A stretch of DNA of 64,000 nucleotides from Thermodesulfobacteriota bacterium (GCA_965215275.1 OZ244044.1:704001-768000); one strand, 5' to 3'. Numbered from the stretch's first letter, positions 1 through 64,000 are shown. Notes: generated by a model not told the origin, from the letters alone. Made by a program: numbers and translations.

Positions 1-180
1 ACTGAGAGCTTTCCGTCAGGATATCTACTGGCTGCTTACGGGAGAAGAAGTGTATTTATCTTTTTAAACCTTCTTTTTTGATATTCAATGTTTTCAGTAC
101 CCTAGGGTCCCACTGCAAGATCTTCCATCCGTTTAAAACATCGTCTTTGTTCATTTAGCATAGCTACTTGTATAATTCCC
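1..180. mobile_element. Right end of an IS1595-like TIR-bounded cassette that extends left out of the window
   Basis: Ends in TGTATAATTCCC (reverse complement GGGAATTATACAAGTAGCTATGCTAAA). 1-50 resembles 17150-17200 and 134-180 resembles 51940-51986; both of those lie downstream of the subtilase-like genes. Confidence 0.6.
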
Positions 181-1340
181 TAAATTAAACTGCACTGCAT
201 TCCCTTTAATCTCTGTCTTGCCGTCTTACAGTAATCATCAGAAATATCTATCCCAAGATATCTTCTACCTAGCTTATGTGCAACAACACTCGTTGTACCA
301 ACACCATTAAATGGATCTAATACAATATCTCTTTTGTAACTGAAGAGTTTCAGAACTCTCTCTACTAGTTTCTCTGGGAACATTGCAGGGTGTCCGTATT
401 CTTTCATCTTTCTTTCAGGTGCAAGTGACCACTTGCCAGTAACCCATTGTTTAAATTCATCAGCAGAGATATCTATATCGTCTTTCAATCCTGTCTTTTT
501 TAGATCTCCTTTGCAAAATACTTCTAAAAACTCCCATGTATATTTCAAGTAAGGATTGCTCGGACTTTTCCAACTTCCCCAAGCGGTATATTTACAGTTG
601 TAGTTATTCTTCTCCCATAATATCTCACCTTTCCATATGAGTTTTTCCTTTATAAAAAAGCCGCTGATTATATGGTGGCTCGGAATATAATCAGAAAAAA
701 GCGGCTGAACGTTAACTATTATTCTTCCACCATACTTAACAACCCTTATACATTCCTTGAATACTTTAAACAGTTTTTCAAAGTACTCTTCCCAATAGTG
801 TGCATCTTTATTGTGAGCATAGTCCAACCCAAAATTATAGGGAGGAGAGGTAAAAACCAGATCAACAGAATTATCAGGAACGTCCTTTAACACTGTTTCG
901 CTGTCACCTTTAATTATCCTGTCCTGATATTTATCCGGCAATTCATTATTGATTTTAGAAAAAGTACTGTCTTGAGCGTAATAATACTGCGTTCTTGCCG
1001 TCTCTTTGTTCTTCCTGTCCTTTACTTTTCTTTCTTTGTTGTAGTCAATGTAATTCCTTTTGCTGCCACTTATACTGTAACTTTTTATCTGTTCTATTAA
1101 TCCAGTAATATCGCTAATAATTGACCTGTTCACGGTCCCATTCAGTAAAGTGCTCTGATCTTTTAACTTTGTAATATCGACCGTCTTTAGCAAGACAGTG
1201 ATATTTTTCCCATCATGCTCTATTCTCAGATCGCTTTTATCAAAAGTCTTGTTAAGAACCTCAATGGTGTACAAGTCTTTTTTGCTTAGCCTCCTGTCGT
1301 AACTCAAGGTCAGTTCTTTGTATTTTCCCGTATTATTCAC
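180..1340 (-). CDS. Site-specific DNA methyltransferase (N4-C/N6-A, beta-type motif order) with ~130-aa N-terminal extension
   Basis: DLVFTSPPY catalytic motif precedes HPAMFP and the VLDPFNGVGTT SAM-binding motif. Confidence 0.9.
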   Translation of the reverse strand: MNNTGKYKELTLSYDRRLSKKDLYTIEVLNKTFDKSDLRIEHDGKNITVLLKTVDITKLKDQSTLLNGTVNRSIISDITGLIEQIKSYSISGSKRNYIDYNKERKVKDRKNKETARTQYYYAQDSTFSKINNELPDKYQDRIIKGDSETVLKDVPDNSVDLVFTSPPYNFGLDYAHNKDAHYWEEYFEKLFKVFKECIRVVKYGGRIIVNVQPLFSDYIPSHHIISGFFIKEKLIWKGEILWEKNNYNCKYTAWGSWKSPSNPYLKYTWEFLEVFCKGDLKKTGLKDDIDISADEFKQWVTGKWSLAPERKMKEYGHPAMFPEKLVERVLKLFSYKRDIVLDPFNGVGTTSVVAHKLGRRYLGIDISDDYCKTARQRLKGMQCSLI

Positions 1341-1461
1341 CTCATACTTACCTTGCTTGCCAGACGCTCTGAAGCTATCACAATGCGGACATCGTGTGGT
1401 TTACCTTTCCATCCCTCCACCTAACAACGAAATCTATCACTGAAACTTCATCAGGGATCTG
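1341..1461 (-). pseudogene. Frameshifted relic of an IS1595-family transposase N-terminal Zn-ribbon
   Basis: Read across two frameshifts: QIPDEVSVIDFVVRWR / WKGKP / RCPHCDS. This matches the typical IS1595 N-terminus pattern PDE...RW.G.P.CPHC.S. A degenerate end (TATATAATTCAC) lies upstream at 1589-1600. Confidence 0.6.
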
Positions 1462-1610
1462 TTATATAAGATACAGGTGAAAACATATCATAAAACAGTA
1501 ATTTTGTCAATAAAAACTTAATTAATTCAGTAAGTTATATCAAAAATAAAAGTATTTACGACAGTCAGTTATACTTTCAGGGTAATTTTATATAATTCAC
1601 TGATCCGAAT

Positions 1611-3350
1611 ATGAGCGTAAGAATAGCTTTGGCTCAAATCAACTGCTGTGTGGGCGATATACACGGGAACGTGGACAGGATGATCGCTCACATTAAAGAA
1701 GCTCAGAAAGCCGGTGCAGACATCATCGTTTTTCCCGAACTGACTATCACTGGGTATCCGCCAGAAGACCTCTTGTTAAAAAAAAGCTTCATTAAAGACA
1801 ATAAAGACGCAATCAACGAGATCAAAGAGGCTTCAGGGTCGATTATCACGATCGCCGGATTTGTTGAATCCAGCGGCAATATTTACAACGCGGCGGCTGT
1901 AATTCAAAACGGCGAGGTCGCCGACGTGTACAGAAAGTCACGCCTTCCCAATTACGGAGTATTCGATGAGGACAGATATTTCAAATCCGGAAGTGAGGTC
2001 AGTGTTTACAGATATGGTAAACTGATCTTCGGAGTGAACATATGCGAGGACATATGGCATCCCGGCAACCCGGCAAAACAACAGGTACGCAGCGGCAACG
2101 CTCAGCTCATAATCAATATCTCCTCTTCACCTTATAACTTAAAAAAACCCGAAGAGAGGGAAAAAATGCTGACTAAAAGGGCTTCACGTCATGGCTGCTT
2201 TCTGGCCTTCTGTAACCTCGTTGGAGGACAGGACGAACTGGTATTTGACGGGAACAGCTGCGTGATAAGTGATACGGGAGAGGTTATTTCACGTGCCGCA
2301 CAGTTTCAAGAAGACCTGCTCGTAACCGACCTTGATATAAAAAGACCTTCCAGGAAGAACGGCAGGGATACCAAAGCACAAAAGATGCCGTCAAAACATA
2401 AGACAGTAAGGTCAGTGGAACTTAAGCCACCAGCAAACAGAACGAGAAGACCCGTATTACCCAGAAAGAACGAGTTTAAAAGTGAAGAGCAGGAGGTCTT
2501 TGACGCACTTGTACTGGGTACAAGGGACTATGTGATGAAGAACGGCTTTAAAAAGACCGTGATCGGGATCAGTGGAGGAATAGACTCATCTCTCGTTGCC
2601 GTCATTGCCACCGAGGCACTTGGTGCCGGGAACCTGCTTGGGATTATAATGCCTTCTGAATACAGTTCGAAAGGGAGCGTGGAGGATTCTCTGATACTGG
2701 CTGCAAACCTCGGAATTGAAACACGGAACATCCCTATAAGTAAGATATTCAGTTCATACCTTAAAAGCCTTGAAGTCCACTTCGAAGGTAAACCCGCCAA
2801 CGAAGCCGAGGAGAACATCCAGGCACGCATAAGGGGAAACATATTAATGGCACTGTCCAATAAGTTCGGCTATCTGGTCTTAAGTACAGGTAACAAGAGC
2901 GAAATGAGCGTTGGGTACGGAACGCTTTACGGCGACATGGCAGGTGGCTTTGCCGTTATAAAAGATATACCGAAGATGCTCATTTACAGACTAGCAAAGT
3001 TCTACAACAGGGAAAAGGGACAGGACGTGATCCCGGTCTCGGTCATTAATAAACCTCCTTCGGCGGAGTTAAGGCCCGAGCAGAAAGACACCGACTCCTT
3101 ACCCCCGTATGAACAGCTGGACAGAATACTGAAGTACTATATAGAAGACGATCTGAGCGTAAAGGAAATAATAAATAAAGGGGAAGATGAAAGTACGGTC
3201 AGGCAGGTAGCCAGAATGGTGGACCAGAACGAATACAAGCGCAGACAAAGTCCCATTGGAATTAAAATAACGGGCAAGGCGTTCGGAAAGGACCGGAGAA
3301 TGCCTGTAACGATGGGATATAACAGATCCGGTAAATCATCAATATCTTAA
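1611..3350 (+). CDS. nadE: Glutamine-dependent NAD+ synthetase
   Basis: N-terminal nitrilase domain (FPEL, ICEDIW) plus synthetase motifs GISGGIDS, ENIQARIRG, TGNKSE, PPSAEL. Confidence 0.96.
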   Translation: MSVRIALAQINCCVGDIHGNVDRMIAHIKEAQKAGADIIVFPELTITGYPPEDLLLKKSFIKDNKDAINEIKEASGSIITIAGFVESSGNIYNAAAVIQNGEVADVYRKSRLPNYGVFDEDRYFKSGSEVSVYRYGKLIFGVNICEDIWHPGNPAKQQVRSGNAQLIINISSSPYNLKKPEEREKMLTKRASRHGCFLAFCNLVGGQDELVFDGNSCVISDTGEVISRAAQFQEDLLVTDLDIKRPSRKNGRDTKAQKMPSKHKTVRSVELKPPANRTRRPVLPRKNEFKSEEQEVFDALVLGTRDYVMKNGFKKTVIGISGGIDSSLVAVIATEALGAGNLLGIIMPSEYSSKGSVEDSLILAANLGIETRNIPISKIFSSYLKSLEVHFEGKPANEAEENIQARIRGNILMALSNKFGYLVLSTGNKSEMSVGYGTLYGDMAGGFAVIKDIPKMLIYRLAKFYNREKGQDVIPVSVINKPPSAELRPEQKDTDSLPPYEQLDRILKYYIEDDLSVKEIINKGEDESTVRQVARMVDQNEYKRRQSPIGIKITGKAFGKDRRMPVTMGYNRSGKSSIS

Positions 3351-4555
3351 GCTTTATCTGACGTATTGTTCAGTACTGCAATACCGGGAAGTTCACTTCC
3401 ACCGAGAAACTCAAGGGAGGCACCTCCGCCAGTCGATATATGACTTACCTCAAGATCAAGCACTTCAGCGTTCCTCATCGCGGCAATACTGTCCCCTCCA
3501 CCCACGACCGTTGTAGCACCTCTCCACGTTGCAAGGGCAATTGACCTTGCAATACTGGTCGTGCCGGAAGAAAAATCCTCTATTTCGAACAGTCCCATGG
3601 GTCCGTTCCAGAATATAGTACCGTTTCCCTTTATGAACAAAGAGTAGTTATTTACGGTCTTGGGACCAATATCAAAACCCTGATAATGCTCGGGTATCTC
3701 ATTATCAATCACGATCGGGTTTTTCACGTTGTCGAAACTCTCTGAAACAATATGGTCGACCGGCAGTGATATCTTATCTCCAAAGGTCTTAAGTGCTTCC
3801 CTTGCCCAAGGCAACATCTCGTCCTCACAGATCGATTTACCGACCGAAATACCTTTCGCCTTAAGGAAAGTATAGGCAATACCACCACCTAACAGCACGT
3901 GGTCGGCTTTTTCTATAAGGTTTTTCAGTGCTCCTATCTTGTCCTTTATCTTGGCCCCTCCCACGATCACCACGTAAGGTCTCATAGGATTATCGAGCAG
4001 CGTACCTAAAAACCTTATCTCGCGGTCTACAAGAAATCCCGACAATCTCTTTTCAAAGTTGAATGCCATACCGTAAGTCGACGCATGGGCCCTGTGTGAA
4101 GTTCCAAACGCGTCATTAACGTAAATATCTGCCAACAATGACAGCTGTTTTGCAAATTCCGGGTCGTTGTTCCTTTCTTCAATGTGAAACCTGAGGTTCT
4201 CAAGGAGCATTACATCTCCGTTTTTCAGATCATCGGAGGCATCTTCGACCTCTTTTCCAATGATCTTGCCTACAAATTTCACGTCTTTTCCGAGAAACTC
4301 CGTCAGTCTCAAGGCAACGGGACGAAGGGACAGACTGGAAATATATTTCCCTTTAGGTCTGCCAAGGTGGGAAGCAAGTATAACCTTTGCACCTTTTTCA
4401 ACCAAAAAATCGATCGTGGGAATCGTCCGCCTTATCCTGTAGTCCTCGCTGATCCTGCTGTTCTTTATAGGAACGTTAAAATCAACTCTGACAAAGACCT
4501 TCTTACCCTTTATATCGGAATCCGGAAGGTCTGATATGACCGATTTAGCTATCAA
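3347..4555 (-). CDS. pgk: Phosphoglycerate kinase
   Basis: RVDFNVP, SHLGRP, LLENLRF, NDAFGTSHRAHAS, HISTGGGASLE. Confidence 0.97.
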   Translation of the reverse strand: MIAKSVISDLPDSDIKGKKVFVRVDFNVPIKNSRISEDYRIRRTIPTIDFLVEKGAKVILASHLGRPKGKYISSLSLRPVALRLTEFLGKDVKFVGKIIGKEVEDASDDLKNGDVMLLENLRFHIEERNNDPEFAKQLSLLADIYVNDAFGTSHRAHASTYGMAFNFEKRLSGFLVDREIRFLGTLLDNPMRPYVVIVGGAKIKDKIGALKNLIEKADHVLLGGGIAYTFLKAKGISVGKSICEDEMLPWAREALKTFGDKISLPVDHIVSESFDNVKNPIVIDNEIPEHYQGFDIGPKTVNNYSLFIKGNGTIFWNGPMGLFEIEDFSSGTTSIARSIALATWRGATTVVGGGDSIAAMRNAEVLDLEVSHISTGGGASLEFLGGSELPGIAVLNNTSDKA

Positions 4556-5559
4556 GACCGTTTTCCCACCAGTTCAATCAGGTCCACCACCCTTGCAGAA
4601 TACCCATACTCGTTGTCGTACCAGGCTATTACCTTTGCAAGCTCACCATTAACTACCGACGTGAGTTCCGAGTCATAAGAAGCAGAGTGGGTATCGGCGA
4701 TCATATCCGATGAAACAAGAGGTTCATCAATATACCTTATATACCTCTGTAAATCGCCATCTGACGCCTGCTTGAACTTCTCGTTTATTTCGTCAACGCA
4801 GCTTTCCCTGCCAAGTTCACAGGTAAAGTCAACCACAGAAACGTTTGGAGTTGGAACCCTTAAAGCAATTGCCTCAAGTTTGCCTTTCAGTTCAGGGAAC
4901 ACCAGCTGAATGGCACTTGCCGCTCCGGTACTGGTCGGGATAATGGAAAGCGCCGCCGAACGTGCTCTTCTCAGGTCCGAGTGAGGGGCATCCAGAATTC
5001 TCTGGTCATTGGTATAGGAATGAATGGTCGTCATCTGACCTTTTTTTATTCCGAAATTATCCAGAAGCACCTTAACAAGCATACTGAAACAGTTCGTAGT
5101 GCATGAGGCATTGGAGATTATATGGTCTTTATCCGGTCTGTAGTCATCGTCATTAATGCCCATAACGACCGAAAAGTCCACTTTACCTTTAGCCGGCGCC
5201 GTAATTATCACCTTCCTTACGGATCCACCAAGGTGCATGGAAGCCTGTTCCCTGGTCCTGAAAACACCCGTTGCTTCCACTACCGCTTCTGCTCCGACCC
5301 CGTCCCAGTCTATCTGCTCCGGGCTCCGGGAGGAAAATACCCTTACAGGATCGCCGTCAATAACTATATCGCTTCCATCGACCTTTACTTCTCCCTTGTA
5401 CGGACCAAACACCGAATCGTATTTAAAAAGATGTGCTAAGGTCCTCGCATCTGATACGTCATTGATACCTACGAACTTCAAACCAGGTCTCTCAAGCCCT
5501 ATCCTGAGTACGTGCCTTCCTATACGTCCAAAACCATTGATACCTACTTTCAAAGACAT
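4552..5559 (-). CDS. gap: Type I glyceraldehyde-3-phosphate dehydrogenase
   Basis: GINGFGRIGR, SNASCTTNC, WYDNEYGY. Confidence 0.97.
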   Translation of the reverse strand: MSLKVGINGFGRIGRHVLRIGLERPGLKFVGINDVSDARTLAHLFKYDSVFGPYKGEVKVDGSDIVIDGDPVRVFSSRSPEQIDWDGVGAEAVVEATGVFRTREQASMHLGGSVRKVIITAPAKGKVDFSVVMGINDDDYRPDKDHIISNASCTTNCFSMLVKVLLDNFGIKKGQMTTIHSYTNDQRILDAPHSDLRRARSAALSIIPTSTGAASAIQLVFPELKGKLEAIALRVPTPNVSVVDFTCELGRESCVDEINEKFKQASDGDLQRYIRYIDEPLVSSDMIADTHSASYDSELTSVVNGELAKVIAWYDNEYGYSARVVDLIELVGKRS

Positions 5560-5704
5560 TATATTCTCCTTAAGAATAAATCTGTTATAGTACCTTTTGT
5601 CAGATGTTCAGTCAAGATATCATAGGTGCTGCCTGGGTTGCTGCACTTACATTACAATTGAAAAAGGTTGTATTTGTTCGCTTAAACGGATACTTTCAAT
5701 TACC

Positions 5705-6745
5705 ATGTCAAATATAAGAACGGCTATACTAGGTGCCAGTGGATACACGGGAGGGGAACTGATAAGGCTTCTGCTGAACCATCCCGGCGTGGAGATCCGT
5801 CACGCCACGGCAGCAAGGCACGCGGGCAAGAAACTCGTGGAGGTCTTTCCGCATTTAAGAGACCTGACAGATCTGGACCTGGAAAAACTGAGCCCCGAAA
5901 AAATAGCAGATAACGTGGATGTTGTATTTGCGTCACTGCCGCACGGAGCATCGGCCGAGGTCGTGGCTTACCTGTATAAAAAAGGCCTGAAGATAGTTGA
6001 TCTTGGAGCGGACTTCAGAATAAGTGAAGAAAACTACAATAAGTGGTACAGCAGGCACCCTTGCCCATCGTTTATAGAAAGTGCAGTGTATGGAATTTCA
6101 GAGCTCTACAGGGACGAGATAGCAAAGTCACAACTGGTTGCCAATCCCGGATGCTATCCGACGTCCACGATCCTGCCTCTGGCCCCGCTTATAAAAAAAG
6201 GGATCATCAGGGAAGATAACATAATTATAGATTCAAAGTCAGGCGCTTCGGGTGCAGGAAGAACGCCTTCTCTGGATCTTCATTTCTGTGAAGTGGATGA
6301 AGTGCTTAAGGCATATAAGGTAGGTGCTCACAGACATTCTCCCGAGATCGAACAGCATTTATCCAGTTACTGTAAAAAGAAGACGGAGGTGATCTTCACC
6401 CCTCATCTGCTTCCGATCAGCAGAGGGATCCTGTCAACGATATACGTAAGCACCAACGGAAGCTACTCCACTTCCGACCTGATAGGGATATTAAAACAGT
6501 TCTATCACGGTTCATACTTTATCAGAATTTACGACGAAGGGCACTTCCCGAGCATTTCGTCCATAAAAGGTTCCAATTACTGCGACATAGGGGTTGTATC
6601 CAATCCTGATAAAAAGACCGCCATTCTGGTCTCCGTGATAGATAACCTCGTAAAAGGAGCCTCAGGACAGGCTGTCCAGAACATGAACATTATGATGGGA
6701 CTGCCTGAAAGCACGGGACTGAAGCTGAACCCAGTGTTTCCATGA
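5705..6745 (+). CDS. argC: N-acetyl-gamma-glutamyl-phosphate reductase (start placed at ATG 5705 rather than 5597)
   Basis: GASGYTG, ANPGCYPT, SGASGAG, IDNLVKGASGQAVQNMN. Confidence 0.95.
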   Translation: MSNIRTAILGASGYTGGELIRLLLNHPGVEIRHATAARHAGKKLVEVFPHLRDLTDLDLEKLSPEKIADNVDVVFASLPHGASAEVVAYLYKKGLKIVDLGADFRISEENYNKWYSRHPCPSFIESAVYGISELYRDEIAKSQLVANPGCYPTSTILPLAPLIKKGIIREDNIIIDSKSGASGAGRTPSLDLHFCEVDEVLKAYKVGAHRHSPEIEQHLSSYCKKKTEVIFTPHLLPISRGILSTIYVSTNGSYSTSDLIGILKQFYHGSYFIRIYDEGHFPSISSIKGSNYCDIGVVSNPDKKTAILVSVIDNLVKGASGQAVQNMNIMMGLPESTGLKLNPVFP

Positions 6746-6818
6746 TGAACGGGACTGACGGCGGTCGTTCAGAAAGTAACTGAACGTTTCAGGACAGCGG
6801 CTTTACCTATAAACCGCG

Positions 6819-7967
6819 TCAGATGCGCGTGTTTCTGATCCTTTCCACTATGCCTGGCAGTACCGAGATGATCCTTTCCACGTCCTTTTCTTCTGAAAAC
6901 CGTCCAAAGCTCAGCCTGAGCGATGAAGCTGCCTGCCTGCTGCTCAGTCCCATAGCAAGAAGCACATGGGACGGCTCCACGTTCCCCTCGGAGCATGCCG
7001 AACCGGTCGAGCACGAAATACCTTCAAGATCAAGATTTACTACAAGCGATTCCCCTTCAACGTCGTCAAAGCTGAAATTAAGCGTGTTTGAAAGACGCTT
7101 TGCACCAGCCCCATTTATCCTGACGCCTTTTATACTTTCAAGTACCCGGCTCTGAAGCGTCTTTGTCAGTTCGCTCACCCTGCGGTCCTCGTGTACGAGC
7201 AGATCAGAGGCCAGTTCACATGCCTTGCCAAACCCCACCACTGCTGGAACGTTCTCAGTGCCGGACCTCCTTCCTCTCTCCTGCCCGCCGCCGTGCAGCA
7301 GTACCGAAGGGTCCAGTCCGGTCCTTATATACGCCGCCCCGACGCCTTTAGGACCGTATACCTTGTGAGAAGAGAACGACGCGGCGTCCACCGGCAGCTT
7401 CTGAACGTCCAGCGGTAACTTGCCCAGGACCTGAACCGTATCGGTATGCAGGATTATTCCATGCTCCTTTGATATCCGGCTTATCTTTTCGATCGGACTT
7501 ATTACTCCCGTCTCGTTATTTGCAAAAATACAGGTTATCAGCACGGTCTTTTCCGAAATGGACCCCTCAAGTTCATCAAGGTCAACGACCCCGTCTTTAT
7601 CAACGCCTGTATAAGTGACTTCAAATCCGAGCTTTTCCATGTACTTCAGCGTTGCCAGCGTAGAGGCATGCTCCACCTGGGTGGAAATTATATGATTTCC
7701 CTTTTCCTTCACTGACATTGCCAGTCCTCTGATCAGGTAGTTATTGCATTCACTGCCTCCACTGGTAAAAACGATCTCCCGTGGTCTGACGTTGATCAGT
7801 CCTGCCACTTTTTCCCTTGATACGTCAAGTGCGGCCTTTGCCTCGTTCCCCATTGAATGAATGCTTGAAGGGTTCCCGTAGTTATAATGAAAATAAGGAA
7901 GCATTTCATCTATAACCCTCTGGTCGACCGGGGTGGTTGCGTTGTAATCACAATATGCTCTGTCCAT
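6819..7967 (-). CDS. iscS: Cysteine desulfurase (IscS/NifS group I)
   Basis: DYNATTP, YGNPSS, SSHKVYGPKG (PLP Lys), STGSAC (catalytic Cys). Confidence 0.88.
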   Translation of the reverse strand: MDRAYCDYNATTPVDQRVIDEMLPYFHYNYGNPSSIHSMGNEAKAALDVSREKVAGLINVRPREIVFTSGGSECNNYLIRGLAMSVKEKGNHIISTQVEHASTLATLKYMEKLGFEVTYTGVDKDGVVDLDELEGSISEKTVLITCIFANNETGVISPIEKISRISKEHGIILHTDTVQVLGKLPLDVQKLPVDAASFSSHKVYGPKGVGAAYIRTGLDPSVLLHGGGQERGRRSGTENVPAVVGFGKACELASDLLVHEDRRVSELTKTLQSRVLESIKGVRINGAGAKRLSNTLNFSFDDVEGESLVVNLDLEGISCSTGSACSEGNVEPSHVLLAMGLSSRQAASSLRLSFGRFSEEKDVERIISVLPGIVERIRNTRI

Positions 7968-7973
7968 TGGAGC

Positions 7974-8657
7974 CTATGACAACAGGTCGGGTTTGTCCGT
8001 AATAATACCTCTTATACCTAATTTTTTCATCTTCAGGGCAAGTTCCTTTTCATTGACCGTCCAGGCAAACAGTTCTAACTTCATGTCCCGGACCTTCTTA
8101 ACCAGCCCGGAGGTTATGAAATACCGAAAGACCGCGACCATATCCGCATTACAGAACTTACAGTCCCTGTATATATTAAAGGGAAAGAACTTTATTAAAC
8201 CAGTGAGAACGGCCGGTTCCAGATGCTTGACCCTTTTCAGTATTCTCTTGTGAAACGAAACGATAAAGACGTCATTGATAACTTTGTACCTGTGAACAAT
8301 GTCCAGGATCTTGTCCTCGGAGTTGTGTTCCTTCAGTTCTATCACAAATTTTGTGCCGGCAAATCCCGATATTACTTCCTCCACCGTCGGTATTTTCTCC
8401 CCACTGCCCGCGTCAAGTTCCCTCAGCTCTTCCAGCGTTTTATCCCTTACGTATCCCTTTCCGTTCGTCGTTCTGTTCACTCTGCTGTCATGCATGACCA
8501 CAAGTTCACCGTCAAGGCTGGTCCGAACGTCGAACTCTATCACCGGTGCACCAAGTGCAACGGCCTTTCTGAACGATGAAATGGTATTTTCAGGCTCATA
8601 TCCACTTGCACCGCGGTGTGATATTATTATAAACTCTTCTTCTTCAGCATCCGACAT
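7974..8657 (-). CDS. Glycerophosphodiester phosphodiesterase
   Basis: SHRGASGYEPENT, IEFDV, HD, IELK, WTVN, IITD. Confidence 0.9.
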   Translation of the reverse strand: MSDAEEEEFIIISHRGASGYEPENTISSFRKAVALGAPVIEFDVRTSLDGELVVMHDSRVNRTTNGKGYVRDKTLEELRELDAGSGEKIPTVEEVISGFAGTKFVIELKEHNSEDKILDIVHRYKVINDVFIVSFHKRILKRVKHLEPAVLTGLIKFFPFNIYRDCKFCNADMVAVFRYFITSGLVKKVRDMKLELFAWTVNEKELALKMKKLGIRGIITDKPDLLS

Positions 8658-8716
8658 TATTTAAAAATATACACATCAATTGCAATAAATCGTAGAGATT
8701 GTAGAATGGTTCAGAG

Positions 8717-9595
8717 ATGAGATCACACATGCGGCACTACGTTCTGCTGGTTCGTCCGGAACACTGGGTAAAGAACTGTCTGGTTATCGCCCCATCGTTT
8801 TTTGCCGGGATTTTATTTGAGAACCTGAACAATCTCCTTGTGGGTCTGACCGCTTTTTTCTCTTTCTCCTTTATCGCTTCGGTGGGATACATACTTAACG
8901 ACCTCGCCGACAGGGAATCTGACAGGAACCATACGGTCAAGAAGAACAGACCTATCGCGTCTGGAAAGATACAGACTGCCGCCGCGATCATTGCTGCAAT
9001 GCTGCTTCTGGCCCTGGGAATGTTCATGGCGTTCAAGATCAATCTGTCCTACGTACTGATGCTCGTCTGTTATCTTGTGGTTTCCTCGTTTTACACTTTA
9101 CTGCTGAAAAATATCGTTATAATAGAGCTTTTTTTCATATCTTTCGGATTTCTGCTCAGAATATTTGCAGGAGGTATCAGTTGCAATATACCCATCTCCG
9201 GCTGGTTTTTACTGTTAACCCTTTTTCTATCCCTGCTTCTTGCGTTCGGCAAAAGAAGAACTGAACTTAACGCGGTCAACAAAGGAGCAAATTTCAAAAA
9301 GGTCCTTAGTAACTACAACACCTCATTTCTGGACAGTGGCGTGCTTATCTTCTCCACTATGTCCATTATTGTCTATTCGTTATATCTGGTCTACAGGGGC
9401 ATGGATGAGATGTTATTTACAATACCACTTGTCTGCTTCGGTATATTACGATACATCTACCTTATTAACGTAAAGTCCAAAGGGGAACCAACTGATGCAC
9501 TGCTGAACGATATCTGGCTGCTGTCCTGTGTTGTCTTGTGGCTGGTTACCAACGGAATTATCATATACTTCTTTGACAATAAGGGATTCGTTTAA
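8717..9595 (+). CDS. UbiA-family prenyltransferase (decaprenyl-phosphate phosphoribosyltransferase-like)
   Basis: RPEHWVKN, YILNDLADRESDRNH..KKNRPIASG, KRRTEL and multiple TM segments. Confidence 0.85.
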   Translation: MRSHMRHYVLLVRPEHWVKNCLVIAPSFFAGILFENLNNLLVGLTAFFSFSFIASVGYILNDLADRESDRNHTVKKNRPIASGKIQTAAAIIAAMLLLALGMFMAFKINLSYVLMLVCYLVVSSFYTLLLKNIVIIELFFISFGFLLRIFAGGISCNIPISGWFLLLTLFLSLLLAFGKRRTELNAVNKGANFKKVLSNYNTSFLDSGVLIFSTMSIIVYSLYLVYRGMDEMLFTIPLVCFGILRYIYLINVKSKGEPTDALLNDIWLLSCVVLWLVTNGIIIYFFDNKGFV

Positions 9596-9783
9596 CAAAG
9601 CATCATTGATCTTCCACTTCATCACGTCTCTTACTTCTTTTACGGCCTGCTCCGGTCCGTCCAGTTTGTTATCGGACGGGAAAAATCATTTCATTCCATA
9701 TAAAGGAATTTACCAAGGAAAAATTTAAGAAAGAGAGTAAGAAAAGCAGTACAGGAATTACCATGCGTTGAGGTGTGTCATAT

Positions 9784-10575
9784 CTATCTGAAAAGGTCCT
9801 CTCCTGGATTTCTGATCAATGCTTTTGAACCTTTACTGCTTCTTTTATACTTCAGTCCTTTAACTATTATCAAAGGCGTCTTACTGTTCTTTCCCATAAG
9901 TAATCCTGCAGCCGCTGCCACCTGGTCCGCAGTCGCCATTACGGTAGCATTAAGGGTAAAGCCCCCGGAGTCCTTGACGCCTCTCTGATCATCCAGGACC
10001 TTTATTCCTGCACACCCGATCGCAATATCAACAAGTCCGTCCCTCCAGGGTCTGCCCACGGTATCCGTGATGATGACCGCAACCCTCTTCTGTATCTTCC
10101 TTTTTATGTAATCTTTGATCTTTCTTGCAGATCTGTCAGGGTCCAGAGGCAGCAGAGTTACACAGTTACCTCCGGATACGTTTGATGTGTCAACACCGGC
10201 ATTTGCAAGTATCAGGCCGTTTCTGGTTTCAACTATCAATCTTCCCTTATCTTTTTTTCTCAGGTCCATACGGATTATCTTGTGAGTTTCTGAAAGGATA
10301 ACCTCAACCAGCCTTGGGTCTTTTGCAACTTCCTTACCCACGGTCTTGGAGAATTCCGACGGCTGGATATTTTTTAGGTCAACTATACGGTCTTCCGCCT
10401 TGGACACTATTTTTTGTGCCACCAGTACTATGTCGTCGTTATCTATATCAATATTATCTTCCAGTACAGAATTAACTATGGTCCCTGGCAGATCATCCCC
10501 GGCATTTATCTCAGGAAAGTTATTTATGGCAACTATATTAACGGAGTCCGTTCTGGAAAGCATCGTATGGTCCAC
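9784..10575 (-). CDS. cofE: Coenzyme F420-0:L-glutamate ligase
   Basis: QKIVSKAE, ANAGVDTSN, LLPLDPD.SA, TDTVGRPWR, C-terminal DLFR. Confidence 0.9.
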   Translation of the reverse strand: MDHTMLSRTDSVNIVAINNFPEINAGDDLPGTIVNSVLEDNIDIDNDDIVLVAQKIVSKAEDRIVDLKNIQPSEFSKTVGKEVAKDPRLVEVILSETHKIIRMDLRKKDKGRLIVETRNGLILANAGVDTSNVSGGNCVTLLPLDPDRSARKIKDYIKRKIQKRVAVIITDTVGRPWRDGLVDIAIGCAGIKVLDDQRGVKDSGGFTLNATVMATADQVAAAAGLLMGKNSKTPLIIVKGLKYKRSSKGSKALIRNPGEDLFR

Positions 10576-10633
10576 ACCTGCTGCAGAACAAAGATTATAA
10601 ATACAATTTATGGTTTTGAAATATAAAATGTTA

Positions 10634-11929
10634 GGGGACTATATACTTAAGTATCCAAACTACTTAAAAAAAGCAAGGGAATAAGGTAAAATTACAAATA
10701 TGAAAGAAGGTAAGACAATAAGAACGGTAAGGCAGAGGTTGAGATCAAACAACAGGAAAAAGTTTCATAAACTTTCCTCTACTGCTGGCTGTTGCAGGTT
10801 TGTATGGAATCACTTTACAGGGATTTTAAGGGATAACGATTTTAATGATGGTTATGGTCATGAGAGTTTAGGGAATTTTTTAAGAGAGTTTAAGAAAGAA
10901 GAAAAGAACTACTTTCTGAAAGAAGCATCTGCTTACATACTTCAGCATTATTTACTGGACCTTACAAATGCCTGTAAGAGATACAGGGATGGAAAATCGG
11001 GACAACCTAAATTCAAGAGTAAATTAAAAACTACTCCTTCGTTTCCGGTAAATTATCAGTCAGCTAAACTGTCAGACAATAACTGGGTCCGTATTTTAAA
11101 GGTTGGATGGTTCAGGTTGGCAGGTAAGAATCCTTATCCTGATGGAAAGTTCCTTTCTGGCAGGATCAAGAAGGAATGCGGTAAGTGGTATGCGTACCTT
11201 AGCTATGAGATAGATGAAACTAAAAAGGAAAAGAAAGAAGTAAGAGTTGTAGCAATGGACAGGAATTCAAGACAGGTTACGCTGTCTGACGGACAGGTTT
11301 TTAAGTTATCTGATGATGAACTTACAGAAGCAAAGATACGCAGATACCAAAAGAAACTTGCACGTCAGGAAGAGGGAAGTAACAGGTGGAGAATTACTAA
11401 GGAAAGGTTGCAGAAACTTCACAGGAAGCTGGCAAACAGACAGAAGGACTGGAGACATCAGGTTACAAGAAAGATCTCCGATCTTTATGACGTTCCTGTA
11501 CTTGAGAGACTTAATACACAAGGGATGACAGCCAGAAAGAAATGGAAGAACTTTCGCAAGATGAACAGGAACATTCGTGCTACTGGCTGGTTTGATATGA
11601 AAAGGATGCTGGATTATAAGTGTAATGCTACTGAAGAAGTTCCAGCACCATATACCAGTCAAACCTGTTCTGAATGCGGACACAGATCTCCTGACAACAG
11701 AAGATCGCAATCCAGATTTAAGTGTATATCTTGCGGTTATGAAGTTAATGCTGACTTAAATGCTGCATTTAACCAGCTTGAAACTGGAATAAAACAAATT
11801 ATAGCCTCAGGGAAAGGGGTGATTGGACGGGGAGACTGCAGAGGGGTTGGGGACAGGAACTGGTCTATGACTCGTCAAAGAGAACTTTTAGTATCTGTTT
11901 AGTTTTGGCTACTTAAGTATATAGTTCCC
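10634..11929 (+). mobile_element. Non-autonomous TIR element carrying only tnpB; 26-bp TIRs and 8-bp TSD AAATGTTA
   Basis: Left end GGGGACTATATACTTAAGTATCCAAA (10634-10659); right end reverse complement GGGAACTATATACTTAAGTAGCCAAA (11904-11929); 24/26 identical. AAATGTTA at 10626-10633 and 11930-11937. Confidence 0.9.
10700..11902 (+). CDS. tnpB: TnpB RNA-guided endonuclease with intact RuvC motifs
   Basis: GCCRFVWN, PKFK, RuvC-I AMDRN, RuvC-II VLERL, Zn finger CSECG/CISCG, RuvC-III ADLNAAFN. Confidence 0.93.
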   Translation: MKEGKTIRTVRQRLRSNNRKKFHKLSSTAGCCRFVWNHFTGILRDNDFNDGYGHESLGNFLREFKKEEKNYFLKEASAYILQHYLLDLTNACKRYRDGKSGQPKFKSKLKTTPSFPVNYQSAKLSDNNWVRILKVGWFRLAGKNPYPDGKFLSGRIKKECGKWYAYLSYEIDETKKEKKEVRVVAMDRNSRQVTLSDGQVFKLSDDELTEAKIRRYQKKLARQEEGSNRWRITKERLQKLHRKLANRQKDWRHQVTRKISDLYDVPVLERLNTQGMTARKKWKNFRKMNRNIRATGWFDMKRMLDYKCNATEEVPAPYTSQTCSECGHRSPDNRRSQSRFKCISCGYEVNADLNAAFNQLETGIKQIIASGKGVIGRGDCRGVGDRNWSMTRQRELLVSV

Positions 11930-11950
11930 AAATGTTAAACTTTCAAGGAG

Positions 11951-12391
11951 ATGAAAAATTTTATAATCAGCAGAGAATCCGACCTTAACGACGGCACACA
12001 GCATGATATAACGGAGATTGCCAAAGAAGCCGGTCTTCCTTTTATCGTATTTACCACAGCTGGGGTCTGGAACGAGTGGATAGCACCTGATGAACATTCA
12101 ATAAAAAAAGGTGAAACGGATCAGAAGCGGATACGGTTAATTCTGCAAAAGCTGATCCATTCCATAAGGATTTACAGAAGGAACAACAGATCAAATCTGT
12201 TAAGTTTTTTCGTGGGTTTAACCAAAAGCGGAAAAACTCAGGACGTGGAACTTCTTTCCTATCTCGGCCCGGTCAGTCTGGAAAAGAAAACTCCCTGTAT
12301 AACGCTGCTTTTAAGAGATGAACTGAACGACGAGGAAGAAAGTTCTTCAGGTCACGTTAAAGATAAACCAGACGGCGATCACCTTAATTAG
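11951..12391 (+). CDS. Hypothetical protein (DUF6573-like)
   Basis: RBS AAGGAG; the DITEIAKEAG..F.V..TAGVW pattern is recalled from that family. Confidence 0.55.
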   Translation: MKNFIISRESDLNDGTQHDITEIAKEAGLPFIVFTTAGVWNEWIAPDEHSIKKGETDQKRIRLILQKLIHSIRIYRRNNRSNLLSFFVGLTKSGKTQDVELLSYLGPVSLEKKTPCITLLLRDELNDEEESSSGHVKDKPDGDHLN

Positions 12392-12397
12392 AAGCTC

Positions 12398-13543
12398 ATG
12401 AAAGAAATATACTTTGATAACAACGCCACCACCCGACCTCTTCCACCGGTAAGAGAGGAAATAATGAAAGTTATGGGTGAGGATTTTGGAAATCCTTCAA
12501 GCATCCACTCGGCAGGTGAAAGAGTAAGGAACTATTTGCTGAAGGCTCGGCAGGCACTTGCAGGTCTTCTGGGCTGCTCTGACCATAACAAAATAATATT
12601 TACAAGTTCCGGAACGGAAGCGAACAACCTGGTGTTTTACTCCCGTTCGATCGGTAGTTCAAAGAAAAGAACAAGAATACTGACCACGGCAGTGGAACAT
12701 TCATCAATACTTAAAATGTGTAACTTCCTTGCTTTAAACAACGTAGAGATCGAGTATATAAAGATCAGCAAAGAGGGCATAGTCGATATCGATGACCTGA
12801 AAGAACTGCTGAGAAAACGACCTGCCGACCTTGTTTCAGTACAGTGGGTAAATAATGAGACCGGGGTCGTGCAGGACCTAAAGGATATAACAGACGTGTG
12901 TGCAGAGTGGGAGGTTCCGTTCCATACCGATGCTGCACAGTCAGTTGGTAAGTTGAAGTTTACAACAAAGAACATGGACCTTGATTACTTAACCCTTGCA
13001 GGGCATAAGTTCCATGCTCCACAAGGCATAGGGGCAGTTTACGTTAAAGATAAAATATCGATCCATCCTTTTCTGTTCGGTGGATTTCAGGAAGAAGGGT
13101 TCAGACCAGGAACTGAAAATATTCCAGGTATTGTAGGTATGGGAAAAGCTTCCGAGATAAGAAACAGGAACATGAATGAAACGATCAGGTATATGAGCAG
13201 GATAAGAGATACTTTTGAAGATACTGTACTGAAAAGTATTGAAGGAACTCAGATCAACGGTACGAGGAATAACAGGATCTGTAACACTACGAACATAATG
13301 TTCAGAGGAATTGATGGAAGAAAGCTGCTCGCATATCTTGATACCCGGGGAATAAGATGTTCGCAGAGTTCCGCGTGTACAAACTTCGACACTGCACCTT
13401 CTTATGTCCTGAGGACCATGGGGATCAGTGAAGAAGAGGCATATTCAAGCATCCGGTTCAGTTTCAGCGAAGAAAATACAGACGAAGAGGTTAGATCAGC
13501 CGTGGAGATCATTGTGAAGGGGTGTAATGAACTGCGAGGTTAG
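12398..13543 (+). CDS. Second cysteine desulfurase (IscS/NifS family)
   Basis: YFDNNATT, FGNPSS, HTDAAQ, GHKFHAPQG, SQSSAC. Confidence 0.88.
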   Translation: MKEIYFDNNATTRPLPPVREEIMKVMGEDFGNPSSIHSAGERVRNYLLKARQALAGLLGCSDHNKIIFTSSGTEANNLVFYSRSIGSSKKRTRILTTAVEHSSILKMCNFLALNNVEIEYIKISKEGIVDIDDLKELLRKRPADLVSVQWVNNETGVVQDLKDITDVCAEWEVPFHTDAAQSVGKLKFTTKNMDLDYLTLAGHKFHAPQGIGAVYVKDKISIHPFLFGGFQEEGFRPGTENIPGIVGMGKASEIRNRNMNETIRYMSRIRDTFEDTVLKSIEGTQINGTRNNRICNTTNIMFRGIDGRKLLAYLDTRGIRCSQSSACTNFDTAPSYVLRTMGISEEEAYSSIRFSFSEENTDEEVRSAVEIIVKGCNELRG

Positions 13544-13746
13544 GGTCTTCTTAAAAAAATCAATATATTTAACTGTGCGAAAATAAAATACAGCCTTTGT
13601 ATATTTATACACTTGACAGTCATTCATAATACGAAGTAAAATATCAATGTTATGAAACATTCAAACATAAAAACGCGTAGTTCCATTACCCCCCCCCTCC
13701 GTGTATACCTGATCTTTCAGCCTGGTATAAGTATTTTGTAAGAACA

Positions 13747-16700
13747 ATGTTTAAGATAATCCCCCCCCCCCATTCTATCTAAGTTAGTAATTCCCTTTTT
13801 CTTTCTTCTGTGTTTTGTATCCATTGAGGCATATGGTCAGATCAATAACTGTGACACCAGTACCACCGATTTCAATGATCCCTTATACGGGTGTCAGTGG
13901 CATCTGAAAAATACAGGACAGCTTGGGGCTGTAACTACCTCCGGAGAAGATATAAACATAGAAGGGGTCTGGGATGATAATGTATTCGGTGCTGGAATTA
14001 ATATAGCGGTGGTAGATTATGGTATGCAGACAGATCATGAGGACCTTACTGATAATGTAAATACCAGCCTGAATCATGATTATTCAGGAAGCAGTAACAT
14101 ATACGACCCTTCAGAAACTCGTGGTACACGTGTATCGGGAGTTATAGCAGCAGCGGGAGATAACAGCCTTGGAGTAAGAGGCGTAGCACCACAGGCAAGT
14201 ATCTATGGTTATAATTTAGCTGGTAATTTAACTTCTGCTAACGCAAAGGATGCCATGATCCGTAATAGAGATATAACGGCTGTATCCATCAACAACTGGG
14301 GACCGAATGACGACTTGCCCATTCTCAGAGAGGCTTCATCAGAATGGGAAGAAGGAGTAGGAACGGGCATAAGTGAAGGGTTTGGTGGTAAGGGGGTATT
14401 TTATGTATGGGCAGCTGGAGACGGAGATAAAAATTCAAATTTGGCAGATCACGCTAATTTTGACGAATATTCCAACTACTACGCAGTAACTGCCGTATGT
14501 TCGGTAGATGGAGAAGGGAACAAGAGTTCTTTTTCAGAAGAGGGAGTAAATCTGTGGGTATGTGCTCCAGGTGAAGATATTACAACTACTGATAATAACG
14601 ATGGATATGTTTTTGATGCGAGTGGAACGGCATATTCAGCAGCACAGGTTGCAGGTGTGGCGGCACTGATGAGGGAGGTAAACAGTAAACTTAGCTGGAG
14701 AGACCTTAAATTGATACTTGCAGCTTCAGCTCGTAAGAACGACGCTTCCGACACAAGCTGGGAGACGGGAGCACATAAATACGGTTCTGATACAGAAAGT
14801 TATAATTACAATCCTAAGTACGGTTTTGGTGTGGTAGACGCTGAAGCAGCAGCAGGACTTGCTGAAAGCTGGACTAAAGTTGCAGGGATGAGAACTCAGA
14901 CCGCTTCCTCTGGAACTATTGATATGACAATCCCCGACCGCGGTAGCATTACAAGCACCCTGACCATAGCTAATACTGATCTTTTTACAGAATTTGTAGA
15001 GATAGTTCTCAATTTCACTCACGATTACTTTCCAGAATTGAACATACAGATAACGTCCCCTGACGGTACCGTGTCGCAACTTAATGAGGGATTTTACGTC
15101 CCCGACCCAGATGCGTTTAAGACTTTTTACACGGACAAAACCCATCGTTTTGGTTCAGCCAGACACCTTGGAGAAAATCCTGCTGGAGTATGGACTTTGA
15201 ATATATCTGACACTGGTCGTGATGATTCAGGGACTTTACACTCATGGAGCATTAAAGTCTATGGGCATAAGACCGGAGATACAGTGCCAAGCTTTGACGG
15301 TAAGACGATAGATAATAAGGAATATGTAACGGGCAGTGCAATAACAACAGAAACGCTGCCTGCTGCAACTAACGGAAATGCACCGCTAACTTACAGTATA
15401 ACCCCTGGATTACCTGCCGGATTGGATTTTACCCCTGCTACCCGAGTGATAAGCGGGACACCCACTACTGCAACGAGCAGAGCTACTTATACATATACAG
15501 TTACTGATGCAGAGGGAGATACGGATGAGTTGACGTTCGGTATCACGATATCAGCAGACGTAGAACCAAGTTTCAGTGATACGATAGATGATCAGGAGTA
15601 CATAGCAGGGACAGCAACTAACCTTCCGGTAACACTGCCTGCAGCAACGGGAGGGAACGGAGAATTAAGGTACAGTATAACCCCTGGATTACCGACTGGA
15701 TTGAGTTTTGACATTAACACTCGAGTAATAAGCGGAACACCGGCTGCTGCAGAGAGCAGAACAGCTTATACATATACTGTAACGGATGATGATGGGGATA
15801 CAGCTGATCTGACATTCGATATCACGGTGGCTGCAAATGTAGAACCAGGCTTCAGTGATACGATAGATGATCAGGAGTACGTAGCAGGGACAGCAACAAA
15901 CCTTCCGGTAACACTGCCTGCAGCAACGGGAGGGAATGCTCCATTAACTTACAGTATAACCCCTGGATTACCTGCCGGATTGGATTTTACCCCTGCTACC
16001 CGAGTGATAAGTGGAACTCCGACTACTGCAGCGAGCAGAACAGCTTATACATATACTGTAACGGATGATGATGGGGATACAGCTAATTTGACGTTCGGTA
16101 TCACGATATCAGCAGACGTAGAACCAGGCTTCAGCGATACGATAGCTGATCAGGAGTACATAGCAGGAAAAATGACAAACCTTCCGGTAACACTGCCTGC
16201 AGCAACGGGAGGGAACGGAGAATTAAGGTACAGTATAACCCCTGCGTTACCAACTGGATTGAATTTTGACAATAACACTCGAGTAATAAGCGGGACACCG
16301 GCTGCTGCAGCGAGTAAGAATACCTATACATATACGGTAGAAGACATAGATGGAGATACGACTGATTTGACGTTCGGGATCACTATAGAAGAAAACAGCA
16401 TGCCGGACTTCGGCAGTGAAATGATCACTGATAAGGAGTACTTTACGGGTACAGCAGTAACAGAGACGCTGCCTGTTGCAACAGGAGGGAATCCACCAGT
16501 TACTTACAGTATAACTCCTGATCTGCCAGTTGGATTGAATTTTAACGCATCTACCAGAGAGATAAGCGGAACACCGACTACTGCAACGAATAAAATAACT
16601 TATACATATACTGTAACGGACGAAGATGGAGATGCGGCTGAGTTGAGATTCGGGGTCACTGTAGGATCTGACGTGCCAACCTTTAGCAGTACAACAATTA

Positions 16701-17119
16701 CTAATAAGGAGTATGTGAGAGATACAGCAGTAACAGAAACACTACCTATTGCAGCGGGAGGGAATGGAGCATTAAGATACAGTTTAACACCTGCATTACC
16801 AACTGGACTGGATTTTAACGCAGCTACCCGAGAGATAAGCGGAACACCCACCAGTACATCATCGTCTGATACTTACATGTATACTGTAACAGATGAAGAT
16901 GGGGATATGGATGAGTTGAGTTTCACGATCAGGGTAGTGAATCGTCCTGCTCCGTTACCACCAAGACAAACACCAGGTACTGAAGCTGGCGGAGGAGGAT
17001 GTACGATCTCCGATCAGAGCAATGTTGTTTCTGATCTGCTCGGTGCAGTGGTATCTCTGATGCTTATACCTGTATCTGTAGTTATAAGAAGGAAGATAAG
17101 GTGTCAGATAAAGACTTAA
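13747..17119 (+). CDS. Secreted S8 subtilase-like (catalytically degenerate) + proprotein-convertase P domain + six putative Ig (He_PIG-like) repeats + C-terminal GGGGC-TM-basic anchor; 5' end out of frame at a C11 tract
   Basis: The frame of ORF 14009-17119 is open from 13760 and encodes a signal-peptide-like segment plus NDPLYGCQWHL, as in the paralog at 49832. ATG 13747 is one base out of frame because of C11 at 13761-13771. Confidence 0.8.
15279..16938 (+). repeat. Six tandem ~92-93-aa Ig-like repeats
   Basis: Recurring unit TLPAATGGN..L.YSITP.LP.GL.F...TR.ISGTP.......YTYTVTD.DGD; units 2-4 are spaced 279 nt apart. Confidence 0.9.
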
Positions 17120-17273
17120 TAATTCACTCCTTTCCAGGACACTTAACGAACTGGGGTCTTTCCATCAGAATATTTACTGGCTGCTTACGGAAGAAAGAAC
17201 AGTAATAATTGCACAAAGCACAGCCACGGAAATTCAGGACAGGATCAGATACTATCAGGTTCAGACAGTACTT

Positions 17274-20200
17274 TTATGCCCGTGCCGAAATAACTGACCC
17301 GCGTCCCAGTTTCATCCTTACATATCCGATCAGATCATGCAGTATCAAATAAAAACACGGGATCAGATAAAGCAATATCATAGTTGAAAAAAGTAATCCG
17401 AAGCCCAGAGCAGTGGCCATCGGAGCAAGGAACGATGCTTCGCCCCTGAATACGAACATGAGGGTCGAGAGACCGGAGAACGTGGTCAGAGTTGTCAAGA
17501 TTATAGGTCTGAACCTATGTTTTGCAGACATTACAACGGCAAAAATGATATTTTGAAACCTGTCTTTTCTCTTATTTATAAAGTCCATAAGCACAAGGCT
17601 GTCATTTACGACTATACCAAACAGGGCAACTATACCAATAATAGCGGGAAGGGTCAGAGGCTCCCCTCTTAACAGTATCCCGGCAGTCACGCCTATAAGC
17701 GTGAACGGTAATATGCTCATTATAATGAACGGCTGGAAGTAGGAACGTAAAATGCTTGCCAGGATCAGATAGATCAGGATTATTGCAGCTATTGAAGCCC
17801 TCATTATATCTCCCATCGTTTTTTTATAATCTTCTGCTTCTCCCGCAAGTCCATACTTATAACCCGGATACTCTTTCAGAAGATCCTTCATATAGGCCAA
17901 GATATTCGAATTAACCTCCTGTGAAGTAGTGAGTTTCTGGTCAACTTCAGCAGTTACCGAAACAGTACGGTTCAGATCTACCCTGTTAATGTTCAAAATG
18001 CCGGGTTTTATCTCAATATCCGCTATTGTTCCAAGGGACACGTTCCTTTTATCGGGAGTGAACACCTGATGCGACTGGAGCAAGCTGATCAGATCTGCCG
18101 AGGAAAAGTCATACTGAACGTTAATATCGGCCTCCTCTTTCCCAATCCTTGTTCGTGCAACGGTAACCCCGTCGGCAATTGCCCTGACCTCTCTTGCAAC
18201 GCTGCCGGTATCAAGTCCGAAAATGGCAGCTTTTCTTTCATCAACGCTGACCCTGAGTTCCGGCTTACCCCAGACGAGATTATCCCTCACTCCATAAACG
18301 CCTTTGTATTTATTAAGCTCCGTCTGTGTCTTTTGTGATATCTCTTCAAGGGTCAACAGGTCCTTGCCAACTATTTCTACATTAACCGGCTTACCGGTCG
18401 GAATACCTACGTCTGATATAAAGTCCAGTTTTTCAGGTCCTACGACCGACCTCTCCACTTCCTCCCGCACCAGGTTCTTCATTTGCAAGCCGTTCTCCTT
18501 TCTCTTGTCAAAATCCTCATATTCAACCATTATGCTGGCAAGGTGTTTCCCGTAAGATGCGGAATCGTTGTTTGTAATATCAATACCGACCATTGAAACC
18601 ATGTTCTTCAATACGTGCTCTGGAACAACCCGCTCGATCACCTCTTCGATCTGTTTTACCGAACTTACCGTATAATTCAGGCTGGACTGCGGGGGATTTT
18701 CCACTCTTATCCTGAATTCTGACGCATCATGCTGATAGAACATCACGTTTGGAAGGCTTCTGATCAGAAAAAAACTGATAAATAAAATAACGGCAAAGGT
18801 ACAGACCACGACGTATCTGTTCCGGAGAGCAAATAACAGACCTTTCAGATAAACCGACCTGATCCTTAAAACCCATCTTCTTTTACCACGGGTCCTTTTT
18901 ACTTCGGGCTTCATCCAGTCTGAACAGTGCGAAGGCATTACCAGGAGTGCTTCGACCAGAGAGACGAACAGAGCAAAGATTGCCACCGTAGGTATAATAG
19001 ATAGAAACTCACCTATTTCCCCAGTTGCAAACAACAAAGGTATGAACGCCGCAATATTGGTAAGCACCGTTGCTATGACCGGCAAGGTTACCTCTTTTGT
19101 TGCTTTTATCGCGGCTTCGCGAGGGGGAACGCCCTGAGAAATGTACCTCTGAACGTTCTCCACAACGATAACCGCGTCGTCCACCACGATCCCCAGTACC
19201 ATTATCAGTCCGAACATCGAGAGCATGTTAATGGTCACTCCGCTTACGTGCATTAAGATGAACGCACCGAGAAACGAGACAGGAATTCCCAACGCCGCAA
19301 TTACCGCAGCCCTTCTGTTCAGAAAAAGTCCAAGCAGCACTAAAACAAAGAACAGCCCCATCCCACCGCTTTTTAACATGCTCTTAAGCCTTTTCTCCAC
19401 CCAGTGAGAAGTATCATTTGTGTCATAGACCTTTACTGACTCAGGGAGCGTACCTTGAAACTCGGACAGGAACCGTCTTATATTCCTGACTATATCAATG
19501 GCATCCGTATCTTTCTGTTTATTTATCCAGAAAGTAATTGAAGGATCGCCGTTAACTCTTGAGGTCGTTACGACCTTATCTTCTCCGATAGTTACCGAGG
19601 CAATGTCTTTTATCAGTACGTGTTTTCCCTGCGGGTCGCTTGTTACCGGTATATCTAAAATATCATCCACGTTGTAGATCTTGCCCGTGGTTCTTACCAG
19701 AAACTCCGTTTTGTCCTGTAAGTAGCTCCCGCCGGGAAGGTCCAGGTTCTTCCTGATAACGGCACTTGATATCTGGTCAATACCGATCCTGTATTGATGC
19801 ATCTTTCTATAGTCCAGCCTGATCCAGAACGCCGGGTCGCCAACTCCTGAAAGAACGATACTGTCAACCCCTTCAATGAGCTGCAGTTTATCCTTGAGCT
19901 TAACGGCGTAACGTCTGAGCGTTTCTCTGGGAACGTCTCCGGCAAGAGCAACGTTCAGCAGAGGAAAGCCCGTAGTTATCTCTTCGATCACCGGATCTTC
20001 TGCATCTTCGGGAAGCTCGGCCTTTACTATTGAGATCTTGGAATCAATGTCCCGTGTGACCTCTAACAGGTTCTCTCCCGTTTCTAACTCTGCACTTATG
20101 ACGGACAGACCTTCGAACGACGTGGACCTTAAAACCCTGATCCCGGAAGTGTTTTTTATTTCCTCCTCGATCGGGACCGTTACCAGTTTTTCAACGTCTT

Positions 20201-20369
20201 CAGCGGACGCTCCGGGAAAAATGGTCTTTACCTTGACTACTTCAAGTTTTACCGAGGGGAATATCTCAAGCGGAAGAACAAGTGCGAACACCAACCCTAT
20301 GACTATGATCGCACCCATCAGAAGGTTGACGAAAACGGAATTTCTAACGGAAAAATCAGCTATGTGCAT
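17274..20369 (-). CDS. RND efflux transporter permease (AcrB family)
   Basis: 1031 aa; GIVVDDAVIVVEN, GIVVNDSLV, RFRPIILTTLTT. Confidence 0.93.
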   Translation of the reverse strand: MHIADFSVRNSVFVNLLMGAIIVIGLVFALVLPLEIFPSVKLEVVKVKTIFPGASAEDVEKLVTVPIEEEIKNTSGIRVLRSTSFEGLSVISAELETGENLLEVTRDIDSKISIVKAELPEDAEDPVIEEITTGFPLLNVALAGDVPRETLRRYAVKLKDKLQLIEGVDSIVLSGVGDPAFWIRLDYRKMHQYRIGIDQISSAVIRKNLDLPGGSYLQDKTEFLVRTTGKIYNVDDILDIPVTSDPQGKHVLIKDIASVTIGEDKVVTTSRVNGDPSITFWINKQKDTDAIDIVRNIRRFLSEFQGTLPESVKVYDTNDTSHWVEKRLKSMLKSGGMGLFFVLVLLGLFLNRRAAVIAALGIPVSFLGAFILMHVSGVTINMLSMFGLIMVLGIVVDDAVIVVENVQRYISQGVPPREAAIKATKEVTLPVIATVLTNIAAFIPLLFATGEIGEFLSIIPTVAIFALFVSLVEALLVMPSHCSDWMKPEVKRTRGKRRWVLRIRSVYLKGLLFALRNRYVVVCTFAVILFISFFLIRSLPNVMFYQHDASEFRIRVENPPQSSLNYTVSSVKQIEEVIERVVPEHVLKNMVSMVGIDITNNDSASYGKHLASIMVEYEDFDKRKENGLQMKNLVREEVERSVVGPEKLDFISDVGIPTGKPVNVEIVGKDLLTLEEISQKTQTELNKYKGVYGVRDNLVWGKPELRVSVDERKAAIFGLDTGSVAREVRAIADGVTVARTRIGKEEADINVQYDFSSADLISLLQSHQVFTPDKRNVSLGTIADIEIKPGILNINRVDLNRTVSVTAEVDQKLTTSQEVNSNILAYMKDLLKEYPGYKYGLAGEAEDYKKTMGDIMRASIAAIILIYLILASILRSYFQPFIIMSILPFTLIGVTAGILLRGEPLTLPAIIGIVALFGIVVNDSLVLMDFINKRKDRFQNIIFAVVMSAKHRFRPIILTTLTTFSGLSTLMFVFRGEASFLAPMATALGFGLLFSTMILLYLIPCFYLILHDLIGYVRMKLGRGSVISARA

Positions 20370-20372
20370 ATA

Positions 20373-21491
20373 CTATCGTGTAATAACTCTTACTTTCTGT
20401 CCGCTTATCAGACCGGCACCACCCTCAACGATTATCAGGCAGTCCGGGGGCAGCATCCCGGCAGGAACAAATCCCGTTTTATCGTCCACCCAGGTAACTT
20501 CCACCGGTACTCTTAAGCTCTTACCTCTCTGCACCACAAAGATAAAGAATTCATCTGCACTGGACAGGACCGCGGTACGAGGTACGCTGACCACGTTACT
20601 GATACTTTTTTCCGGGACCTTTACTTCTATGATCTCCCCTGGCCACCAGTCAGTTCCATCAGGTATTATCTTTATCTCCACCTCGTAGGGTCCGTTACCG
20701 TCCGAGATCCTGCTAACGCCCACGACCTTACCTTTGCCACGTTCGGTAATCCCCGGTGAACCCGCTTTCAGATCGACCACTGTCCCGGCCTTTATGAACT
20801 TTGCCACCCTGGCTTCAGTTGCTGCGATCAGCCTTTTGTCGTTCAGATCAACTACCTTTGCAACCAGGTCGTTTTTAAACACTTCCTGTCCAACGTCAGG
20901 AACGACCCTTATTACGCTTCCTTCTATCGGAGACCTTAACTTCAGACCGTCAAAATCAAATTCTGCCCTTTTATAAAGAGCCTCGACCACCCTTGTATTT
21001 GCTGTTTCAATTTCAAGCTGACTTTTACTCAGATCAAGTCTGTCTCTGGAGATAATCCCCTTTTCAAACAGGGTCCGGTTCTGTGCGTACTGTCGTTTTG
21101 TCTCCTCCAGTTTTGCTTTTGAGGCTTTCAGTCTGAACTCCAGCTCCTGGAACTCAGCCGTTCTTCTCTCGTCAGAAAGTTCTAATATGATCTCTCCTTT
21201 CTTAACCCCGTCACCTCTTTTTGAGTATATCTTACTTACCCAGCCGCCAGTGCTGGCATGAACGTTAACGGTTTTACCCCCTTCAACGCGGCCGATCAGC
21301 TTTCTGTACAGCAGACCGTCCGAGGCAGACGGTGAAATAACCTTCACAGGCCTTGGTACCTGCACGGGTGCGACCTTTGCCGCATCGGAACGAACGGAGG
21401 TCAATCTTAAATACAGACCGGACAGAAGTAACAGGAAAGCACCAACTATCAGTAAAAAAGCAGTCCACTGTTTTTTTGTGGTCTTAGACAT
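20373..21491 (-). CDS. RND periplasmic adaptor (membrane fusion protein)
   Basis: N-terminal TM, lipoyl-like half motifs (GDGVKKGEII; LRSPIEG) around a coiled coil; adjacent to the permease. Confidence 0.88.
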   Translation of the reverse strand: MSKTTKKQWTAFLLIVGAFLLLLSGLYLRLTSVRSDAAKVAPVQVPRPVKVISPSASDGLLYRKLIGRVEGGKTVNVHASTGGWVSKIYSKRGDGVKKGEIILELSDERRTAEFQELEFRLKASKAKLEETKRQYAQNRTLFEKGIISRDRLDLSKSQLEIETANTRVVEALYKRAEFDFDGLKLRSPIEGSVIRVVPDVGQEVFKNDLVAKVVDLNDKRLIAATEARVAKFIKAGTVVDLKAGSPGITERGKGKVVGVSRISDGNGPYEVEIKIIPDGTDWWPGEIIEVKVPEKSISNVVSVPRTAVLSSADEFFIFVVQRGKSLRVPVEVTWVDDKTGFVPAGMLPPDCLIIVEGGAGLISGQKVRVITR

Positions 21492-21661
21492 ACTGGATTC
21501 CCGGTCTATAAACGGTTAAAAATATGGTAAAAAATTAACTGAAAATTTGCTTTTCGTTAGGAACGGTTTTTATTATAACTTGTTTTGTTTAATAAAAGGT
21601 TGCATTTTATCAGTTTTTCTGAAATAATCCTTATTTAAAAAGAGTTTTAAAAGGAGGAAAC

Positions 21662-21964
21662 ATGGCTACAAAACCAATGAAAAAATCAGAACTATTCTCT
21701 CAGATCGTAGAGAATACAGGTATGCCTAACACCACTGCCAGCAAGAAGTCAGTTGGTAAGATCGTTGACGCATTGATCAATATTGCATATCAGGAAACTA
21801 AGGACAAGGGAGAATTTACAGTACCCGGACTGGGCAAACTGTCCCTCCAGGACCGCAAAGCCCGGACTGGACGTAACCCCGCTACTGGAGAGGTTATAAA
21901 CATTCCGGCCAAGAAGGTCGTGAAGTTTAAAGTTTCCAAAATTGCCAACGATAACATCTTATAG
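21662..21964 (+). CDS. hup: HU family DNA-binding protein
   Basis: GLGKL, RKARTGRNPATGEVINIPAKKVVKFK; RBS AAGGAGG. Confidence 0.93.
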   Translation: MATKPMKKSELFSQIVENTGMPNTTASKKSVGKIVDALINIAYQETKDKGEFTVPGLGKLSLQDRKARTGRNPATGEVINIPAKKVVKFKVSKIANDNIL

Positions 21965-22087
21965 ACCTGCCTGGAAATATTAACCTTACGCTTGTTAAAT
22001 TAAATACAAGATAAGGCAGCAGCGGCAACTGGTCATTGGGGCGTATATTAAAAGAGGTATAACTTCTTAATGACCGAGTGCTTTGTA

Positions 22088-23368
22088 CTATAACGCCCTG
22101 TTCAGTAATTCCACTGGATGCACGGTTCTGATATTCAGGCCGTTCTCCCTGATACCTTTCTGTATCTGTATTAGGCATCCAGGGTTGCTGACGGCCAGTA
22201 CGTCAGAACCGGTCTTTTCTATATTTGATATTTTTCTGTGAAGAATTCGTTCAGCCATATCGGGCTGTACGAGGTTGTATATTCCTGCGCTGCCGCAACA
22301 GTGGCTTGACTCGTTCATTTCGATCAGACGCAGTCCCGGTATTTTCAGAAGGACGTTCCTGGGAGCCTGTACTATAGACTGTCCATGTGAAATATGGCAG
22401 GCATCCTGATAGGTTACCTTCAGTTTCAACTCCCTGAGCTCTTCATCTATACCTATCTCGTCAATGAATTCCATTATATCCCGGGTTTTTTCGCTCAGCT
22501 GTTTTGCTTTCAGAAAATACTCATCAGCAGGGGTAAAAAGGTCACCGTAATCTTTGACGCTCGACCCGCATCCTGCGGAATTTATAACCAGATAGTCAAC
22601 TTTCAGGCCGCCGAACGTATCGATCGTGTTACGGGCAAACTGCCTGCCTTCTTCAAGTCTCCCAGAGTGAGTGGATAAAGCCCCGCAGCACTGCTGATGC
22701 CTTGGTACTACTACTTCACAACCTAATTTCGTCAGTACTTCAATAGAGGCCTGGTTCGTCTTTGAAAAAAATACGTTCTGAACGCATCCGGTCAGAAAAG
22801 CCACTCTGTACTTCGTTTTCTTTTTTGATGGTATTACTTCAGGATACTTCGTGATACTTACGGAATCGGGTAAAGGGACCATCTGCTCCATTTTATGCAG
22901 ATCTTTCGATATTCTTTTCAGAATACCCGTAGAGGCAACCAGTTTACGAAGTCCGGTCTTATTATAAAGATAAAGAAAAGGTAATATCAGACCCAGTCTT
23001 TTCTGATAGGGGAACAATCTGAAAATAAACGCCTTGTACAGCCTGTCTCTCAGGGTTCTTGGGTAATTCCTCTCTATCTGAGACCGCGTGGTCTCTATTA
23101 ACTGTCTGTATTTCACTCCCGAAGGACAGGCAGTTTCACAAGCTAAGCACCCAAGGCATTTATCTATATGATCCACCGCGAAGTTCCCAAGTGGTATTCT
23201 TTCTTCCATAACGGACTTGATCAGATATATCCTGCCCCTTGGAGAATCAAGTTCGTTGCCGGTCTCAACGTAGGTCGGGCATGCGCTCAGGCAAAACCCG
23301 CAATGAACGCAGTCTTCGATAATACTCTGGCTCGGCTTGTCTATATGATCAAATCCGGACATGTTCAC
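22088..23368 (-). CDS. glcF: Glycolate oxidase iron-sulfur subunit
   Basis: CVHCGFCLSACP, CLGCLACETACP, two CCG domains. Confidence 0.9.
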   Translation of the reverse strand: MNMSGFDHIDKPSQSIIEDCVHCGFCLSACPTYVETGNELDSPRGRIYLIKSVMEERIPLGNFAVDHIDKCLGCLACETACPSGVKYRQLIETTRSQIERNYPRTLRDRLYKAFIFRLFPYQKRLGLILPFLYLYNKTGLRKLVASTGILKRISKDLHKMEQMVPLPDSVSITKYPEVIPSKKKTKYRVAFLTGCVQNVFFSKTNQASIEVLTKLGCEVVVPRHQQCCGALSTHSGRLEEGRQFARNTIDTFGGLKVDYLVINSAGCGSSVKDYGDLFTPADEYFLKAKQLSEKTRDIMEFIDEIGIDEELRELKLKVTYQDACHISHGQSIVQAPRNVLLKIPGLRLIEMNESSHCCGSAGIYNLVQPDMAERILHRKISNIEKTGSDVLAVSNPGCLIQIQKGIRENGLNIRTVHPVELLNRAL

Positions 23369-24129
23369 TCTATTGTAAAATAAAATTTTTCCAGCTGCGA
23401 CCTGCTCAGCGCCGTTCTGAGAGCATCATCACTATCGAACGTTTTTCTCAGCAGTCTCTTTCCGTATATGCTGACGTTCAGCTTTTTTACGGAAAAAGGA
23501 TTAGGGTCGACCCTATATTTAAAACCATCAGCAGATCGTAAAGTTATATCCACCATGCCGTCTTCATAATCCGATGGAACGTCCTTTAACACGCTTGATC
23601 TCCAGCCATGGCAAAGGGCAAGTGATATAATGTCACCTATCTGTAAAAACTTCAAATTGGTCATTACTTCAGGAGAAAGTTCATTATCTTTAAGCGAATT
23701 GTATTCAGCACCAAAGATGGAAGCAATGATATCCTTTGTTTTTTTCTGAAGTTCCAAGGAACTTCCCTCGTCACGGTCCGTACAAGTGGAACTTTCGTTC
23801 AGCTTGGAAAAATGAAGGGCTATAAGTGCCGATGAATAACCATGGCTGTGAAAACCGTTCTCAAAGCTTTTTATCCAGATCCTTTTCTGCTCCTCGTCGT
23901 TCATCTCCATAAAGTTCGCCGGGTACCGGTTCTTTTTATCCGTTTTCGGATAAGTATCCCATTCTATCCATCCAAGGTCGTGATTATTAACCGCGTACAT
24001 AACTTCTTCAAAAGGTCTTATAGATGAAAAATGCTCGTTACCCCAGAACTTCATTACGTCCCCTGCAAGCCTCGCGTGGTCATGCTGATGGAACACTACC
24101 CACCCTTTTTCCAAGTCTCTTCTTATCAT
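23365..24129 (-). CDS. DUF3891-like protein
   Basis: Q.DHARLAG...WG, HDLGW..WD, ALIALHF pattern. Confidence 0.7.
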   Translation of the reverse strand: MIRRDLEKGWVVFHQHDHARLAGDVMKFWGNEHFSSIRPFEEVMYAVNNHDLGWIEWDTYPKTDKKNRYPANFMEMNDEEQKRIWIKSFENGFHSHGYSSALIALHFSKLNESSTCTDRDEGSSLELQKKTKDIIASIFGAEYNSLKDNELSPEVMTNLKFLQIGDIISLALCHGWRSSVLKDVPSDYEDGMVDITLRSADGFKYRVDPNPFSVKKLNVSIYGKRLLRKTFDSDDALRTALSRSQLEKFYFTIE

Positions 24130-24232
24130 CTTCTGTAACCGTACGACATAAAGTGATCAGAACTTTTGTCCCTGATAGATCGTTAAATATCGTTTCTGTT
24201 TTATTCCCTTTTCGGACGAACGCCGTTTCTGC

Positions 24233-25546
24233 TTATAAAAGTCTTCCGGGACTTAACACGTTACCGGGATCAAAGTTCTTTTTAAGGACCTTCATCAGAT
24301 CATAAGAGGACAGCAGACCGCTCCATTTATCAATCCTGTCAGATTCATCACAGAGTCTCTGAACCATTACGTTCCCTCCAAGAGCTGCAACGTAACTTCC
24401 GAGAAGCGATACGCACATTTTCAAGGACCTGCTTTCACCTTTGATCAGTACCTGTATTGAGCCGATACCTGCTTTTGCAGATATAAAGAACACCAGATCG
24501 AGGTTTCTGGCAACGTCCTCTGTGTATTCAAGAACCTTTGGAACGTCCGTGATAAGCACGTTGATCCTGCAGAGTGCATCATCAGACGGGTCCAGGAATG
24601 GAAAGTTCCTTATATACTTCCATACATTCCTATCGTTTTTTATAATAACTCCATCAATATTTTTATCTTTCAGTACACGGTCAACCGTCATGATCTGCTC
24701 ATCCACTGCTTTTGATACGTTCTCGATCTTTATAACGACGGCGTAAACAAGACCCGCCGGTCTTAAATTTGCAAATCGGGAAATGGCTTTTAAAAGATCG
24801 CGATTGATGATCTCGAACGCCGTCAGAGAGAGTTCAGCCTCAAGAACAGCTTTGGTCAGTTTTTTTACTTCCGACGCACTTTTTATACCCAAGATAAACG
24901 AAACGGACCTTTCGGCGATCGGGTGGACTTTCAAGGTTGCCTCAACTATTATGCCCAGGGTTCCCAGTGAACCAACGAACAGTTTCGGCAGGTCATATCC
25001 AGCTACATTTTTAACGACCTTGGCTCCACCCCTTATAATTTCCCCGTTCGCCCTTACGACCTTGACTTCAAGGACCTGCTCCCTGCAGGTCTTATACCTC
25101 ATCCTTGACGGACCACTGTCGTTCGAAGATATGATCCCTCCGATGGTGGCGCCTTGCTCCGTAAGGGGAGGGTCGAGCGCAATGAACTGATCCTTTTTTA
25201 CAAGCTGACCTTGTATATCCTCTAACTTTGCACCAGCCTGGACGGTAGCTATAAAGTCCATCTCGTTGTGATGGACGATCTTGTTCAGTTTTTCCAGCCC
25301 AAGGGCAACGTCATACGAATCAGGACCATTTCCCAGGGATATCTTGGTACCACTTCCATACGGTATAACGCTCAGTTTATTTTCACTACAGTACCTTACG
25401 ACCTCCGAAACCTGTTCATAGGTATCCGGAAGGACCGCCACCTGAGGAAGCCTGCCATGAACGGAAAACCCGTTAAGTTCATCTCTGCTGAACATAACGT
25501 TCAGTCCATCGGGCAAGCCTGTAAATTTTTCTTTATTGATCTTCAT
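24233..25546 (-). CDS. glcE: Glycolate oxidase FAD-binding subunit
   Basis: ATIGG, GGAKVVKNVAGYDLPKLFVGSLGTLG, FDPGNVLSPG. Confidence 0.88.
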   Translation of the reverse strand: MKINKEKFTGLPDGLNVMFSRDELNGFSVHGRLPQVAVLPDTYEQVSEVVRYCSENKLSVIPYGSGTKISLGNGPDSYDVALGLEKLNKIVHHNEMDFIATVQAGAKLEDIQGQLVKKDQFIALDPPLTEQGATIGGIISSNDSGPSRMRYKTCREQVLEVKVVRANGEIIRGGAKVVKNVAGYDLPKLFVGSLGTLGIIVEATLKVHPIAERSVSFILGIKSASEVKKLTKAVLEAELSLTAFEIINRDLLKAISRFANLRPAGLVYAVVIKIENVSKAVDEQIMTVDRVLKDKNIDGVIIKNDRNVWKYIRNFPFLDPSDDALCRINVLITDVPKVLEYTEDVARNLDLVFFISAKAGIGSIQVLIKGESRSLKMCVSLLGSYVAALGGNVMVQRLCDESDRIDKWSGLLSSYDLMKVLKKNFDPGNVLSPGRLL

Positions 25547-25564
25547 CTAATAACTAACGCTTAG

Positions 25565-27034
25565 TTAAAACATCTCTCCTTCTGCGTAGCTTTGCCATTT
25601 AAGTGCTCTCTCGTGCGACATTCCATGCTCGGCACAGGTCCTTGGAGTGGGAAACAGCTTACCGGGATTGCATATCCCCTTTGGGTCAAAGGTGCGTCTT
25701 ACCAGGTTCATCGTATCTATGTCCTGTTCGTTGAACATTATAGGTACGTAGTTTTTTTTATCATAACCCACTCCGTGCTCACCCGTGATGCTTCCACCCG
25801 AATCCACGCAGACCCGTAGTATTTCCTCTGACAGCTTTTCAACTTTCTCAAAGTCTCCCTCGGTCCTGGAATTATAGAGAATAAGAGGATGCAGATTACC
25901 GTCACCGGCGTGAAAAACGTTAGCAACGGTAAGTTCATATTTATCGCTCAGCTCATTGATCTTTCCAAGGACCTCGGACAGCTTGAACCTCGGTATAACT
26001 CCATCTTGAACATAATAGTCAGGGCTGACCCTGCCCATCGCAGCAAAGGCGCTCTTTCTGCCCTTCCAGAACAGGTCCCTTTCTGCCTCGTCCCTGGCAA
26101 CCCTTATATCCTTTGCGGAATTTTTTCTTAAAACCGTTTCCGCGATCGGCATCTGAGCTTCAACTTCAGCAGCGGTCCCGTCAAGTTCCAAAAGCAGAAT
26201 TGCAGCAGCATCTTCCGGATAACCCGCGTTAACGGACCTCTGAACGGCCTTTATGCAGGTATTGTCCATTATTTCCATACCCGCCGGTACTATACCACTT
26301 GCAATGATCCCGGATACTGACGAGCCGGCATCTTCTATACGATCAAATGAAGCAAACAGGGTCTTTACGGACCCAGGTCGTTTTATAATCCTTAAGACAA
26401 CCTTTGTTACAATACCCAGAAGCCCTTCGGAACCTATAACGATACTTAAAAGATCATAACCGGGAGAGTCGTGCGTTTTACCGCCTATCTCCACTACCTG
26501 CCCGTCCGGTAAGACCATTTCAACGCCAAGCACGTGATCGGTAGTGACCCCGTATTTAAGACAGTGCACCCCGCCGGAGTTTTCCGCAATGTTCCCTCCG
26601 ATCGTACAGACGATCTGACTTGATGGATCAGGTGCATAATAAAACCCATCTTTATCAACTGCTTCGCTCACCTCTCTGTTCACAACTCCCGGCTGAACGA
26701 CCACAAGCCTGTTCGGAACGTCTATCTCCAAGATCTTGTTCATCCTGGAAAGGCAGATTATTATTCCTGCTTTATTAGGTAATGCCCCACCGGACAGCCC
26801 CGTGCCTGCACCACGCGGCACAAAGGGGACCTCATACTTGTGGCACAGCTTTACTATCTCCGATACCTGCTTTGTTGTAGAAGGGAGGACCACGAACTGC
26901 GGCTTTACCCTGTAGCTTGTTAAACCATCACACTCAAACGCAATAAGCTGCTCATCAGACGACAGAACAGACCCTGGTTCCAGGATAAAACTGAGGCCGT
27001 CTTTAAGAATATTTTTCAGTCGTGGATCCATCAA
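25565..27034 (-). CDS. glcD: Glycolate oxidase subunit GlcD
   Basis: PRGAGTGLSGG, APDPSS, HAGDGNLHP, GEHGVG. Confidence 0.92.
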   Translation of the reverse strand: MMDPRLKNILKDGLSFILEPGSVLSSDEQLIAFECDGLTSYRVKPQFVVLPSTTKQVSEIVKLCHKYEVPFVPRGAGTGLSGGALPNKAGIIICLSRMNKILEIDVPNRLVVVQPGVVNREVSEAVDKDGFYYAPDPSSQIVCTIGGNIAENSGGVHCLKYGVTTDHVLGVEMVLPDGQVVEIGGKTHDSPGYDLLSIVIGSEGLLGIVTKVVLRIIKRPGSVKTLFASFDRIEDAGSSVSGIIASGIVPAGMEIMDNTCIKAVQRSVNAGYPEDAAAILLLELDGTAAEVEAQMPIAETVLRKNSAKDIRVARDEAERDLFWKGRKSAFAAMGRVSPDYYVQDGVIPRFKLSEVLGKINELSDKYELTVANVFHAGDGNLHPLILYNSRTEGDFEKVEKLSEEILRVCVDSGGSITGEHGVGYDKKNYVPIMFNEQDIDTMNLVRRTFDPKGICNPGKLFPTPRTCAEHGMSHERALKWQSYAEGEMF

Positions 27035-27143
27035 TTGTTCTTTCTTACAGTTACCCGATCAGAATTAAGTATAGTATATTGTATTTCCTGTAAGATTTCT
27101 TTAATCTGACCGTTAAAGTATTTTCAATGAAACTTTCAAGACC

Positions 27144-27788
27144 ATGACAATAAAAGCAAAGATACTACCCCCGTCGGACACCGGCTGCGTCCAGACCGCG
27201 GCAGAGACGCTCAAAAGAGGTGGAATTATCATTTATCCCACTGAAACCCTGTACGGCATTGGAGCACTTGCAGACAACGCGGAAGCGATCAGTAAAATAT
27301 TCAATATCAAGGAAAGAGCGGCCAACAAACCGCTTTTAACCTTGGTCAAAGATACCGACATGATCAGAAAATATTTTAAGATCAGTGAAGAACAGTTCCA
27401 TCTGTATAAGAAGTTCAGCAAGCTGCCCCTGACGATCATAGTGGAACAAAAGTTCAGGTTCCCGGACGAGCTTTCAGCAGGGACCAGGAAGGTCGGGATC
27501 AGGATATCCTCAAATCAGTTCGTTGCCGAACTCTTTAAGTTCATCCATACCCCGCTTGCGTCAACAAGTGCTAACATCAGCGGACAAGAACAAGTAACAA
27601 AGATCAAAGATATAATAGATCAGTTCGGTCATAAGGTTGATGTTATAGTTAACTCTGGTAATTTACCTGACTCTCAAGGGTCCACCATACTGGACATAAC
27701 GACCTGCCCCGTTGTAATGGTCAGAGAAGGCGATATAAAAAAGAAAGAATTAAAGGAGTTCTTTATTGGCAACGATCAAGGGATTTAA
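27144..27788 (+). CDS. tsaC: L-threonylcarbamoyladenylate synthase (Sua5/YrdC)
   Basis: YPTETLYG, K.R...KPL, STSANISG, STILD. Confidence 0.9.
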   Translation: MTIKAKILPPSDTGCVQTAAETLKRGGIIIYPTETLYGIGALADNAEAISKIFNIKERAANKPLLTLVKDTDMIRKYFKISEEQFHLYKKFSKLPLTIIVEQKFRFPDELSAGTRKVGIRISSNQFVAELFKFIHTPLASTSANISGQEQVTKIKDIIDQFGHKVDVIVNSGNLPDSQGSTILDITTCPVVMVREGDIKKKELKEFFIGNDQGI

Positions 27789-28983
27789 AGGTATAAGGTA
27801 CAACGCGGACAAAATTGAGGACCTAAGCAGCGTTATTGCTCCTCCTTACGACGTAATCAGTGAGCAGGAACAGGACGAACTTTATAAACTGAATCAGCAC
27901 AACGTTATCAGACTGATACTTGCCAAAGGTCAAGGAGACGACAGATATAGGAACGCTGGCAAGTCGTTTAAAGAATGGCTTGATGATTCGGTGTTAATTC
28001 AGGAAAGCCGTCCTTGTATTTATCCCTATTATCAGGAATTCGAGTTAGAAGGCAAGTCGTTTACAAGAAAGGGATTTATAGCCATTGTAAGAGTTGAGGA
28101 CTTTACCTCAAAAACAGTCTTTCCTCATGAGCAGACATTTAAAAAGCACAAGGAGGACAGATTGAAACTCACTACCGCGTGCAATGCCAATATGAGTCAG
28201 ATCTTTGCGGTCTATACGGACCAGAACGGCGAAGCGGAAAAGCTGATAGACAGGTCCATTGATAAACCCATAATGAGCGCCGTTACAAAAGACGGAGTCA
28301 ATAACAAGCTCTGGAAGATCGAGGATCAATCCGTTATAGATGAAGTTTCACACAAGTTTATGGATAAGAACTTACTGATAGCCGATGGACATCACAGGTA
28401 TGAAACTGCGATCAACTTCAGAAACGAACAGAGGAGTATGAACGGGAAAGACGGGGAAGAAAGACCTTATAATTACGTAATGATGTACCTTTCAAGATCA
28501 GAGGGTGAAGGTTTGATAATAAATCCCACACACAGGGTCGTTAGAAAGATCGGCCTGTCTGAAGATGAACTGCTTCAAAGAGTGGAAAAACATTTTGAGG
28601 TTAAAAAATGTAGTGAAGATAAGGTCCACGATCTAGCTTTTGATCAAATAGCCGTTGTATTAAGTTCCACAGGCTCAAGCTATGTGCTTAAACCCAGGCG
28701 TAAGTATACAAAGCATTATCAGAACCTGGCAGTGATGCAGCTTCACAACCTGATATTTAAACAGATCATAGACGAAGAAAACGCAGGGGTCTTATACACT
28801 AAATTTGAGGATGAGTTATACGACCTGGTTAAAGATAATGAGTATGAAGCGGGTTTTCTGCTACCCAAGATAAAAGCGAGTGATATATTCGAAGTCGTTC
28901 TTGACGGTAAAAAAATGCCTCACAAAACAACCTATTTTTATCCCAAAATACTTTCTGGGATGGTTTTCAATCCTCTCTGGTAA
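27766..28983 (+). CDS. DUF1015 family protein
   Basis: APPYDVIS, PHEQT, IADGHHRYET, MPHKTTYFYPK. Confidence 0.88.
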   Translation: MATIKGFKGIRYNADKIEDLSSVIAPPYDVISEQEQDELYKLNQHNVIRLILAKGQGDDRYRNAGKSFKEWLDDSVLIQESRPCIYPYYQEFELEGKSFTRKGFIAIVRVEDFTSKTVFPHEQTFKKHKEDRLKLTTACNANMSQIFAVYTDQNGEAEKLIDRSIDKPIMSAVTKDGVNNKLWKIEDQSVIDEVSHKFMDKNLLIADGHHRYETAINFRNEQRSMNGKDGEERPYNYVMMYLSRSEGEGLIINPTHRVVRKIGLSEDELLQRVEKHFEVKKCSEDKVHDLAFDQIAVVLSSTGSSYVLKPRRKYTKHYQNLAVMQLHNLIFKQIIDEENAGVLYTKFEDELYDLVKDNEYEAGFLLPKIKASDIFEVVLDGKKMPHKTTYFYPKILSGMVFNPLW

Positions 28984-28996
28984 GGTAACAGGATAA

Positions 28997-29203
28997 TTAC
29001 TGGTTATTTTGCTGGTTTGTCTGAAATTTGTTGAACAAGGCCCCCCCCCAATATTTGCTCATATCTATCTCTTTAATACTTATTTCACTCTTGATATAAG
29101 TTCTTATAATGAAGAAAATTCCAACAACTCTAATACCAGTAAAAACGATAATCCCTACTATTAAAAACAATGCGAACAGTTTATTTACTGTCTTCTTTAG
29201 CAA
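28997..29203 (-). CDS. Small hypothetical membrane protein
   Basis: Hydrophobic N-terminal segment; its 3' end (QQNNQ) is identical to that of ORF 30966-31415; contains a 9-nt homopolymer. Confidence 0.4.
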   Translation of the reverse strand: MLKKTVNKLFALFLIVGIIVFTGIRVVGIFFIIRTYIKSEISIKEIDMSKYWGGALFNKFQTNQQNNQ

Positions 29204-29217
29204 ATTTTGATTATTAT

Positions 29218-29988
29218 TTAATCTCTAATCAATAGATTTTTTATTGTTTTAGGTAAAACTGGATCAATTTCTTCAATAGATTCAGACTGGACAGTCTCTG
29301 ACTTTTCTTTTGATACTGACTTGGAGTTTGAAGTCCTTAATCTGCAAGTATGATGATAAACAACGTCATTAAGAGTAGCTCTAATTCCATCTATAGTTAT
29401 TCCAAAAATGTCATATCCATAAAAGATTTCCATAGAACCACCGTTTAAATTATCAATCACAAATCCTGTATTCTCTCCTTGTGTATAAGTAACCACGTTG
29501 CATCTATCAAAAGTATAACCTACCTTGCCACGACTATTAGATAAAATCTCTCGGCTGGGAAAACAAGGAGGTAAATCAAAAGTATAACCTACCTTGCCAC
29601 GACTATTAGTGCATCCATCTGCTGAAATAACAGTTGCTGTAACTATTGAGTCAGTAAGGTGTATGTTAAAAGTACCATCTAAAGATTCAGAAACATTATA
29701 CTGAGTTCTCCCCGAAACACTTATACTACCGATAGTAACCCTACCGGACGAACAATCCCAATAATTTGAGTTTGTATTTAAAAAATCATCTTGGGAAGAA
29801 ACACAGTCTCTATTAGTAGCGATACTATCTAGTGATGTGCTTTGAAACCGTGAATCTTCAATAACAGGACAATCATTTTCTACTATTGCATTTACGTTTT
29901 CGTTCCCATCTCCACCACCGCAAGCTAATAACACAACGATTAACAACCCACTAAATAGATAACTTTGTAATCTTTTATAAATCATCAC
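29218..29988 (-). CDS. Hypothetical lipoprotein
   Basis: Lipobox VLLA-C followed by GGGDG; AT-rich; internal NSRGKVGYTFD duplication. Confidence 0.7.
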   Translation of the reverse strand: MMIYKRLQSYLFSGLLIVVLLACGGGDGNENVNAIVENDCPVIEDSRFQSTSLDSIATNRDCVSSQDDFLNTNSNYWDCSSGRVTIGSISVSGRTQYNVSESLDGTFNIHLTDSIVTATVISADGCTNSRGKVGYTFDLPPCFPSREILSNSRGKVGYTFDRCNVVTYTQGENTGFVIDNLNGGSMEIFYGYDIFGITIDGIRATLNDVVYHHTCRLRTSNSKSVSKEKSETVQSESIEEIDPVLPKTIKNLLIRD

Positions 29989-30246
29989 TTGTAATAAATT
30001 CCCGTTTGTCTTCTACTTCTTTTTTTTCTAAAAGTTTTAATTTTTGGGAATTATATAGGAAAGTTGACAAACTATATTACTCGTTAACTTTCTTATATTT
30101 TCTAAATCTTGGTTTAACATTTTTATTACCTAAAAGAATACGAACCACATCATCAAATTCTATCTCGTGCATTCCAGGCAGACGGGTTTTCCTTTCTTTT
30201 TAACAACTTCTTTTGATTCGTAACCATATAACGATTGATTTTATTT

Positions 30247-30393
30247 CTACTCACAACGTTCTATATAATCAACGCATTGTCCATTAAAAGTACGTGCACA
30301 ATGCAAGCTACATTCTTCTCTCAAATCATCACATCCTGACCCAGCCACGACTATAAATGATAAAATAACTAAACCCATTAAAAAATTTTTCAT
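30247..30393 (-). CDS. 48-aa Cys-rich putative lipoprotein (absent from the ORF track)
   Basis: MKNFLMGLVILSFIVVAGSGCDDLREECSLHCARTFNGQCVDYIERCE; RBS GGAGGG upstream. Confidence 0.6.
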   Translation of the reverse strand: MKNFLMGLVILSFIVVAGSGCDDLREECSLHCARTFNGQCVDYIERCE

Positions 30394-30413
30394 TTTTTAA
30401 CCCTCCTTCAGAT

Positions 30414-30775
30414 CTAATAAACAAACATGAAACAGACAAACGCACCCATTCCGTCTGAATAAGCACATCTCGCACTTTCTATAGCTTTTACAAGTTCTGG
30501 AGAATCATCGGTGATTTTATCAAACCACTCCTGGTGAACATCCTTGTCCCAAGACCATTTGTCCTGAAAAGAAGCACCAGAAGCTAAACTATCAGGTGTA
30601 GAATGGAAATCTCTATTTTCGTTAAAAGGAGGGTTGGTTGCAATCAAATGAACAGATTCACTGTTCATTGTTTGTAAAAAATCTAAATTATCGCCATGAA
30701 ATGAAGTACGGTTATCCCAGTTAGGTAGTACCGTGTGTACTACTGGATTGGATGGGGGGGGGTAGGTTTATTCAT
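30414..30775 (-). pseudogene. Truncated and frameshifted N-terminal fragment of an amino-DNA methyltransferase
   Basis: NRTSFHGDNLDFL..MNSESVHLIATNPPFN. No SAM-binding half is present. ATG 30775 is out of frame at a 9-nt C tract. Confidence 0.75.
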
Positions 30776-30965
30776 CTCGTTAAGTCCTTATATTTAGTAT
30801 CTTACCATCTAATCCTCTAAACATCAATTTGCTTCTGTAACTTACACATAAATCACCTATTTTAAATCCCCATTGTACCACTTTCCATTCATAACAACCT
30901 GTATAAAAATAGCATTGTACGCAATAGTCTTTTGTTAATAGTTATCAGAGAAGATAACAGGATAA

Positions 30966-31415
30966 TTACTGGTTATTTTGCTGTTTTTTATAAATTTCTA
31001 ATATTTGTTCGATCATTGCATCTTGTTTATCAAATCTTGCACTTTGTTCAGCAAACTCTTTCTTTTGCTCGGCAAACTCTTTCTTTTGCTCGGCAAACTC
31101 TTTCCTTTGTTCAGCAAACTCTTTCCTTTGTTTTTCAGCAAATTCATTCATTATATCTTTAATATCTTGTTTAAATTCTCTGCCCATTTTTACCTCCATA
31201 AGACTTAACTGGTCATCTATATATACTCTGACAAATAAAAACGTAGCAGCAACTATTGATGTTGATAATAATACAACCCCAACTAAATTCTCTTCTAATT
31301 TACCATAATTACTATAAACAGATGTTATAAAAACAAATGTACCGAGTGCAAGGTATATTGGTATTAAAACAGTTAACCCACTGTCTAATACGCGTTTAAA
31401 ACTCTCCCGTTCCAT
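30966..31415 (-). CDS. Two-TM membrane protein with KEFAEQ(K/R) heptad-repeat coiled coil
   Basis: Two hydrophobic segments followed by 21-nt tandem repeats at ~31043-31145. Confidence 0.65.
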   Translation of the reverse strand: MERESFKRVLDSGLTVLIPIYLALGTFVFITSVYSNYGKLEENLVGVVLLSTSIVAATFLFVRVYIDDQLSLMEVKMGREFKQDIKDIMNEFAEKQRKEFAEQRKEFAEQKKEFAEQKKEFAEQSARFDKQDAMIEQILEIYKKQQNNQ

Positions 31416-31649
31416 AATAATAAACTTATATCAAACCGTGAATGTTTAGTCAACTTTTTTAACGGATCAGGTCCTTATACCTTAACGGTTCATTCTCCAT
31501 AGATCTACTTAAAGCAACCATACGGTCAAGTGTGTCAATGTTTTTAAATAGTTATATTATCTTCGGTACTTAACTATATAATCCCCTATCTTTAATATCT
31601 TGTCTAAATTCTCTACCCATCTTACTTCACCTGTTTATAACAGAACAAA

Positions 31650-31892
31650 TCAAGTCTTATAAAGATTCAAACCAAGCATTTTAGCTTTGAGTTTCTGAAT
31701 AAAATAACTAGGTAATTGAACCGGAGATTTTTTATCAGGTATTGGTATGTAATATAAACGCTCATATTTAATTTTCTCATTATCTTTTTGTATCTCATCA
31801 AGACCTCTGCGATCAAAACCGTTGGCTTTATGAGGTTTACATAACAAACATCCTGCTCTTCTGCTTTTCGGTCTACCTCGTTTGTGATGCAT
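31650..31892 (-). CDS. Small basic hypothetical protein with CxxC-xx-H motif
   Basis: MHHKRGRPKSRRAGCLLCKPHK; RBS GGAGG upstream. Confidence 0.55.
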   Translation of the reverse strand: MHHKRGRPKSRRAGCLLCKPHKANGFDRRGLDEIQKDNEKIKYERLYYIPIPDKKSPVQLPSYFIQKLKAKMLGLNLYKT

Positions 31893-31944
31893 TTTCTATC
31901 CTCCAATTTGATTTTTTTGTTTCTCCCGTCCTGTAATAAACTTA

Positions 31945-33502
31945 GGGAATTATATACTCTATTATACAAATACTAAATATACTGTTCTGCAAGCAGAGTC
32001 CCTCTGACCACATTCTCTTTTGATATAACGTTCCCAGCTTGCATCGGGAGACTCTCGTCCTTATTCCCACCCGACAAAAAGGATAAACCTCTTTTGAGAA
32101 CGTTATTAGCTGCGTTTAAGTCAGCATGGACTTTATAACCACAGGACATGCACTTAAATAACTTTCCTTTTCTGTTATTTTTAGCTACGTATCCGCATGC
32201 AGAACAGGTCTGGCTTGTGTATTGGGATGGAACTCTTATTATCTTACCTCCAGTGCTCTCAACCTTGTAAGTAAGCTGACTAAGGACCTTTCCCAATCGC
32301 TGTTCCTGTATAGACCTGTTCAATCCTGATTTCTGCTTTACGTTCTTACCTGGATCTTCCACGGTCCCCTTAGCGGACCTTGTCATATTCTTTAACTTTA
32401 GATCTTCTACTATAAAATGATTACCATGACCCTTTACTATCCCTGTAGTTAATTCATGTATTTTATTATGTTCCCTTTCAGTGGTCCTTGCACGTTCTTT
32501 GGCATAAGCTGTTTTCTTCTTGTTTCTGTTGTTAGATCCTTTTTCTGCTCTGCTTATTGCTCTTTGCTTTCTTTTAAGTTCCTTCCTGTCTATTTCTGTT
32601 CCTTTATAGAAAGTTCCATCCGATAAGGTAATTCTGTTCTTCACTCCGAGATCTATCCCTATCGGTCTGTCTGACCCTCTGTCCACTCCTGCAACGGTTT
32701 CATATACAAACTGTATCTCTACTCTTAAAGCAGTTCTTACTATCCTTATGTATTTAGTTCCTTCCGGTATCCTGCCTTTGAAACTCATCCTGCCTGCTCC
32801 TCTTACCGACAAGGAAGTTCTTCTGTCTTGTTTCTTAACTCTACTCCATTGGTAAGTTTCAAAACTTTTTATCTTTCTGCTACTGTTCTTATATCTCGGA
32901 CGACCACGTATCCCTTTTAGATATTCTTTATAAGCCTTATCCAGTCTTTTTAATGTCTTCTGTTGTGCTTGAGCGTCAACCTTACTAAACTCATCAGACA
33001 GTAAAAGGTCGTTCCTTATTTCCGTCAGTGATCTTGCCTGATCTTCGTAACTGATAGATTTCTTTCCTATTTCTTCTTCTGATAACTCTCTCCAGTTTAA
33101 CGGGTCGTTACAAGGTCGGACTTCACTTCTAACCCTGTTAAGAGCTATATATACCTTGTCTATATGTTTAACTGTATTACCTTTATTATAAGAAAGTCCA
33201 GACTTCCAGTGTGGATAGAAATACGTCTTAAATCTCTTTTCTGATAAACCCCATTTCATCAGTTTCTCATATTTATCATATGATCTTATCCTTTCTTCAC
33301 GAGCTCGGTTATAAAGGTAGGTAAGCTGGTTTAATGTATGTTCCAGCTTCTTATGAGCAGACGGGTCTAACTTAACCGCCCTGCGGTCTACTCTCGTTTT
33401 TCTGATCACACTTCCTTCACTATCCATATCTATATAATTCCCTGATTTACAGCACTATCAAAGCTATTTGCTTGTCTTTGTCTAACAGAGTATATAATCC
33501 CC
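31945..33502 (-). mobile_element. Non-autonomous TIR element carrying only tnpB; 26-bp TIRs and 8-bp TSD TAAACTTA
   Basis: GGGAATTATATACTCTATTATACAAA (31945-31970) versus the reverse complement of 33477-33502, GGGGATTATATACTCTGTTAGACAAA; 23/26 identical. TAAACTTA at 31937-31944 and 33503-33510. Confidence 0.9.
31973..33427 (-). CDS. tnpB: TnpB RNA-guided endonuclease, intact RuvC motifs, N-terminal insertion
   Basis: LYN.A.EER, PRYK, IGIDLG, IVEDL, KSGLNRSI, YTSQTCSACG/CMSCG, HADLNAANN. Confidence 0.93.
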   Translation of the reverse strand: MDSEGSVIRKTRVDRRAVKLDPSAHKKLEHTLNQLTYLYNRAREERIRSYDKYEKLMKWGLSEKRFKTYFYPHWKSGLSYNKGNTVKHIDKVYIALNRVRSEVRPCNDPLNWRELSEEEIGKKSISYEDQARSLTEIRNDLLLSDEFSKVDAQAQQKTLKRLDKAYKEYLKGIRGRPRYKNSSRKIKSFETYQWSRVKKQDRRTSLSVRGAGRMSFKGRIPEGTKYIRIVRTALRVEIQFVYETVAGVDRGSDRPIGIDLGVKNRITLSDGTFYKGTEIDRKELKRKQRAISRAEKGSNNRNKKKTAYAKERARTTEREHNKIHELTTGIVKGHGNHFIVEDLKLKNMTRSAKGTVEDPGKNVKQKSGLNRSIQEQRLGKVLSQLTYKVESTGGKIIRVPSQYTSQTCSACGYVAKNNRKGKLFKCMSCGYKVHADLNAANNVLKRGLSFLSGGNKDESLPMQAGNVISKENVVRGTLLAEQYI

Positions 33503-33770
33503 TAAACTTATATCAAACCGTTAACGTTCGGTCAACTTTTTTAACGGATCAGATCCTTATATTTTAACCTTTTATTCTCCACAGATTTACTCAAAGCAAC
33601 CATACGATCAAGTGTGTCAATGTTTTAAATAGTTATGATAGGCTTATTTAAAATTATTTAAAGTTTTATGTATTTTTGTACATAGTTTCCAGATTTTAGT
33701 AATGTCAACTGCACGGGTATATTTTCATATGAGAACTTATTAACTTAATAGATCTGCAAATTTCGATAAA

Positions 33771-34715
33771 ATGCGTATCTGCTCATTCCTACCAAGCACC
33801 ACGGAAATAATTTGCGCCTTAGGTTCGCAAAACGACCTTGTTGGCATAACCCACGAATGCGATTATCCAGAATCAATACTGAACAAAACCAGGGTTGTCA
33901 GCAGCAGTATTAACCTAAATGGTCTATCAAGCCGTGAGACAGATGAAATAGTTGCCAAGAATGCAAGGAAGGGAAAAAGCACGTATCTGGTGAATTTGGA
34001 ACAGTTAGAGGAAGCAGACCCGGACATAATATTCACGCAGGGACTTTGTGAGGTGTGTGCAGTATCAGAAAATCAGGTAATAGAAGCCACAGAAAAACTG
34101 AAAAAAAGACCGGAGATCATTTCCCTGGAACCCGGAACCGTAAATGAAGTACTGGAATCAATAGTTACAGTTGGCAAGGTTATAGGTAAGGCAAAGGAAG
34201 CCGATGAACTAAGAGCAGGTCTTCAAAAAAGAATCGATGACGTCCGGTCTGTAACACAGAGAAAGAGAGATTTTCCCAGAGTGCTTTGTCTGGAATGGCT
34301 CGACCCTGCCTATGTTGCCGGTCACTGGGTTCCTGATATGGTTCACATTGCCGGCGGAAAGAACGGGCTACGAGAAAAAGGAGAAGTTTCCGTAAAGATC
34401 GGATGGGAGCAGATAGTGGAATTTGCCCCGCAATACATATTTATTATGCCATGTGGGTTCAATATAGATAAAACTCTCGGGGAGATAGACGTAATTACTT
34501 CCAGACCCGAATGGTATCAAACTCCGGCATCACAAAATGGAAACGTCTATCTAGTTGATGCCAATTCTTACTTCAGCAGACCCGGGCCGAGATTGGTTTC
34601 AGGTATTGAAATTATTGCAAAAACAATACACCAAAACTCATTTAAACTGGAACTACCTCCGGATTCTATCCTAAACCTCAGAAACTTTATGCAAATAGAA
34701 TGCTTTCTGGGTTAA
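33771..34715 (+). CDS. BtuF/cobalamin-binding-like ABC substrate-binding protein
   Basis: RICSFLPSTTE, VGITHECDYP, QGLCEVCAV, FSRPGPRL. Confidence 0.82.
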   Translation: MRICSFLPSTTEIICALGSQNDLVGITHECDYPESILNKTRVVSSSINLNGLSSRETDEIVAKNARKGKSTYLVNLEQLEEADPDIIFTQGLCEVCAVSENQVIEATEKLKKRPEIISLEPGTVNEVLESIVTVGKVIGKAKEADELRAGLQKRIDDVRSVTQRKRDFPRVLCLEWLDPAYVAGHWVPDMVHIAGGKNGLREKGEVSVKIGWEQIVEFAPQYIFIMPCGFNIDKTLGEIDVITSRPEWYQTPASQNGNVYLVDANSYFSRPGPRLVSGIEIIAKTIHQNSFKLELPPDSILNLRNFMQIECFLG

Positions 34716-34735
34716 CGGACGGCAACAATCCCAAT

Positions 34736-35002
34736 TTATGAAGGAGCTTTAAATGGATTAGGTGCGTCTTCTTCAACGTCAGGAGCAGAATCAGCAGAAG
34801 CCGGAGATTCTTCAGATGCCTCAGCGGATACAGCAGATTTAAATGGATCATCAACATTACTCGGAGTTGAACCTGAAGGTTCCTGCGTGGAAGCATCCTG
34901 ACCACTGTCCGAAGGTGTATCACTTGTATTCTTGTTAATTAAAATTACCACAAGAACAATGAAAACAACTATTACCGAAATTACAACAATATCTTGCGAC
35001 AT
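34736..35002 (-). CDS. Small single-TM protein with acidic low-complexity tail (start placed at ATG 35002)
   Basis: RBS AGGAG before MSQDIVVISVIVVFIVLVVIL; Ser/Asp/Pro-rich tail. Confidence 0.6.
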   Translation of the reverse strand: MSQDIVVISVIVVFIVLVVILINKNTSDTPSDSGQDASTQEPSGSTPSNVDDPFKSAVSAEASEESPASADSAPDVEEDAPNPFKAPS

Positions 35003-36214
35003 TTTCTCCTCCCAATTACCATTAAAATCTTGTAATAGAATCCAAAATGGTTTTATTACAATACATTTGTCCATATTATCAGTAAATTTATATTTTTTCC
35101 AGAAATTTTTACAATCTCTGTAAAATTATAAATATCTGATACTAACTCGTTCTTCAGTTTATTATACGAACAATAATGCAAGTTATATCACCAGTTAGTT
35201 CTAACACACTCGACTTTTCAAATGAACCACGCATTGAACTATCAGTGATCGGATCCGGCTTGATAGTTACCAAAGTCGGAACATCAGTTGTCTGTATTAT
35301 TCATGAACCAGTCCATTATAAGCGGAGTTTATCGCTGACTACTTTATATCAATAATAATAAAATCCCTTATTCCTCCGGGATATGAGCTTATTTCTGTCC
35401 TTAGAAAAGGTGGTGTATCAATAACAATAAACTCTCTTATTCCTTCGGGTGTTACCTGTATGTAGTCACCTATCTCCCTGCCGATCAGAGCCTGTGCCAA
35501 AGGAGTTTCAATATTAATCTTGCCATTTTTCGGGTCCACTTCACCAGCAACCACTTGAATTTTTCCTTTCTTTCCAGTCTCAATATCTTCAATCACCACA
35601 ATATCATTGATTGTTATACACTTAGGACTAGGCTTAATAGAAGTTATATCCTGGGCTTTTTTAACTTCGCGAAGGTGGTCATCCCTGCTTGTTATGAGAT
35701 TAGGTTTGGGCTTAGTGGAAGTTATATCTTGGACCTTTTTAACTTCACGAGGGTGACTATCTCTGCCTGCTATGTGATTAGGACTAGGTTTAGTGGAAAC
35801 ATCTTTATTATCATCCGAAGGTATATTACTTTTGTAAATCTTGTCTCTAAGCCTTCGTAAAAAAGAGCGAAGCATCAACTTTATTCTCATCCAAATATTA
35901 TTACTACCGCATTCATTAAATTTACTGCAAGAACAATGAAAGCGATTATTATCAAAATTATAACAATACTCGACATTTTCTCCTCACAATTACCATTAAA
36001 ACCTTGTAAAGTGAATATTTTACCAGAATTTTTATAATCTCTGTTAAACTTTAATAATCTGATATTAACTCGTTCTTCAGCTTTGTATACAGACAGTTAT
36101 GGAAATTATATCGCCATTTAGTTCTCATACGCTCGACTTTTCAAACGAACTACGCATTGAGCTATCAGTGATCGAATCCGGCTTGATAGTTACCAAAGCC
36201 GGAGACTCAGTTGT
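34950..36214. repeat. Diverged direct duplication (34950-35292 and 35928-36214) flanking a GreA-derived ORF
   Basis: Shared blocks include CGACATTTTCTCCTC.CAATTACCATTAAA, AACTCGTTCTTCAG and ATCCGGCTTGATAGTTACCAAAG. Confidence 0.85.
35339..35890 (-). CDS. Chimeric protein: 26-aa repeats fused to a GreA/GreB C-terminal domain
   Basis: VVIEDIETG...DPKNGKINIETPLAQALIGREIGD...TPEGIREF aligns with the GreA at 58817-59293; no GreA N-terminal coiled coil. Confidence 0.75.
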   Translation of the reverse strand: MRIKLMLRSFLRRLRDKIYKSNIPSDDNKDVSTKPSPNHIAGRDSHPREVKKVQDITSTKPKPNLITSRDDHLREVKKAQDITSIKPSPKCITINDIVVIEDIETGKKGKIQVVAGEVDPKNGKINIETPLAQALIGREIGDYIQVTPEGIREFIVIDTPPFLRTEISSYPGGIRDFIIIDIK

Positions 36215-36527
36215 TCTTATTATTAAAGATTCTGAGCAGATGACCGAAAAACTTAATGATCTCGACTGTGCACTACTTAACTTCACAAAGATCCCCAGAC
36301 CTGAATTTCCAACGATTAACGCCGGACTTGAATTGAAAACAACAGGCGAGTTATCTTTTAAATATGATTACTTCTTCAACCCTGAATCGGAGTACGAACT
36401 CAGCCTTCTGCATTCAATCCTTGATCAAGTTCATATCGACCTGTACTTCCTGACCGGTACTTCCGAACTATGCCTCAGAACGAAAATGGAAAGAACGGAA
36501 ATTGAACAATTGAAAAATTGCCTCTGA
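36099..36527 (+). CDS. Hypothetical protein
   Basis: 142-aa ORF with core-like composition; its 5' end is duplicated at 35176-35292. Confidence 0.6.
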   Translation: MEIISPFSSHTLDFSNELRIELSVIESGLIVTKAGDSVVLIIKDSEQMTEKLNDLDCALLNFTKIPRPEFPTINAGLELKTTGELSFKYDYFFNPESEYELSLLHSILDQVHIDLYFLTGTSELCLRTKMERTEIEQLKNCL

Positions 36528-36596
36528 TAATAATTTGACATTACGCAGTTAGATTAGAATAATAAACAAAAAACTTTATAAAGGATTATATAAGAC

Positions 36597-37574
36597 TTGG
36601 AGTTCGCAAAAATATTAGGTACCGGATCGTGTGCACCAGACAGGGTTCTTTCTAACAAGCACCTTGAAGATATCATTGATACCTCTGATGAATGGATCAC
36701 AACGAGAACGGGTATACAGCAGAGACGAATAGCAGATGAAGGGGTTTATACCTCCGATATAGCTTACGAAGCGTCAGTAAAGGCCTTGGAAAACGCGAAC
36801 GTGTCCGCTTCTGAGCTGGACGGTATAATACTTGGAACGATATCCCCCGACTTCATTTTCCCCTCAACGGCGTGCATACTGCAAAACAGACTCGGCTGTG
36901 AGAACATCATGGCGTTCGACCTGCTTGCCGGATGCTCAGGCTTTCTGTATGCACTTCACGTTGGAAATGGAATGATATGCTCCAAGCACTCCAAAAAACT
37001 TTTAATAGTTGGTGCCGAGATATTATCAAGAATTATAGATTATGAGGACAGGACTACATGTATCTTATTTGGGGATGGCGCCGGGGCAGTGGTATTATCA
37101 CAGTCGGATGAACCGGGAATTTTATCTTCGTGTCTGAACTCCGACGGGAACAACTGGGAGTTCTTATATCTGCCGGGTGGAGGTTCAAGGATACCGGCAA
37201 CTGAAGAAAGCGTCAGGAATCGTGAACACTTCCTTAAGATGGCCGGTAAAGACGTGTTCAAGGTAGCTGTAAAATCACTTGAAACGGCCTCAATTGAAGC
37301 TATTGAAAGAGCAAACCTTTCACCTGAAGACATCGACCTGTTTGTTCCTCACCAGGCTAATATAAGGATTATTGACGCTGTGCGAAAAAGACTGGATATG
37401 CCCGAAGACAAGGTATATGTAAATCTGCACAAATACGGTAACACGTCTTCCGCATCGGTTCCTATAGCACTTGATGAAATGATACAGGATGGCAGTGCCA
37501 AGAAGGGAGATCTTATACTGATGTCGACTTTCGGTGCTGGATTCACGTGGGGTGCTACGCTGTTCAGATTATAG
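36597..37574 (+). CDS. fabH: 3-oxoacyl-ACP synthase III
   Basis: WITTRTGI, AGCSGF, LFGDGAGA, PHQAN, YGNTSSAS, FGAGFTWG. Confidence 0.95.
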   Translation: MEFAKILGTGSCAPDRVLSNKHLEDIIDTSDEWITTRTGIQQRRIADEGVYTSDIAYEASVKALENANVSASELDGIILGTISPDFIFPSTACILQNRLGCENIMAFDLLAGCSGFLYALHVGNGMICSKHSKKLLIVGAEILSRIIDYEDRTTCILFGDGAGAVVLSQSDEPGILSSCLNSDGNNWEFLYLPGGGSRIPATEESVRNREHFLKMAGKDVFKVAVKSLETASIEAIERANLSPEDIDLFVPHQANIRIIDAVRKRLDMPEDKVYVNLHKYGNTSSASVPIALDEMIQDGSAKKGDLILMSTFGAGFTWGATLFRL

Positions 37575-37657
37575 GGAGAGTCCCTTTACGGTACACCGCT
37601 TTAATCTTCTTACCCCTGATCAGTTGTTGCCATCCAAGGCTTTTGTAGACGGGTATC

Positions 37658-38551
37658 ATGGAAATTTCAATTTACGCCGAGATCCTTAATATCGTCCTGC
37701 CCGTCTTTTTAGTAATTCTCACAGGTTATTTATTCAGCAAATATAAAAAGATCGACCTGAAGTCCATAAACGATCTTATCGTTTATATAACAACTCCATG
37801 CCTTGTGGTAAATTCTCTCTCCAGCTTCCCTATCGATCTGACCATTGCAGGAAAGATATTCCTGATCGCAGTTTCAGTACTGATAGTGTCGATGATCATA
37901 GGGGTCCTTATCACAAAACTGATCAAATTACCCTACGAAGTCTTTATACCTCCGATACTTTTTGGCAACACCGGGAGCATGGGACTGTCTCTCGCTTTTT
38001 TTGCTTTTGGTTACGCGGGATTTAACATTGCTATCATATGTTTTGTAGCAGTTACGATCTTTCATTACTCAATAGGGGTTTTAATATTGAGCCCGAAGAA
38101 GAACCTAACGGAGATATTTAAACTTCCGCTCATATATTCCGCGGTTATCGGGCTGTTAATAAGTATTTTCGAATACAAGATGCCCACGTCCATTGACAGA
38201 TCGGTTGAACTTCTGGGAGATATCAGCATCCCGGCAATGATGTTCTCTCTCGGATACAAGCTGTCAGAACTTCAGATAACTACGGCGAAGATCTCTCCCC
38301 TGTTTGGATTTTTAAAGATATTTCTGGGCTTTTGTGCAGGAGTTCTGTTCGTTGAAGTGTTTCAACTCGAAGGAGTTGCAGCCAGTGTAGTTATACTTCA
38401 ATGCTCCATGCCACCGGCAGTATTTAATTTCATTCTGGCGGAAAAATACAACAGGGACTCCAAGACGGTTGCATCAATTATAATGTCTGGAACGATCCTT
38501 TCCATAATTGCGGTCCCTTTAGTGCTGACCTATTTGCTTCATTATCGTTAG
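37658..38551 (+). CDS. AEC (auxin efflux carrier) family transporter
   Basis: About 10 TMs; FGNTGSMG, P.MMFSLG, MPPAV. Confidence 0.85.
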   Translation: MEISIYAEILNIVLPVFLVILTGYLFSKYKKIDLKSINDLIVYITTPCLVVNSLSSFPIDLTIAGKIFLIAVSVLIVSMIIGVLITKLIKLPYEVFIPPILFGNTGSMGLSLAFFAFGYAGFNIAIICFVAVTIFHYSIGVLILSPKKNLTEIFKLPLIYSAVIGLLISIFEYKMPTSIDRSVELLGDISIPAMMFSLGYKLSELQITTAKISPLFGFLKIFLGFCAGVLFVEVFQLEGVAASVVILQCSMPPAVFNFILAEKYNRDSKTVASIIMSGTILSIIAVPLVLTYLLHYR

Positions 38552-38705
38552 CTCGCCTATCCTGTTGAAAAATGATAGATTAGGTAATCCAATTAATTTG
38601 GATATTTCTTACGCTTAATATATCCGTTTACAATATACCCTTTGTGCGAACCCTTTTCGAGCACGATACCTTGACCATGTGCACGCAGGTGAGTGGTCCC
38701 TAAAA

Positions 38706-39191
38706 TCACCTCTTTAAAACACTGTCACCTTTGGTATATCTAGATTTTGCAATTTCCTTAAGAATTTTACTTGGAAATTCATTTTCGCCAATCTTGTGCT
38801 TCAATTTACCATCAGAACCTGATACTGCATATTTCTCACGTGGTCTACGAGACACGGAGACCCATTCAACTTTCTCGTGTTGCTCATCAAGAATTTTCTT
38901 GAGGTCTCTGAAATTTAATGTCACTACACCATCGTCGCCACAGACTAAAACCAAGAATACTTCATTAAATTTTTCTTTCATCTCTTGAATCTCATTTTGG
39001 TGTTTATTCTGAAAACTAAAACGCCACGGTGTCATCCTCTTGGTCGAGTGCTTGATATATAAGCCAACTGTTCCGTTGAGTACATAAGATGCGTTAGAAT
39101 CTGTAGGATATATGTGAATCTGCACAGGTAGACCTCCGTGAACTAGACGAGACAGAACAACCCCATGATAAAACTCAAACTCTCTAAGCAT
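38706..39191 (-). CDS. Hypothetical protein, last gene of the tRNA-Ser island operon (possible nuclease-like fold)
   Basis: Starts 4 bp after the Z1 gene stop; YHG...LYIKHS...PWRFSF...LVLVCG pattern; function not recognised. Confidence 0.65.
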   Translation of the reverse strand: MLREFEFYHGVVLSRLVHGGLPVQIHIYPTDSNASYVLNGTVGLYIKHSTKRMTPWRFSFQNKHQNEIQEMKEKFNEVFLVLVCGDDGVVTLNFRDLKKILDEQHEKVEWVSVSRRPREKYAVSGSDGKLKHKIGENEFPSKILKEIAKSRYTKGDSVLKR

Positions 39192-39195
39192 GTTT

Positions 39196-41070
39196 CTATT
39201 TTGATGTTTTAAGAAATTTCACACTGTTCACACTGCCTTGATATTTATAAAATACTCGTGCCGAACCCGCATCATTAAACAGGATATTGATATGGTGTAT
39301 TGCGTTAGGGTATTTACCAACTTCCAATTCCCTCTTACCAATAAAACCACGTGTACGCACTATATTTTCTTTATCAATTGATTCGTTATCTCTATACCCG
39401 GATATACTTCTGGGTTCATGTATAGCAACTGACCCATCGGCACTTAATAAAAAGTTCCCTATGTAGTTAATTAAATATTGTGGGACTATTTTCTTTCCAA
39501 GAAGTTTTGAAAGTTCTCTAACTTTTTGTAAACTTGATGTTGTATTTTTATTTAAGATTTTTTTAATATCACCCTCAAAATATCCATAATCAAACAATTC
39601 AAAACTCATTTCACCACTATCAATCACAACGCGAGCCTTATCGACACTGCTACGTGCGGTGGCAGCAATTCTAGTACTCTCTAACCAGACGGGGGTGCCG
39701 TTGCCGTTGCGCCTAGAATCCAGAGATAGTCGATGAAAAATAAAACATTTTTGCCAATCAAGATAAAGTGCTTTGGGAATTGTTAATTCAAAATACTCCA
39801 AGTAATCTTTCCGAAACCCAAACATGCGTGCACGCTGTATATAAGTATCTTGTTGTATCTTATGTTTAACATCGCGTGTAAAGAACATTGCTAATAAGTT
39901 ATCAAAAGTAACACCTCTTGAGACAATGTTACCACCGATCACAACGGTAAATGGTGAAGTTGGATCGGTTGCGGTTCTGTTGTTGGCGGCGTTTTGCTCC
40001 TTGTCGCTGTTCATTACAACGATATTATTTCTGGCGTTGTTTTCAATTATATACCTTGTAATTTCGTGTGCTTTGTCAATATATCGTTCAGTAGCAATAT
40101 CAAAAATATATTTGTAATACTTTTCGTGTTGTTTGCTTGATTCGTCTCTTAGTATCTCAAAGGACTTAACGATTTCTTTTTTGTCCTTGGAGTGGTCTGC
40201 TTTCCTACCACTTGTGTGCACTAAAAAAGAATAATTGAGTTCTTTTTTATTTATTTGTGTATTGAGATACGCCACATTAACCATAAAACTAAACAGTGCC
40301 GTTCGCAGATATGCTGGGTCATCGCCCTCATCAGGTAACTTATGCAATCTAAAGGGAAAATCGGAGAGTGATGATGGAAAGAATTTTTCGTGTCCTGTGT
40401 AGTTTGAGTGTGGTGGAAAGTCTATCCATGACTCGTTCTGATTATCGTGAGTTTTATTTAAATCAAGACGAGCGGGAGTGGCAGTTACACCAATATACAC
40501 CCCATCATTACCAATGAGTTCACCGGTTAGTTCGTTAATCCTACTCCGTTTATCTTCATTAATTCTTGAATTCGGCGTAGCATAATCTGCTTCATCATCA
40601 ATAATTACTTTTTTCTGGCTGCACGAAGCAAGTTTATCAATCAATTTTTCCAAATCACGTGCGTTCTTTTTAGAAAAAATTACCCACTCTCCATCTTCGA
40701 TTTTTACAATTTCAGACAAAATCTCCTTGGATTTTTTTGGAGCAGGAGATAAACCAGATCGCTGAAAACGCTCTAAATTTTGACCAAGAAGTTGGACACT
40801 ATCATTGAGTAAAACAACAATAATTTTGAAACCTTCGTCGAGCAACTTGGCTGTTAAGGCAATCATCATCTCGGTTTTACCGCTTTGTGGCTCACCATAA
40901 ATAACGAAAGAACATTGCCCCTTATTTATATTTTCAACTGATTCCTCAACAACTTTTTTAATGCGATCAACTTCCTTATTATCAGAAGTCAATTGCCTTA
41001 GTCGTCGTTCATAACGACTGTCATCCACTATCTCTTCTTTTAATGCTTCCAAGTCAAATGTTGTACTCAT
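39196..41070 (-). CDS. SF2-helicase-like ATPase with Z1 domain
   Basis: Walker A GEPQSGKT, IIDDEAD, YIGVTATP, Z1 signature VIGGNIVSRGVTFDNL...DTYIQRARMFGFR. Confidence 0.85.
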   Translation of the reverse strand: MSTTFDLEALKEEIVDDSRYERRLRQLTSDNKEVDRIKKVVEESVENINKGQCSFVIYGEPQSGKTEMMIALTAKLLDEGFKIIVVLLNDSVQLLGQNLERFQRSGLSPAPKKSKEILSEIVKIEDGEWVIFSKKNARDLEKLIDKLASCSQKKVIIDDEADYATPNSRINEDKRSRINELTGELIGNDGVYIGVTATPARLDLNKTHDNQNESWIDFPPHSNYTGHEKFFPSSLSDFPFRLHKLPDEGDDPAYLRTALFSFMVNVAYLNTQINKKELNYSFLVHTSGRKADHSKDKKEIVKSFEILRDESSKQHEKYYKYIFDIATERYIDKAHEITRYIIENNARNNIVVMNSDKEQNAANNRTATDPTSPFTVVIGGNIVSRGVTFDNLLAMFFTRDVKHKIQQDTYIQRARMFGFRKDYLEYFELTIPKALYLDWQKCFIFHRLSLDSRRNGNGTPVWLESTRIAATARSSVDKARVVIDSGEMSFELFDYGYFEGDIKKILNKNTTSSLQKVRELSKLLGKKIVPQYLINYIGNFLLSADGSVAIHEPRSISGYRDNESIDKENIVRTRGFIGKRELEVGKYPNAIHHINILFNDAGSARVFYKYQGSVNSVKFLKTSK

Positions 41071-42395
41071 GCTTTTTTCATTATCACAATATATTCGTAT
41101 TGGTATGCCATCTTTTTATTTGTGTTGGAATGACTAGTAAATTTTCCCGTCTTAATATCACGCCACGGAGTAATAGCTTTATTGTTTGCTGCTTCTCTTT
41201 TTATAAACTTTACCTTTTTAAATCCGAGATTGACCATTTGTTCCGCAGCAACCTCGGCGTTATGTATTTTTACATCCTTTAGATTCGTATTTCCAATAAC
41301 AATGCAGGCATGAGCACCTTTCTTTAAGACATTGTACATTTCGGTAAATGCCATATTCATATCGGAAAAATAATTTCCAACATTAGTAGCAAGTGGTTTT
41401 TTCTTTTTTGCTAACTTGCCGACAATGTTTTCAGCTAGCACGCTGTTGTAGTGAATCGCTGACTTGTTTTTATGTTTTGTCCCTATAAAATTTTTTCTAA
41501 ATTTTGAAAAATCTGATGCATGTTTATTCCAGTGCTTAAAATCAGGGTCATTACCAAACCACAGTAATGAAAGTTGGTGTAAATCAGCATATTCATAAGA
41601 TATAACATACGGTGGTGATGTTACTATCAAATTTATTGAATTCTGTGCAACAGGCAATTTTTTTGTTGCATTTCTACGATACATTTTTGCAGGAATATTA
41701 AGGTTGCCTCGTTGGTGTAATTCGTTGAAATATGCAGTATTTTTCTTAACCATTGACTTCACATGTTGCAAGAAGGTTTTTATAGGGAATTGTGGCACTT
41801 TTTTCTTGTCAATCGTTGGCTTGATACTCTTCATTAACCATCTGGAGGCGTTCTTTAAGTTATGCGAAAATGCCACCAAAAAGAACCTTCGCACTTTTCT
41901 CTCTTTTACATGCTTGATATTTGAATAAATATAATCAAGTTCATGAACGATATCCTCGTCAAACCAATAGTAGATACGCTCATTTCGTTTAATATGGTAG
42001 GAGTATTTTTTTTCGGGAGAATATCTTTTCAAATGTAACAGCAAATTTTTAAGTTCTCCATCTAAAATCTCTGGATTTATTGGTGTGACCTTAGCTTGAG
42101 TTATTAATTTTGCAATTGGGTTTACATCTATGCCCACACTTTTTCTACCCAGTAACTTAGATTCAACAAGCGTTGTACCACATCCACCAAATGGATCCAA
42201 AACCGTATCTCCGACATTTGTATATTCGGAAATTAACCTGTCTACTATTTGCGGGATAAATTTTGCCGGATAGCGATGATAGCTGTGCGTGTAAGCACTT
42301 GTGTTCGCTCTTGATTCGTTTGCAAAAGACCACTTTTTACTTGGCTTTAAACCGGAAAATTGTGTCACAATTTTTTTGGTAGTTAAGGTGGTCAT
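41067..42395 (-). CDS. DNA methyltransferase, probably N4-cytosine (alpha-type motif order)
   Basis: THSYHRYPAKFIP; VLDPFGGCGTT precedes IVTSPPY. Confidence 0.88.
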   Translation of the reverse strand: MTTLTTKKIVTQFSGLKPSKKWSFANESRANTSAYTHSYHRYPAKFIPQIVDRLISEYTNVGDTVLDPFGGCGTTLVESKLLGRKSVGIDVNPIAKLITQAKVTPINPEILDGELKNLLLHLKRYSPEKKYSYHIKRNERIYYWFDEDIVHELDYIYSNIKHVKERKVRRFFLVAFSHNLKNASRWLMKSIKPTIDKKKVPQFPIKTFLQHVKSMVKKNTAYFNELHQRGNLNIPAKMYRRNATKKLPVAQNSINLIVTSPPYVISYEYADLHQLSLLWFGNDPDFKHWNKHASDFSKFRKNFIGTKHKNKSAIHYNSVLAENIVGKLAKKKKPLATNVGNYFSDMNMAFTEMYNVLKKGAHACIVIGNTNLKDVKIHNAEVAAEQMVNLGFKKVKFIKREAANNKAITPWRDIKTGKFTSHSNTNKKMAYQYEYIVIMKKA

Positions 42396-42439
42396 ATTTT
42401 ATAATCTAAACAAGTTCGTTGATACTTACATTATACAAT

Positions 42440-42528
42440 CGGAGAGGGAGGGATTCGAACCCTCGAAGGGGGTTAAGCCCCTTACTCGCTTAGCAGGCGA
42501 GCGCCTTCGTCCACTCGGCCACCTCTCC
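42440..42528 (-). tRNA. tRNA-Ser(GCT)
   Basis: GGAGAGG acceptor stem, anticodon loop CTGCTAA, long variable arm, GGTTCGAATCC. Confidence 0.95.
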
Positions 42529-42666
42529 TACATGAACAGGTAAAAATAACTTAACAGAAAAAGGGTGTCAATTTGCAGTTACTGGGGGTCATTACACCTC
42601 ACTGCCTCTGATGCTCATACCTTTCAGGATGTAACTCACCGACCATGGCGGCAACGTATCTGCCCT

Positions 42667-44052
42667 TCACAGCTGTTCTTTTTCGGTATCATCAAGAGTT
42701 GGACCAAATTGAACCTCTATAATATGAAGCTGGTCATCTGCTGTGTTCTCAACCCTGTGAACTCTTAATCCGGAAATGGTAATGGTGTCTTTTTCTTTTA
42801 AAATTTCGGTCAGATTACCGTTAGTCACTCTGGCAACGCCTTTTGATATAATCCAGCGTTTTAAGCAGTGATCACGTTCCTGCAGCGATAATCTGCACCC
42901 GGGATCCACAACCAGCCTCTTCACCCTGTATTCCCGTTCACTATGAAGGTCCGTAAAATAACCCCAAGGTTTATACACGGTCTTATGCTTCAGGACTTCG
43001 TTCTTACCGCTCTTTTTCAGATCTTCAACCACAGAGCTGATCCGAGAAGTGGAGCTCAGGTCGGATATTAAAACTGCATCACCTGTATCGACCACGGCCA
43101 GGTCGGATAGACCGCTGGCTACGACCAGTCTGCTTTCAGCCTTTATCAGGCAGTTCTTTGAGTTACTGACCAGAACGTTGCCTTCAAGAACGTTACCATC
43201 GCCTCCCTTAGGAAGATAATTATAAACCGACCGCCAGGAACCAACGTCGCTCCAGTTGAACAAAGCCGGTAAGACCGCTCCATTGTCCGTTGATTCCATA
43301 ATGGCCTTATCAACGGATATATCCGGCAGTGTTTCATAAAGCTGACGGGATAGATTATCCAGATCCATATCACCGAACGTATCAATGGTCTTCTTAAGTC
43401 GTTCCCTGCACTCACTGATAAAAACGGATGCCCTGAACGCAAAGATCCCGCTGTTCCAGAACCAGTTGCCCTTTTTAATGTATTTTCTGGCACTGGTCAG
43501 GTTCGGCTTTTCTACAAAACCGTTCATATAAAAAGCATGCTCGCTGATCTTTCTGCCCGCTTCGATATATCCGTAATCCGTTTCGGGACTTACCGGTTTA
43601 ATACCGAAAGTCACTATGAAACCATCCCTTGCCAGAGATTCTGCATTCTTTATGGAATCACGAAATCCATCGGGATTATCTATCACGTGGTCGGAAGGAA
43701 ATACAAAGATTACGGCATCATCTGCTTCCTTTAAGATCTTTAACGTACCGAGCAGGATCGCAGGAGCGGTATTTCGTCCAGCCGGTTCGGAAATGATCTG
43801 AGAACTTATCTCCGGATTGTACCTTCTCAGATGCCTCTGCACTTCTGTCTTATGATCTCTGCCCACAACGACCGATATCTGCTCACGACCGAACACGTCC
43901 AGAAGTCTTTTATAAGTAGACTGTATAAGTGACCCTGGACCGATGATCTCGGAGAACTGCTTGGGATGATACTTTCTTGAAAGCGGCCAAAGCCTTGTGC
44001 CCGAACCGCCTGCAAGTACAACAGCATAGACCTTTAATTTGTTTTCAGCCAT
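42667..44052 (-). CDS. manC: Mannose-1-phosphate guanylyltransferase / mannose-6-phosphate isomerase
   Basis: LAGGSGTRLWPLSR..PKQF, EPAGRNTAPA, FVEKP, WSDVGSW, C-terminal cupin KPWG. Confidence 0.92.
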   Translation of the reverse strand: MAENKLKVYAVVLAGGSGTRLWPLSRKYHPKQFSEIIGPGSLIQSTYKRLLDVFGREQISVVVGRDHKTEVQRHLRRYNPEISSQIISEPAGRNTAPAILLGTLKILKEADDAVIFVFPSDHVIDNPDGFRDSIKNAESLARDGFIVTFGIKPVSPETDYGYIEAGRKISEHAFYMNGFVEKPNLTSARKYIKKGNWFWNSGIFAFRASVFISECRERLKKTIDTFGDMDLDNLSRQLYETLPDISVDKAIMESTDNGAVLPALFNWSDVGSWRSVYNYLPKGGDGNVLEGNVLVSNSKNCLIKAESRLVVASGLSDLAVVDTGDAVLISDLSSTSRISSVVEDLKKSGKNEVLKHKTVYKPWGYFTDLHSEREYRVKRLVVDPGCRLSLQERDHCLKRWIISKGVARVTNGNLTEILKEKDTITISGLRVHRVENTADDQLHIIEVQFGPTLDDTEKEQL

Positions 44053-44087
44053 AAGATATCCAGACTACACTTACAATACTGCCAGTT

Positions 44088-45605
44088 TTAGTTTATATGC
44101 CTGCTTCTCAGAAGGTCAAAGATACTTTTCACGGGATTGAACGTGGCAAGTGGCACTTCCACTAAAACGGTCAGCCAGCCAGCCATTGCACCATTCCAAA
44201 GCCCTGGCAGCTCAAGGGCTTGAAACTCTTTTCCCCCGGCACTTTTTGAGGTAATTATTCCCGCGTCCGGATCAACGTAGTTTTTCAGGTCGAACTTCTT
44301 TCCCCTGTGGTCCCTGACCCAGCAGACAATATCCACGGGATTAAAGTGAGTGGACAGGCTCCATATGTCCGCCTGGGACTTTACAGAACTGTCGACCTGC
44401 GACGATTCCACGATCTGAAGCCACTCATGACGGTCACCATATTTAATCCAAAACGGCCCCCCGCCCGTTTCGCCTTCGTTCCTGACCACGCCGCAAACCC
44501 TTATAGGTCTGTTAAATATCTCTTTACAGACAGACATCCTCTCGTCCGGTACAATGTTCTGACCGATATCGATAAACAGATATTTTTTTAAAAACTCACC
44601 GACCTCGGAAAAAAACCGATCAGACGTGCCGCCTGAATCAATAACATTTAAAAAACCGTGAACCCTGTCCTTTACGAACATCAGACATCCCCCGAGAAGC
44701 TTTTTGAACTCAGTGGTTTCCCGCAGGTATTTCTCTTTGGTCACGTTATCAACGTTCTTTATATATATCATATCAGCCTCGACCGAGTTCAGGTTATGTA
44801 TGAGCGCTCCATGTCCCGCGGGACGAAGTTTTAATTTACCATCATCGTCGATAACGGGACTACCTTTCATATCCACCGCTATCGTGTCGGTCGATGGACT
44901 TTGAACGGAACAGGTCAGATCGTACCGCGTCTTATCATCCTCATATACGGAACGCATTGACGACAGGTGCCGCTCTATCATTGTTTTTGCGTCTTCAGAA
45001 ACAGTAAAATGCACCCTGCATACATTGTCCTTTGTCCTGATATACTGCTTTGCTTCCACCAGATGCTCTTCAAAGGCGGTTTTTTCCCTGTTGCCGTCTT
45101 TATGGAACTTTATCAGTCCTTTGGGGATATTCGAGTAGTTCAGCCCTTTATCAAAGAGCAGTTTTTCAACGACCTCCGGAAAATCTTTATTATCATCCAG
45201 GCTGCAGACGGACCGCAGGTCGTCATAGAAGGCAAACCTGTGAAGATTTTCCATAAGTCTGCCCGTCTGCTCGTAGTCGTTCAGATCAGAAGAGCGTTCA
45301 TCTTTATATTCATAATACTCCGATAACAGGCCTTTGAACATTCGTGAGGCAGCCCCTGACGCGGGGACGAACTTTATTACGTCAAGACCTTCTAAACCTT
45401 TATTGTAAATATCTACAAAATACCCGGTGCTCTGCTCGTCAATCCTGATGATCCCATCGCCGACCTTTGCCGGTCTTATCAGCTCGACCGATATATTTCC
45501 CCTTCTGAGCTGGGAAAGCTGCCTCAGGACGTCACTTTTCGAGATACTTCTGTCTTTTAACTGCTTCCTGACGGGGTCACCGTTCAGTAAACGCTCGATT
45601 TCCAT
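44088..45605 (-). CDS. DUF4301 family protein
   Basis: KFVPASGAASRMFK, RPAGHGAL, KNVDNV, GGGPFW, HFNPVD, LPGLWNG. Confidence 0.88.
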   Translation of the reverse strand: MEIERLLNGDPVRKQLKDRSISKSDVLRQLSQLRRGNISVELIRPAKVGDGIIRIDEQSTGYFVDIYNKGLEGLDVIKFVPASGAASRMFKGLLSEYYEYKDERSSDLNDYEQTGRLMENLHRFAFYDDLRSVCSLDDNKDFPEVVEKLLFDKGLNYSNIPKGLIKFHKDGNREKTAFEEHLVEAKQYIRTKDNVCRVHFTVSEDAKTMIERHLSSMRSVYEDDKTRYDLTCSVQSPSTDTIAVDMKGSPVIDDDGKLKLRPAGHGALIHNLNSVEADMIYIKNVDNVTKEKYLRETTEFKKLLGGCLMFVKDRVHGFLNVIDSGGTSDRFFSEVGEFLKKYLFIDIGQNIVPDERMSVCKEIFNRPIRVCGVVRNEGETGGGPFWIKYGDRHEWLQIVESSQVDSSVKSQADIWSLSTHFNPVDIVCWVRDHRGKKFDLKNYVDPDAGIITSKSAGGKEFQALELPGLWNGAMAGWLTVLVEVPLATFNPVKSIFDLLRSRHIN

Positions 45606-45669
45606 AACAAGATCTGAATGATTTTACACGATCTTTTGCAAAGGTTTATACCAGAAACGTATTTGTACA

Positions 45670-45747
45670 TGGCGGGACCGACGAGATTTGAACTCGCGAC
45701 CTCTGGCTTGACAGGCCAGCGTTCTAACCAGGCTGAACTACGGCCCC
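45670..45747 (-). tRNA. tRNA-Asp(GTC)
   Basis: Anticodon loop CTGTCAA, GTTCAAATC, encoded CCA. Confidence 0.95.
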
Positions 45748-45755
45748 ACCGAACA

Positions 45756-45830
45756 TGGTGGGCGGTACAGGATTTGAACCTGTGACATCTTGCTTGTAAG
45801 GCAAGCGCTCTCCCGCTGAGCTAACCGCCC
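45756..45830 (-). tRNA. tRNA-Val(TAC)
   Basis: GGGCGGT acceptor, anticodon loop CTTACAA, GGTTCAAATCC, encoded CCA. Confidence 0.95.
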
Positions 45831-45894
45831 GAATTTTTGGATGAACTTTATAACCGAACAAAGCACGCCTGTCTAACAAAAAGTTTGAAGGTCA

Positions 45895-47166
45895 CTAAGA
45901 TGCAAGTCGTTCTTTCCCGTCAAAAAAATACAGCGGGTCACCTACGTTCTTTACCAGATCTTCGGTTATAACGCAGCGTTTCAAACCGCCCATTGACGGA
46001 GTTTTATATGAAATATCAAGCATGATCGACTCGATTATAGCCCTAAGACCACGAGCACCGGTTTTTTTCTCTATGGTTTCCTGAGCTATGGCCTCCAGCG
46101 CCCCATCGGTTACCTCCAGCTTAACGCCTTCCATCTCCATCAGTTTCTGGAACTGTTTTATAATGGCGTTCTTGGGCTGGGTCAGGATACTTACAAGCGA
46201 TTCCTTATCAAGCTCGTCCAGGACCGCCGTGACCGGTATCCTGCCGACAAACTCCGGTATAAGTCCGAACTGTATCTTATCCTCCGGCTGCAGCATCTTT
46301 AACAGTGAACTTCTGTCCTTTTCATCCACTTCGTCTATCTTGGCCTCAAAACCGATCGCCGTCTGCCTGATCCTGTTCTTTATGATCTGATCAAGACCAC
46401 AGAACGAACCACCACATATAAACAGGATATTGGAAGTATCTATCTGAATAAATTCCTGATGAGGGTGCTTTCTGCCACCTTTTGGAGGAATATTCACCTT
46501 TGCCCCTTCGATTATCTTTAATAATGCCTGCTGAACCCCTTCACCTGATACATCCCTTGTTATAGATGGATTATCCCCGGATTTCCTTGCCAGTTTATCT
46601 ATCTCGTCAATATAGATAATTCCCTTTGAGGCCCTTTCCACGTCATAATCGGCGGCGTGTAAAAGGCTGACTATTATATTCTCGACGTCTTCACCAACGT
46701 AACCGGCCTCGGTATAACAGGTCGCATCAACGATAGCGAACGGGACATCAAGCATTTCCGCCAGGGTCTGTGCTAAAAGGGTCTTTCCCGAACCAGTTGG
46801 ACCGATCAGCATAATATTGCTTTTCTGTACCTCTACCCCGTCTTTAATACCTATGGCCGCGTTCAGCCCGACCCTTTTGTAGTGATTGTAAACTGCAACT
46901 GAAAGGACCTTTTTTGCGTAATCCTGACTTATAACGTATTCATCAAGGAACGCTTTTATATCGGACGGGATCGGGAGGGACATATTAGGCGACCCATGAG
47001 AACACTGTCTTTTTTCGTCATCGATTATTATTTCATTGCAGAGCTTTATACACTCGTTGCATATATAAGCACTGGGACCCGCGACCAGCTTTACCACTTC
47101 CTTCTGGTCCTTACCGCAGAACGAGCAGTTTAAAACCCCTTCTTTACCTGTTCTACCCTTTTTCAT
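45895..47166 (-). CDS. clpX: ATP-dependent Clp protease ATP-binding subunit
   Basis: CSFCGK..ICNEC zinc domain, [30 protein letters not shown] loop. Confidence 0.97.
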
Positions 47167-47340
47167 TTTTGAGAATACTCTCTTTTTTCGTCATCAATTA
47201 TTATTTCATTGCAGAGCTTTATACACTCGTTGCATATATAAGCGCTGGGACCCGCTACCAGTTTTTTCACGTCCTTCTGGTCCTTACTGCAGAACGAGCA
47301 ACTTAAACCCCTTTCTTTACCTGTTCTACCCTTTTTTCAT
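47163..47340 (-). pseudogene. Tandem duplicate of the ClpX N-terminal zinc-binding domain (one extra A after ATG; a 58-aa ORF if corrected)
   Basis: [57 protein letters not shown]; nucleotide copy of 47008-47166. Confidence 0.85.
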
Positions 47341-48002
47341 TTTACAGTAACCTCTTGATCAAGGGTTATAGAATCATCAACGGAACCTTCCTTGTCAAGT
47401 TCACCTTTTACCACCTCTTCTCTGTTACTGATTATAGTATCAGCCACCCCGTAGTCCACGGCATTCTGGGCGGTCATAAAGAAGTCCCTGTCCGTGTCTT
47501 TTTCGATCTTTTCCAGTGTCTGACCCGTGTGCAGTTCCAGTATCCTGTTCAGATTCTCTCTTATCCGGAGTATTTCCTTTGCATGTATCTGAATATCACT
47601 TGCCTGCCCCTGTATACCGGCAAGTACCTGGTGCAGCATTACCCTGGCATGGGGAAGGACGTACCTTTTCCCTTTTTTACCGGCAGCAAGAAGTACCGCT
47701 GCCATACTTGCGGCCTGACCGATGCATATCGTACAGACATCCGATCGTATGTACTGCATCGTGTCATAGATCGCCAGTCCCGAAGTTACGTTACCTCCAG
47801 GGGAGTTTATGTAAATGTAAAGGGGTTTCTGGGGATTTTCGGACTCCAGAAAAAGAAGCTGGGCGATCACCAGATCGGCAACGCTGTCGTTTATCGCCGA
47901 CCCTATGAATATTATCCTGTCCTTGAGCAGGCGGGAAAATATATCATAAGCCCTCTCCCCCTTGCTCGTCTGCTCAACCACTATCGGGACGTAACTTGAC
48001 AT
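47337..48002 (-). CDS. clpP: ATP-dependent Clp protease proteolytic subunit
   Basis: [35 protein letters not shown]. Confidence 0.97.
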
Positions 48003-48056
48003 AGCCCTCTGATACTACCTGAAATCAGTGCCGTTGTCAATCCTTAAGCCGATGGG

Positions 48057-49343
48057 TTAACCGTCAGACCCGCCGTCTGGTCCTTCTGTGATACTGGCCT
48101 TTTGCTTTATAAGTTCAACGACCTTGTCCTGCACGATCGATGCCTTGAGGTCCGCCAGCATGTTCGCATCTTTATAAACCTCTGCCACTTTGTCCATCGG
48201 CACCTGCATCGACGTCGCCAGTTCCTGTATCTTATCGTACGTTTCCTGGTCCGAAGCCGTTAAGTTCTCCTTTCTGGCGATCTCTGCAAATATAAGGGAA
48301 CTCTTGACGTTACTGACGGCGATCTCCCTGAACTTGGCCTGACCTCCTTCATCGATCTGCGGCGGTGACGACACGTTCTGAAAATTGGCATTGAACTCTC
48401 TTTTTAACCTGTCTTCCTCACCTTTTATCAAGCTCTCGGGTATTTCCATACTTACGCTTTTATTACAGATCTCAACTACCTGCTCTTTCAGCCTGTTCTG
48501 TTCCACGCTCTCACGCTGAGATGCAATTCTTTTTCTGATCTCACCCTTCAGTTCTTCCTCACCTTTAAGTCCTATCATCTTTGCGAACTCTTCCACCTCC
48601 GGGAACGTCCTGTCATATAGTTCAACCAGTTTTAAAACGTAACTCACGGTCTTACCGGCAGTTTCCTTGTACTGAAAGTCTTCTTCGTATTCAACGTCAA
48701 ACGTTGCCTTTTCACCTTTTTTCAGACCAATTATATTATCTTCAAATTCCTGGAGCAGATGTCCTTTTCCGAGAATGAACTTCTTGCTTTTCTGATCCGT
48801 ATCAGGAACTGGCTCACCACCGATCCTCCCTTCAAAATCGATCTCAACGACGTCCCCTTCCTTAGCTGCCCTGCCGTCTTCAACCACTTTATCCTGTGCG
48901 TTCCTTTCCATTAAGTTGTTCAGTGCCTTATCGACTTCCTCACCGGTAACTTCGACCCTGGACCTTTTTAACTCCAGTCCCTCATAGCTGGCAACCTCGA
49001 ACTTTGGAATTATCTCAAATACCGCCGAATAATGGAACTCTTCACCTTTTTTTATCTTTCCCGGAGTTACGTCCGGCTTGTTCACGGGCACAAGGTCAAC
49101 CTCCTTAAGTGCATCCTTAAATGATCCCGAAATGAGCTCTGAGATTATTTCACCGTCTATATCCTTTGCATACATTGATCTGACCAGGTTATCCGGTGCC
49201 TTGCCTTTACGAAATCCCTTGATATTGGCACTACGTTTGAACTCATTGAATATTGATGACATCTTCAGTTCAACTACGTCAGAAGGAACGTAAACGTCAA
49301 GTTTCTTCTCGGTCTCTTTCAGATCTTCTAAACTTACTTTCAT
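48057..49343 (-). CDS. tig: Trigger factor
   Basis: GFRKGKAP ribosome-binding motif, FKBP domain (IDFEG), position upstream of clpP. Confidence 0.93.
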   Translation of the reverse strand: MKVSLEDLKETEKKLDVYVPSDVVELKMSSIFNEFKRSANIKGFRKGKAPDNLVRSMYAKDIDGEIISELISGSFKDALKEVDLVPVNKPDVTPGKIKKGEEFHYSAVFEIIPKFEVASYEGLELKRSRVEVTGEEVDKALNNLMERNAQDKVVEDGRAAKEGDVVEIDFEGRIGGEPVPDTDQKSKKFILGKGHLLQEFEDNIIGLKKGEKATFDVEYEEDFQYKETAGKTVSYVLKLVELYDRTFPEVEEFAKMIGLKGEEELKGEIRKRIASQRESVEQNRLKEQVVEICNKSVSMEIPESLIKGEEDRLKREFNANFQNVSSPPQIDEGGQAKFREIAVSNVKSSLIFAEIARKENLTASDQETYDKIQELATSMQVPMDKVAEVYKDANMLADLKASIVQDKVVELIKQKASITEGPDGGSDG

Positions 49344-49450
49344 AACAGTTACTCCAGTAGCGAGGTTTAAAAATTAAGGTAATCTGATAATATACTTCTA
49401 AGTCGGTAAATTGTAAACATAGCCCTGTGGCAGTATTTTTGGAGGTTCAG

Positions 49451-49723
49451 ATGAAAGTCATACTATACTTATGCTTTATTCTTCTTGCCAGCGGATGCGG
49501 GATCGCAAAAGAGACGTCAAAAGGGCTGGAAGAGATCAGATCAAGTCTGAAAAGAGCAAATGAAAAACAGGAACTCCTGAGAGCCAGGGAACGGGTAAAG
49601 AGATCAAAATCCAAATATAATAAATGCCTCGGCAGCAGTTCAGACAGAAAACCGCACTGTGAAGACCTCAGACTGGAATATGAACAGATGGCTGAAGAAT
49701 ATATAAAACTTCAGCAGCAATAA
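49451..49723 (+). CDS. Hypothetical lipoprotein (start placed at ATG 49451)
   Basis: RBS GGAGG; MKVILYLCFILLASG-C lipobox. Confidence 0.6.
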   Translation: MKVILYLCFILLASGCGIAKETSKGLEEIRSSLKRANEKQELLRARERVKRSKSKYNKCLGSSSDRKPHCEDLRLEYEQMAEEYIKLQQQ

Positions 49724-49730
49724 AATATAA

Positions 49731-51986
49731 GGGAAGTATATATTTAACCATGCTAAAATAAAATATAGCCTTTGTATATTGATAGTTATTAACTAAGTAA
49801 GAGATATTATTTATCCATTTGACGTTCAGGCATGATAAAAAGTCAAATAAAAAGAGTTATGAACATGAACATCTTATTTAGAATAATACCCCCCCCCATT
49901 AAGTCAGTAATTCCCTTTTTCTTTCTTCTGTGTTTTGTATCCATTGAGACATATGGACAGATCGATAACTGTGACACCAGTACTACCGGTTTCAATGATC
50001 CCTTATACGGCTGTCAGTGGCATCTGAAAAATACAGGACAGCTTGGGGCTGTAACTACCTCTGGAGAAGATATAAACGTAGAAGGGGTCTGGGATAATGG
50101 CACGTTAGGTGCTGGAATTAACGTGGCGGTGGTAGATGACGGTATGCAGACGGGTCATGCGGACCTTACGGACAATGTAAATACCAGACTGAACCATAAT
50201 TATTCAGGAAGCGGTAATGTATACGACCCTTCAAAAGCTCGTGGTACACGTGTATCGGGAGTTATAGCAGCAGCGGGTGATAACAGCCTTGGAGTAAGAG
50301 GTGTAGCACCACAGGCAAGTATCTATGCTTATAACTTAGCTGGTAACTTCAGCGGTACCAACGCAAAGGATGCCATGGTCCGTAACAGAGATATAACGGC
50401 TGTATCCGTCAACAACTGGGGACCGGATGACACGGCTGTTCTTATAGAGGCTTCATCAGAGTGGGAAGAAGGAGTGAGAACTGGTATAAGAGAAGGGTTT
50501 GGTGGTAAAGGGGTGTTTTACGTATGGGCGGCAGGGGACGGATATGAAGGATCAGATCAGGCTAATCTTGACGAGTACTCCAACTACTACGCTGTAACTG
50601 CGGTATGTTCGGTAGATGGAGAAGGGAACAAGAGTTCTTTTTCAGAAGAAGGAGTAAATCTGTGGGTATGTGCTCCAGGTGAAGATATTACAACTACTGA
50701 TAATAACGATGGATATATTTATGATGCGAGTGGAACGGCATATTCAGCAGCGCAGGTTGCAGGTGTGGCGGCACTGATGAGAGAGGTAAACGGTGACCTT
50801 GGCTGGAGGGACATAAAGCTGATACTTGCAGCTTCAGCCCGTAAGAACGACGCTTCCGACACGGGCTGGGAGACAGGAGCACATAAATACGGTTCTGATA
50901 CAGAGAGTTATAATTATAATACTAAGTACGGTTTTGGTGTGACAGATGCTGATGCGGCAGCAGGACTTGCCGGAAGCTGGACCACTGTTCCACTGATGAG
51001 AACCCTTACTGCTTCCTCGGGTTCCATTGATACGGCAATCCCCGACCGCGATAACGAAAACAGAGTAGACGGAGAAGTTACTGACAGACTGACCATACCA
51101 GATACTTCTCTTTTTTTTACAGAGTTTGTAGAGGTTGAGCTTAATTTCTCTCACACGTTCTTACCAGAACTGGAAATACAGATAACGTCTCCTGACGGTA
51201 CTGTGTCGAAGTTTACTGAGGAATATGTAACAGCAGCTTTCAAAATTATAGACGACACTTCACTCATTATGGATGACTTTAGCTACACGAACAAAACTTA
51301 TCGTTTTGGTTCAGCTAGGCACCTTGGAGAAGCCCCTTCCGGAGAATGGGTTTTGAAGATATCTGACACTTCTCCTGACGATACAGGGACTTTACATTCC
51401 TGGAGCATTAACGTTTACGGGCATAAGGCCGTAGAAGGTACGGCACCAGGCTTTGAAGGTGAGACGATAGATAATAAGAATTATGTGACGGGCAGAGCAA
51501 TAACACCAGAGACGCTGCCTTTGGCAGCGGGAGGGGAGGGAATATTAACTTACAGCCTGTCCCCTCGTTTACCTGCTGGACTTACTTTCAGATCAGCTGA
51601 CAGAACGCTGAGCGGAACACCAACTGCTGCATCTTCTGGCAGGTATATGTATGCAGCGACGGATGAAGATGGAGATAAGGATGAGCTGAGTTTTACGATC
51701 AGGGTAAGAACCCCAGCTGGTCGGACGTCAGGTACTGACGCAGGTGGAGGAGGATGTGTGCTCTCCGATCAGAACGAAGCTATTTCTGATCTGTCCGGAG
51801 CAGTGGCATCTCTGATGCTGATACCTGTATCTGTAGCGATCAGAAGAAGGATAAGGTCTCTCGGATAAAGACCTAGTAATTCACTCCTTTCCAGGACACT
51901 TAACTAACTGATATCTTTCCGTCAGATCTGATGTTGTTAAAAAACATCGTCTTTGTTCATTCAGCATAGCTGCCTGTATAATTTCC
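49731..51986 (+). mobile_element. Degenerate TIR-bounded cassette carrying the subtilase-like gene
   Basis: Left GGGAAGTATATATTTAACCATGCTAAA; right reverse complement GGAAATTATACAGGCAGCTATGCTGAA (18/27). Flanks AAATATAA and AAAGACAA (6/8). Confidence 0.55.
49832..51868 (+). CDS. Secreted S8 subtilase-like (catalytically degenerate) + P domain + one Ig repeat + GGGGC-TM-basic anchor
   Basis: Signal-peptide-like FFFLLCFVSIETYG, NDPLYGCQWHL, VAVVDDG, YGFG, GTLHSWS; close paralog of 13747-17119. Confidence 0.85.
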   Translation: MIKSQIKRVMNMNILFRIIPPPIKSVIPFFFLLCFVSIETYGQIDNCDTSTTGFNDPLYGCQWHLKNTGQLGAVTTSGEDINVEGVWDNGTLGAGINVAVVDDGMQTGHADLTDNVNTRLNHNYSGSGNVYDPSKARGTRVSGVIAAAGDNSLGVRGVAPQASIYAYNLAGNFSGTNAKDAMVRNRDITAVSVNNWGPDDTAVLIEASSEWEEGVRTGIREGFGGKGVFYVWAAGDGYEGSDQANLDEYSNYYAVTAVCSVDGEGNKSSFSEEGVNLWVCAPGEDITTTDNNDGYIYDASGTAYSAAQVAGVAALMREVNGDLGWRDIKLILAASARKNDASDTGWETGAHKYGSDTESYNYNTKYGFGVTDADAAAGLAGSWTTVPLMRTLTASSGSIDTAIPDRDNENRVDGEVTDRLTIPDTSLFFTEFVEVELNFSHTFLPELEIQITSPDGTVSKFTEEYVTAAFKIIDDTSLIMDDFSYTNKTYRFGSARHLGEAPSGEWVLKISDTSPDDTGTLHSWSINVYGHKAVEGTAPGFEGETIDNKNYVTGRAITPETLPLAAGGEGILTYSLSPRLPAGLTFRSADRTLSGTPTAASSGRYMYAATDEDGDKDELSFTIRVRTPAGRTSGTDAGGGGCVLSDQNEAISDLSGAVASLMLIPVSVAIRRRIRSLG

Positions 51987-52006
51987 AAAGACAAAGGTCC
52001 TGTAGA

Positions 52007-52678
52007 TCATTTCGTTATTTCAAATAAGATCGGGAGCGTTACCCATCCCGATATGACTGGTCTGTTCCCTGTCTTCTTCGTGACACTTTTACATCTTTTA
52101 ATAGCACGAACGGCAAACCGGTCAAGGGAATAATGTCCAGACGACCGTACGACCCTGACCTCACTTGCCTTACCGGAACTCAGTATATTGATGTTCAGTA
52201 CCACTCTGCCTTCATAATTCCTGCGCTCTAAAAACCTGATATACCTATTTTCTATTTTCTTTTTGCAGTGCTTACTGAGGTTCCCATGATACGTTATACG
52301 TCTGGGTTGAGTACTGACTTTTGTATTACTTGTTTTAACTTTTTTAGGCTTGTATTTAACAGTTCTTTTTGGCTTGGGCTTAACGGTTTTTTTCGGTTTG
52401 GGTTTTACAACCTGTTTTGGTTTTGTCTCTACGATGGTTTTATCAACCTCTGCCGGAACCACTGGGATCTCTTCCACGACCGGTTCTGGTTCGGGTTCGG
52501 GTTCCGGCTCGGGTTCTGGTTCAATTTCTGATATTGTCACGGGTTCACTAAAATCGGTCAGTGGAATATACCTTATAGTCTTCTTTTGCCAGACAGACAT
52601 TATCAGAACGACAGATGCGGTATTAATTATCAGTGAACACAAGAGAGATAAAGTAAATATTGATTTTATAATACTCAT
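52007..52678 (-). CDS. TonB-family energy transducer (start placed at ATG 52678; the longer ORF overlaps tRNA-Leu)
   Basis: N-terminal TM, (EP)n and KPK repeats, C-terminal EGRV.....G...V.RSSG...LD..A. Confidence 0.85.
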   Translation of the reverse strand: MSIIKSIFTLSLLCSLIINTASVVLIMSVWQKKTIRYIPLTDFSEPVTISEIEPEPEPEPEPEPEPVVEEIPVVPAEVDKTIVETKPKQVVKPKPKKTVKPKPKRTVKYKPKKVKTSNTKVSTQPRRITYHGNLSKHCKKKIENRYIRFLERRNYEGRVVLNINILSSGKASEVRVVRSSGHYSLDRFAVRAIKRCKSVTKKTGNRPVISGWVTLPILFEITK

Positions 52679-52700
52679 TATAAAAGCCAGTAACACAACG

Positions 52701-52782
52701 TGCGAGAGGGGAGACTTGAACTCCCACACCTTGCGGTACTAGATCCTAAGTCTAGCGCGTCTGCCAATTCCGCCACTCTCGC
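52701..52782 (-). tRNA. tRNA-Leu(TAG)
   Basis: GCGAGAG acceptor, GGCGGAATTGGCAGAC D-arm, anticodon loop CTTAGGA, variable arm, GTTCAAGTC. Confidence 0.95.
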
Positions 52783-52845
52783 AATTCACAAAGCATTTAC
52801 AGATAAAACCATTATATCTTAAAATAACCAGTTTTATCTTACGAA

Positions 52846-52919
52846 TGGGCTGTGTAGGATTCGAACCTACGACCGACTGATTAAGAGTCAGCTGCTCTAC
52901 CGGACTGAGCTAACAGCCC
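52846..52919 (-). tRNA. tRNA-Lys(CTT)
   Basis: GGGCTGT acceptor, anticodon loop CTCTTAA, GGTTCGAATCC. Confidence 0.95.
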
Positions 52920-53004
52920 TTCAGACTTTGTGAAAGTATAAGATAAAGAAATCCCTTTACAAATACAAATAAATGCTTACTTTGATTTATGTGAGGATAC
53001 GACA

Positions 53005-53235
53005 ATGGAGAAACACAGTACATTTACGGCAGTTCAGACAAACGAAGGTTTTCAGGTCATGCTCAACGGTTCTGAAAAAAAGACGCTTGAGTTAACTTTT
53101 GACGATGTAAATCAATTTGCCTACAAGTATGGATTAGCCCAGCTCAACGGTAAAGAGATTGAAATGAACGAAAAGAACCAGCTTATGCTTTCAATATTAT
53201 CAATGCTCATGATCTCTGACCAAACGGTGCATTGA
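53005..53235 (+). CDS. Small hypothetical protein
   Basis: 76-aa ORF with RBS-like GAGGA upstream. Confidence 0.5.
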   Translation: MEKHSTFTAVQTNEGFQVMLNGSEKKTLELTFDDVNQFAYKYGLAQLNGKEIEMNEKNQLMLSILSMLMISDQTVH

Positions 53236-53567
53236 AACTGGTCTTGATGATTTACAGATAAAGGGTAAAGACAGTAATCACTACCTTAACACAGCAACTT
53301 TGGGAACTCTTTACATCTTTTGTTTACGTGTTAGCGTGGTCTTTTGCAAGCTACGGTCTCCTGAAGTATTGCTTACTGGGAACAGATCACTAAGCAATAT
53401 AACCAGAAAAGATAATAATATGGGGAGCTGGACTTGTCAGTTCGCAAAATTTCGTATATCTACTGTTTAAGAACAGAGGACTATGGAAAGACGGCTGAGC
53501 TGAACTTCAGGGTTGATCTAAATCTACAAAAAAGAACATACTGGTTTCTGAAGGTTTAAAAGAAGTT

Positions 53568-54335
53568 ATGTTGATAAGAAAGTTTTTTTGTGCAGCACTC
53601 ATGTTGTTTTTATTCTCCTTACCTGAGTCAAGTTATTCAGCCAGCTATAAGCCCGAAAAAAAAGTCCCTAAAAACTGGGAAATTTCTGCAGGTGTTTCCT
53701 TTTCAGGTTCCCAGGGCAACACTGACAAAACCGATATCGGAGCAGATCTTGATTACAGATTTGATGACGTTAAAAACAAACTTGAAAATAAAAACGAGTA
53801 CAGGTTCAGCAAGACCGATGGAGAAACAGATCAGGATTTCTGGAACTCCACACTGTATTACTTTCGCCAGATCAACAACAACGACCCTCAATTACCAATT
53901 TTCCTGGATCTCGGTGCTTTTGTGGAGAGAGATGAAATTGAACAGATATCACTTAAATACGGACTCGGAAGTGGACTTTCAACTACCTTCCCTGTTTTTA
54001 CAAGTCTGGAAGCGCTTCCAAGCTTTGAAGTTGCCTGGGAAAGAGAAGACGGAATTGGCACTCCACCGGAGGATTTTATCACTCTGCGTTTCGGTGTCGG
54101 TATTAACACTAAAATCGGGACGGACCCGAAATTAGGTTTTTCATCGGTTTTCATTCTTCCGGCAAACGAGACGAGCAATTATCGCAGCGAATCCAGATTT
54201 TCGCTGGAATTTCCCGTCTATAAAGCTGCCAGTCTGAAACTCTCTCTTGCTCTTGATTTTGACAACCAGCCAATAAGTGAGGAGGTCAAAAAGACCGATC
54301 TCAGATATAAGACTTCTCTGAACGTTTCTTTCTGA
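53568..54335 (+). CDS. DUF481/YdiY-like outer-membrane beta-barrel
   Basis: Signal peptide, SQGNTD, alternating beta-strand pattern, C-terminal Phe. Confidence 0.75.
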   Translation: MLIRKFFCAALMLFLFSLPESSYSASYKPEKKVPKNWEISAGVSFSGSQGNTDKTDIGADLDYRFDDVKNKLENKNEYRFSKTDGETDQDFWNSTLYYFRQINNNDPQLPIFLDLGAFVERDEIEQISLKYGLGSGLSTTFPVFTSLEALPSFEVAWEREDGIGTPPEDFITLRFGVGINTKIGTDPKLGFSSVFILPANETSNYRSESRFSLEFPVYKAASLKLSLALDFDNQPISEEVKKTDLRYKTSLNVSF

Positions 54336-54534
54336 TAACCGTTGTTAATCCTCCATTTAGTAGTAAATCCACCAAATATCATCATTTCACAGTCCTACAT
54401 GTAAAAGAAAGAGTAAGCAGCATAAACTGAACAATCAGTTATTGATTGAATACTGAAAAGATGTTAATTTATATTAGATTAATGCACTAATTCTACGCTG
54501 TTTGTAGCTGGCGCTTCACAGGACAGGAACAATA

Positions 54535-55923
54535 ATGATAGCTGAAAGCAATACAACTAAAGAAATAGGAGAACCACCTTATTGCTATGAAGAATCACAG
54601 ACCCCTCTTCTGAAGGAGCTATCGGAGCGCGTGAAAAAGATGCGACAGGCAGGAAGTCTGACATCAGAAGCGCTAGACAAAATAAGAAAATTTTTTCGGA
54701 TCAAGAGTATCTACCACTCAAATGCCATTGAAGGAAATATACTCAATGTTGGAGAAACGAGACAAGTAGTTGAACACGGCTTAACCATAACGGGAAAACC
54801 ACTAAAAGATCAAGCAGAAGCAAAGAACCTCAAGGAGGCGCTTGATTTCCTGGAAGATCTAGCAGCATCTCCTGATAAATCTATTATTGAATATGACATA
54901 AGACAAATACACCGTCTAGTACTTAAAGGAATAGATGATGAAAACGCGGGAAAATATAGAAACGTTACAGTAGAGATCTCAGGTTCGGAGTTTAAACCAC
55001 CTTCTCCAGAATCTGTCCCACCGCAAATGGAGGAGTTTGGAAAGTGGTTGTCGTCTGTTTCTTGCGTAAATAACAATTATGGGATACTTGATGCAATTAT
55101 CTATGCTGCCGCTGCACACACATGGTTTGTTTCTATCCATCCGTTCATAGATGGAAACGGACGAGTAGCAAGACTAATAATGAATCTTTTTCTGATGCGA
55201 TATGGCTATCCCATTGCAATTATCACAAAGGAAGACCGATTAAGATATTATGATGCCTTGGAAATTTCGCAATCATCAGATTTGTCTCCTTTTATCGCTC
55301 TTGTCGCGGAGTGCATAAATGAAAGTCTGGACGAATATGAAGAAGCAGTCAAAGAACAAAGGGAACAACAAGAATGGGCAGCAGTATTAGCGGCGAGATT
55401 GTCACAAAAAGAAACAATCCAAGCCAAGAACGAATATGAAGTCTGGAAAAGTGCAATGGAACTGCTTCGGAGTTACTTTCGTCAAACAGCAGAGTTGATT
55501 AACAAGGCAGGAGCAATCGTACGAATATCTTTTAGAGATTTTGGTGTCTTGGAGTATGAAAAATACCTTAGCCTAAAACTCGGCGAATCTGCCAAGAAAA
55601 CATGGTTTTTTCGAGTTGACTTTGTCAGTGGTGAAAGATCGGTTCGTTATCTCTTCTTCTTTAACTCAAGGAGTTGGAGACTTAAAGATAAAGCGAATGT
55701 GACACTTCACTTGTCCCGTGAAGAACCACCAAAGTCATTTAATTATGAAAGGCTTGAGAACATTACTGCTCCAAACGTTCCAAGCATAGTTGAGATAGGG
55801 TATCTGACCGACGCGGAACGATTTATTGCAAGGGGAAAAAATGGCAGGGCAAAACGGGATAAAATAGAAAATATCGGGAAGAAATTTTATGAAGATGTTG
55901 TTTCCCGGCACTTCCAAGAGTAG
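54535..55923 (+). CDS. Fic-domain protein with uncharacterised C-terminal domain
   Basis: SNAIEGN inhibitory helix and canonical HPFIDGNGRVAR motif. Confidence 0.9.
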   Translation: MIAESNTTKEIGEPPYCYEESQTPLLKELSERVKKMRQAGSLTSEALDKIRKFFRIKSIYHSNAIEGNILNVGETRQVVEHGLTITGKPLKDQAEAKNLKEALDFLEDLAASPDKSIIEYDIRQIHRLVLKGIDDENAGKYRNVTVEISGSEFKPPSPESVPPQMEEFGKWLSSVSCVNNNYGILDAIIYAAAAHTWFVSIHPFIDGNGRVARLIMNLFLMRYGYPIAIITKEDRLRYYDALEISQSSDLSPFIALVAECINESLDEYEEAVKEQREQQEWAAVLAARLSQKETIQAKNEYEVWKSAMELLRSYFRQTAELINKAGAIVRISFRDFGVLEYEKYLSLKLGESAKKTWFFRVDFVSGERSVRYLFFFNSRSWRLKDKANVTLHLSREEPPKSFNYERLENITAPNVPSIVEIGYLTDAERFIARGKNGRAKRDKIENIGKKFYEDVVSRHFQE

Positions 55924-56319
55924 TTGTTAAACGCTACGCCTACAATGCTTTAATGATGACGACGCCGAGGAATTTTACCGGTCCATATCGGTCACCTTTG
56001 CCGACAAGAAAAAGTTCAGTTTTTATGAAGTCAAAACGCCCAAAACCCTAACTGCACCACAACCGCGTGCAAATATATAAAAAGAAAATATCATCAGAGA
56101 AGAAAGTACTCAAGAACGATACACCTATATTATAGGCGAAAGCGCCAAGGTTAAGAATTGAGAAAAGAAGTCAAACGGTCTACACGACACATCCAAGCTG
56201 ATACAAGTTTCAGTAATGAAGCGATAAAACTCATTCCAAAAAGACCACTCAAGCGCTGCGGTCTTTGAGGAAAAAACAGTAAGATATACACTATAGAAAA
56301 TCAGCCGAGAGCATCCACC

Positions 56320-57036
56320 ATGCAGCCATACGACATCATTGGAAAATTTTACGATGAAATAATGGGCGATCAGTCAGAGACCGCAAAACTGATAGGAAAG
56401 CTCATAGAAAACCGCAATAAAAACGCCCGTTCCCTCCTTGAAGTCGCGTGTGGTACCGGCACTCTGATGAAGCACCTATGTAAACGCTATGAAGTCGTGG
56501 GTGTGGATATTTCCCCAAACATGCTGGCAATGGCACACCACAAGTTCCGCCACGTTACGCTGTATCAGAACAGTATGACGGACTTCGCCCTGGATCAGAA
56601 ATTTGACGTGATAATCTGCATGAACGATTCCATAAATCATCTTTTAAAATTCTCCGAGTGGAAAAGAACGTTCTCAAACGTAAAAAGGCATTTAAACAAA
56701 AAAGGTATATTCATATTCGATATAAACACGGAACATAAACTAAACACGCTGTCAAAGCAGCCTCCAATAGTTCATGAATTTGGAAAGAACTTGCTGGTAA
56801 CGAGCGTCGTCCGGTCAAGGTCAATATATAACTGGCATCTGAGGATATTTGAGCACTTAAGAAAGGACAGGTACATAGAGCATGAGGAAACGCTTTATGA
56901 AAGGTCGTTCCCGACCCGGAAGATAAAAGATTCCCTTCGTAACTGGTTCAGGGACATAAAGGTCTTTGATCTGACAAGGTCTGGTGTTTCCCAAAAATCC
57001 GAAAGGCTTTATATAGTTGCAACAGGAAGAAATTAA
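56320..57036 (+). CDS. Class I SAM-dependent methyltransferase
   Basis: LLEVACGTG, GVDISPNML, FDVI, GIFIFD. Confidence 0.88.
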   Translation: MQPYDIIGKFYDEIMGDQSETAKLIGKLIENRNKNARSLLEVACGTGTLMKHLCKRYEVVGVDISPNMLAMAHHKFRHVTLYQNSMTDFALDQKFDVIICMNDSINHLLKFSEWKRTFSNVKRHLNKKGIFIFDINTEHKLNTLSKQPPIVHEFGKNLLVTSVVRSRSIYNWHLRIFEHLRKDRYIEHEETLYERSFPTRKIKDSLRNWFRDIKVFDLTRSGVSQKSERLYIVATGRN

Positions 57037-57059
57037 CGTTGATCCCGCCATGACCGGTC

Positions 57060-58256
57060 TTAATCCCTGTACGGATCAAACTCATTTTCACCAGCCATTA
57101 CAACTCCGAGCGGCTTTAATGTGTGAAGTATCTTTATAGTATTTTTATGTTCATTCAGAACGTCGCTCAGCCTTCTGTAAACGTGAGGTGATTCATCTCT
57201 TCCTCCACCTCTGAGCTTTACCTTCTTCTGCTTTAGCCAATCTTCCATCATCTCCCAGGTAACTTTTCCCTCTCCTGCGGCCTCTTTATAATACTTCTTC
57301 GTACGCGGGTGCTTTTTCCTTCTATACTTCCCTTTTGCCTCCATTCTTCCCATAACGCGGCCCGCTCCGTGCACCGTTGAATACAAGGTACGTGAACTTT
57401 CCTCGGATTCGGTTCCCTCAACGATAACCGAGTTATCACCCATACTGCCTCCCACAAATCCCTTCTGGCCCGGAAAAGCAGGCGTTGCACCCTTTCTTAC
57501 GACCATATATTTCTTTCCTCCGTGCATCTCCTCCCACGCATAGTTATGATGGTTATGCACTTCAAACACGGGTCCTGCTCCAAGACGTCCCGTTACCTTG
57601 CTGATCACCCACTTTCTTCCCGCGTAGGCATACTCCCCCGCGAGCTTCATTGCAGTATAGTACCTCTCCCCCAGATCGGACCTGATATCCAGCAGGACCT
57701 CCTTTTCTCCCGCTCTTCTGTCCCATTTGCCGTTCAGCGCAAGGTTCATAAACCCGGTCGCGGTCCTGTGACCCAAGCCGCGACTTCCAAAATGCACACC
57801 TATCCAGACGTTTTCCTTCTCATCTTCAAATATATCAACATAGTGGTTTCCGCCGCCAACCGTACCAAGCTGGTCCCTTGCCAGCATGCGCAGGTCCTCA
57901 CGAACGCTTCTATCATAAGCCAGCCATGGGCCGCGGTCGTCAAATATCTCATGGTCGACCTTGTCCCTGTTCTTTTTTCCTATTCCAAATGAAATACTGC
58001 TCTGTATCCAGTCAAGAACGTTATCAAGGTCACCCTTTATTTCCTCACTTTTCATATCGAGCATTACCGCCATGTTCCCGCAGGCTATATCATAGCCTAC
58101 CCCCGACGGTGTAATAACGCCTTCATAAGCCGCCACTCCACCGATCGGCATTACGTATCCGACGTGACCATCGGCCATCAGGACCCCTTTTTCTGCGTTT
58201 TCCATGACCCTGCCGAACTGATCTATCGTTTTCTGAGCGTGCTTACCGTAAATCAT
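57060..58256 (-). CDS. rtcB: RtcB-family RNA ligase
   Basis: MADGH.GY..PIG, GYDIACG, LGTVGGGNHY, HFGSRG, HHNY, RKGATPA, HGAGR, DESP..Y. Confidence 0.92.
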   Translation of the reverse strand: MIYGKHAQKTIDQFGRVMENAEKGVLMADGHVGYVMPIGGVAAYEGVITPSGVGYDIACGNMAVMLDMKSEEIKGDLDNVLDWIQSSISFGIGKKNRDKVDHEIFDDRGPWLAYDRSVREDLRMLARDQLGTVGGGNHYVDIFEDEKENVWIGVHFGSRGLGHRTATGFMNLALNGKWDRRAGEKEVLLDIRSDLGERYYTAMKLAGEYAYAGRKWVISKVTGRLGAGPVFEVHNHHNYAWEEMHGGKKYMVVRKGATPAFPGQKGFVGGSMGDNSVIVEGTESEESSRTLYSTVHGAGRVMGRMEAKGKYRRKKHPRTKKYYKEAAGEGKVTWEMMEDWLKQKKVKLRGGGRDESPHVYRRLSDVLNEHKNTIKILHTLKPLGVVMAGENEFDPYRD

Positions 58257-58326
58257 CTCTGTATTTTAAGACCGTTAATGATATAATTTACCCTTCATAA
58301 TAACATTCTGTACAGGAGGTCGTAAA

Positions 58327-58626
58327 ATGGCATTATGGTTTGACGAAAAAGCACCTAAAATGGCAAAAGGATGGTGGGAGTTCTACAATGCATGCGAGGG
58401 AGAAGGCAAATTAGACCAGAAATCAAAAGCGATGATAGCCCTTGCCGTTGCAATTCACGGCAGATGTACCCACTGCACCGGTTCGAGGATAAAAAAAGCC
58501 CTGGCCGCGGGTTTCAGTAAAGAAGAGATCGCTGAAGCGATAATGGAAGTGGCACTTGTGGCATCCGGCACCGAAATGTTCTGGGCAAAGGACGTTTACG
58601 ATAAATATCTGCTTGAAGAAGGCTAA
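58327..58626 (+). CDS. Carboxymuconolactone decarboxylase/AhpD family protein
   Basis: LDQKSKAMIALAVA...CTHC...A..AG.S.EEI.EA; RBS AGGAGG. Confidence 0.85.
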   Translation: MALWFDEKAPKMAKGWWEFYNACEGEGKLDQKSKAMIALAVAIHGRCTHCTGSRIKKALAAGFSKEEIAEAIMEVALVASGTEMFWAKDVYDKYLLEEG

Positions 58627-58816
58627 GCAGAAAACCCGGTGACCGTCCGTATCAGGTAAAAACAGGTCAAAGACCTCAAGAACGTTCACGGGTAAGTACT
58701 TTTTTAAGTGATCAGTTTATGGTCCGGCCTGCAAGACCCATAACGGGAGTTTTGCAGCTCGTTCCGATAACCGGTCTGAAAGAACCAGCCCATCAAAAGC
58801 GGGAGTCTGTCGTTAT

Positions 58817-59293
58817 CTACTCTATATCGACAACAATAAATTCCCTTATTCCTCCGGGAGTTCTTACCTGTACGTCGTCATCTATTTCCTTACCGATCAG
58901 AGACCGTCCTAAGGGGGACGTAATGGATATCCTGCCGGCGTTCGGGTCCGATTCGTCAGCACCCACCAGCTGATATTTGCTCTTCTCTCCTGTCTCAATA
59001 TCCTCGATCACCACGCTCAGACCGAACACGACCCTGTCCCTGCTTGCTATGCGCTTGGGATCAATGACCTCCGCCAGTGCCAGTTTCGTTTCGATCTCCC
59101 GTATCCTGCCTTCTATAAAGGACTGCTTGTCCTTGGCCGTTTCGTACTCCGCGTTCTCGGAAAGGTCTCCCAGCGACCTGGCGTATTCTATCGATTTGAT
59201 GACCTCATGTCTGTCAACCGTTTTCAGTTTCTGCAGTTCGGTCTGCAGGTTCTTGTAACCCTCTGGCGTCATTGGCACTCTACTTCCCGACAT
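58817..59293 (-). CDS. greA: Transcription elongation factor GreA
   Basis: GDLSENAEY, ISITSPLGRSLIGK. Confidence 0.96.
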   Translation of the reverse strand: MSGSRVPMTPEGYKNLQTELQKLKTVDRHEVIKSIEYARSLGDLSENAEYETAKDKQSFIEGRIREIETKLALAEVIDPKRIASRDRVVFGLSVVIEDIETGEKSKYQLVGADESDPNAGRISITSPLGRSLIGKEIDDDVQVRTPGGIREFIVVDIE

Positions 59294-59307
59294 AACCCTG
59301 TCCTCCG

Positions 59308-62300
59308 TTAACTGGATTTATAGTCCTGTATCGCTTTTACTTTAAAACCACGGTCCTTTAAGACCTCTATTGCTCCCACTCCTGCCTTGGCAGCTGCCAC
59401 GGTGGTAAAGTACGGCACGTTATACATAAGAGCGGCCCTTCTGATCGACAGTGACTGAGCCACTTCCTTTTCTCCAAATGTCGTATTGACCACCAGCTGA
59501 ATGTCCCCGTTCTTCAGATGGTCCGTAACGTCAGGTCTGCCCTCTATTACCTTGTTTATCTTTTCATTCTCAATGGCGTTGCTCATAAGAAAGTCAGATG
59601 TACCTTTTGTACACATGAGCTTAAAGCCCATCCTGGACAACCTTCTTGACATATCCAGCACGGAATCGTTCTTATCGTCGTCCTTAACGCTTACGAACGC
59701 CGAACCGGCAAGGGGAAGGGTATTTCCAGCGGCCATCTGGGACTTTGAGAAAGCTCCGTTCAGATCATCGTCAATACCCATGACTTCACCTGTGGACACC
59801 ATCTCTGGACCCAGGATCGAGTCAACCTTTGGAAATCTTACAAAAGGAAACACCGACTCCTTGACCGAGTAGTGCTTCGGTACGATCTCCTTTGTAAACC
59901 CGAGATCTTCCAGGGATCTGCCCATCATGACCTTTGTTCCTATATTTACGAGCGGGACCCCTATTGCCTTGCTTATGAACGGTATGGTCCTGCTCGCCCT
60001 CGGATTTGCTTCTATCAGATAAACACGGTCGTTCTTTATTGCAAACTGCACGTTAACGAGCCCTTTGACGTTCAGTGCAAGGGCAAGTTTCTTTGTCTGT
60101 TTTCTGATCTCTTCAAGTATCTTATTTTCGATCGAGAACGGCGGCAGTACCATTGCACTGTCCCCCGAGTGTATACCGACCTCCTCGATGTGCTCCAGTA
60201 TACCTCCGATAACAACGACCTTACCGTCCGATACCGCGTCCACGTCCACCTCTTTGGCACCACTTAAGAACTCATCTATAAGCACTGGATGGTTCTGCGA
60301 CACCTGAACCGCCTCTTTTATATACCTTTTAAGAGCATCCAGTCCATAAACGACCTCCATTGCCCTTCCTCCAAGTACATAAGACGGTCTGACGATCACC
60401 GGGTACCCGATATTTTCGGCTATCTCCACGGCCTCCTCTTCACTTCTTGCTATTCCGTTCCGGGGCTGCCTCAATCCCAGCTTCTGAACCACCTCTCTGA
60501 ACCTCTCACGGTCCTCTGCAAGGTCTATACTGTCGGGTGGCGTGCCGACGATCTTTACTCCGCTTTCCTCAAGGGACAGGGCAAGCTTCAGAGGCGTCTG
60601 ACCTCCAAGCTGTACTATAACTCCCTCGGGCCTTTCCCTGTTCATGATCTCAAGGGTGTCTTCAAGCGTGAGAGGTTCGAAGTAAAGCCTGTCGGACGTA
60701 TCATAGTCCGTGCTTACGGTCTCCGGATTGCAGTTCACCATTATCGACTCGTACCCCTCCTCCTTAAGTGCAAAGGAAGCATGCACGCAGCAGTAGTCAA
60801 ACTCTATACCCTGCCCTATCCGGTTGGGACCGCAACCCAGTATTGCCACGCTCTTCCTGTCCGTCGGCACGGCTTCGCTCTCAGACTCGTACGTGGAATA
60901 AAGATATGGAGTGTACGCTTCAAATTCAGCAGCACAGGTATCCACCATCTTATAAACCGGCTTGATACCTAAATGCTCTCTTTTTTCCCTTACTTCATCT
61001 TCCGGGCAGCCTATAAGGTCAGCTATATGGAAATCCGAGAAGCCCATACGCTTGGCCTCTCTCAACGGCTCCTCTTCCAGACCGCCGACCCCCACTCCCC
61101 TTATCCCTGCCTCAAAATCGATTATCTGCTTTATATTGTATAAAAACCACCGGTCTATCCTGCTGAGGTCATATATCTCTTCGAGCTTCATGCCCCGTCT
61201 GAAGGCATCAGCTATGAACCACAGCCTTTCGGCGTTCGGGACCCTTATTTTTTTCCTTATCAAGTCCGGATCTGAGTACCTGGGTTCAAGACCGTAGGAA
61301 TCTATCTCAAGTGACCTTATCGCCTTGTGAAATGATTCCTTGAAGGTCCTTCCGATGGACATGACCTCTCCAACCGATTTCATCATGGTGGTAAGCGTCG
61401 GGTCTGCCTGCGGGAACTTTTCAAATGCGAACCTCGGCACCTTTACCACTACATAATCTATTGTCGGTTCAAATGAAGCCGGAGTATATTTTGTAATATC
61501 GTTCGATATTTCATCAAGTGTATAGCCAACTGCCAGTTTAGCCGCTATCTTGGCTATCGGAAAACCCGTGGCTTTTGAAGCAAGAGCGGAACTGCGGGAT
61601 ACCCTGGGATTCATCTCGATCACCACTACATCTCCATTTTCAGGGTCAATGGCAAACTGTATGTTAGACCCTCCCGTATCCACCCCTATCTCCCTGATTA
61701 TTGACACGGAAGCGTCCCTTAATACCTGATACTCCTTGTCGGTAAGGGTCTGAGCAGGTGCAACTGTTATACTGTCGCCCGTGTGAACTCCCATGGGGTC
61801 GAGGTTCTCGATCGAGCATATTATCACCACGTTGTCCTTACAGTCCCTCATCACCTCGTATTCAAACTCCTTCCAGCCTATCACGGACTGCTCCACCAAG
61901 ATCTCGGACACAGGACTCATATCCAGGCCTGACTTTGCCTGATCCTCAAACTCCTCTATATTGTAGGCGATGCTCCCTCCCGTACCTCCAAGGGTAAAAG
62001 ACGGCCTTATTATGATCGGATATCCTATCTCCTTTGATATCTCCCAGGCTTCGTCCATGTTATGGGCAACTCCGCTCCTTGGAACGTTCAGTCCGATCTT
62101 CAGCATCGCGTCTTTGAAAAGCTCTCTGTTCTCCGCTTTTTTTATAGCGTCTAACTTCGCTCCGATGAGTTCAACGCCGTTCTTCTCCAGTACGCCGGAC
62201 TCTGCCAGTGCAACTGCAACGTTCAAAGCCGTCTGTCCTCCGAGGGTGGGAAGAAGTACATCGGGTTTCTCGATCTCTATTATCTTCTCGACCACCTCCG

Positions 62301-62511
62301 GTACAATAGGCTCAATGTAGGTCCTGTCAGCAATGCTCGGGTCGGTCATTATCGTGGCAGGGTTGCTGTTTACAAGTATTACCTTGTACCCTTCGTCCTT
62401 AAGGGCCTTGCACGCCTGGGTTCCCGAGTAGTCAAATTCACACGCCTGACCGATCACGATCGGTCCGGAACCTATGATCAATACGCTGCTTATATCTTTT
62501 CTTTTTGGCAT
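59308..62511 (-). CDS. carB: Carbamoyl-phosphate synthase large chain
   Basis: [17 protein letters not shown], duplicated ATP-grasp domains, MGS domain. Confidence 0.98.
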
Positions 62512-62604
62512 TGCATAAATTACTTTAAGAACTGGAGAGAAAATAAAAATTTATAGATAGTTAATTTTACACCTGCAAACAGGTAGAACAGCAACTATGT
62601 CAGG

Positions 62605-63378
62605 TCACAATATTGAAATATTAATCGGTTTCCTGTTGTTATAATGGTCTTCAATCTCAGAATAATCCATAAAATGACAACGGTTCTTTATATCTTTAAA
62701 TATAGATCTTCCAACTTCCTTATTGTATTTAGTTTTCCTTCCATTAGGAGCAACTAATATAAACTGAGTATTAAAATCCTGTAATTCAAACAACCTTAAA
62801 AGCGAGTCATTAAAATCCGAGGTGTGTTCAACTTCAAATGCTACTTGTGGAAATTCTCTATCATTAAACCAAATAACGTCAATATATTTTGACTTATTAA
62901 TTATTGTTTCTTTGGTGGTAAAGACGGGAATTGTTTCCATTGTAATTATTTTACCCAGTTGCTTATTACCAAAAAAATGTTTTTTATCAGGAGTATAGGT
63001 ATCAAAACTCTGCATATTGCCAATTTCAATTAACATGCCTTGAATATCAGCATGTTTTTGTCCCATAGATGTACTTGCTTTTTTTGGTCGCGGCACTTTA
63101 GCCAGTTGTTTTGTAAGTGCATAAACTCCATACCCAATACAAGTAAATCGGTCCTCGCGTTGAAGTCGCTCTCGGATTGTTGCATCGGGGTCTTTGCCAG
63201 TACGCGGGCGATAATTGTCAAGATTTTTATAGATCAATTTCAACGGTGCATAACCACCGTTGTCACGCAATACCATTTCTATCGCCTTTGAATATGTTAT
63301 CTCCTTGCGAGTGGTCATAATTATATTTACCTCCGATATAACAATTTCTGGTATCGGTTTAACATCAAGACCATACAC
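62605..63378 (-). CDS. HARE-HTH-like domain fused to a PD-(D/E)xK-type restriction-endonuclease-like domain (true start may be ATG 63318)
   Basis: AIEMVL...GK.P.ATIR..LQ...F...G.G.Y.L, then HADIQGML, IDVIWF, AFEVEH; AT-rich. Confidence 0.7.
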   Translation of the reverse strand: MYGLDVKPIPEIVISEVNIIMTTRKEITYSKAIEMVLRDNGGYAPLKLIYKNLDNYRPRTGKDPDATIRERLQREDRFTCIGYGVYALTKQLAKVPRPKKASTSMGQKHADIQGMLIEIGNMQSFDTYTPDKKHFFGNKQLGKIITMETIPVFTTKETIINKSKYIDVIWFNDREFPQVAFEVEHTSDFNDSLLRLFELQDFNTQFILVAPNGRKTKYNKEVGRSIFKDIKNRCHFMDYSEIEDHYNNRKPINISIL

Positions 63379-63427
63379 CGACCTAATACACCTGAAATTT
63401 ATAACTTATTGAATATTTATCAACTGC

Positions 63428-63548
63428 TTACGCCACTTTCCCACAGATTTTCGTTCATTTCTCCTTAAATTCTTCTGCTTTTTCATCAAGTCCTCTCTGG
63501 ATCGCATCTATATCGATAGACAGGTTGAACTGGTCCTTCCATCTGTAA
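63428..63548 (-). pseudogene. thiC: Relic of the thiC 3' end with internal deletion and stop codon
   Basis: YRWKDQFNLSID|IDAIQRGLDEKAEEFKEK*TKICGKVA* resembles the ThiC RW.DQFNLSLD motif joined to the C-terminal tail. Confidence 0.6.
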
Positions 63549-63643
63549 ATAAAGGGGAAATCAAGATTTATTTTTATTTATGTATATAATTCCCAAAGTT
63601 AAAATGGAAAAAACACTTCCGGTGGTGCTACGGGTATTTTAAG

Positions 63644-63702
63644 ATCAGAAGAGCAAGAAGAACTCTGCAATCAGAAGAGCAAGAAGAACTCTGCAATCAG
63701 AA
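63644..63702 (+). repeat. 26-bp tandem repeat, 2.3 copies
   Basis: ATCAGAAGAGCAAGAAGAACTCTGCA twice, followed by ATCAGAA. Confidence 0.9.
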
Positions 63703-63748
63703 CAGTAAGGATATTGTTGTCAAACGATATTTATAGTTTCCACAAACA

Positions 63749-64000
63749 TCATTCATTTTCCAACCGTTTTATTTCATTCTTTATCTGATCTATCACTTCA
63801 GGATTTTGTATAATCTTTTGATCTCCACTTTTTATTGAAAAAATATAAAAAACCTCCCCACCATACTTTTTTTTGAACTTCTCGTGGCTTTTCTTTTGAA
63901 AAGAACGCTCTTTAAATATCTGCTCTATATGTGAAACATCGTTCACGGGTTTAACCTGTAAACCAATATATTTATCTGAAACTTTTATAAAAAAATCAAC
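63749..64000 (-). CDS. C-terminal part of a probable type II restriction endonuclease (MjaI-like); runs off the window
   Basis: Frame is open to the window edge: VDFFIKVSDKYIGLQVKP is a D...QxK nuclease-type motif. Confidence 0.5.
   Translation of the reverse strand, partial: VDFFIKVSDKYIGLQVKPVNDVSHIEQIFKERSFQKKSHEKFKKKYGGEVFYIFSIKSGDQKIIQNPEVIDQIKNEIKRLENE

Follow-up and report, generated by a model that had tools for sequence, protein, structure and literature searches.

We found that the end motif recurring in the window analyzed here (the whole 64,000-nucleotide stretch at G000:C1:704001-768000, where G000 is a closed genome of 1.99 Mb from a bacterium) is the tip of an ~25-bp terminal inverted repeat of IS1595. 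From comparison of sequences, we think it probable that this repeat tip belongs to a wider system, in which transposases encoded elsewhere in the chromosome likely move transposase-free units (TnpB-only elements and subtilase cassettes) and which comprises a putative guide, TAM, homing process, and copying from a founder gene. For a more detailed version, the chances appear about even: TnpB would have been captured at least twice, with the guide RNA rebuilt around the end, the duplication acting as the seed, a TAM of 1 or 2 bases acting as the filter, and the ends having built ~9% of the genome as mostly inactive surface subtilases.

The end motif and its assignment to IS1595

The original prediction had placed the motif at eight sites, all of which were found: it is exact at 30046, 31575, 33431, and 63583, has one mismatch at 169, 1589, and 49731, and has two at 51975. 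The window holds 6 exact matches (0.02 expected), 12 matches with at most one mismatch (0.70 expected), and 31 with at most two mismatches, a level that is weak by itself because 11.8 are expected. A one-mismatch match at 46613, inside clpX, is probably due to chance. Genome-wide, there are 84 exact matches, conservation reaches positions 1 to 25, and about a dozen repeat variants coexist. Searches with a 25-bp matrix built from the genome's own sites (cutoff, ≥14 bits) recovered 241 sites, against 11, 5, and 10 in three shuffles performed in 50-bp blocks so that local AT content was preserved; as had been anticipated, the motif thus stands above chance in an AT-matched background.

The attribution to IS1595 also held up, with common ends on elements carrying the IS1595 transposase domain PF12762, 8-bp duplications, and ends identical at 26/26 positions. 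PF12762 has 28 matches in G000, mostly between such ends, and 14 of the 28 lie in open frames of 301 to 336 aa; no PF12762 transposase was found in the window. Pairing of the ends and scoring of their 8-bp flanks, as originally proposed, yielded 130 inward-facing site pairs less than 8 kb apart, of which 19 are flanked by a perfect duplication of 8 bp (0.002 expected from random pairing), and perfect duplications of 5, 6, 7, 9, and 10 bp number 0, 1, 0, 2, and 0, respectively. The window ends at 10634 and 31586 match ends of transposase-bearing elements at 26/26 positions. Perfect duplications also flank non-TnpB, transposase-free units (G000 17470-21955, 1187080-1187610, 701394-704180, and 1081951-1086077); that of 701394-704180, TAAATTAA, is perfect with a one-base offset. 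ISNwi1 (ggnnatTAT) is a candidate for the IS1595 subgroup here. The traits found, namely, a PF12762 transposase, ~25-bp inverted repeats, and an 8-bp duplication in AT-rich DNA, agree with the available part of PMC5704250, where IS1595 elements are said to have repeats of 25 bp, duplications of 8 bp, and targets rich in AT.

The relevant features of the window are as follows.

155..180, minus strand: 3' end of a subtilase cassette (G000 701394-704180) lying mostly left of the window
1575..1600, minus strand: decayed end oriented toward the N6/N4 methyltransferase gene at 180-1340
10634..11929, plus strand: TnpB-only element of family B, 1,296 bp, with ends at 10634-10659 and 11904-11929 and the duplication AAATGTTA
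10700..11902, plus strand: tnpB, 400 aa, with PF07282, PF01385, and NF040570 above the cutoff and RuvC D/E/D by alignment
13563..13624, plus strand: 5' end of a subtilase cassette, preserved as a remnant without its tip; the subtilase-like gene at 14009-17119 lies downstream
30046..30071, plus strand: unpaired IS1595 end, 25/26 to a transposase-element end, within the 29.0- to 33.7-kb island
31561..31586, minus strand: unpaired IS1595 end, 26/26 to an end of the element G000 436372-437613
31945..33502, minus strand: TnpB-only element of family C, 1,558 bp, with its left end at 33477-33502, its right end at 31945-31970, and the duplication TAAACTTA
31973..33427, minus strand: tnpB, 484 aa, with RuvC D/E/D present and an NF040570 match
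31945..32084, minus strand: predicted guide-RNA scaffold, a conserved GGGAA-loop stem followed by a hairpin pairing the right-repeat body, stopping at the element tip
33431..33442, minus strand: internal end-like motif, inside the tnpB element and just before the start codon
33666..33690, minus strand: decayed end, outside the list of the original prediction, close to the right border of the 29.0- to 33.7-kb island
49731..51986, plus strand: transposase-free cassette, 2,256 bp, with decayed IS1595-type ends, one subtilase-like gene, and flanks matching at 6/8 positions
49832..51868, plus strand: subtilase-like protein (S8, P-domain, and Ig) whose catalytic triad reads D-R-A, with Arg in place of His and Ala in place of Ser
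63569..63594, minus strand: solo end facing an accessory 257-aa gene at 62605-63378

As boundaries of accessory segments, the listed sites mostly stood; the exception is 33431-33442, which is internal to the tnpB element and was rejected as a boundary, the true end being 33491-33502 with its duplication TAAACTTA. The methyltransferase gene at 180-1340 was rejected as cargo closed by the end at 169-180 because of the wrong orientation: the end faces away from it, closing the subtilase cassette left of the window. At the position orthologous to 1575..1600, G001:C93 holds a better-preserved end. In G002, the site of the family B element is empty and retains a single copy of the target; the left end of the element is identical at 26/26 positions to an end of the transposase-bearing element G000 1516018-1519071. 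The two TnpB-only elements of the window have perfect duplications, and the NF040570 scores of their TnpBs are 214 and 177 bits, against a cutoff of 100. The cassette at 49731..51986 is missing between the same neighbors in G001:C71, and its subtilase-like product (49832..51868) is predicted to be inactive.

The ends at 30046 and 31586 bracket a methylase fragment (30414-30668) and a 149-aa gene present in seven copies (30966-31415); they belong to different end families and share no common duplication. A single cassette formed from 30046 together with either 31586 or 33690 was rejected, there being no duplication. The whole 4.8-kb island (29.0 to 33.7 kb, with the ends at 30046, 31586, and 33690) is missing in G001:C79. 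For the end at 63583, no partner was found at ≥9 bits. Contigs from four sequencing runs, inspected over 27500-36500, gave no joint that skips the TnpB element, and one of them crosses its right junction. Several run contigs exit the window at element tips, as expected of copies elsewhere.

Synteny breaks and the subtilase-like gene family

We compared gene order with contig C17 of G002, a same-family genome of which this contig represents ~75%; 547 anchors cover 57% of G000. Only 5 of the 241 sites lie in aligned DNA. The enrichment at synteny breaks foreseen in the original prediction was borne out, with a site in 49/87 G000-only insertions against 3/191 conserved gaps; the corresponding counts are 2/52 for G002-only insertions, 12/49 for replaced gaps, and 49/167 for rearranged gaps. 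Insertions devoid of transposase and tnpB hold a site in 34/71 cases. Sites within 150 bp of an insertion edge point inward in 43 cases versus outward in 1, a ratio of 21 to 1 in insertions without transposase or tnpB, and site-holding insertions account for 71% of the inserted bases. In multicopy end families, the shared sequence is 0.59 inside the repeat versus 0.29 outside it, and end-bounded units have empty sites in G002 and G001. The further claim that IS1595 is a main route of gene gain and duplication fared less evenly: the ends are enriched at insertions, but only 38/87 insertions show an inward end 350 bp or less from an edge, 10/87 show this at both edges, and 38/87 hold no site at all. 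Moreover, the comparison has one relative, so gain and loss are indistinguishable in it. IS1595 cassettes are a plausible candidate for the main route of gain and duplication in this genome. Single ends can also arise by IS-driven deletion or by the landing of an IS in dispensable DNA. Counts of TPR and ABC cargo near ends revealed no specificity.

Two classes of candidate cargo are prominent, and the strongest results concern them: the likely adaptation of the TnpB guide RNA to the end (see below) and the expansion of the subtilase-like genes, neither of which the original prediction picked out. The latter class is a family of S8 plus P-domain loci, of which G000 has 57, spanning ~175 kb (8.8% of the genome, counted in stop-to-stop frames). 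An inward end lies within 900 bp at 34/57 of these loci, with ends on both sides at 11/57, as against 31/561 and 0/561 core open reading frames (ORFs) and 32/174 and 0/174 other unaligned ORFs; 23/57 loci have no end at ≥12 bits. Among the 11 two-ended cassettes, 2 have perfect duplications, each with a one-base offset, and 3 match at 7/8 positions. A BLAST rescue raised the number of loci with ends to 50/57 when no repeat was required and to 41/57 when one was (13/500 at control places), but we used 34/57 because the BLAST queries came from the subtilase family itself. The P-domain profile PF01483 has 57 matches in G000, none in four same-family genomes, and 1 or 2 in 3/40 relatives; G001 may nevertheless hold members, as it is only 80% complete and shows DNA matches to the Ig half of the subtilase genes. 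In a quick tree, the 57 form one clade with respect to six outside homologs. The Asp-His-Ser triad is intact in 7/57 and is not in the other 50, whereas all six outgroup subtilases have D-H-S in the same alignment columns. In the account that we favor, one founder subtilase gene would have come to lie between IS1595 ends and been copied to dozens of sites; the ends would then have decayed or been swapped by recombination, and most copies would have lost catalysis. Part of the family was likely copied via IS1595 ends, with most events probably being old. In this 2-Mb bacterium, the extent to which a single IS end system has shaped the accessory genome, with a large paralog family in it, could be measured.

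The intergenic, TA-rich nature of the motif and its copy at 33431 directly before a start codon would suit a regulatory role in AT-rich intergenic DNA, as a promoter or as the site of a regulator, but we rejected this promoter or TATA reading, whose chance we regard as negligible, in view of the inward pairs with 8-bp duplications, the identity to transposase-element ends, the scarcity of sites in the same-family genome (19 in the 1.51 Mb of G002 contig C17 versus 241 in G000), and the synteny distribution, with only 3/191 conserved gaps holding a site. It is also conceivable, but to us rather unlikely, that the ends are IS1595 scars at the edges of dispensable AT-rich DNA and that the subtilases spread mainly by recombination; an IS landing in such DNA, together with adjacent deletions, would leave single ends at island edges without the genes ever having been carried. 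This would accommodate the retention of one end in most segments, with both edges marked in just 10/87 insertions, the nearby ends at 32/174 other unaligned ORFs, the only partial tracking of the subtilase tree by the end families, and the lack of a duplication at the 30046/31586 pair. However, it is difficult to square with the 21-to-1 inward bias of edge sites in insertions without transposase or tnpB, with multicopy end families that are alike inside the repeat (0.59) and not outside it (0.29), and with the existence of transposase-free units with perfect duplications, and it leaves the TnpB elements unexplained.

TnpB-only elements and their predicted guide RNA

G000 has 23 PF07282 matches, and 19 of them are full-size tnpB genes, every one of which (19/19) lies alone between inward IS1595 ends. 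Duplications are perfect at 9 of these elements and match at 7/8 positions in 3 more. The 19 genes fall into three families (8, 3, and 8 copies) with the RuvC residues retained, and 3 are frameshifted. This layout was not found in four same-family genomes; it recurs in a genus of another family (g10), where two further TnpB families are each matched in 23/36 genomes and a transposase is present in 26/36. Ordinary TnpB loci have IS1595-type ends in 2/80 cases, both in the clade formed by families A, C, and E. In a TnpB tree (FastTree, with a long-branch warning), families B and D form a second clade, and the simplest reading of the two clades is that IS1595 captured TnpB twice.

The bases flanking the insertions are biased in a family-specific manner. 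For family E, found in relatives, we examined 61 loci and retained 35 unique insertions with a duplication of ≥7/8, dropping loci with weaker duplications, duplicates, and other TnpBs. Position −1, immediately ahead of the left duplication, is occupied by G in 34/35 (TG in 20 and GG in 10), across at least five different repeat types, and the mirror base C occurs on the right side in 8/35. For family A in G000, G is at −1 in 7/7 copies with a duplication of ≥6/8, the eighth copy being out of register, versus 0/9 of the transposase-bearing elements of the same genome. Family D (21 unique insertions of 34 loci) has a purine at −1 in 21/21, G at −2 in 16/21, and a duplication beginning with A in 21/21. 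In the deduplicated TnpB-free IS1595 controls (n = 33; 21 of 40 loci, 4 g10 loci, and 9 from G000), G occurs at −1 in 9 and at −2 in 5, and the duplication begins with A in 23. The family E count differs from this pooled control (34/35 versus 9/33) with a Fisher P value of 6 × 10−10, calculated on genomes that are related and hence not independent, although each insertion site is. The window contains families B and C, in which position −1 is occupied by A in 11/11, a result that is hard to distinguish from AT-rich targeting because controls show A in 5/9. On these counts, the putative TAM is the last base, or the last two, ahead of the left duplication, with TG/GG in families A and E; at a single base, a TAM would be short.

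The other element of the proposed mechanism is the fold of the right end. Downstream of a conserved GAAC, the sequence forms base pairs with the right-repeat body and tracks at least five repeat variants. This hairpin has a z score below −1 at 66/72 tnpB right ends, for a segment picked after the motif was seen; for a fixed 33-nt interval, the median z is −1.65 (57 A/C/E ends) and −2.29 (17 D ends), versus −0.02 and +0.38 for the ends of transposase-bearing elements and −0.16 for the left ends of family D. Four of six hairpin pairs are changed on both sides (27 ends, picked for diversity from the 72), the covariation score was reached by 0/500 shuffles, and RNAalifold recovers the hairpin unprompted. 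It is therefore likely, to the extent that covariation can tell, that the IS1595 right end is folded into the TnpB guide RNA. The GGGAA loop can additionally pair with the terminal TTCCC tip; 4/5 of these pseudoknot pairs are invariant, the fifth is unpaired in 8/27 rows, 5 ends with a GTCCC tip retain the GGGAA loop, and RNAalifold places the GGG in another pairing. We only infer the tip pseudoknot because its pairs are mostly invariant and the covariation is mixed, but it has likely been kept in the IS1595 TnpB guide RNA. The predicted 16-nt guides have no second genomic site save for one poly-T case; the guide of the 31945..33502 element is predicted to start at 31944, reading leftward.

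The G before the left duplication and the right-repeat hairpin together fit a guide that starts at the duplication, with the TAM outside it. The mechanism that we propose is as follows. An IS1595 transposase acting in trans would insert the TnpB unit, leaving an 8-bp duplication. The guide RNA would run via the right repeat to the element tip, with the repeat body tucked into the hairpin, and as it would read out past the tip, the guide would consist of the 8-bp duplication and the flank. An empty allele (TAM, target, and flank) would be cut, and repair would then use the filled copy as the template. The filled allele itself would escape cutting, as no more than 8 guide bases match at its left junction and no TAM is present at its right one. 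Given such TAM-dependent cutting, the insertions beside a TAM would be those retained. IS1595 excision is possibly replicative (PMC5704250, in the part available), which would lessen the need for homing; empty alleles may then come from rare excision or incoming DNA.

Against this stands the view that TnpB is carried passively: the flank base would reflect an asymmetric target preference of the particular transposases, and the hairpin would be either a terminator or an incidental result of the repeat. The controls are indeed unmatched at the level of the individual transposase, G is found at −1 in several copies of a single autonomous element from genome G067 whose repeat is E-like, and 3/19 tnpB copies are frameshifted. 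Nevertheless, we judge it unlikely: G spans at least five repeat types in family E versus 9/33 in TnpB-free elements, the flank signature differs between TnpB families of one genus, the hairpin has no U-run, is confined to tnpB 3' ends, and tracks repeat changes, and the RuvC residues are retained. Very unlikely, in our estimation, is a guide fixed inside the element, with the scaffold stopping at GAAC and the inner half of the right repeat serving as the guide, by which TnpB would target the IS1595 ends themselves. Conservation does fall after GAACAGT, and the next 25 to 40 bases differ between copies, but this variable segment folds onto itself, with compensatory changes, and is thus not free to guide; nor would such a guide account for a fixed base beyond the left duplication. 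We accordingly retain as our preferred reading a guide that would begin at the duplication. On this basis, sequence comparison yields predictions for the guide start, the scaffold end, and the TAM and indicates compact nucleases with very short TAMs.

Comparison with known systems

In the mobile insertion cassettes of Bacillus cereus (MIC231), IS ends surround transposase-free cargo that is moved in trans. The same layout, two ends, cargo, and a duplication without a transposase, is seen here in 12/19 TnpB units at ≥7/8 and in the 4 non-TnpB units with perfect duplications. The units of G000 differ in having IS1595 ends rather than IS231/IS4 ends and in scale, with dozens of copies of one paralog family. 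They nonetheless belong to known kinds, IS1595 with passengers and transposase-free cassettes. With IS1595 and its transporter IS (MTnSag1/tISSag10 and tISCpe8, in the available portion of PMC5704250), they share the DDE transposase PF12762, ~25-bp repeats, 8-bp duplications, AT-rich targets, and passengers; they differ in that most end-bounded units in G000 have no transposase and that the cargo includes TnpB and a 57-gene family.

The NF040570 TnpB and a scaffold overlapping the 3' end of the gene are shared with IS200/IS605 and IS607 (IS1341-like solo tnpB). In the accessible text of PMC13565253, those elements have neither inverted repeats nor duplications, whereas both are present in the G000 TnpB elements, which places them outside these types. 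An inverted-repeat TnpB layout, with solo tnpB between partner ends mobilized in trans, is described for the branches DDE-1 to DDE-6 (PMC10691335); the available part of that account describes neither a repeat-in-scaffold hairpin nor a TAM outside an 8-bp duplication. The DDE partner named in its text is IS630, and in its supplement, as far as available, IS1595 appears just in a profile list; the 2026 review (PMC13565253, likewise in part) gives ISL2, IS630, and IS1031. One of the six branches could be IS1595. Our literature search, outside of which most subscription papers lay, found no published account of TnpB within IS1595 ends.

The elements described here bear on a question that the 2026 review, in the text available, does not settle: what keeps RNA-guided nucleases in those prokaryotic DDE transposons that leave variable duplications, and by what means. 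A related case in that review is Fanzor1 in eukaryotic DDE transposons, an RNA-guided nuclease in a transposon with TIR and TSD and a guide from the flank, as is predicted here; for Fanzor1, the same portion of the text gives the 5' duplication as part of the TAM and the 3' duplication as part of the scaffold and describes the terminal pseudoknot as lost. In the IS1595 elements, by contrast, the variable 8-bp duplication is the predicted guide start, the TAM would lie outside it, and the tip pseudoknot has likely been retained. If this is true, the IS1595 TnpB elements would represent a homing design distinct from those of IS605, IS607, and Fanzor1, with unusually short TAMs.

Accessory DNA of the window without IS1595 ends

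Window 38706-42395: AT-rich block with a methylase, a Z1/ResIII helicase and a small ORF
Window 53568-55923: DUF481 and Fic-domain genes, one of each, in an insertion relative to the same-family genome G002

No IS1595 ends were found at the edges of the AT-rich block, which adjoins a tRNA-like conserved stretch (about 42440-42580), and it is therefore an accessory island acquired by a route other than such ends. Likewise, no IS1595 end was found in the insertion relative to G002. Elsewhere in the window, just right of a solo IS1595 end, a unit of ~23 bp occurs as three short copies in tandem (63640-63710).

Subtilase-like paralogs

Window 14009-17119: subtilase-like paralog
Window 49832-51868: subtilase-like paralog

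The Asp-His-Ser triad is absent in 50 of all 57 subtilase-like loci of the source genome, G000. In a tree of this family, the paralogs with an intact triad branch early, and those lacking it, which are likely to be binding or decoy surface proteins, fall into two or three large clades.

IS1595 elements and their cargo in G000 and other genomes

Transposase-bearing IS1595 elements with perfect duplications (G000):
675417-678070
1002026-1005187
1304051-1307389
1516018-1519071
1812584-1815955
Units without transposase, with nested ends (G000):
17470-21955
1897941-1900957

The transposase-bearing elements carry extra ORFs, several of which, judged from their sequence starts, resemble DNA methyltransferases; the nested-end units have among their cargo a gene resembling those of ABC ATPases, together with TPR-repeat genes. 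In G000, a broken piece of transposase occurs twice in identical form, at 29786-30175 and 32069-32458, the two being inverted relative to each other and 2 kb apart. At 1616480-1619604, two TnpB elements of family C stand back to back with a 16-bp spacing, each with a separate duplication.

Another genome, G067, has about 13 copies of one IS1595 element. These copies are identical and recent, and their 24-bp repeats are perfect, but many lack matching duplications, as would follow from recombination between copies. The TnpB-in-IS1595 layout also occurs in two other phyla, in Hyphomonadaceae (L181) and in Caldilineaceae (L200:1296-2615); in L200, a G precedes the 8-bp duplication.
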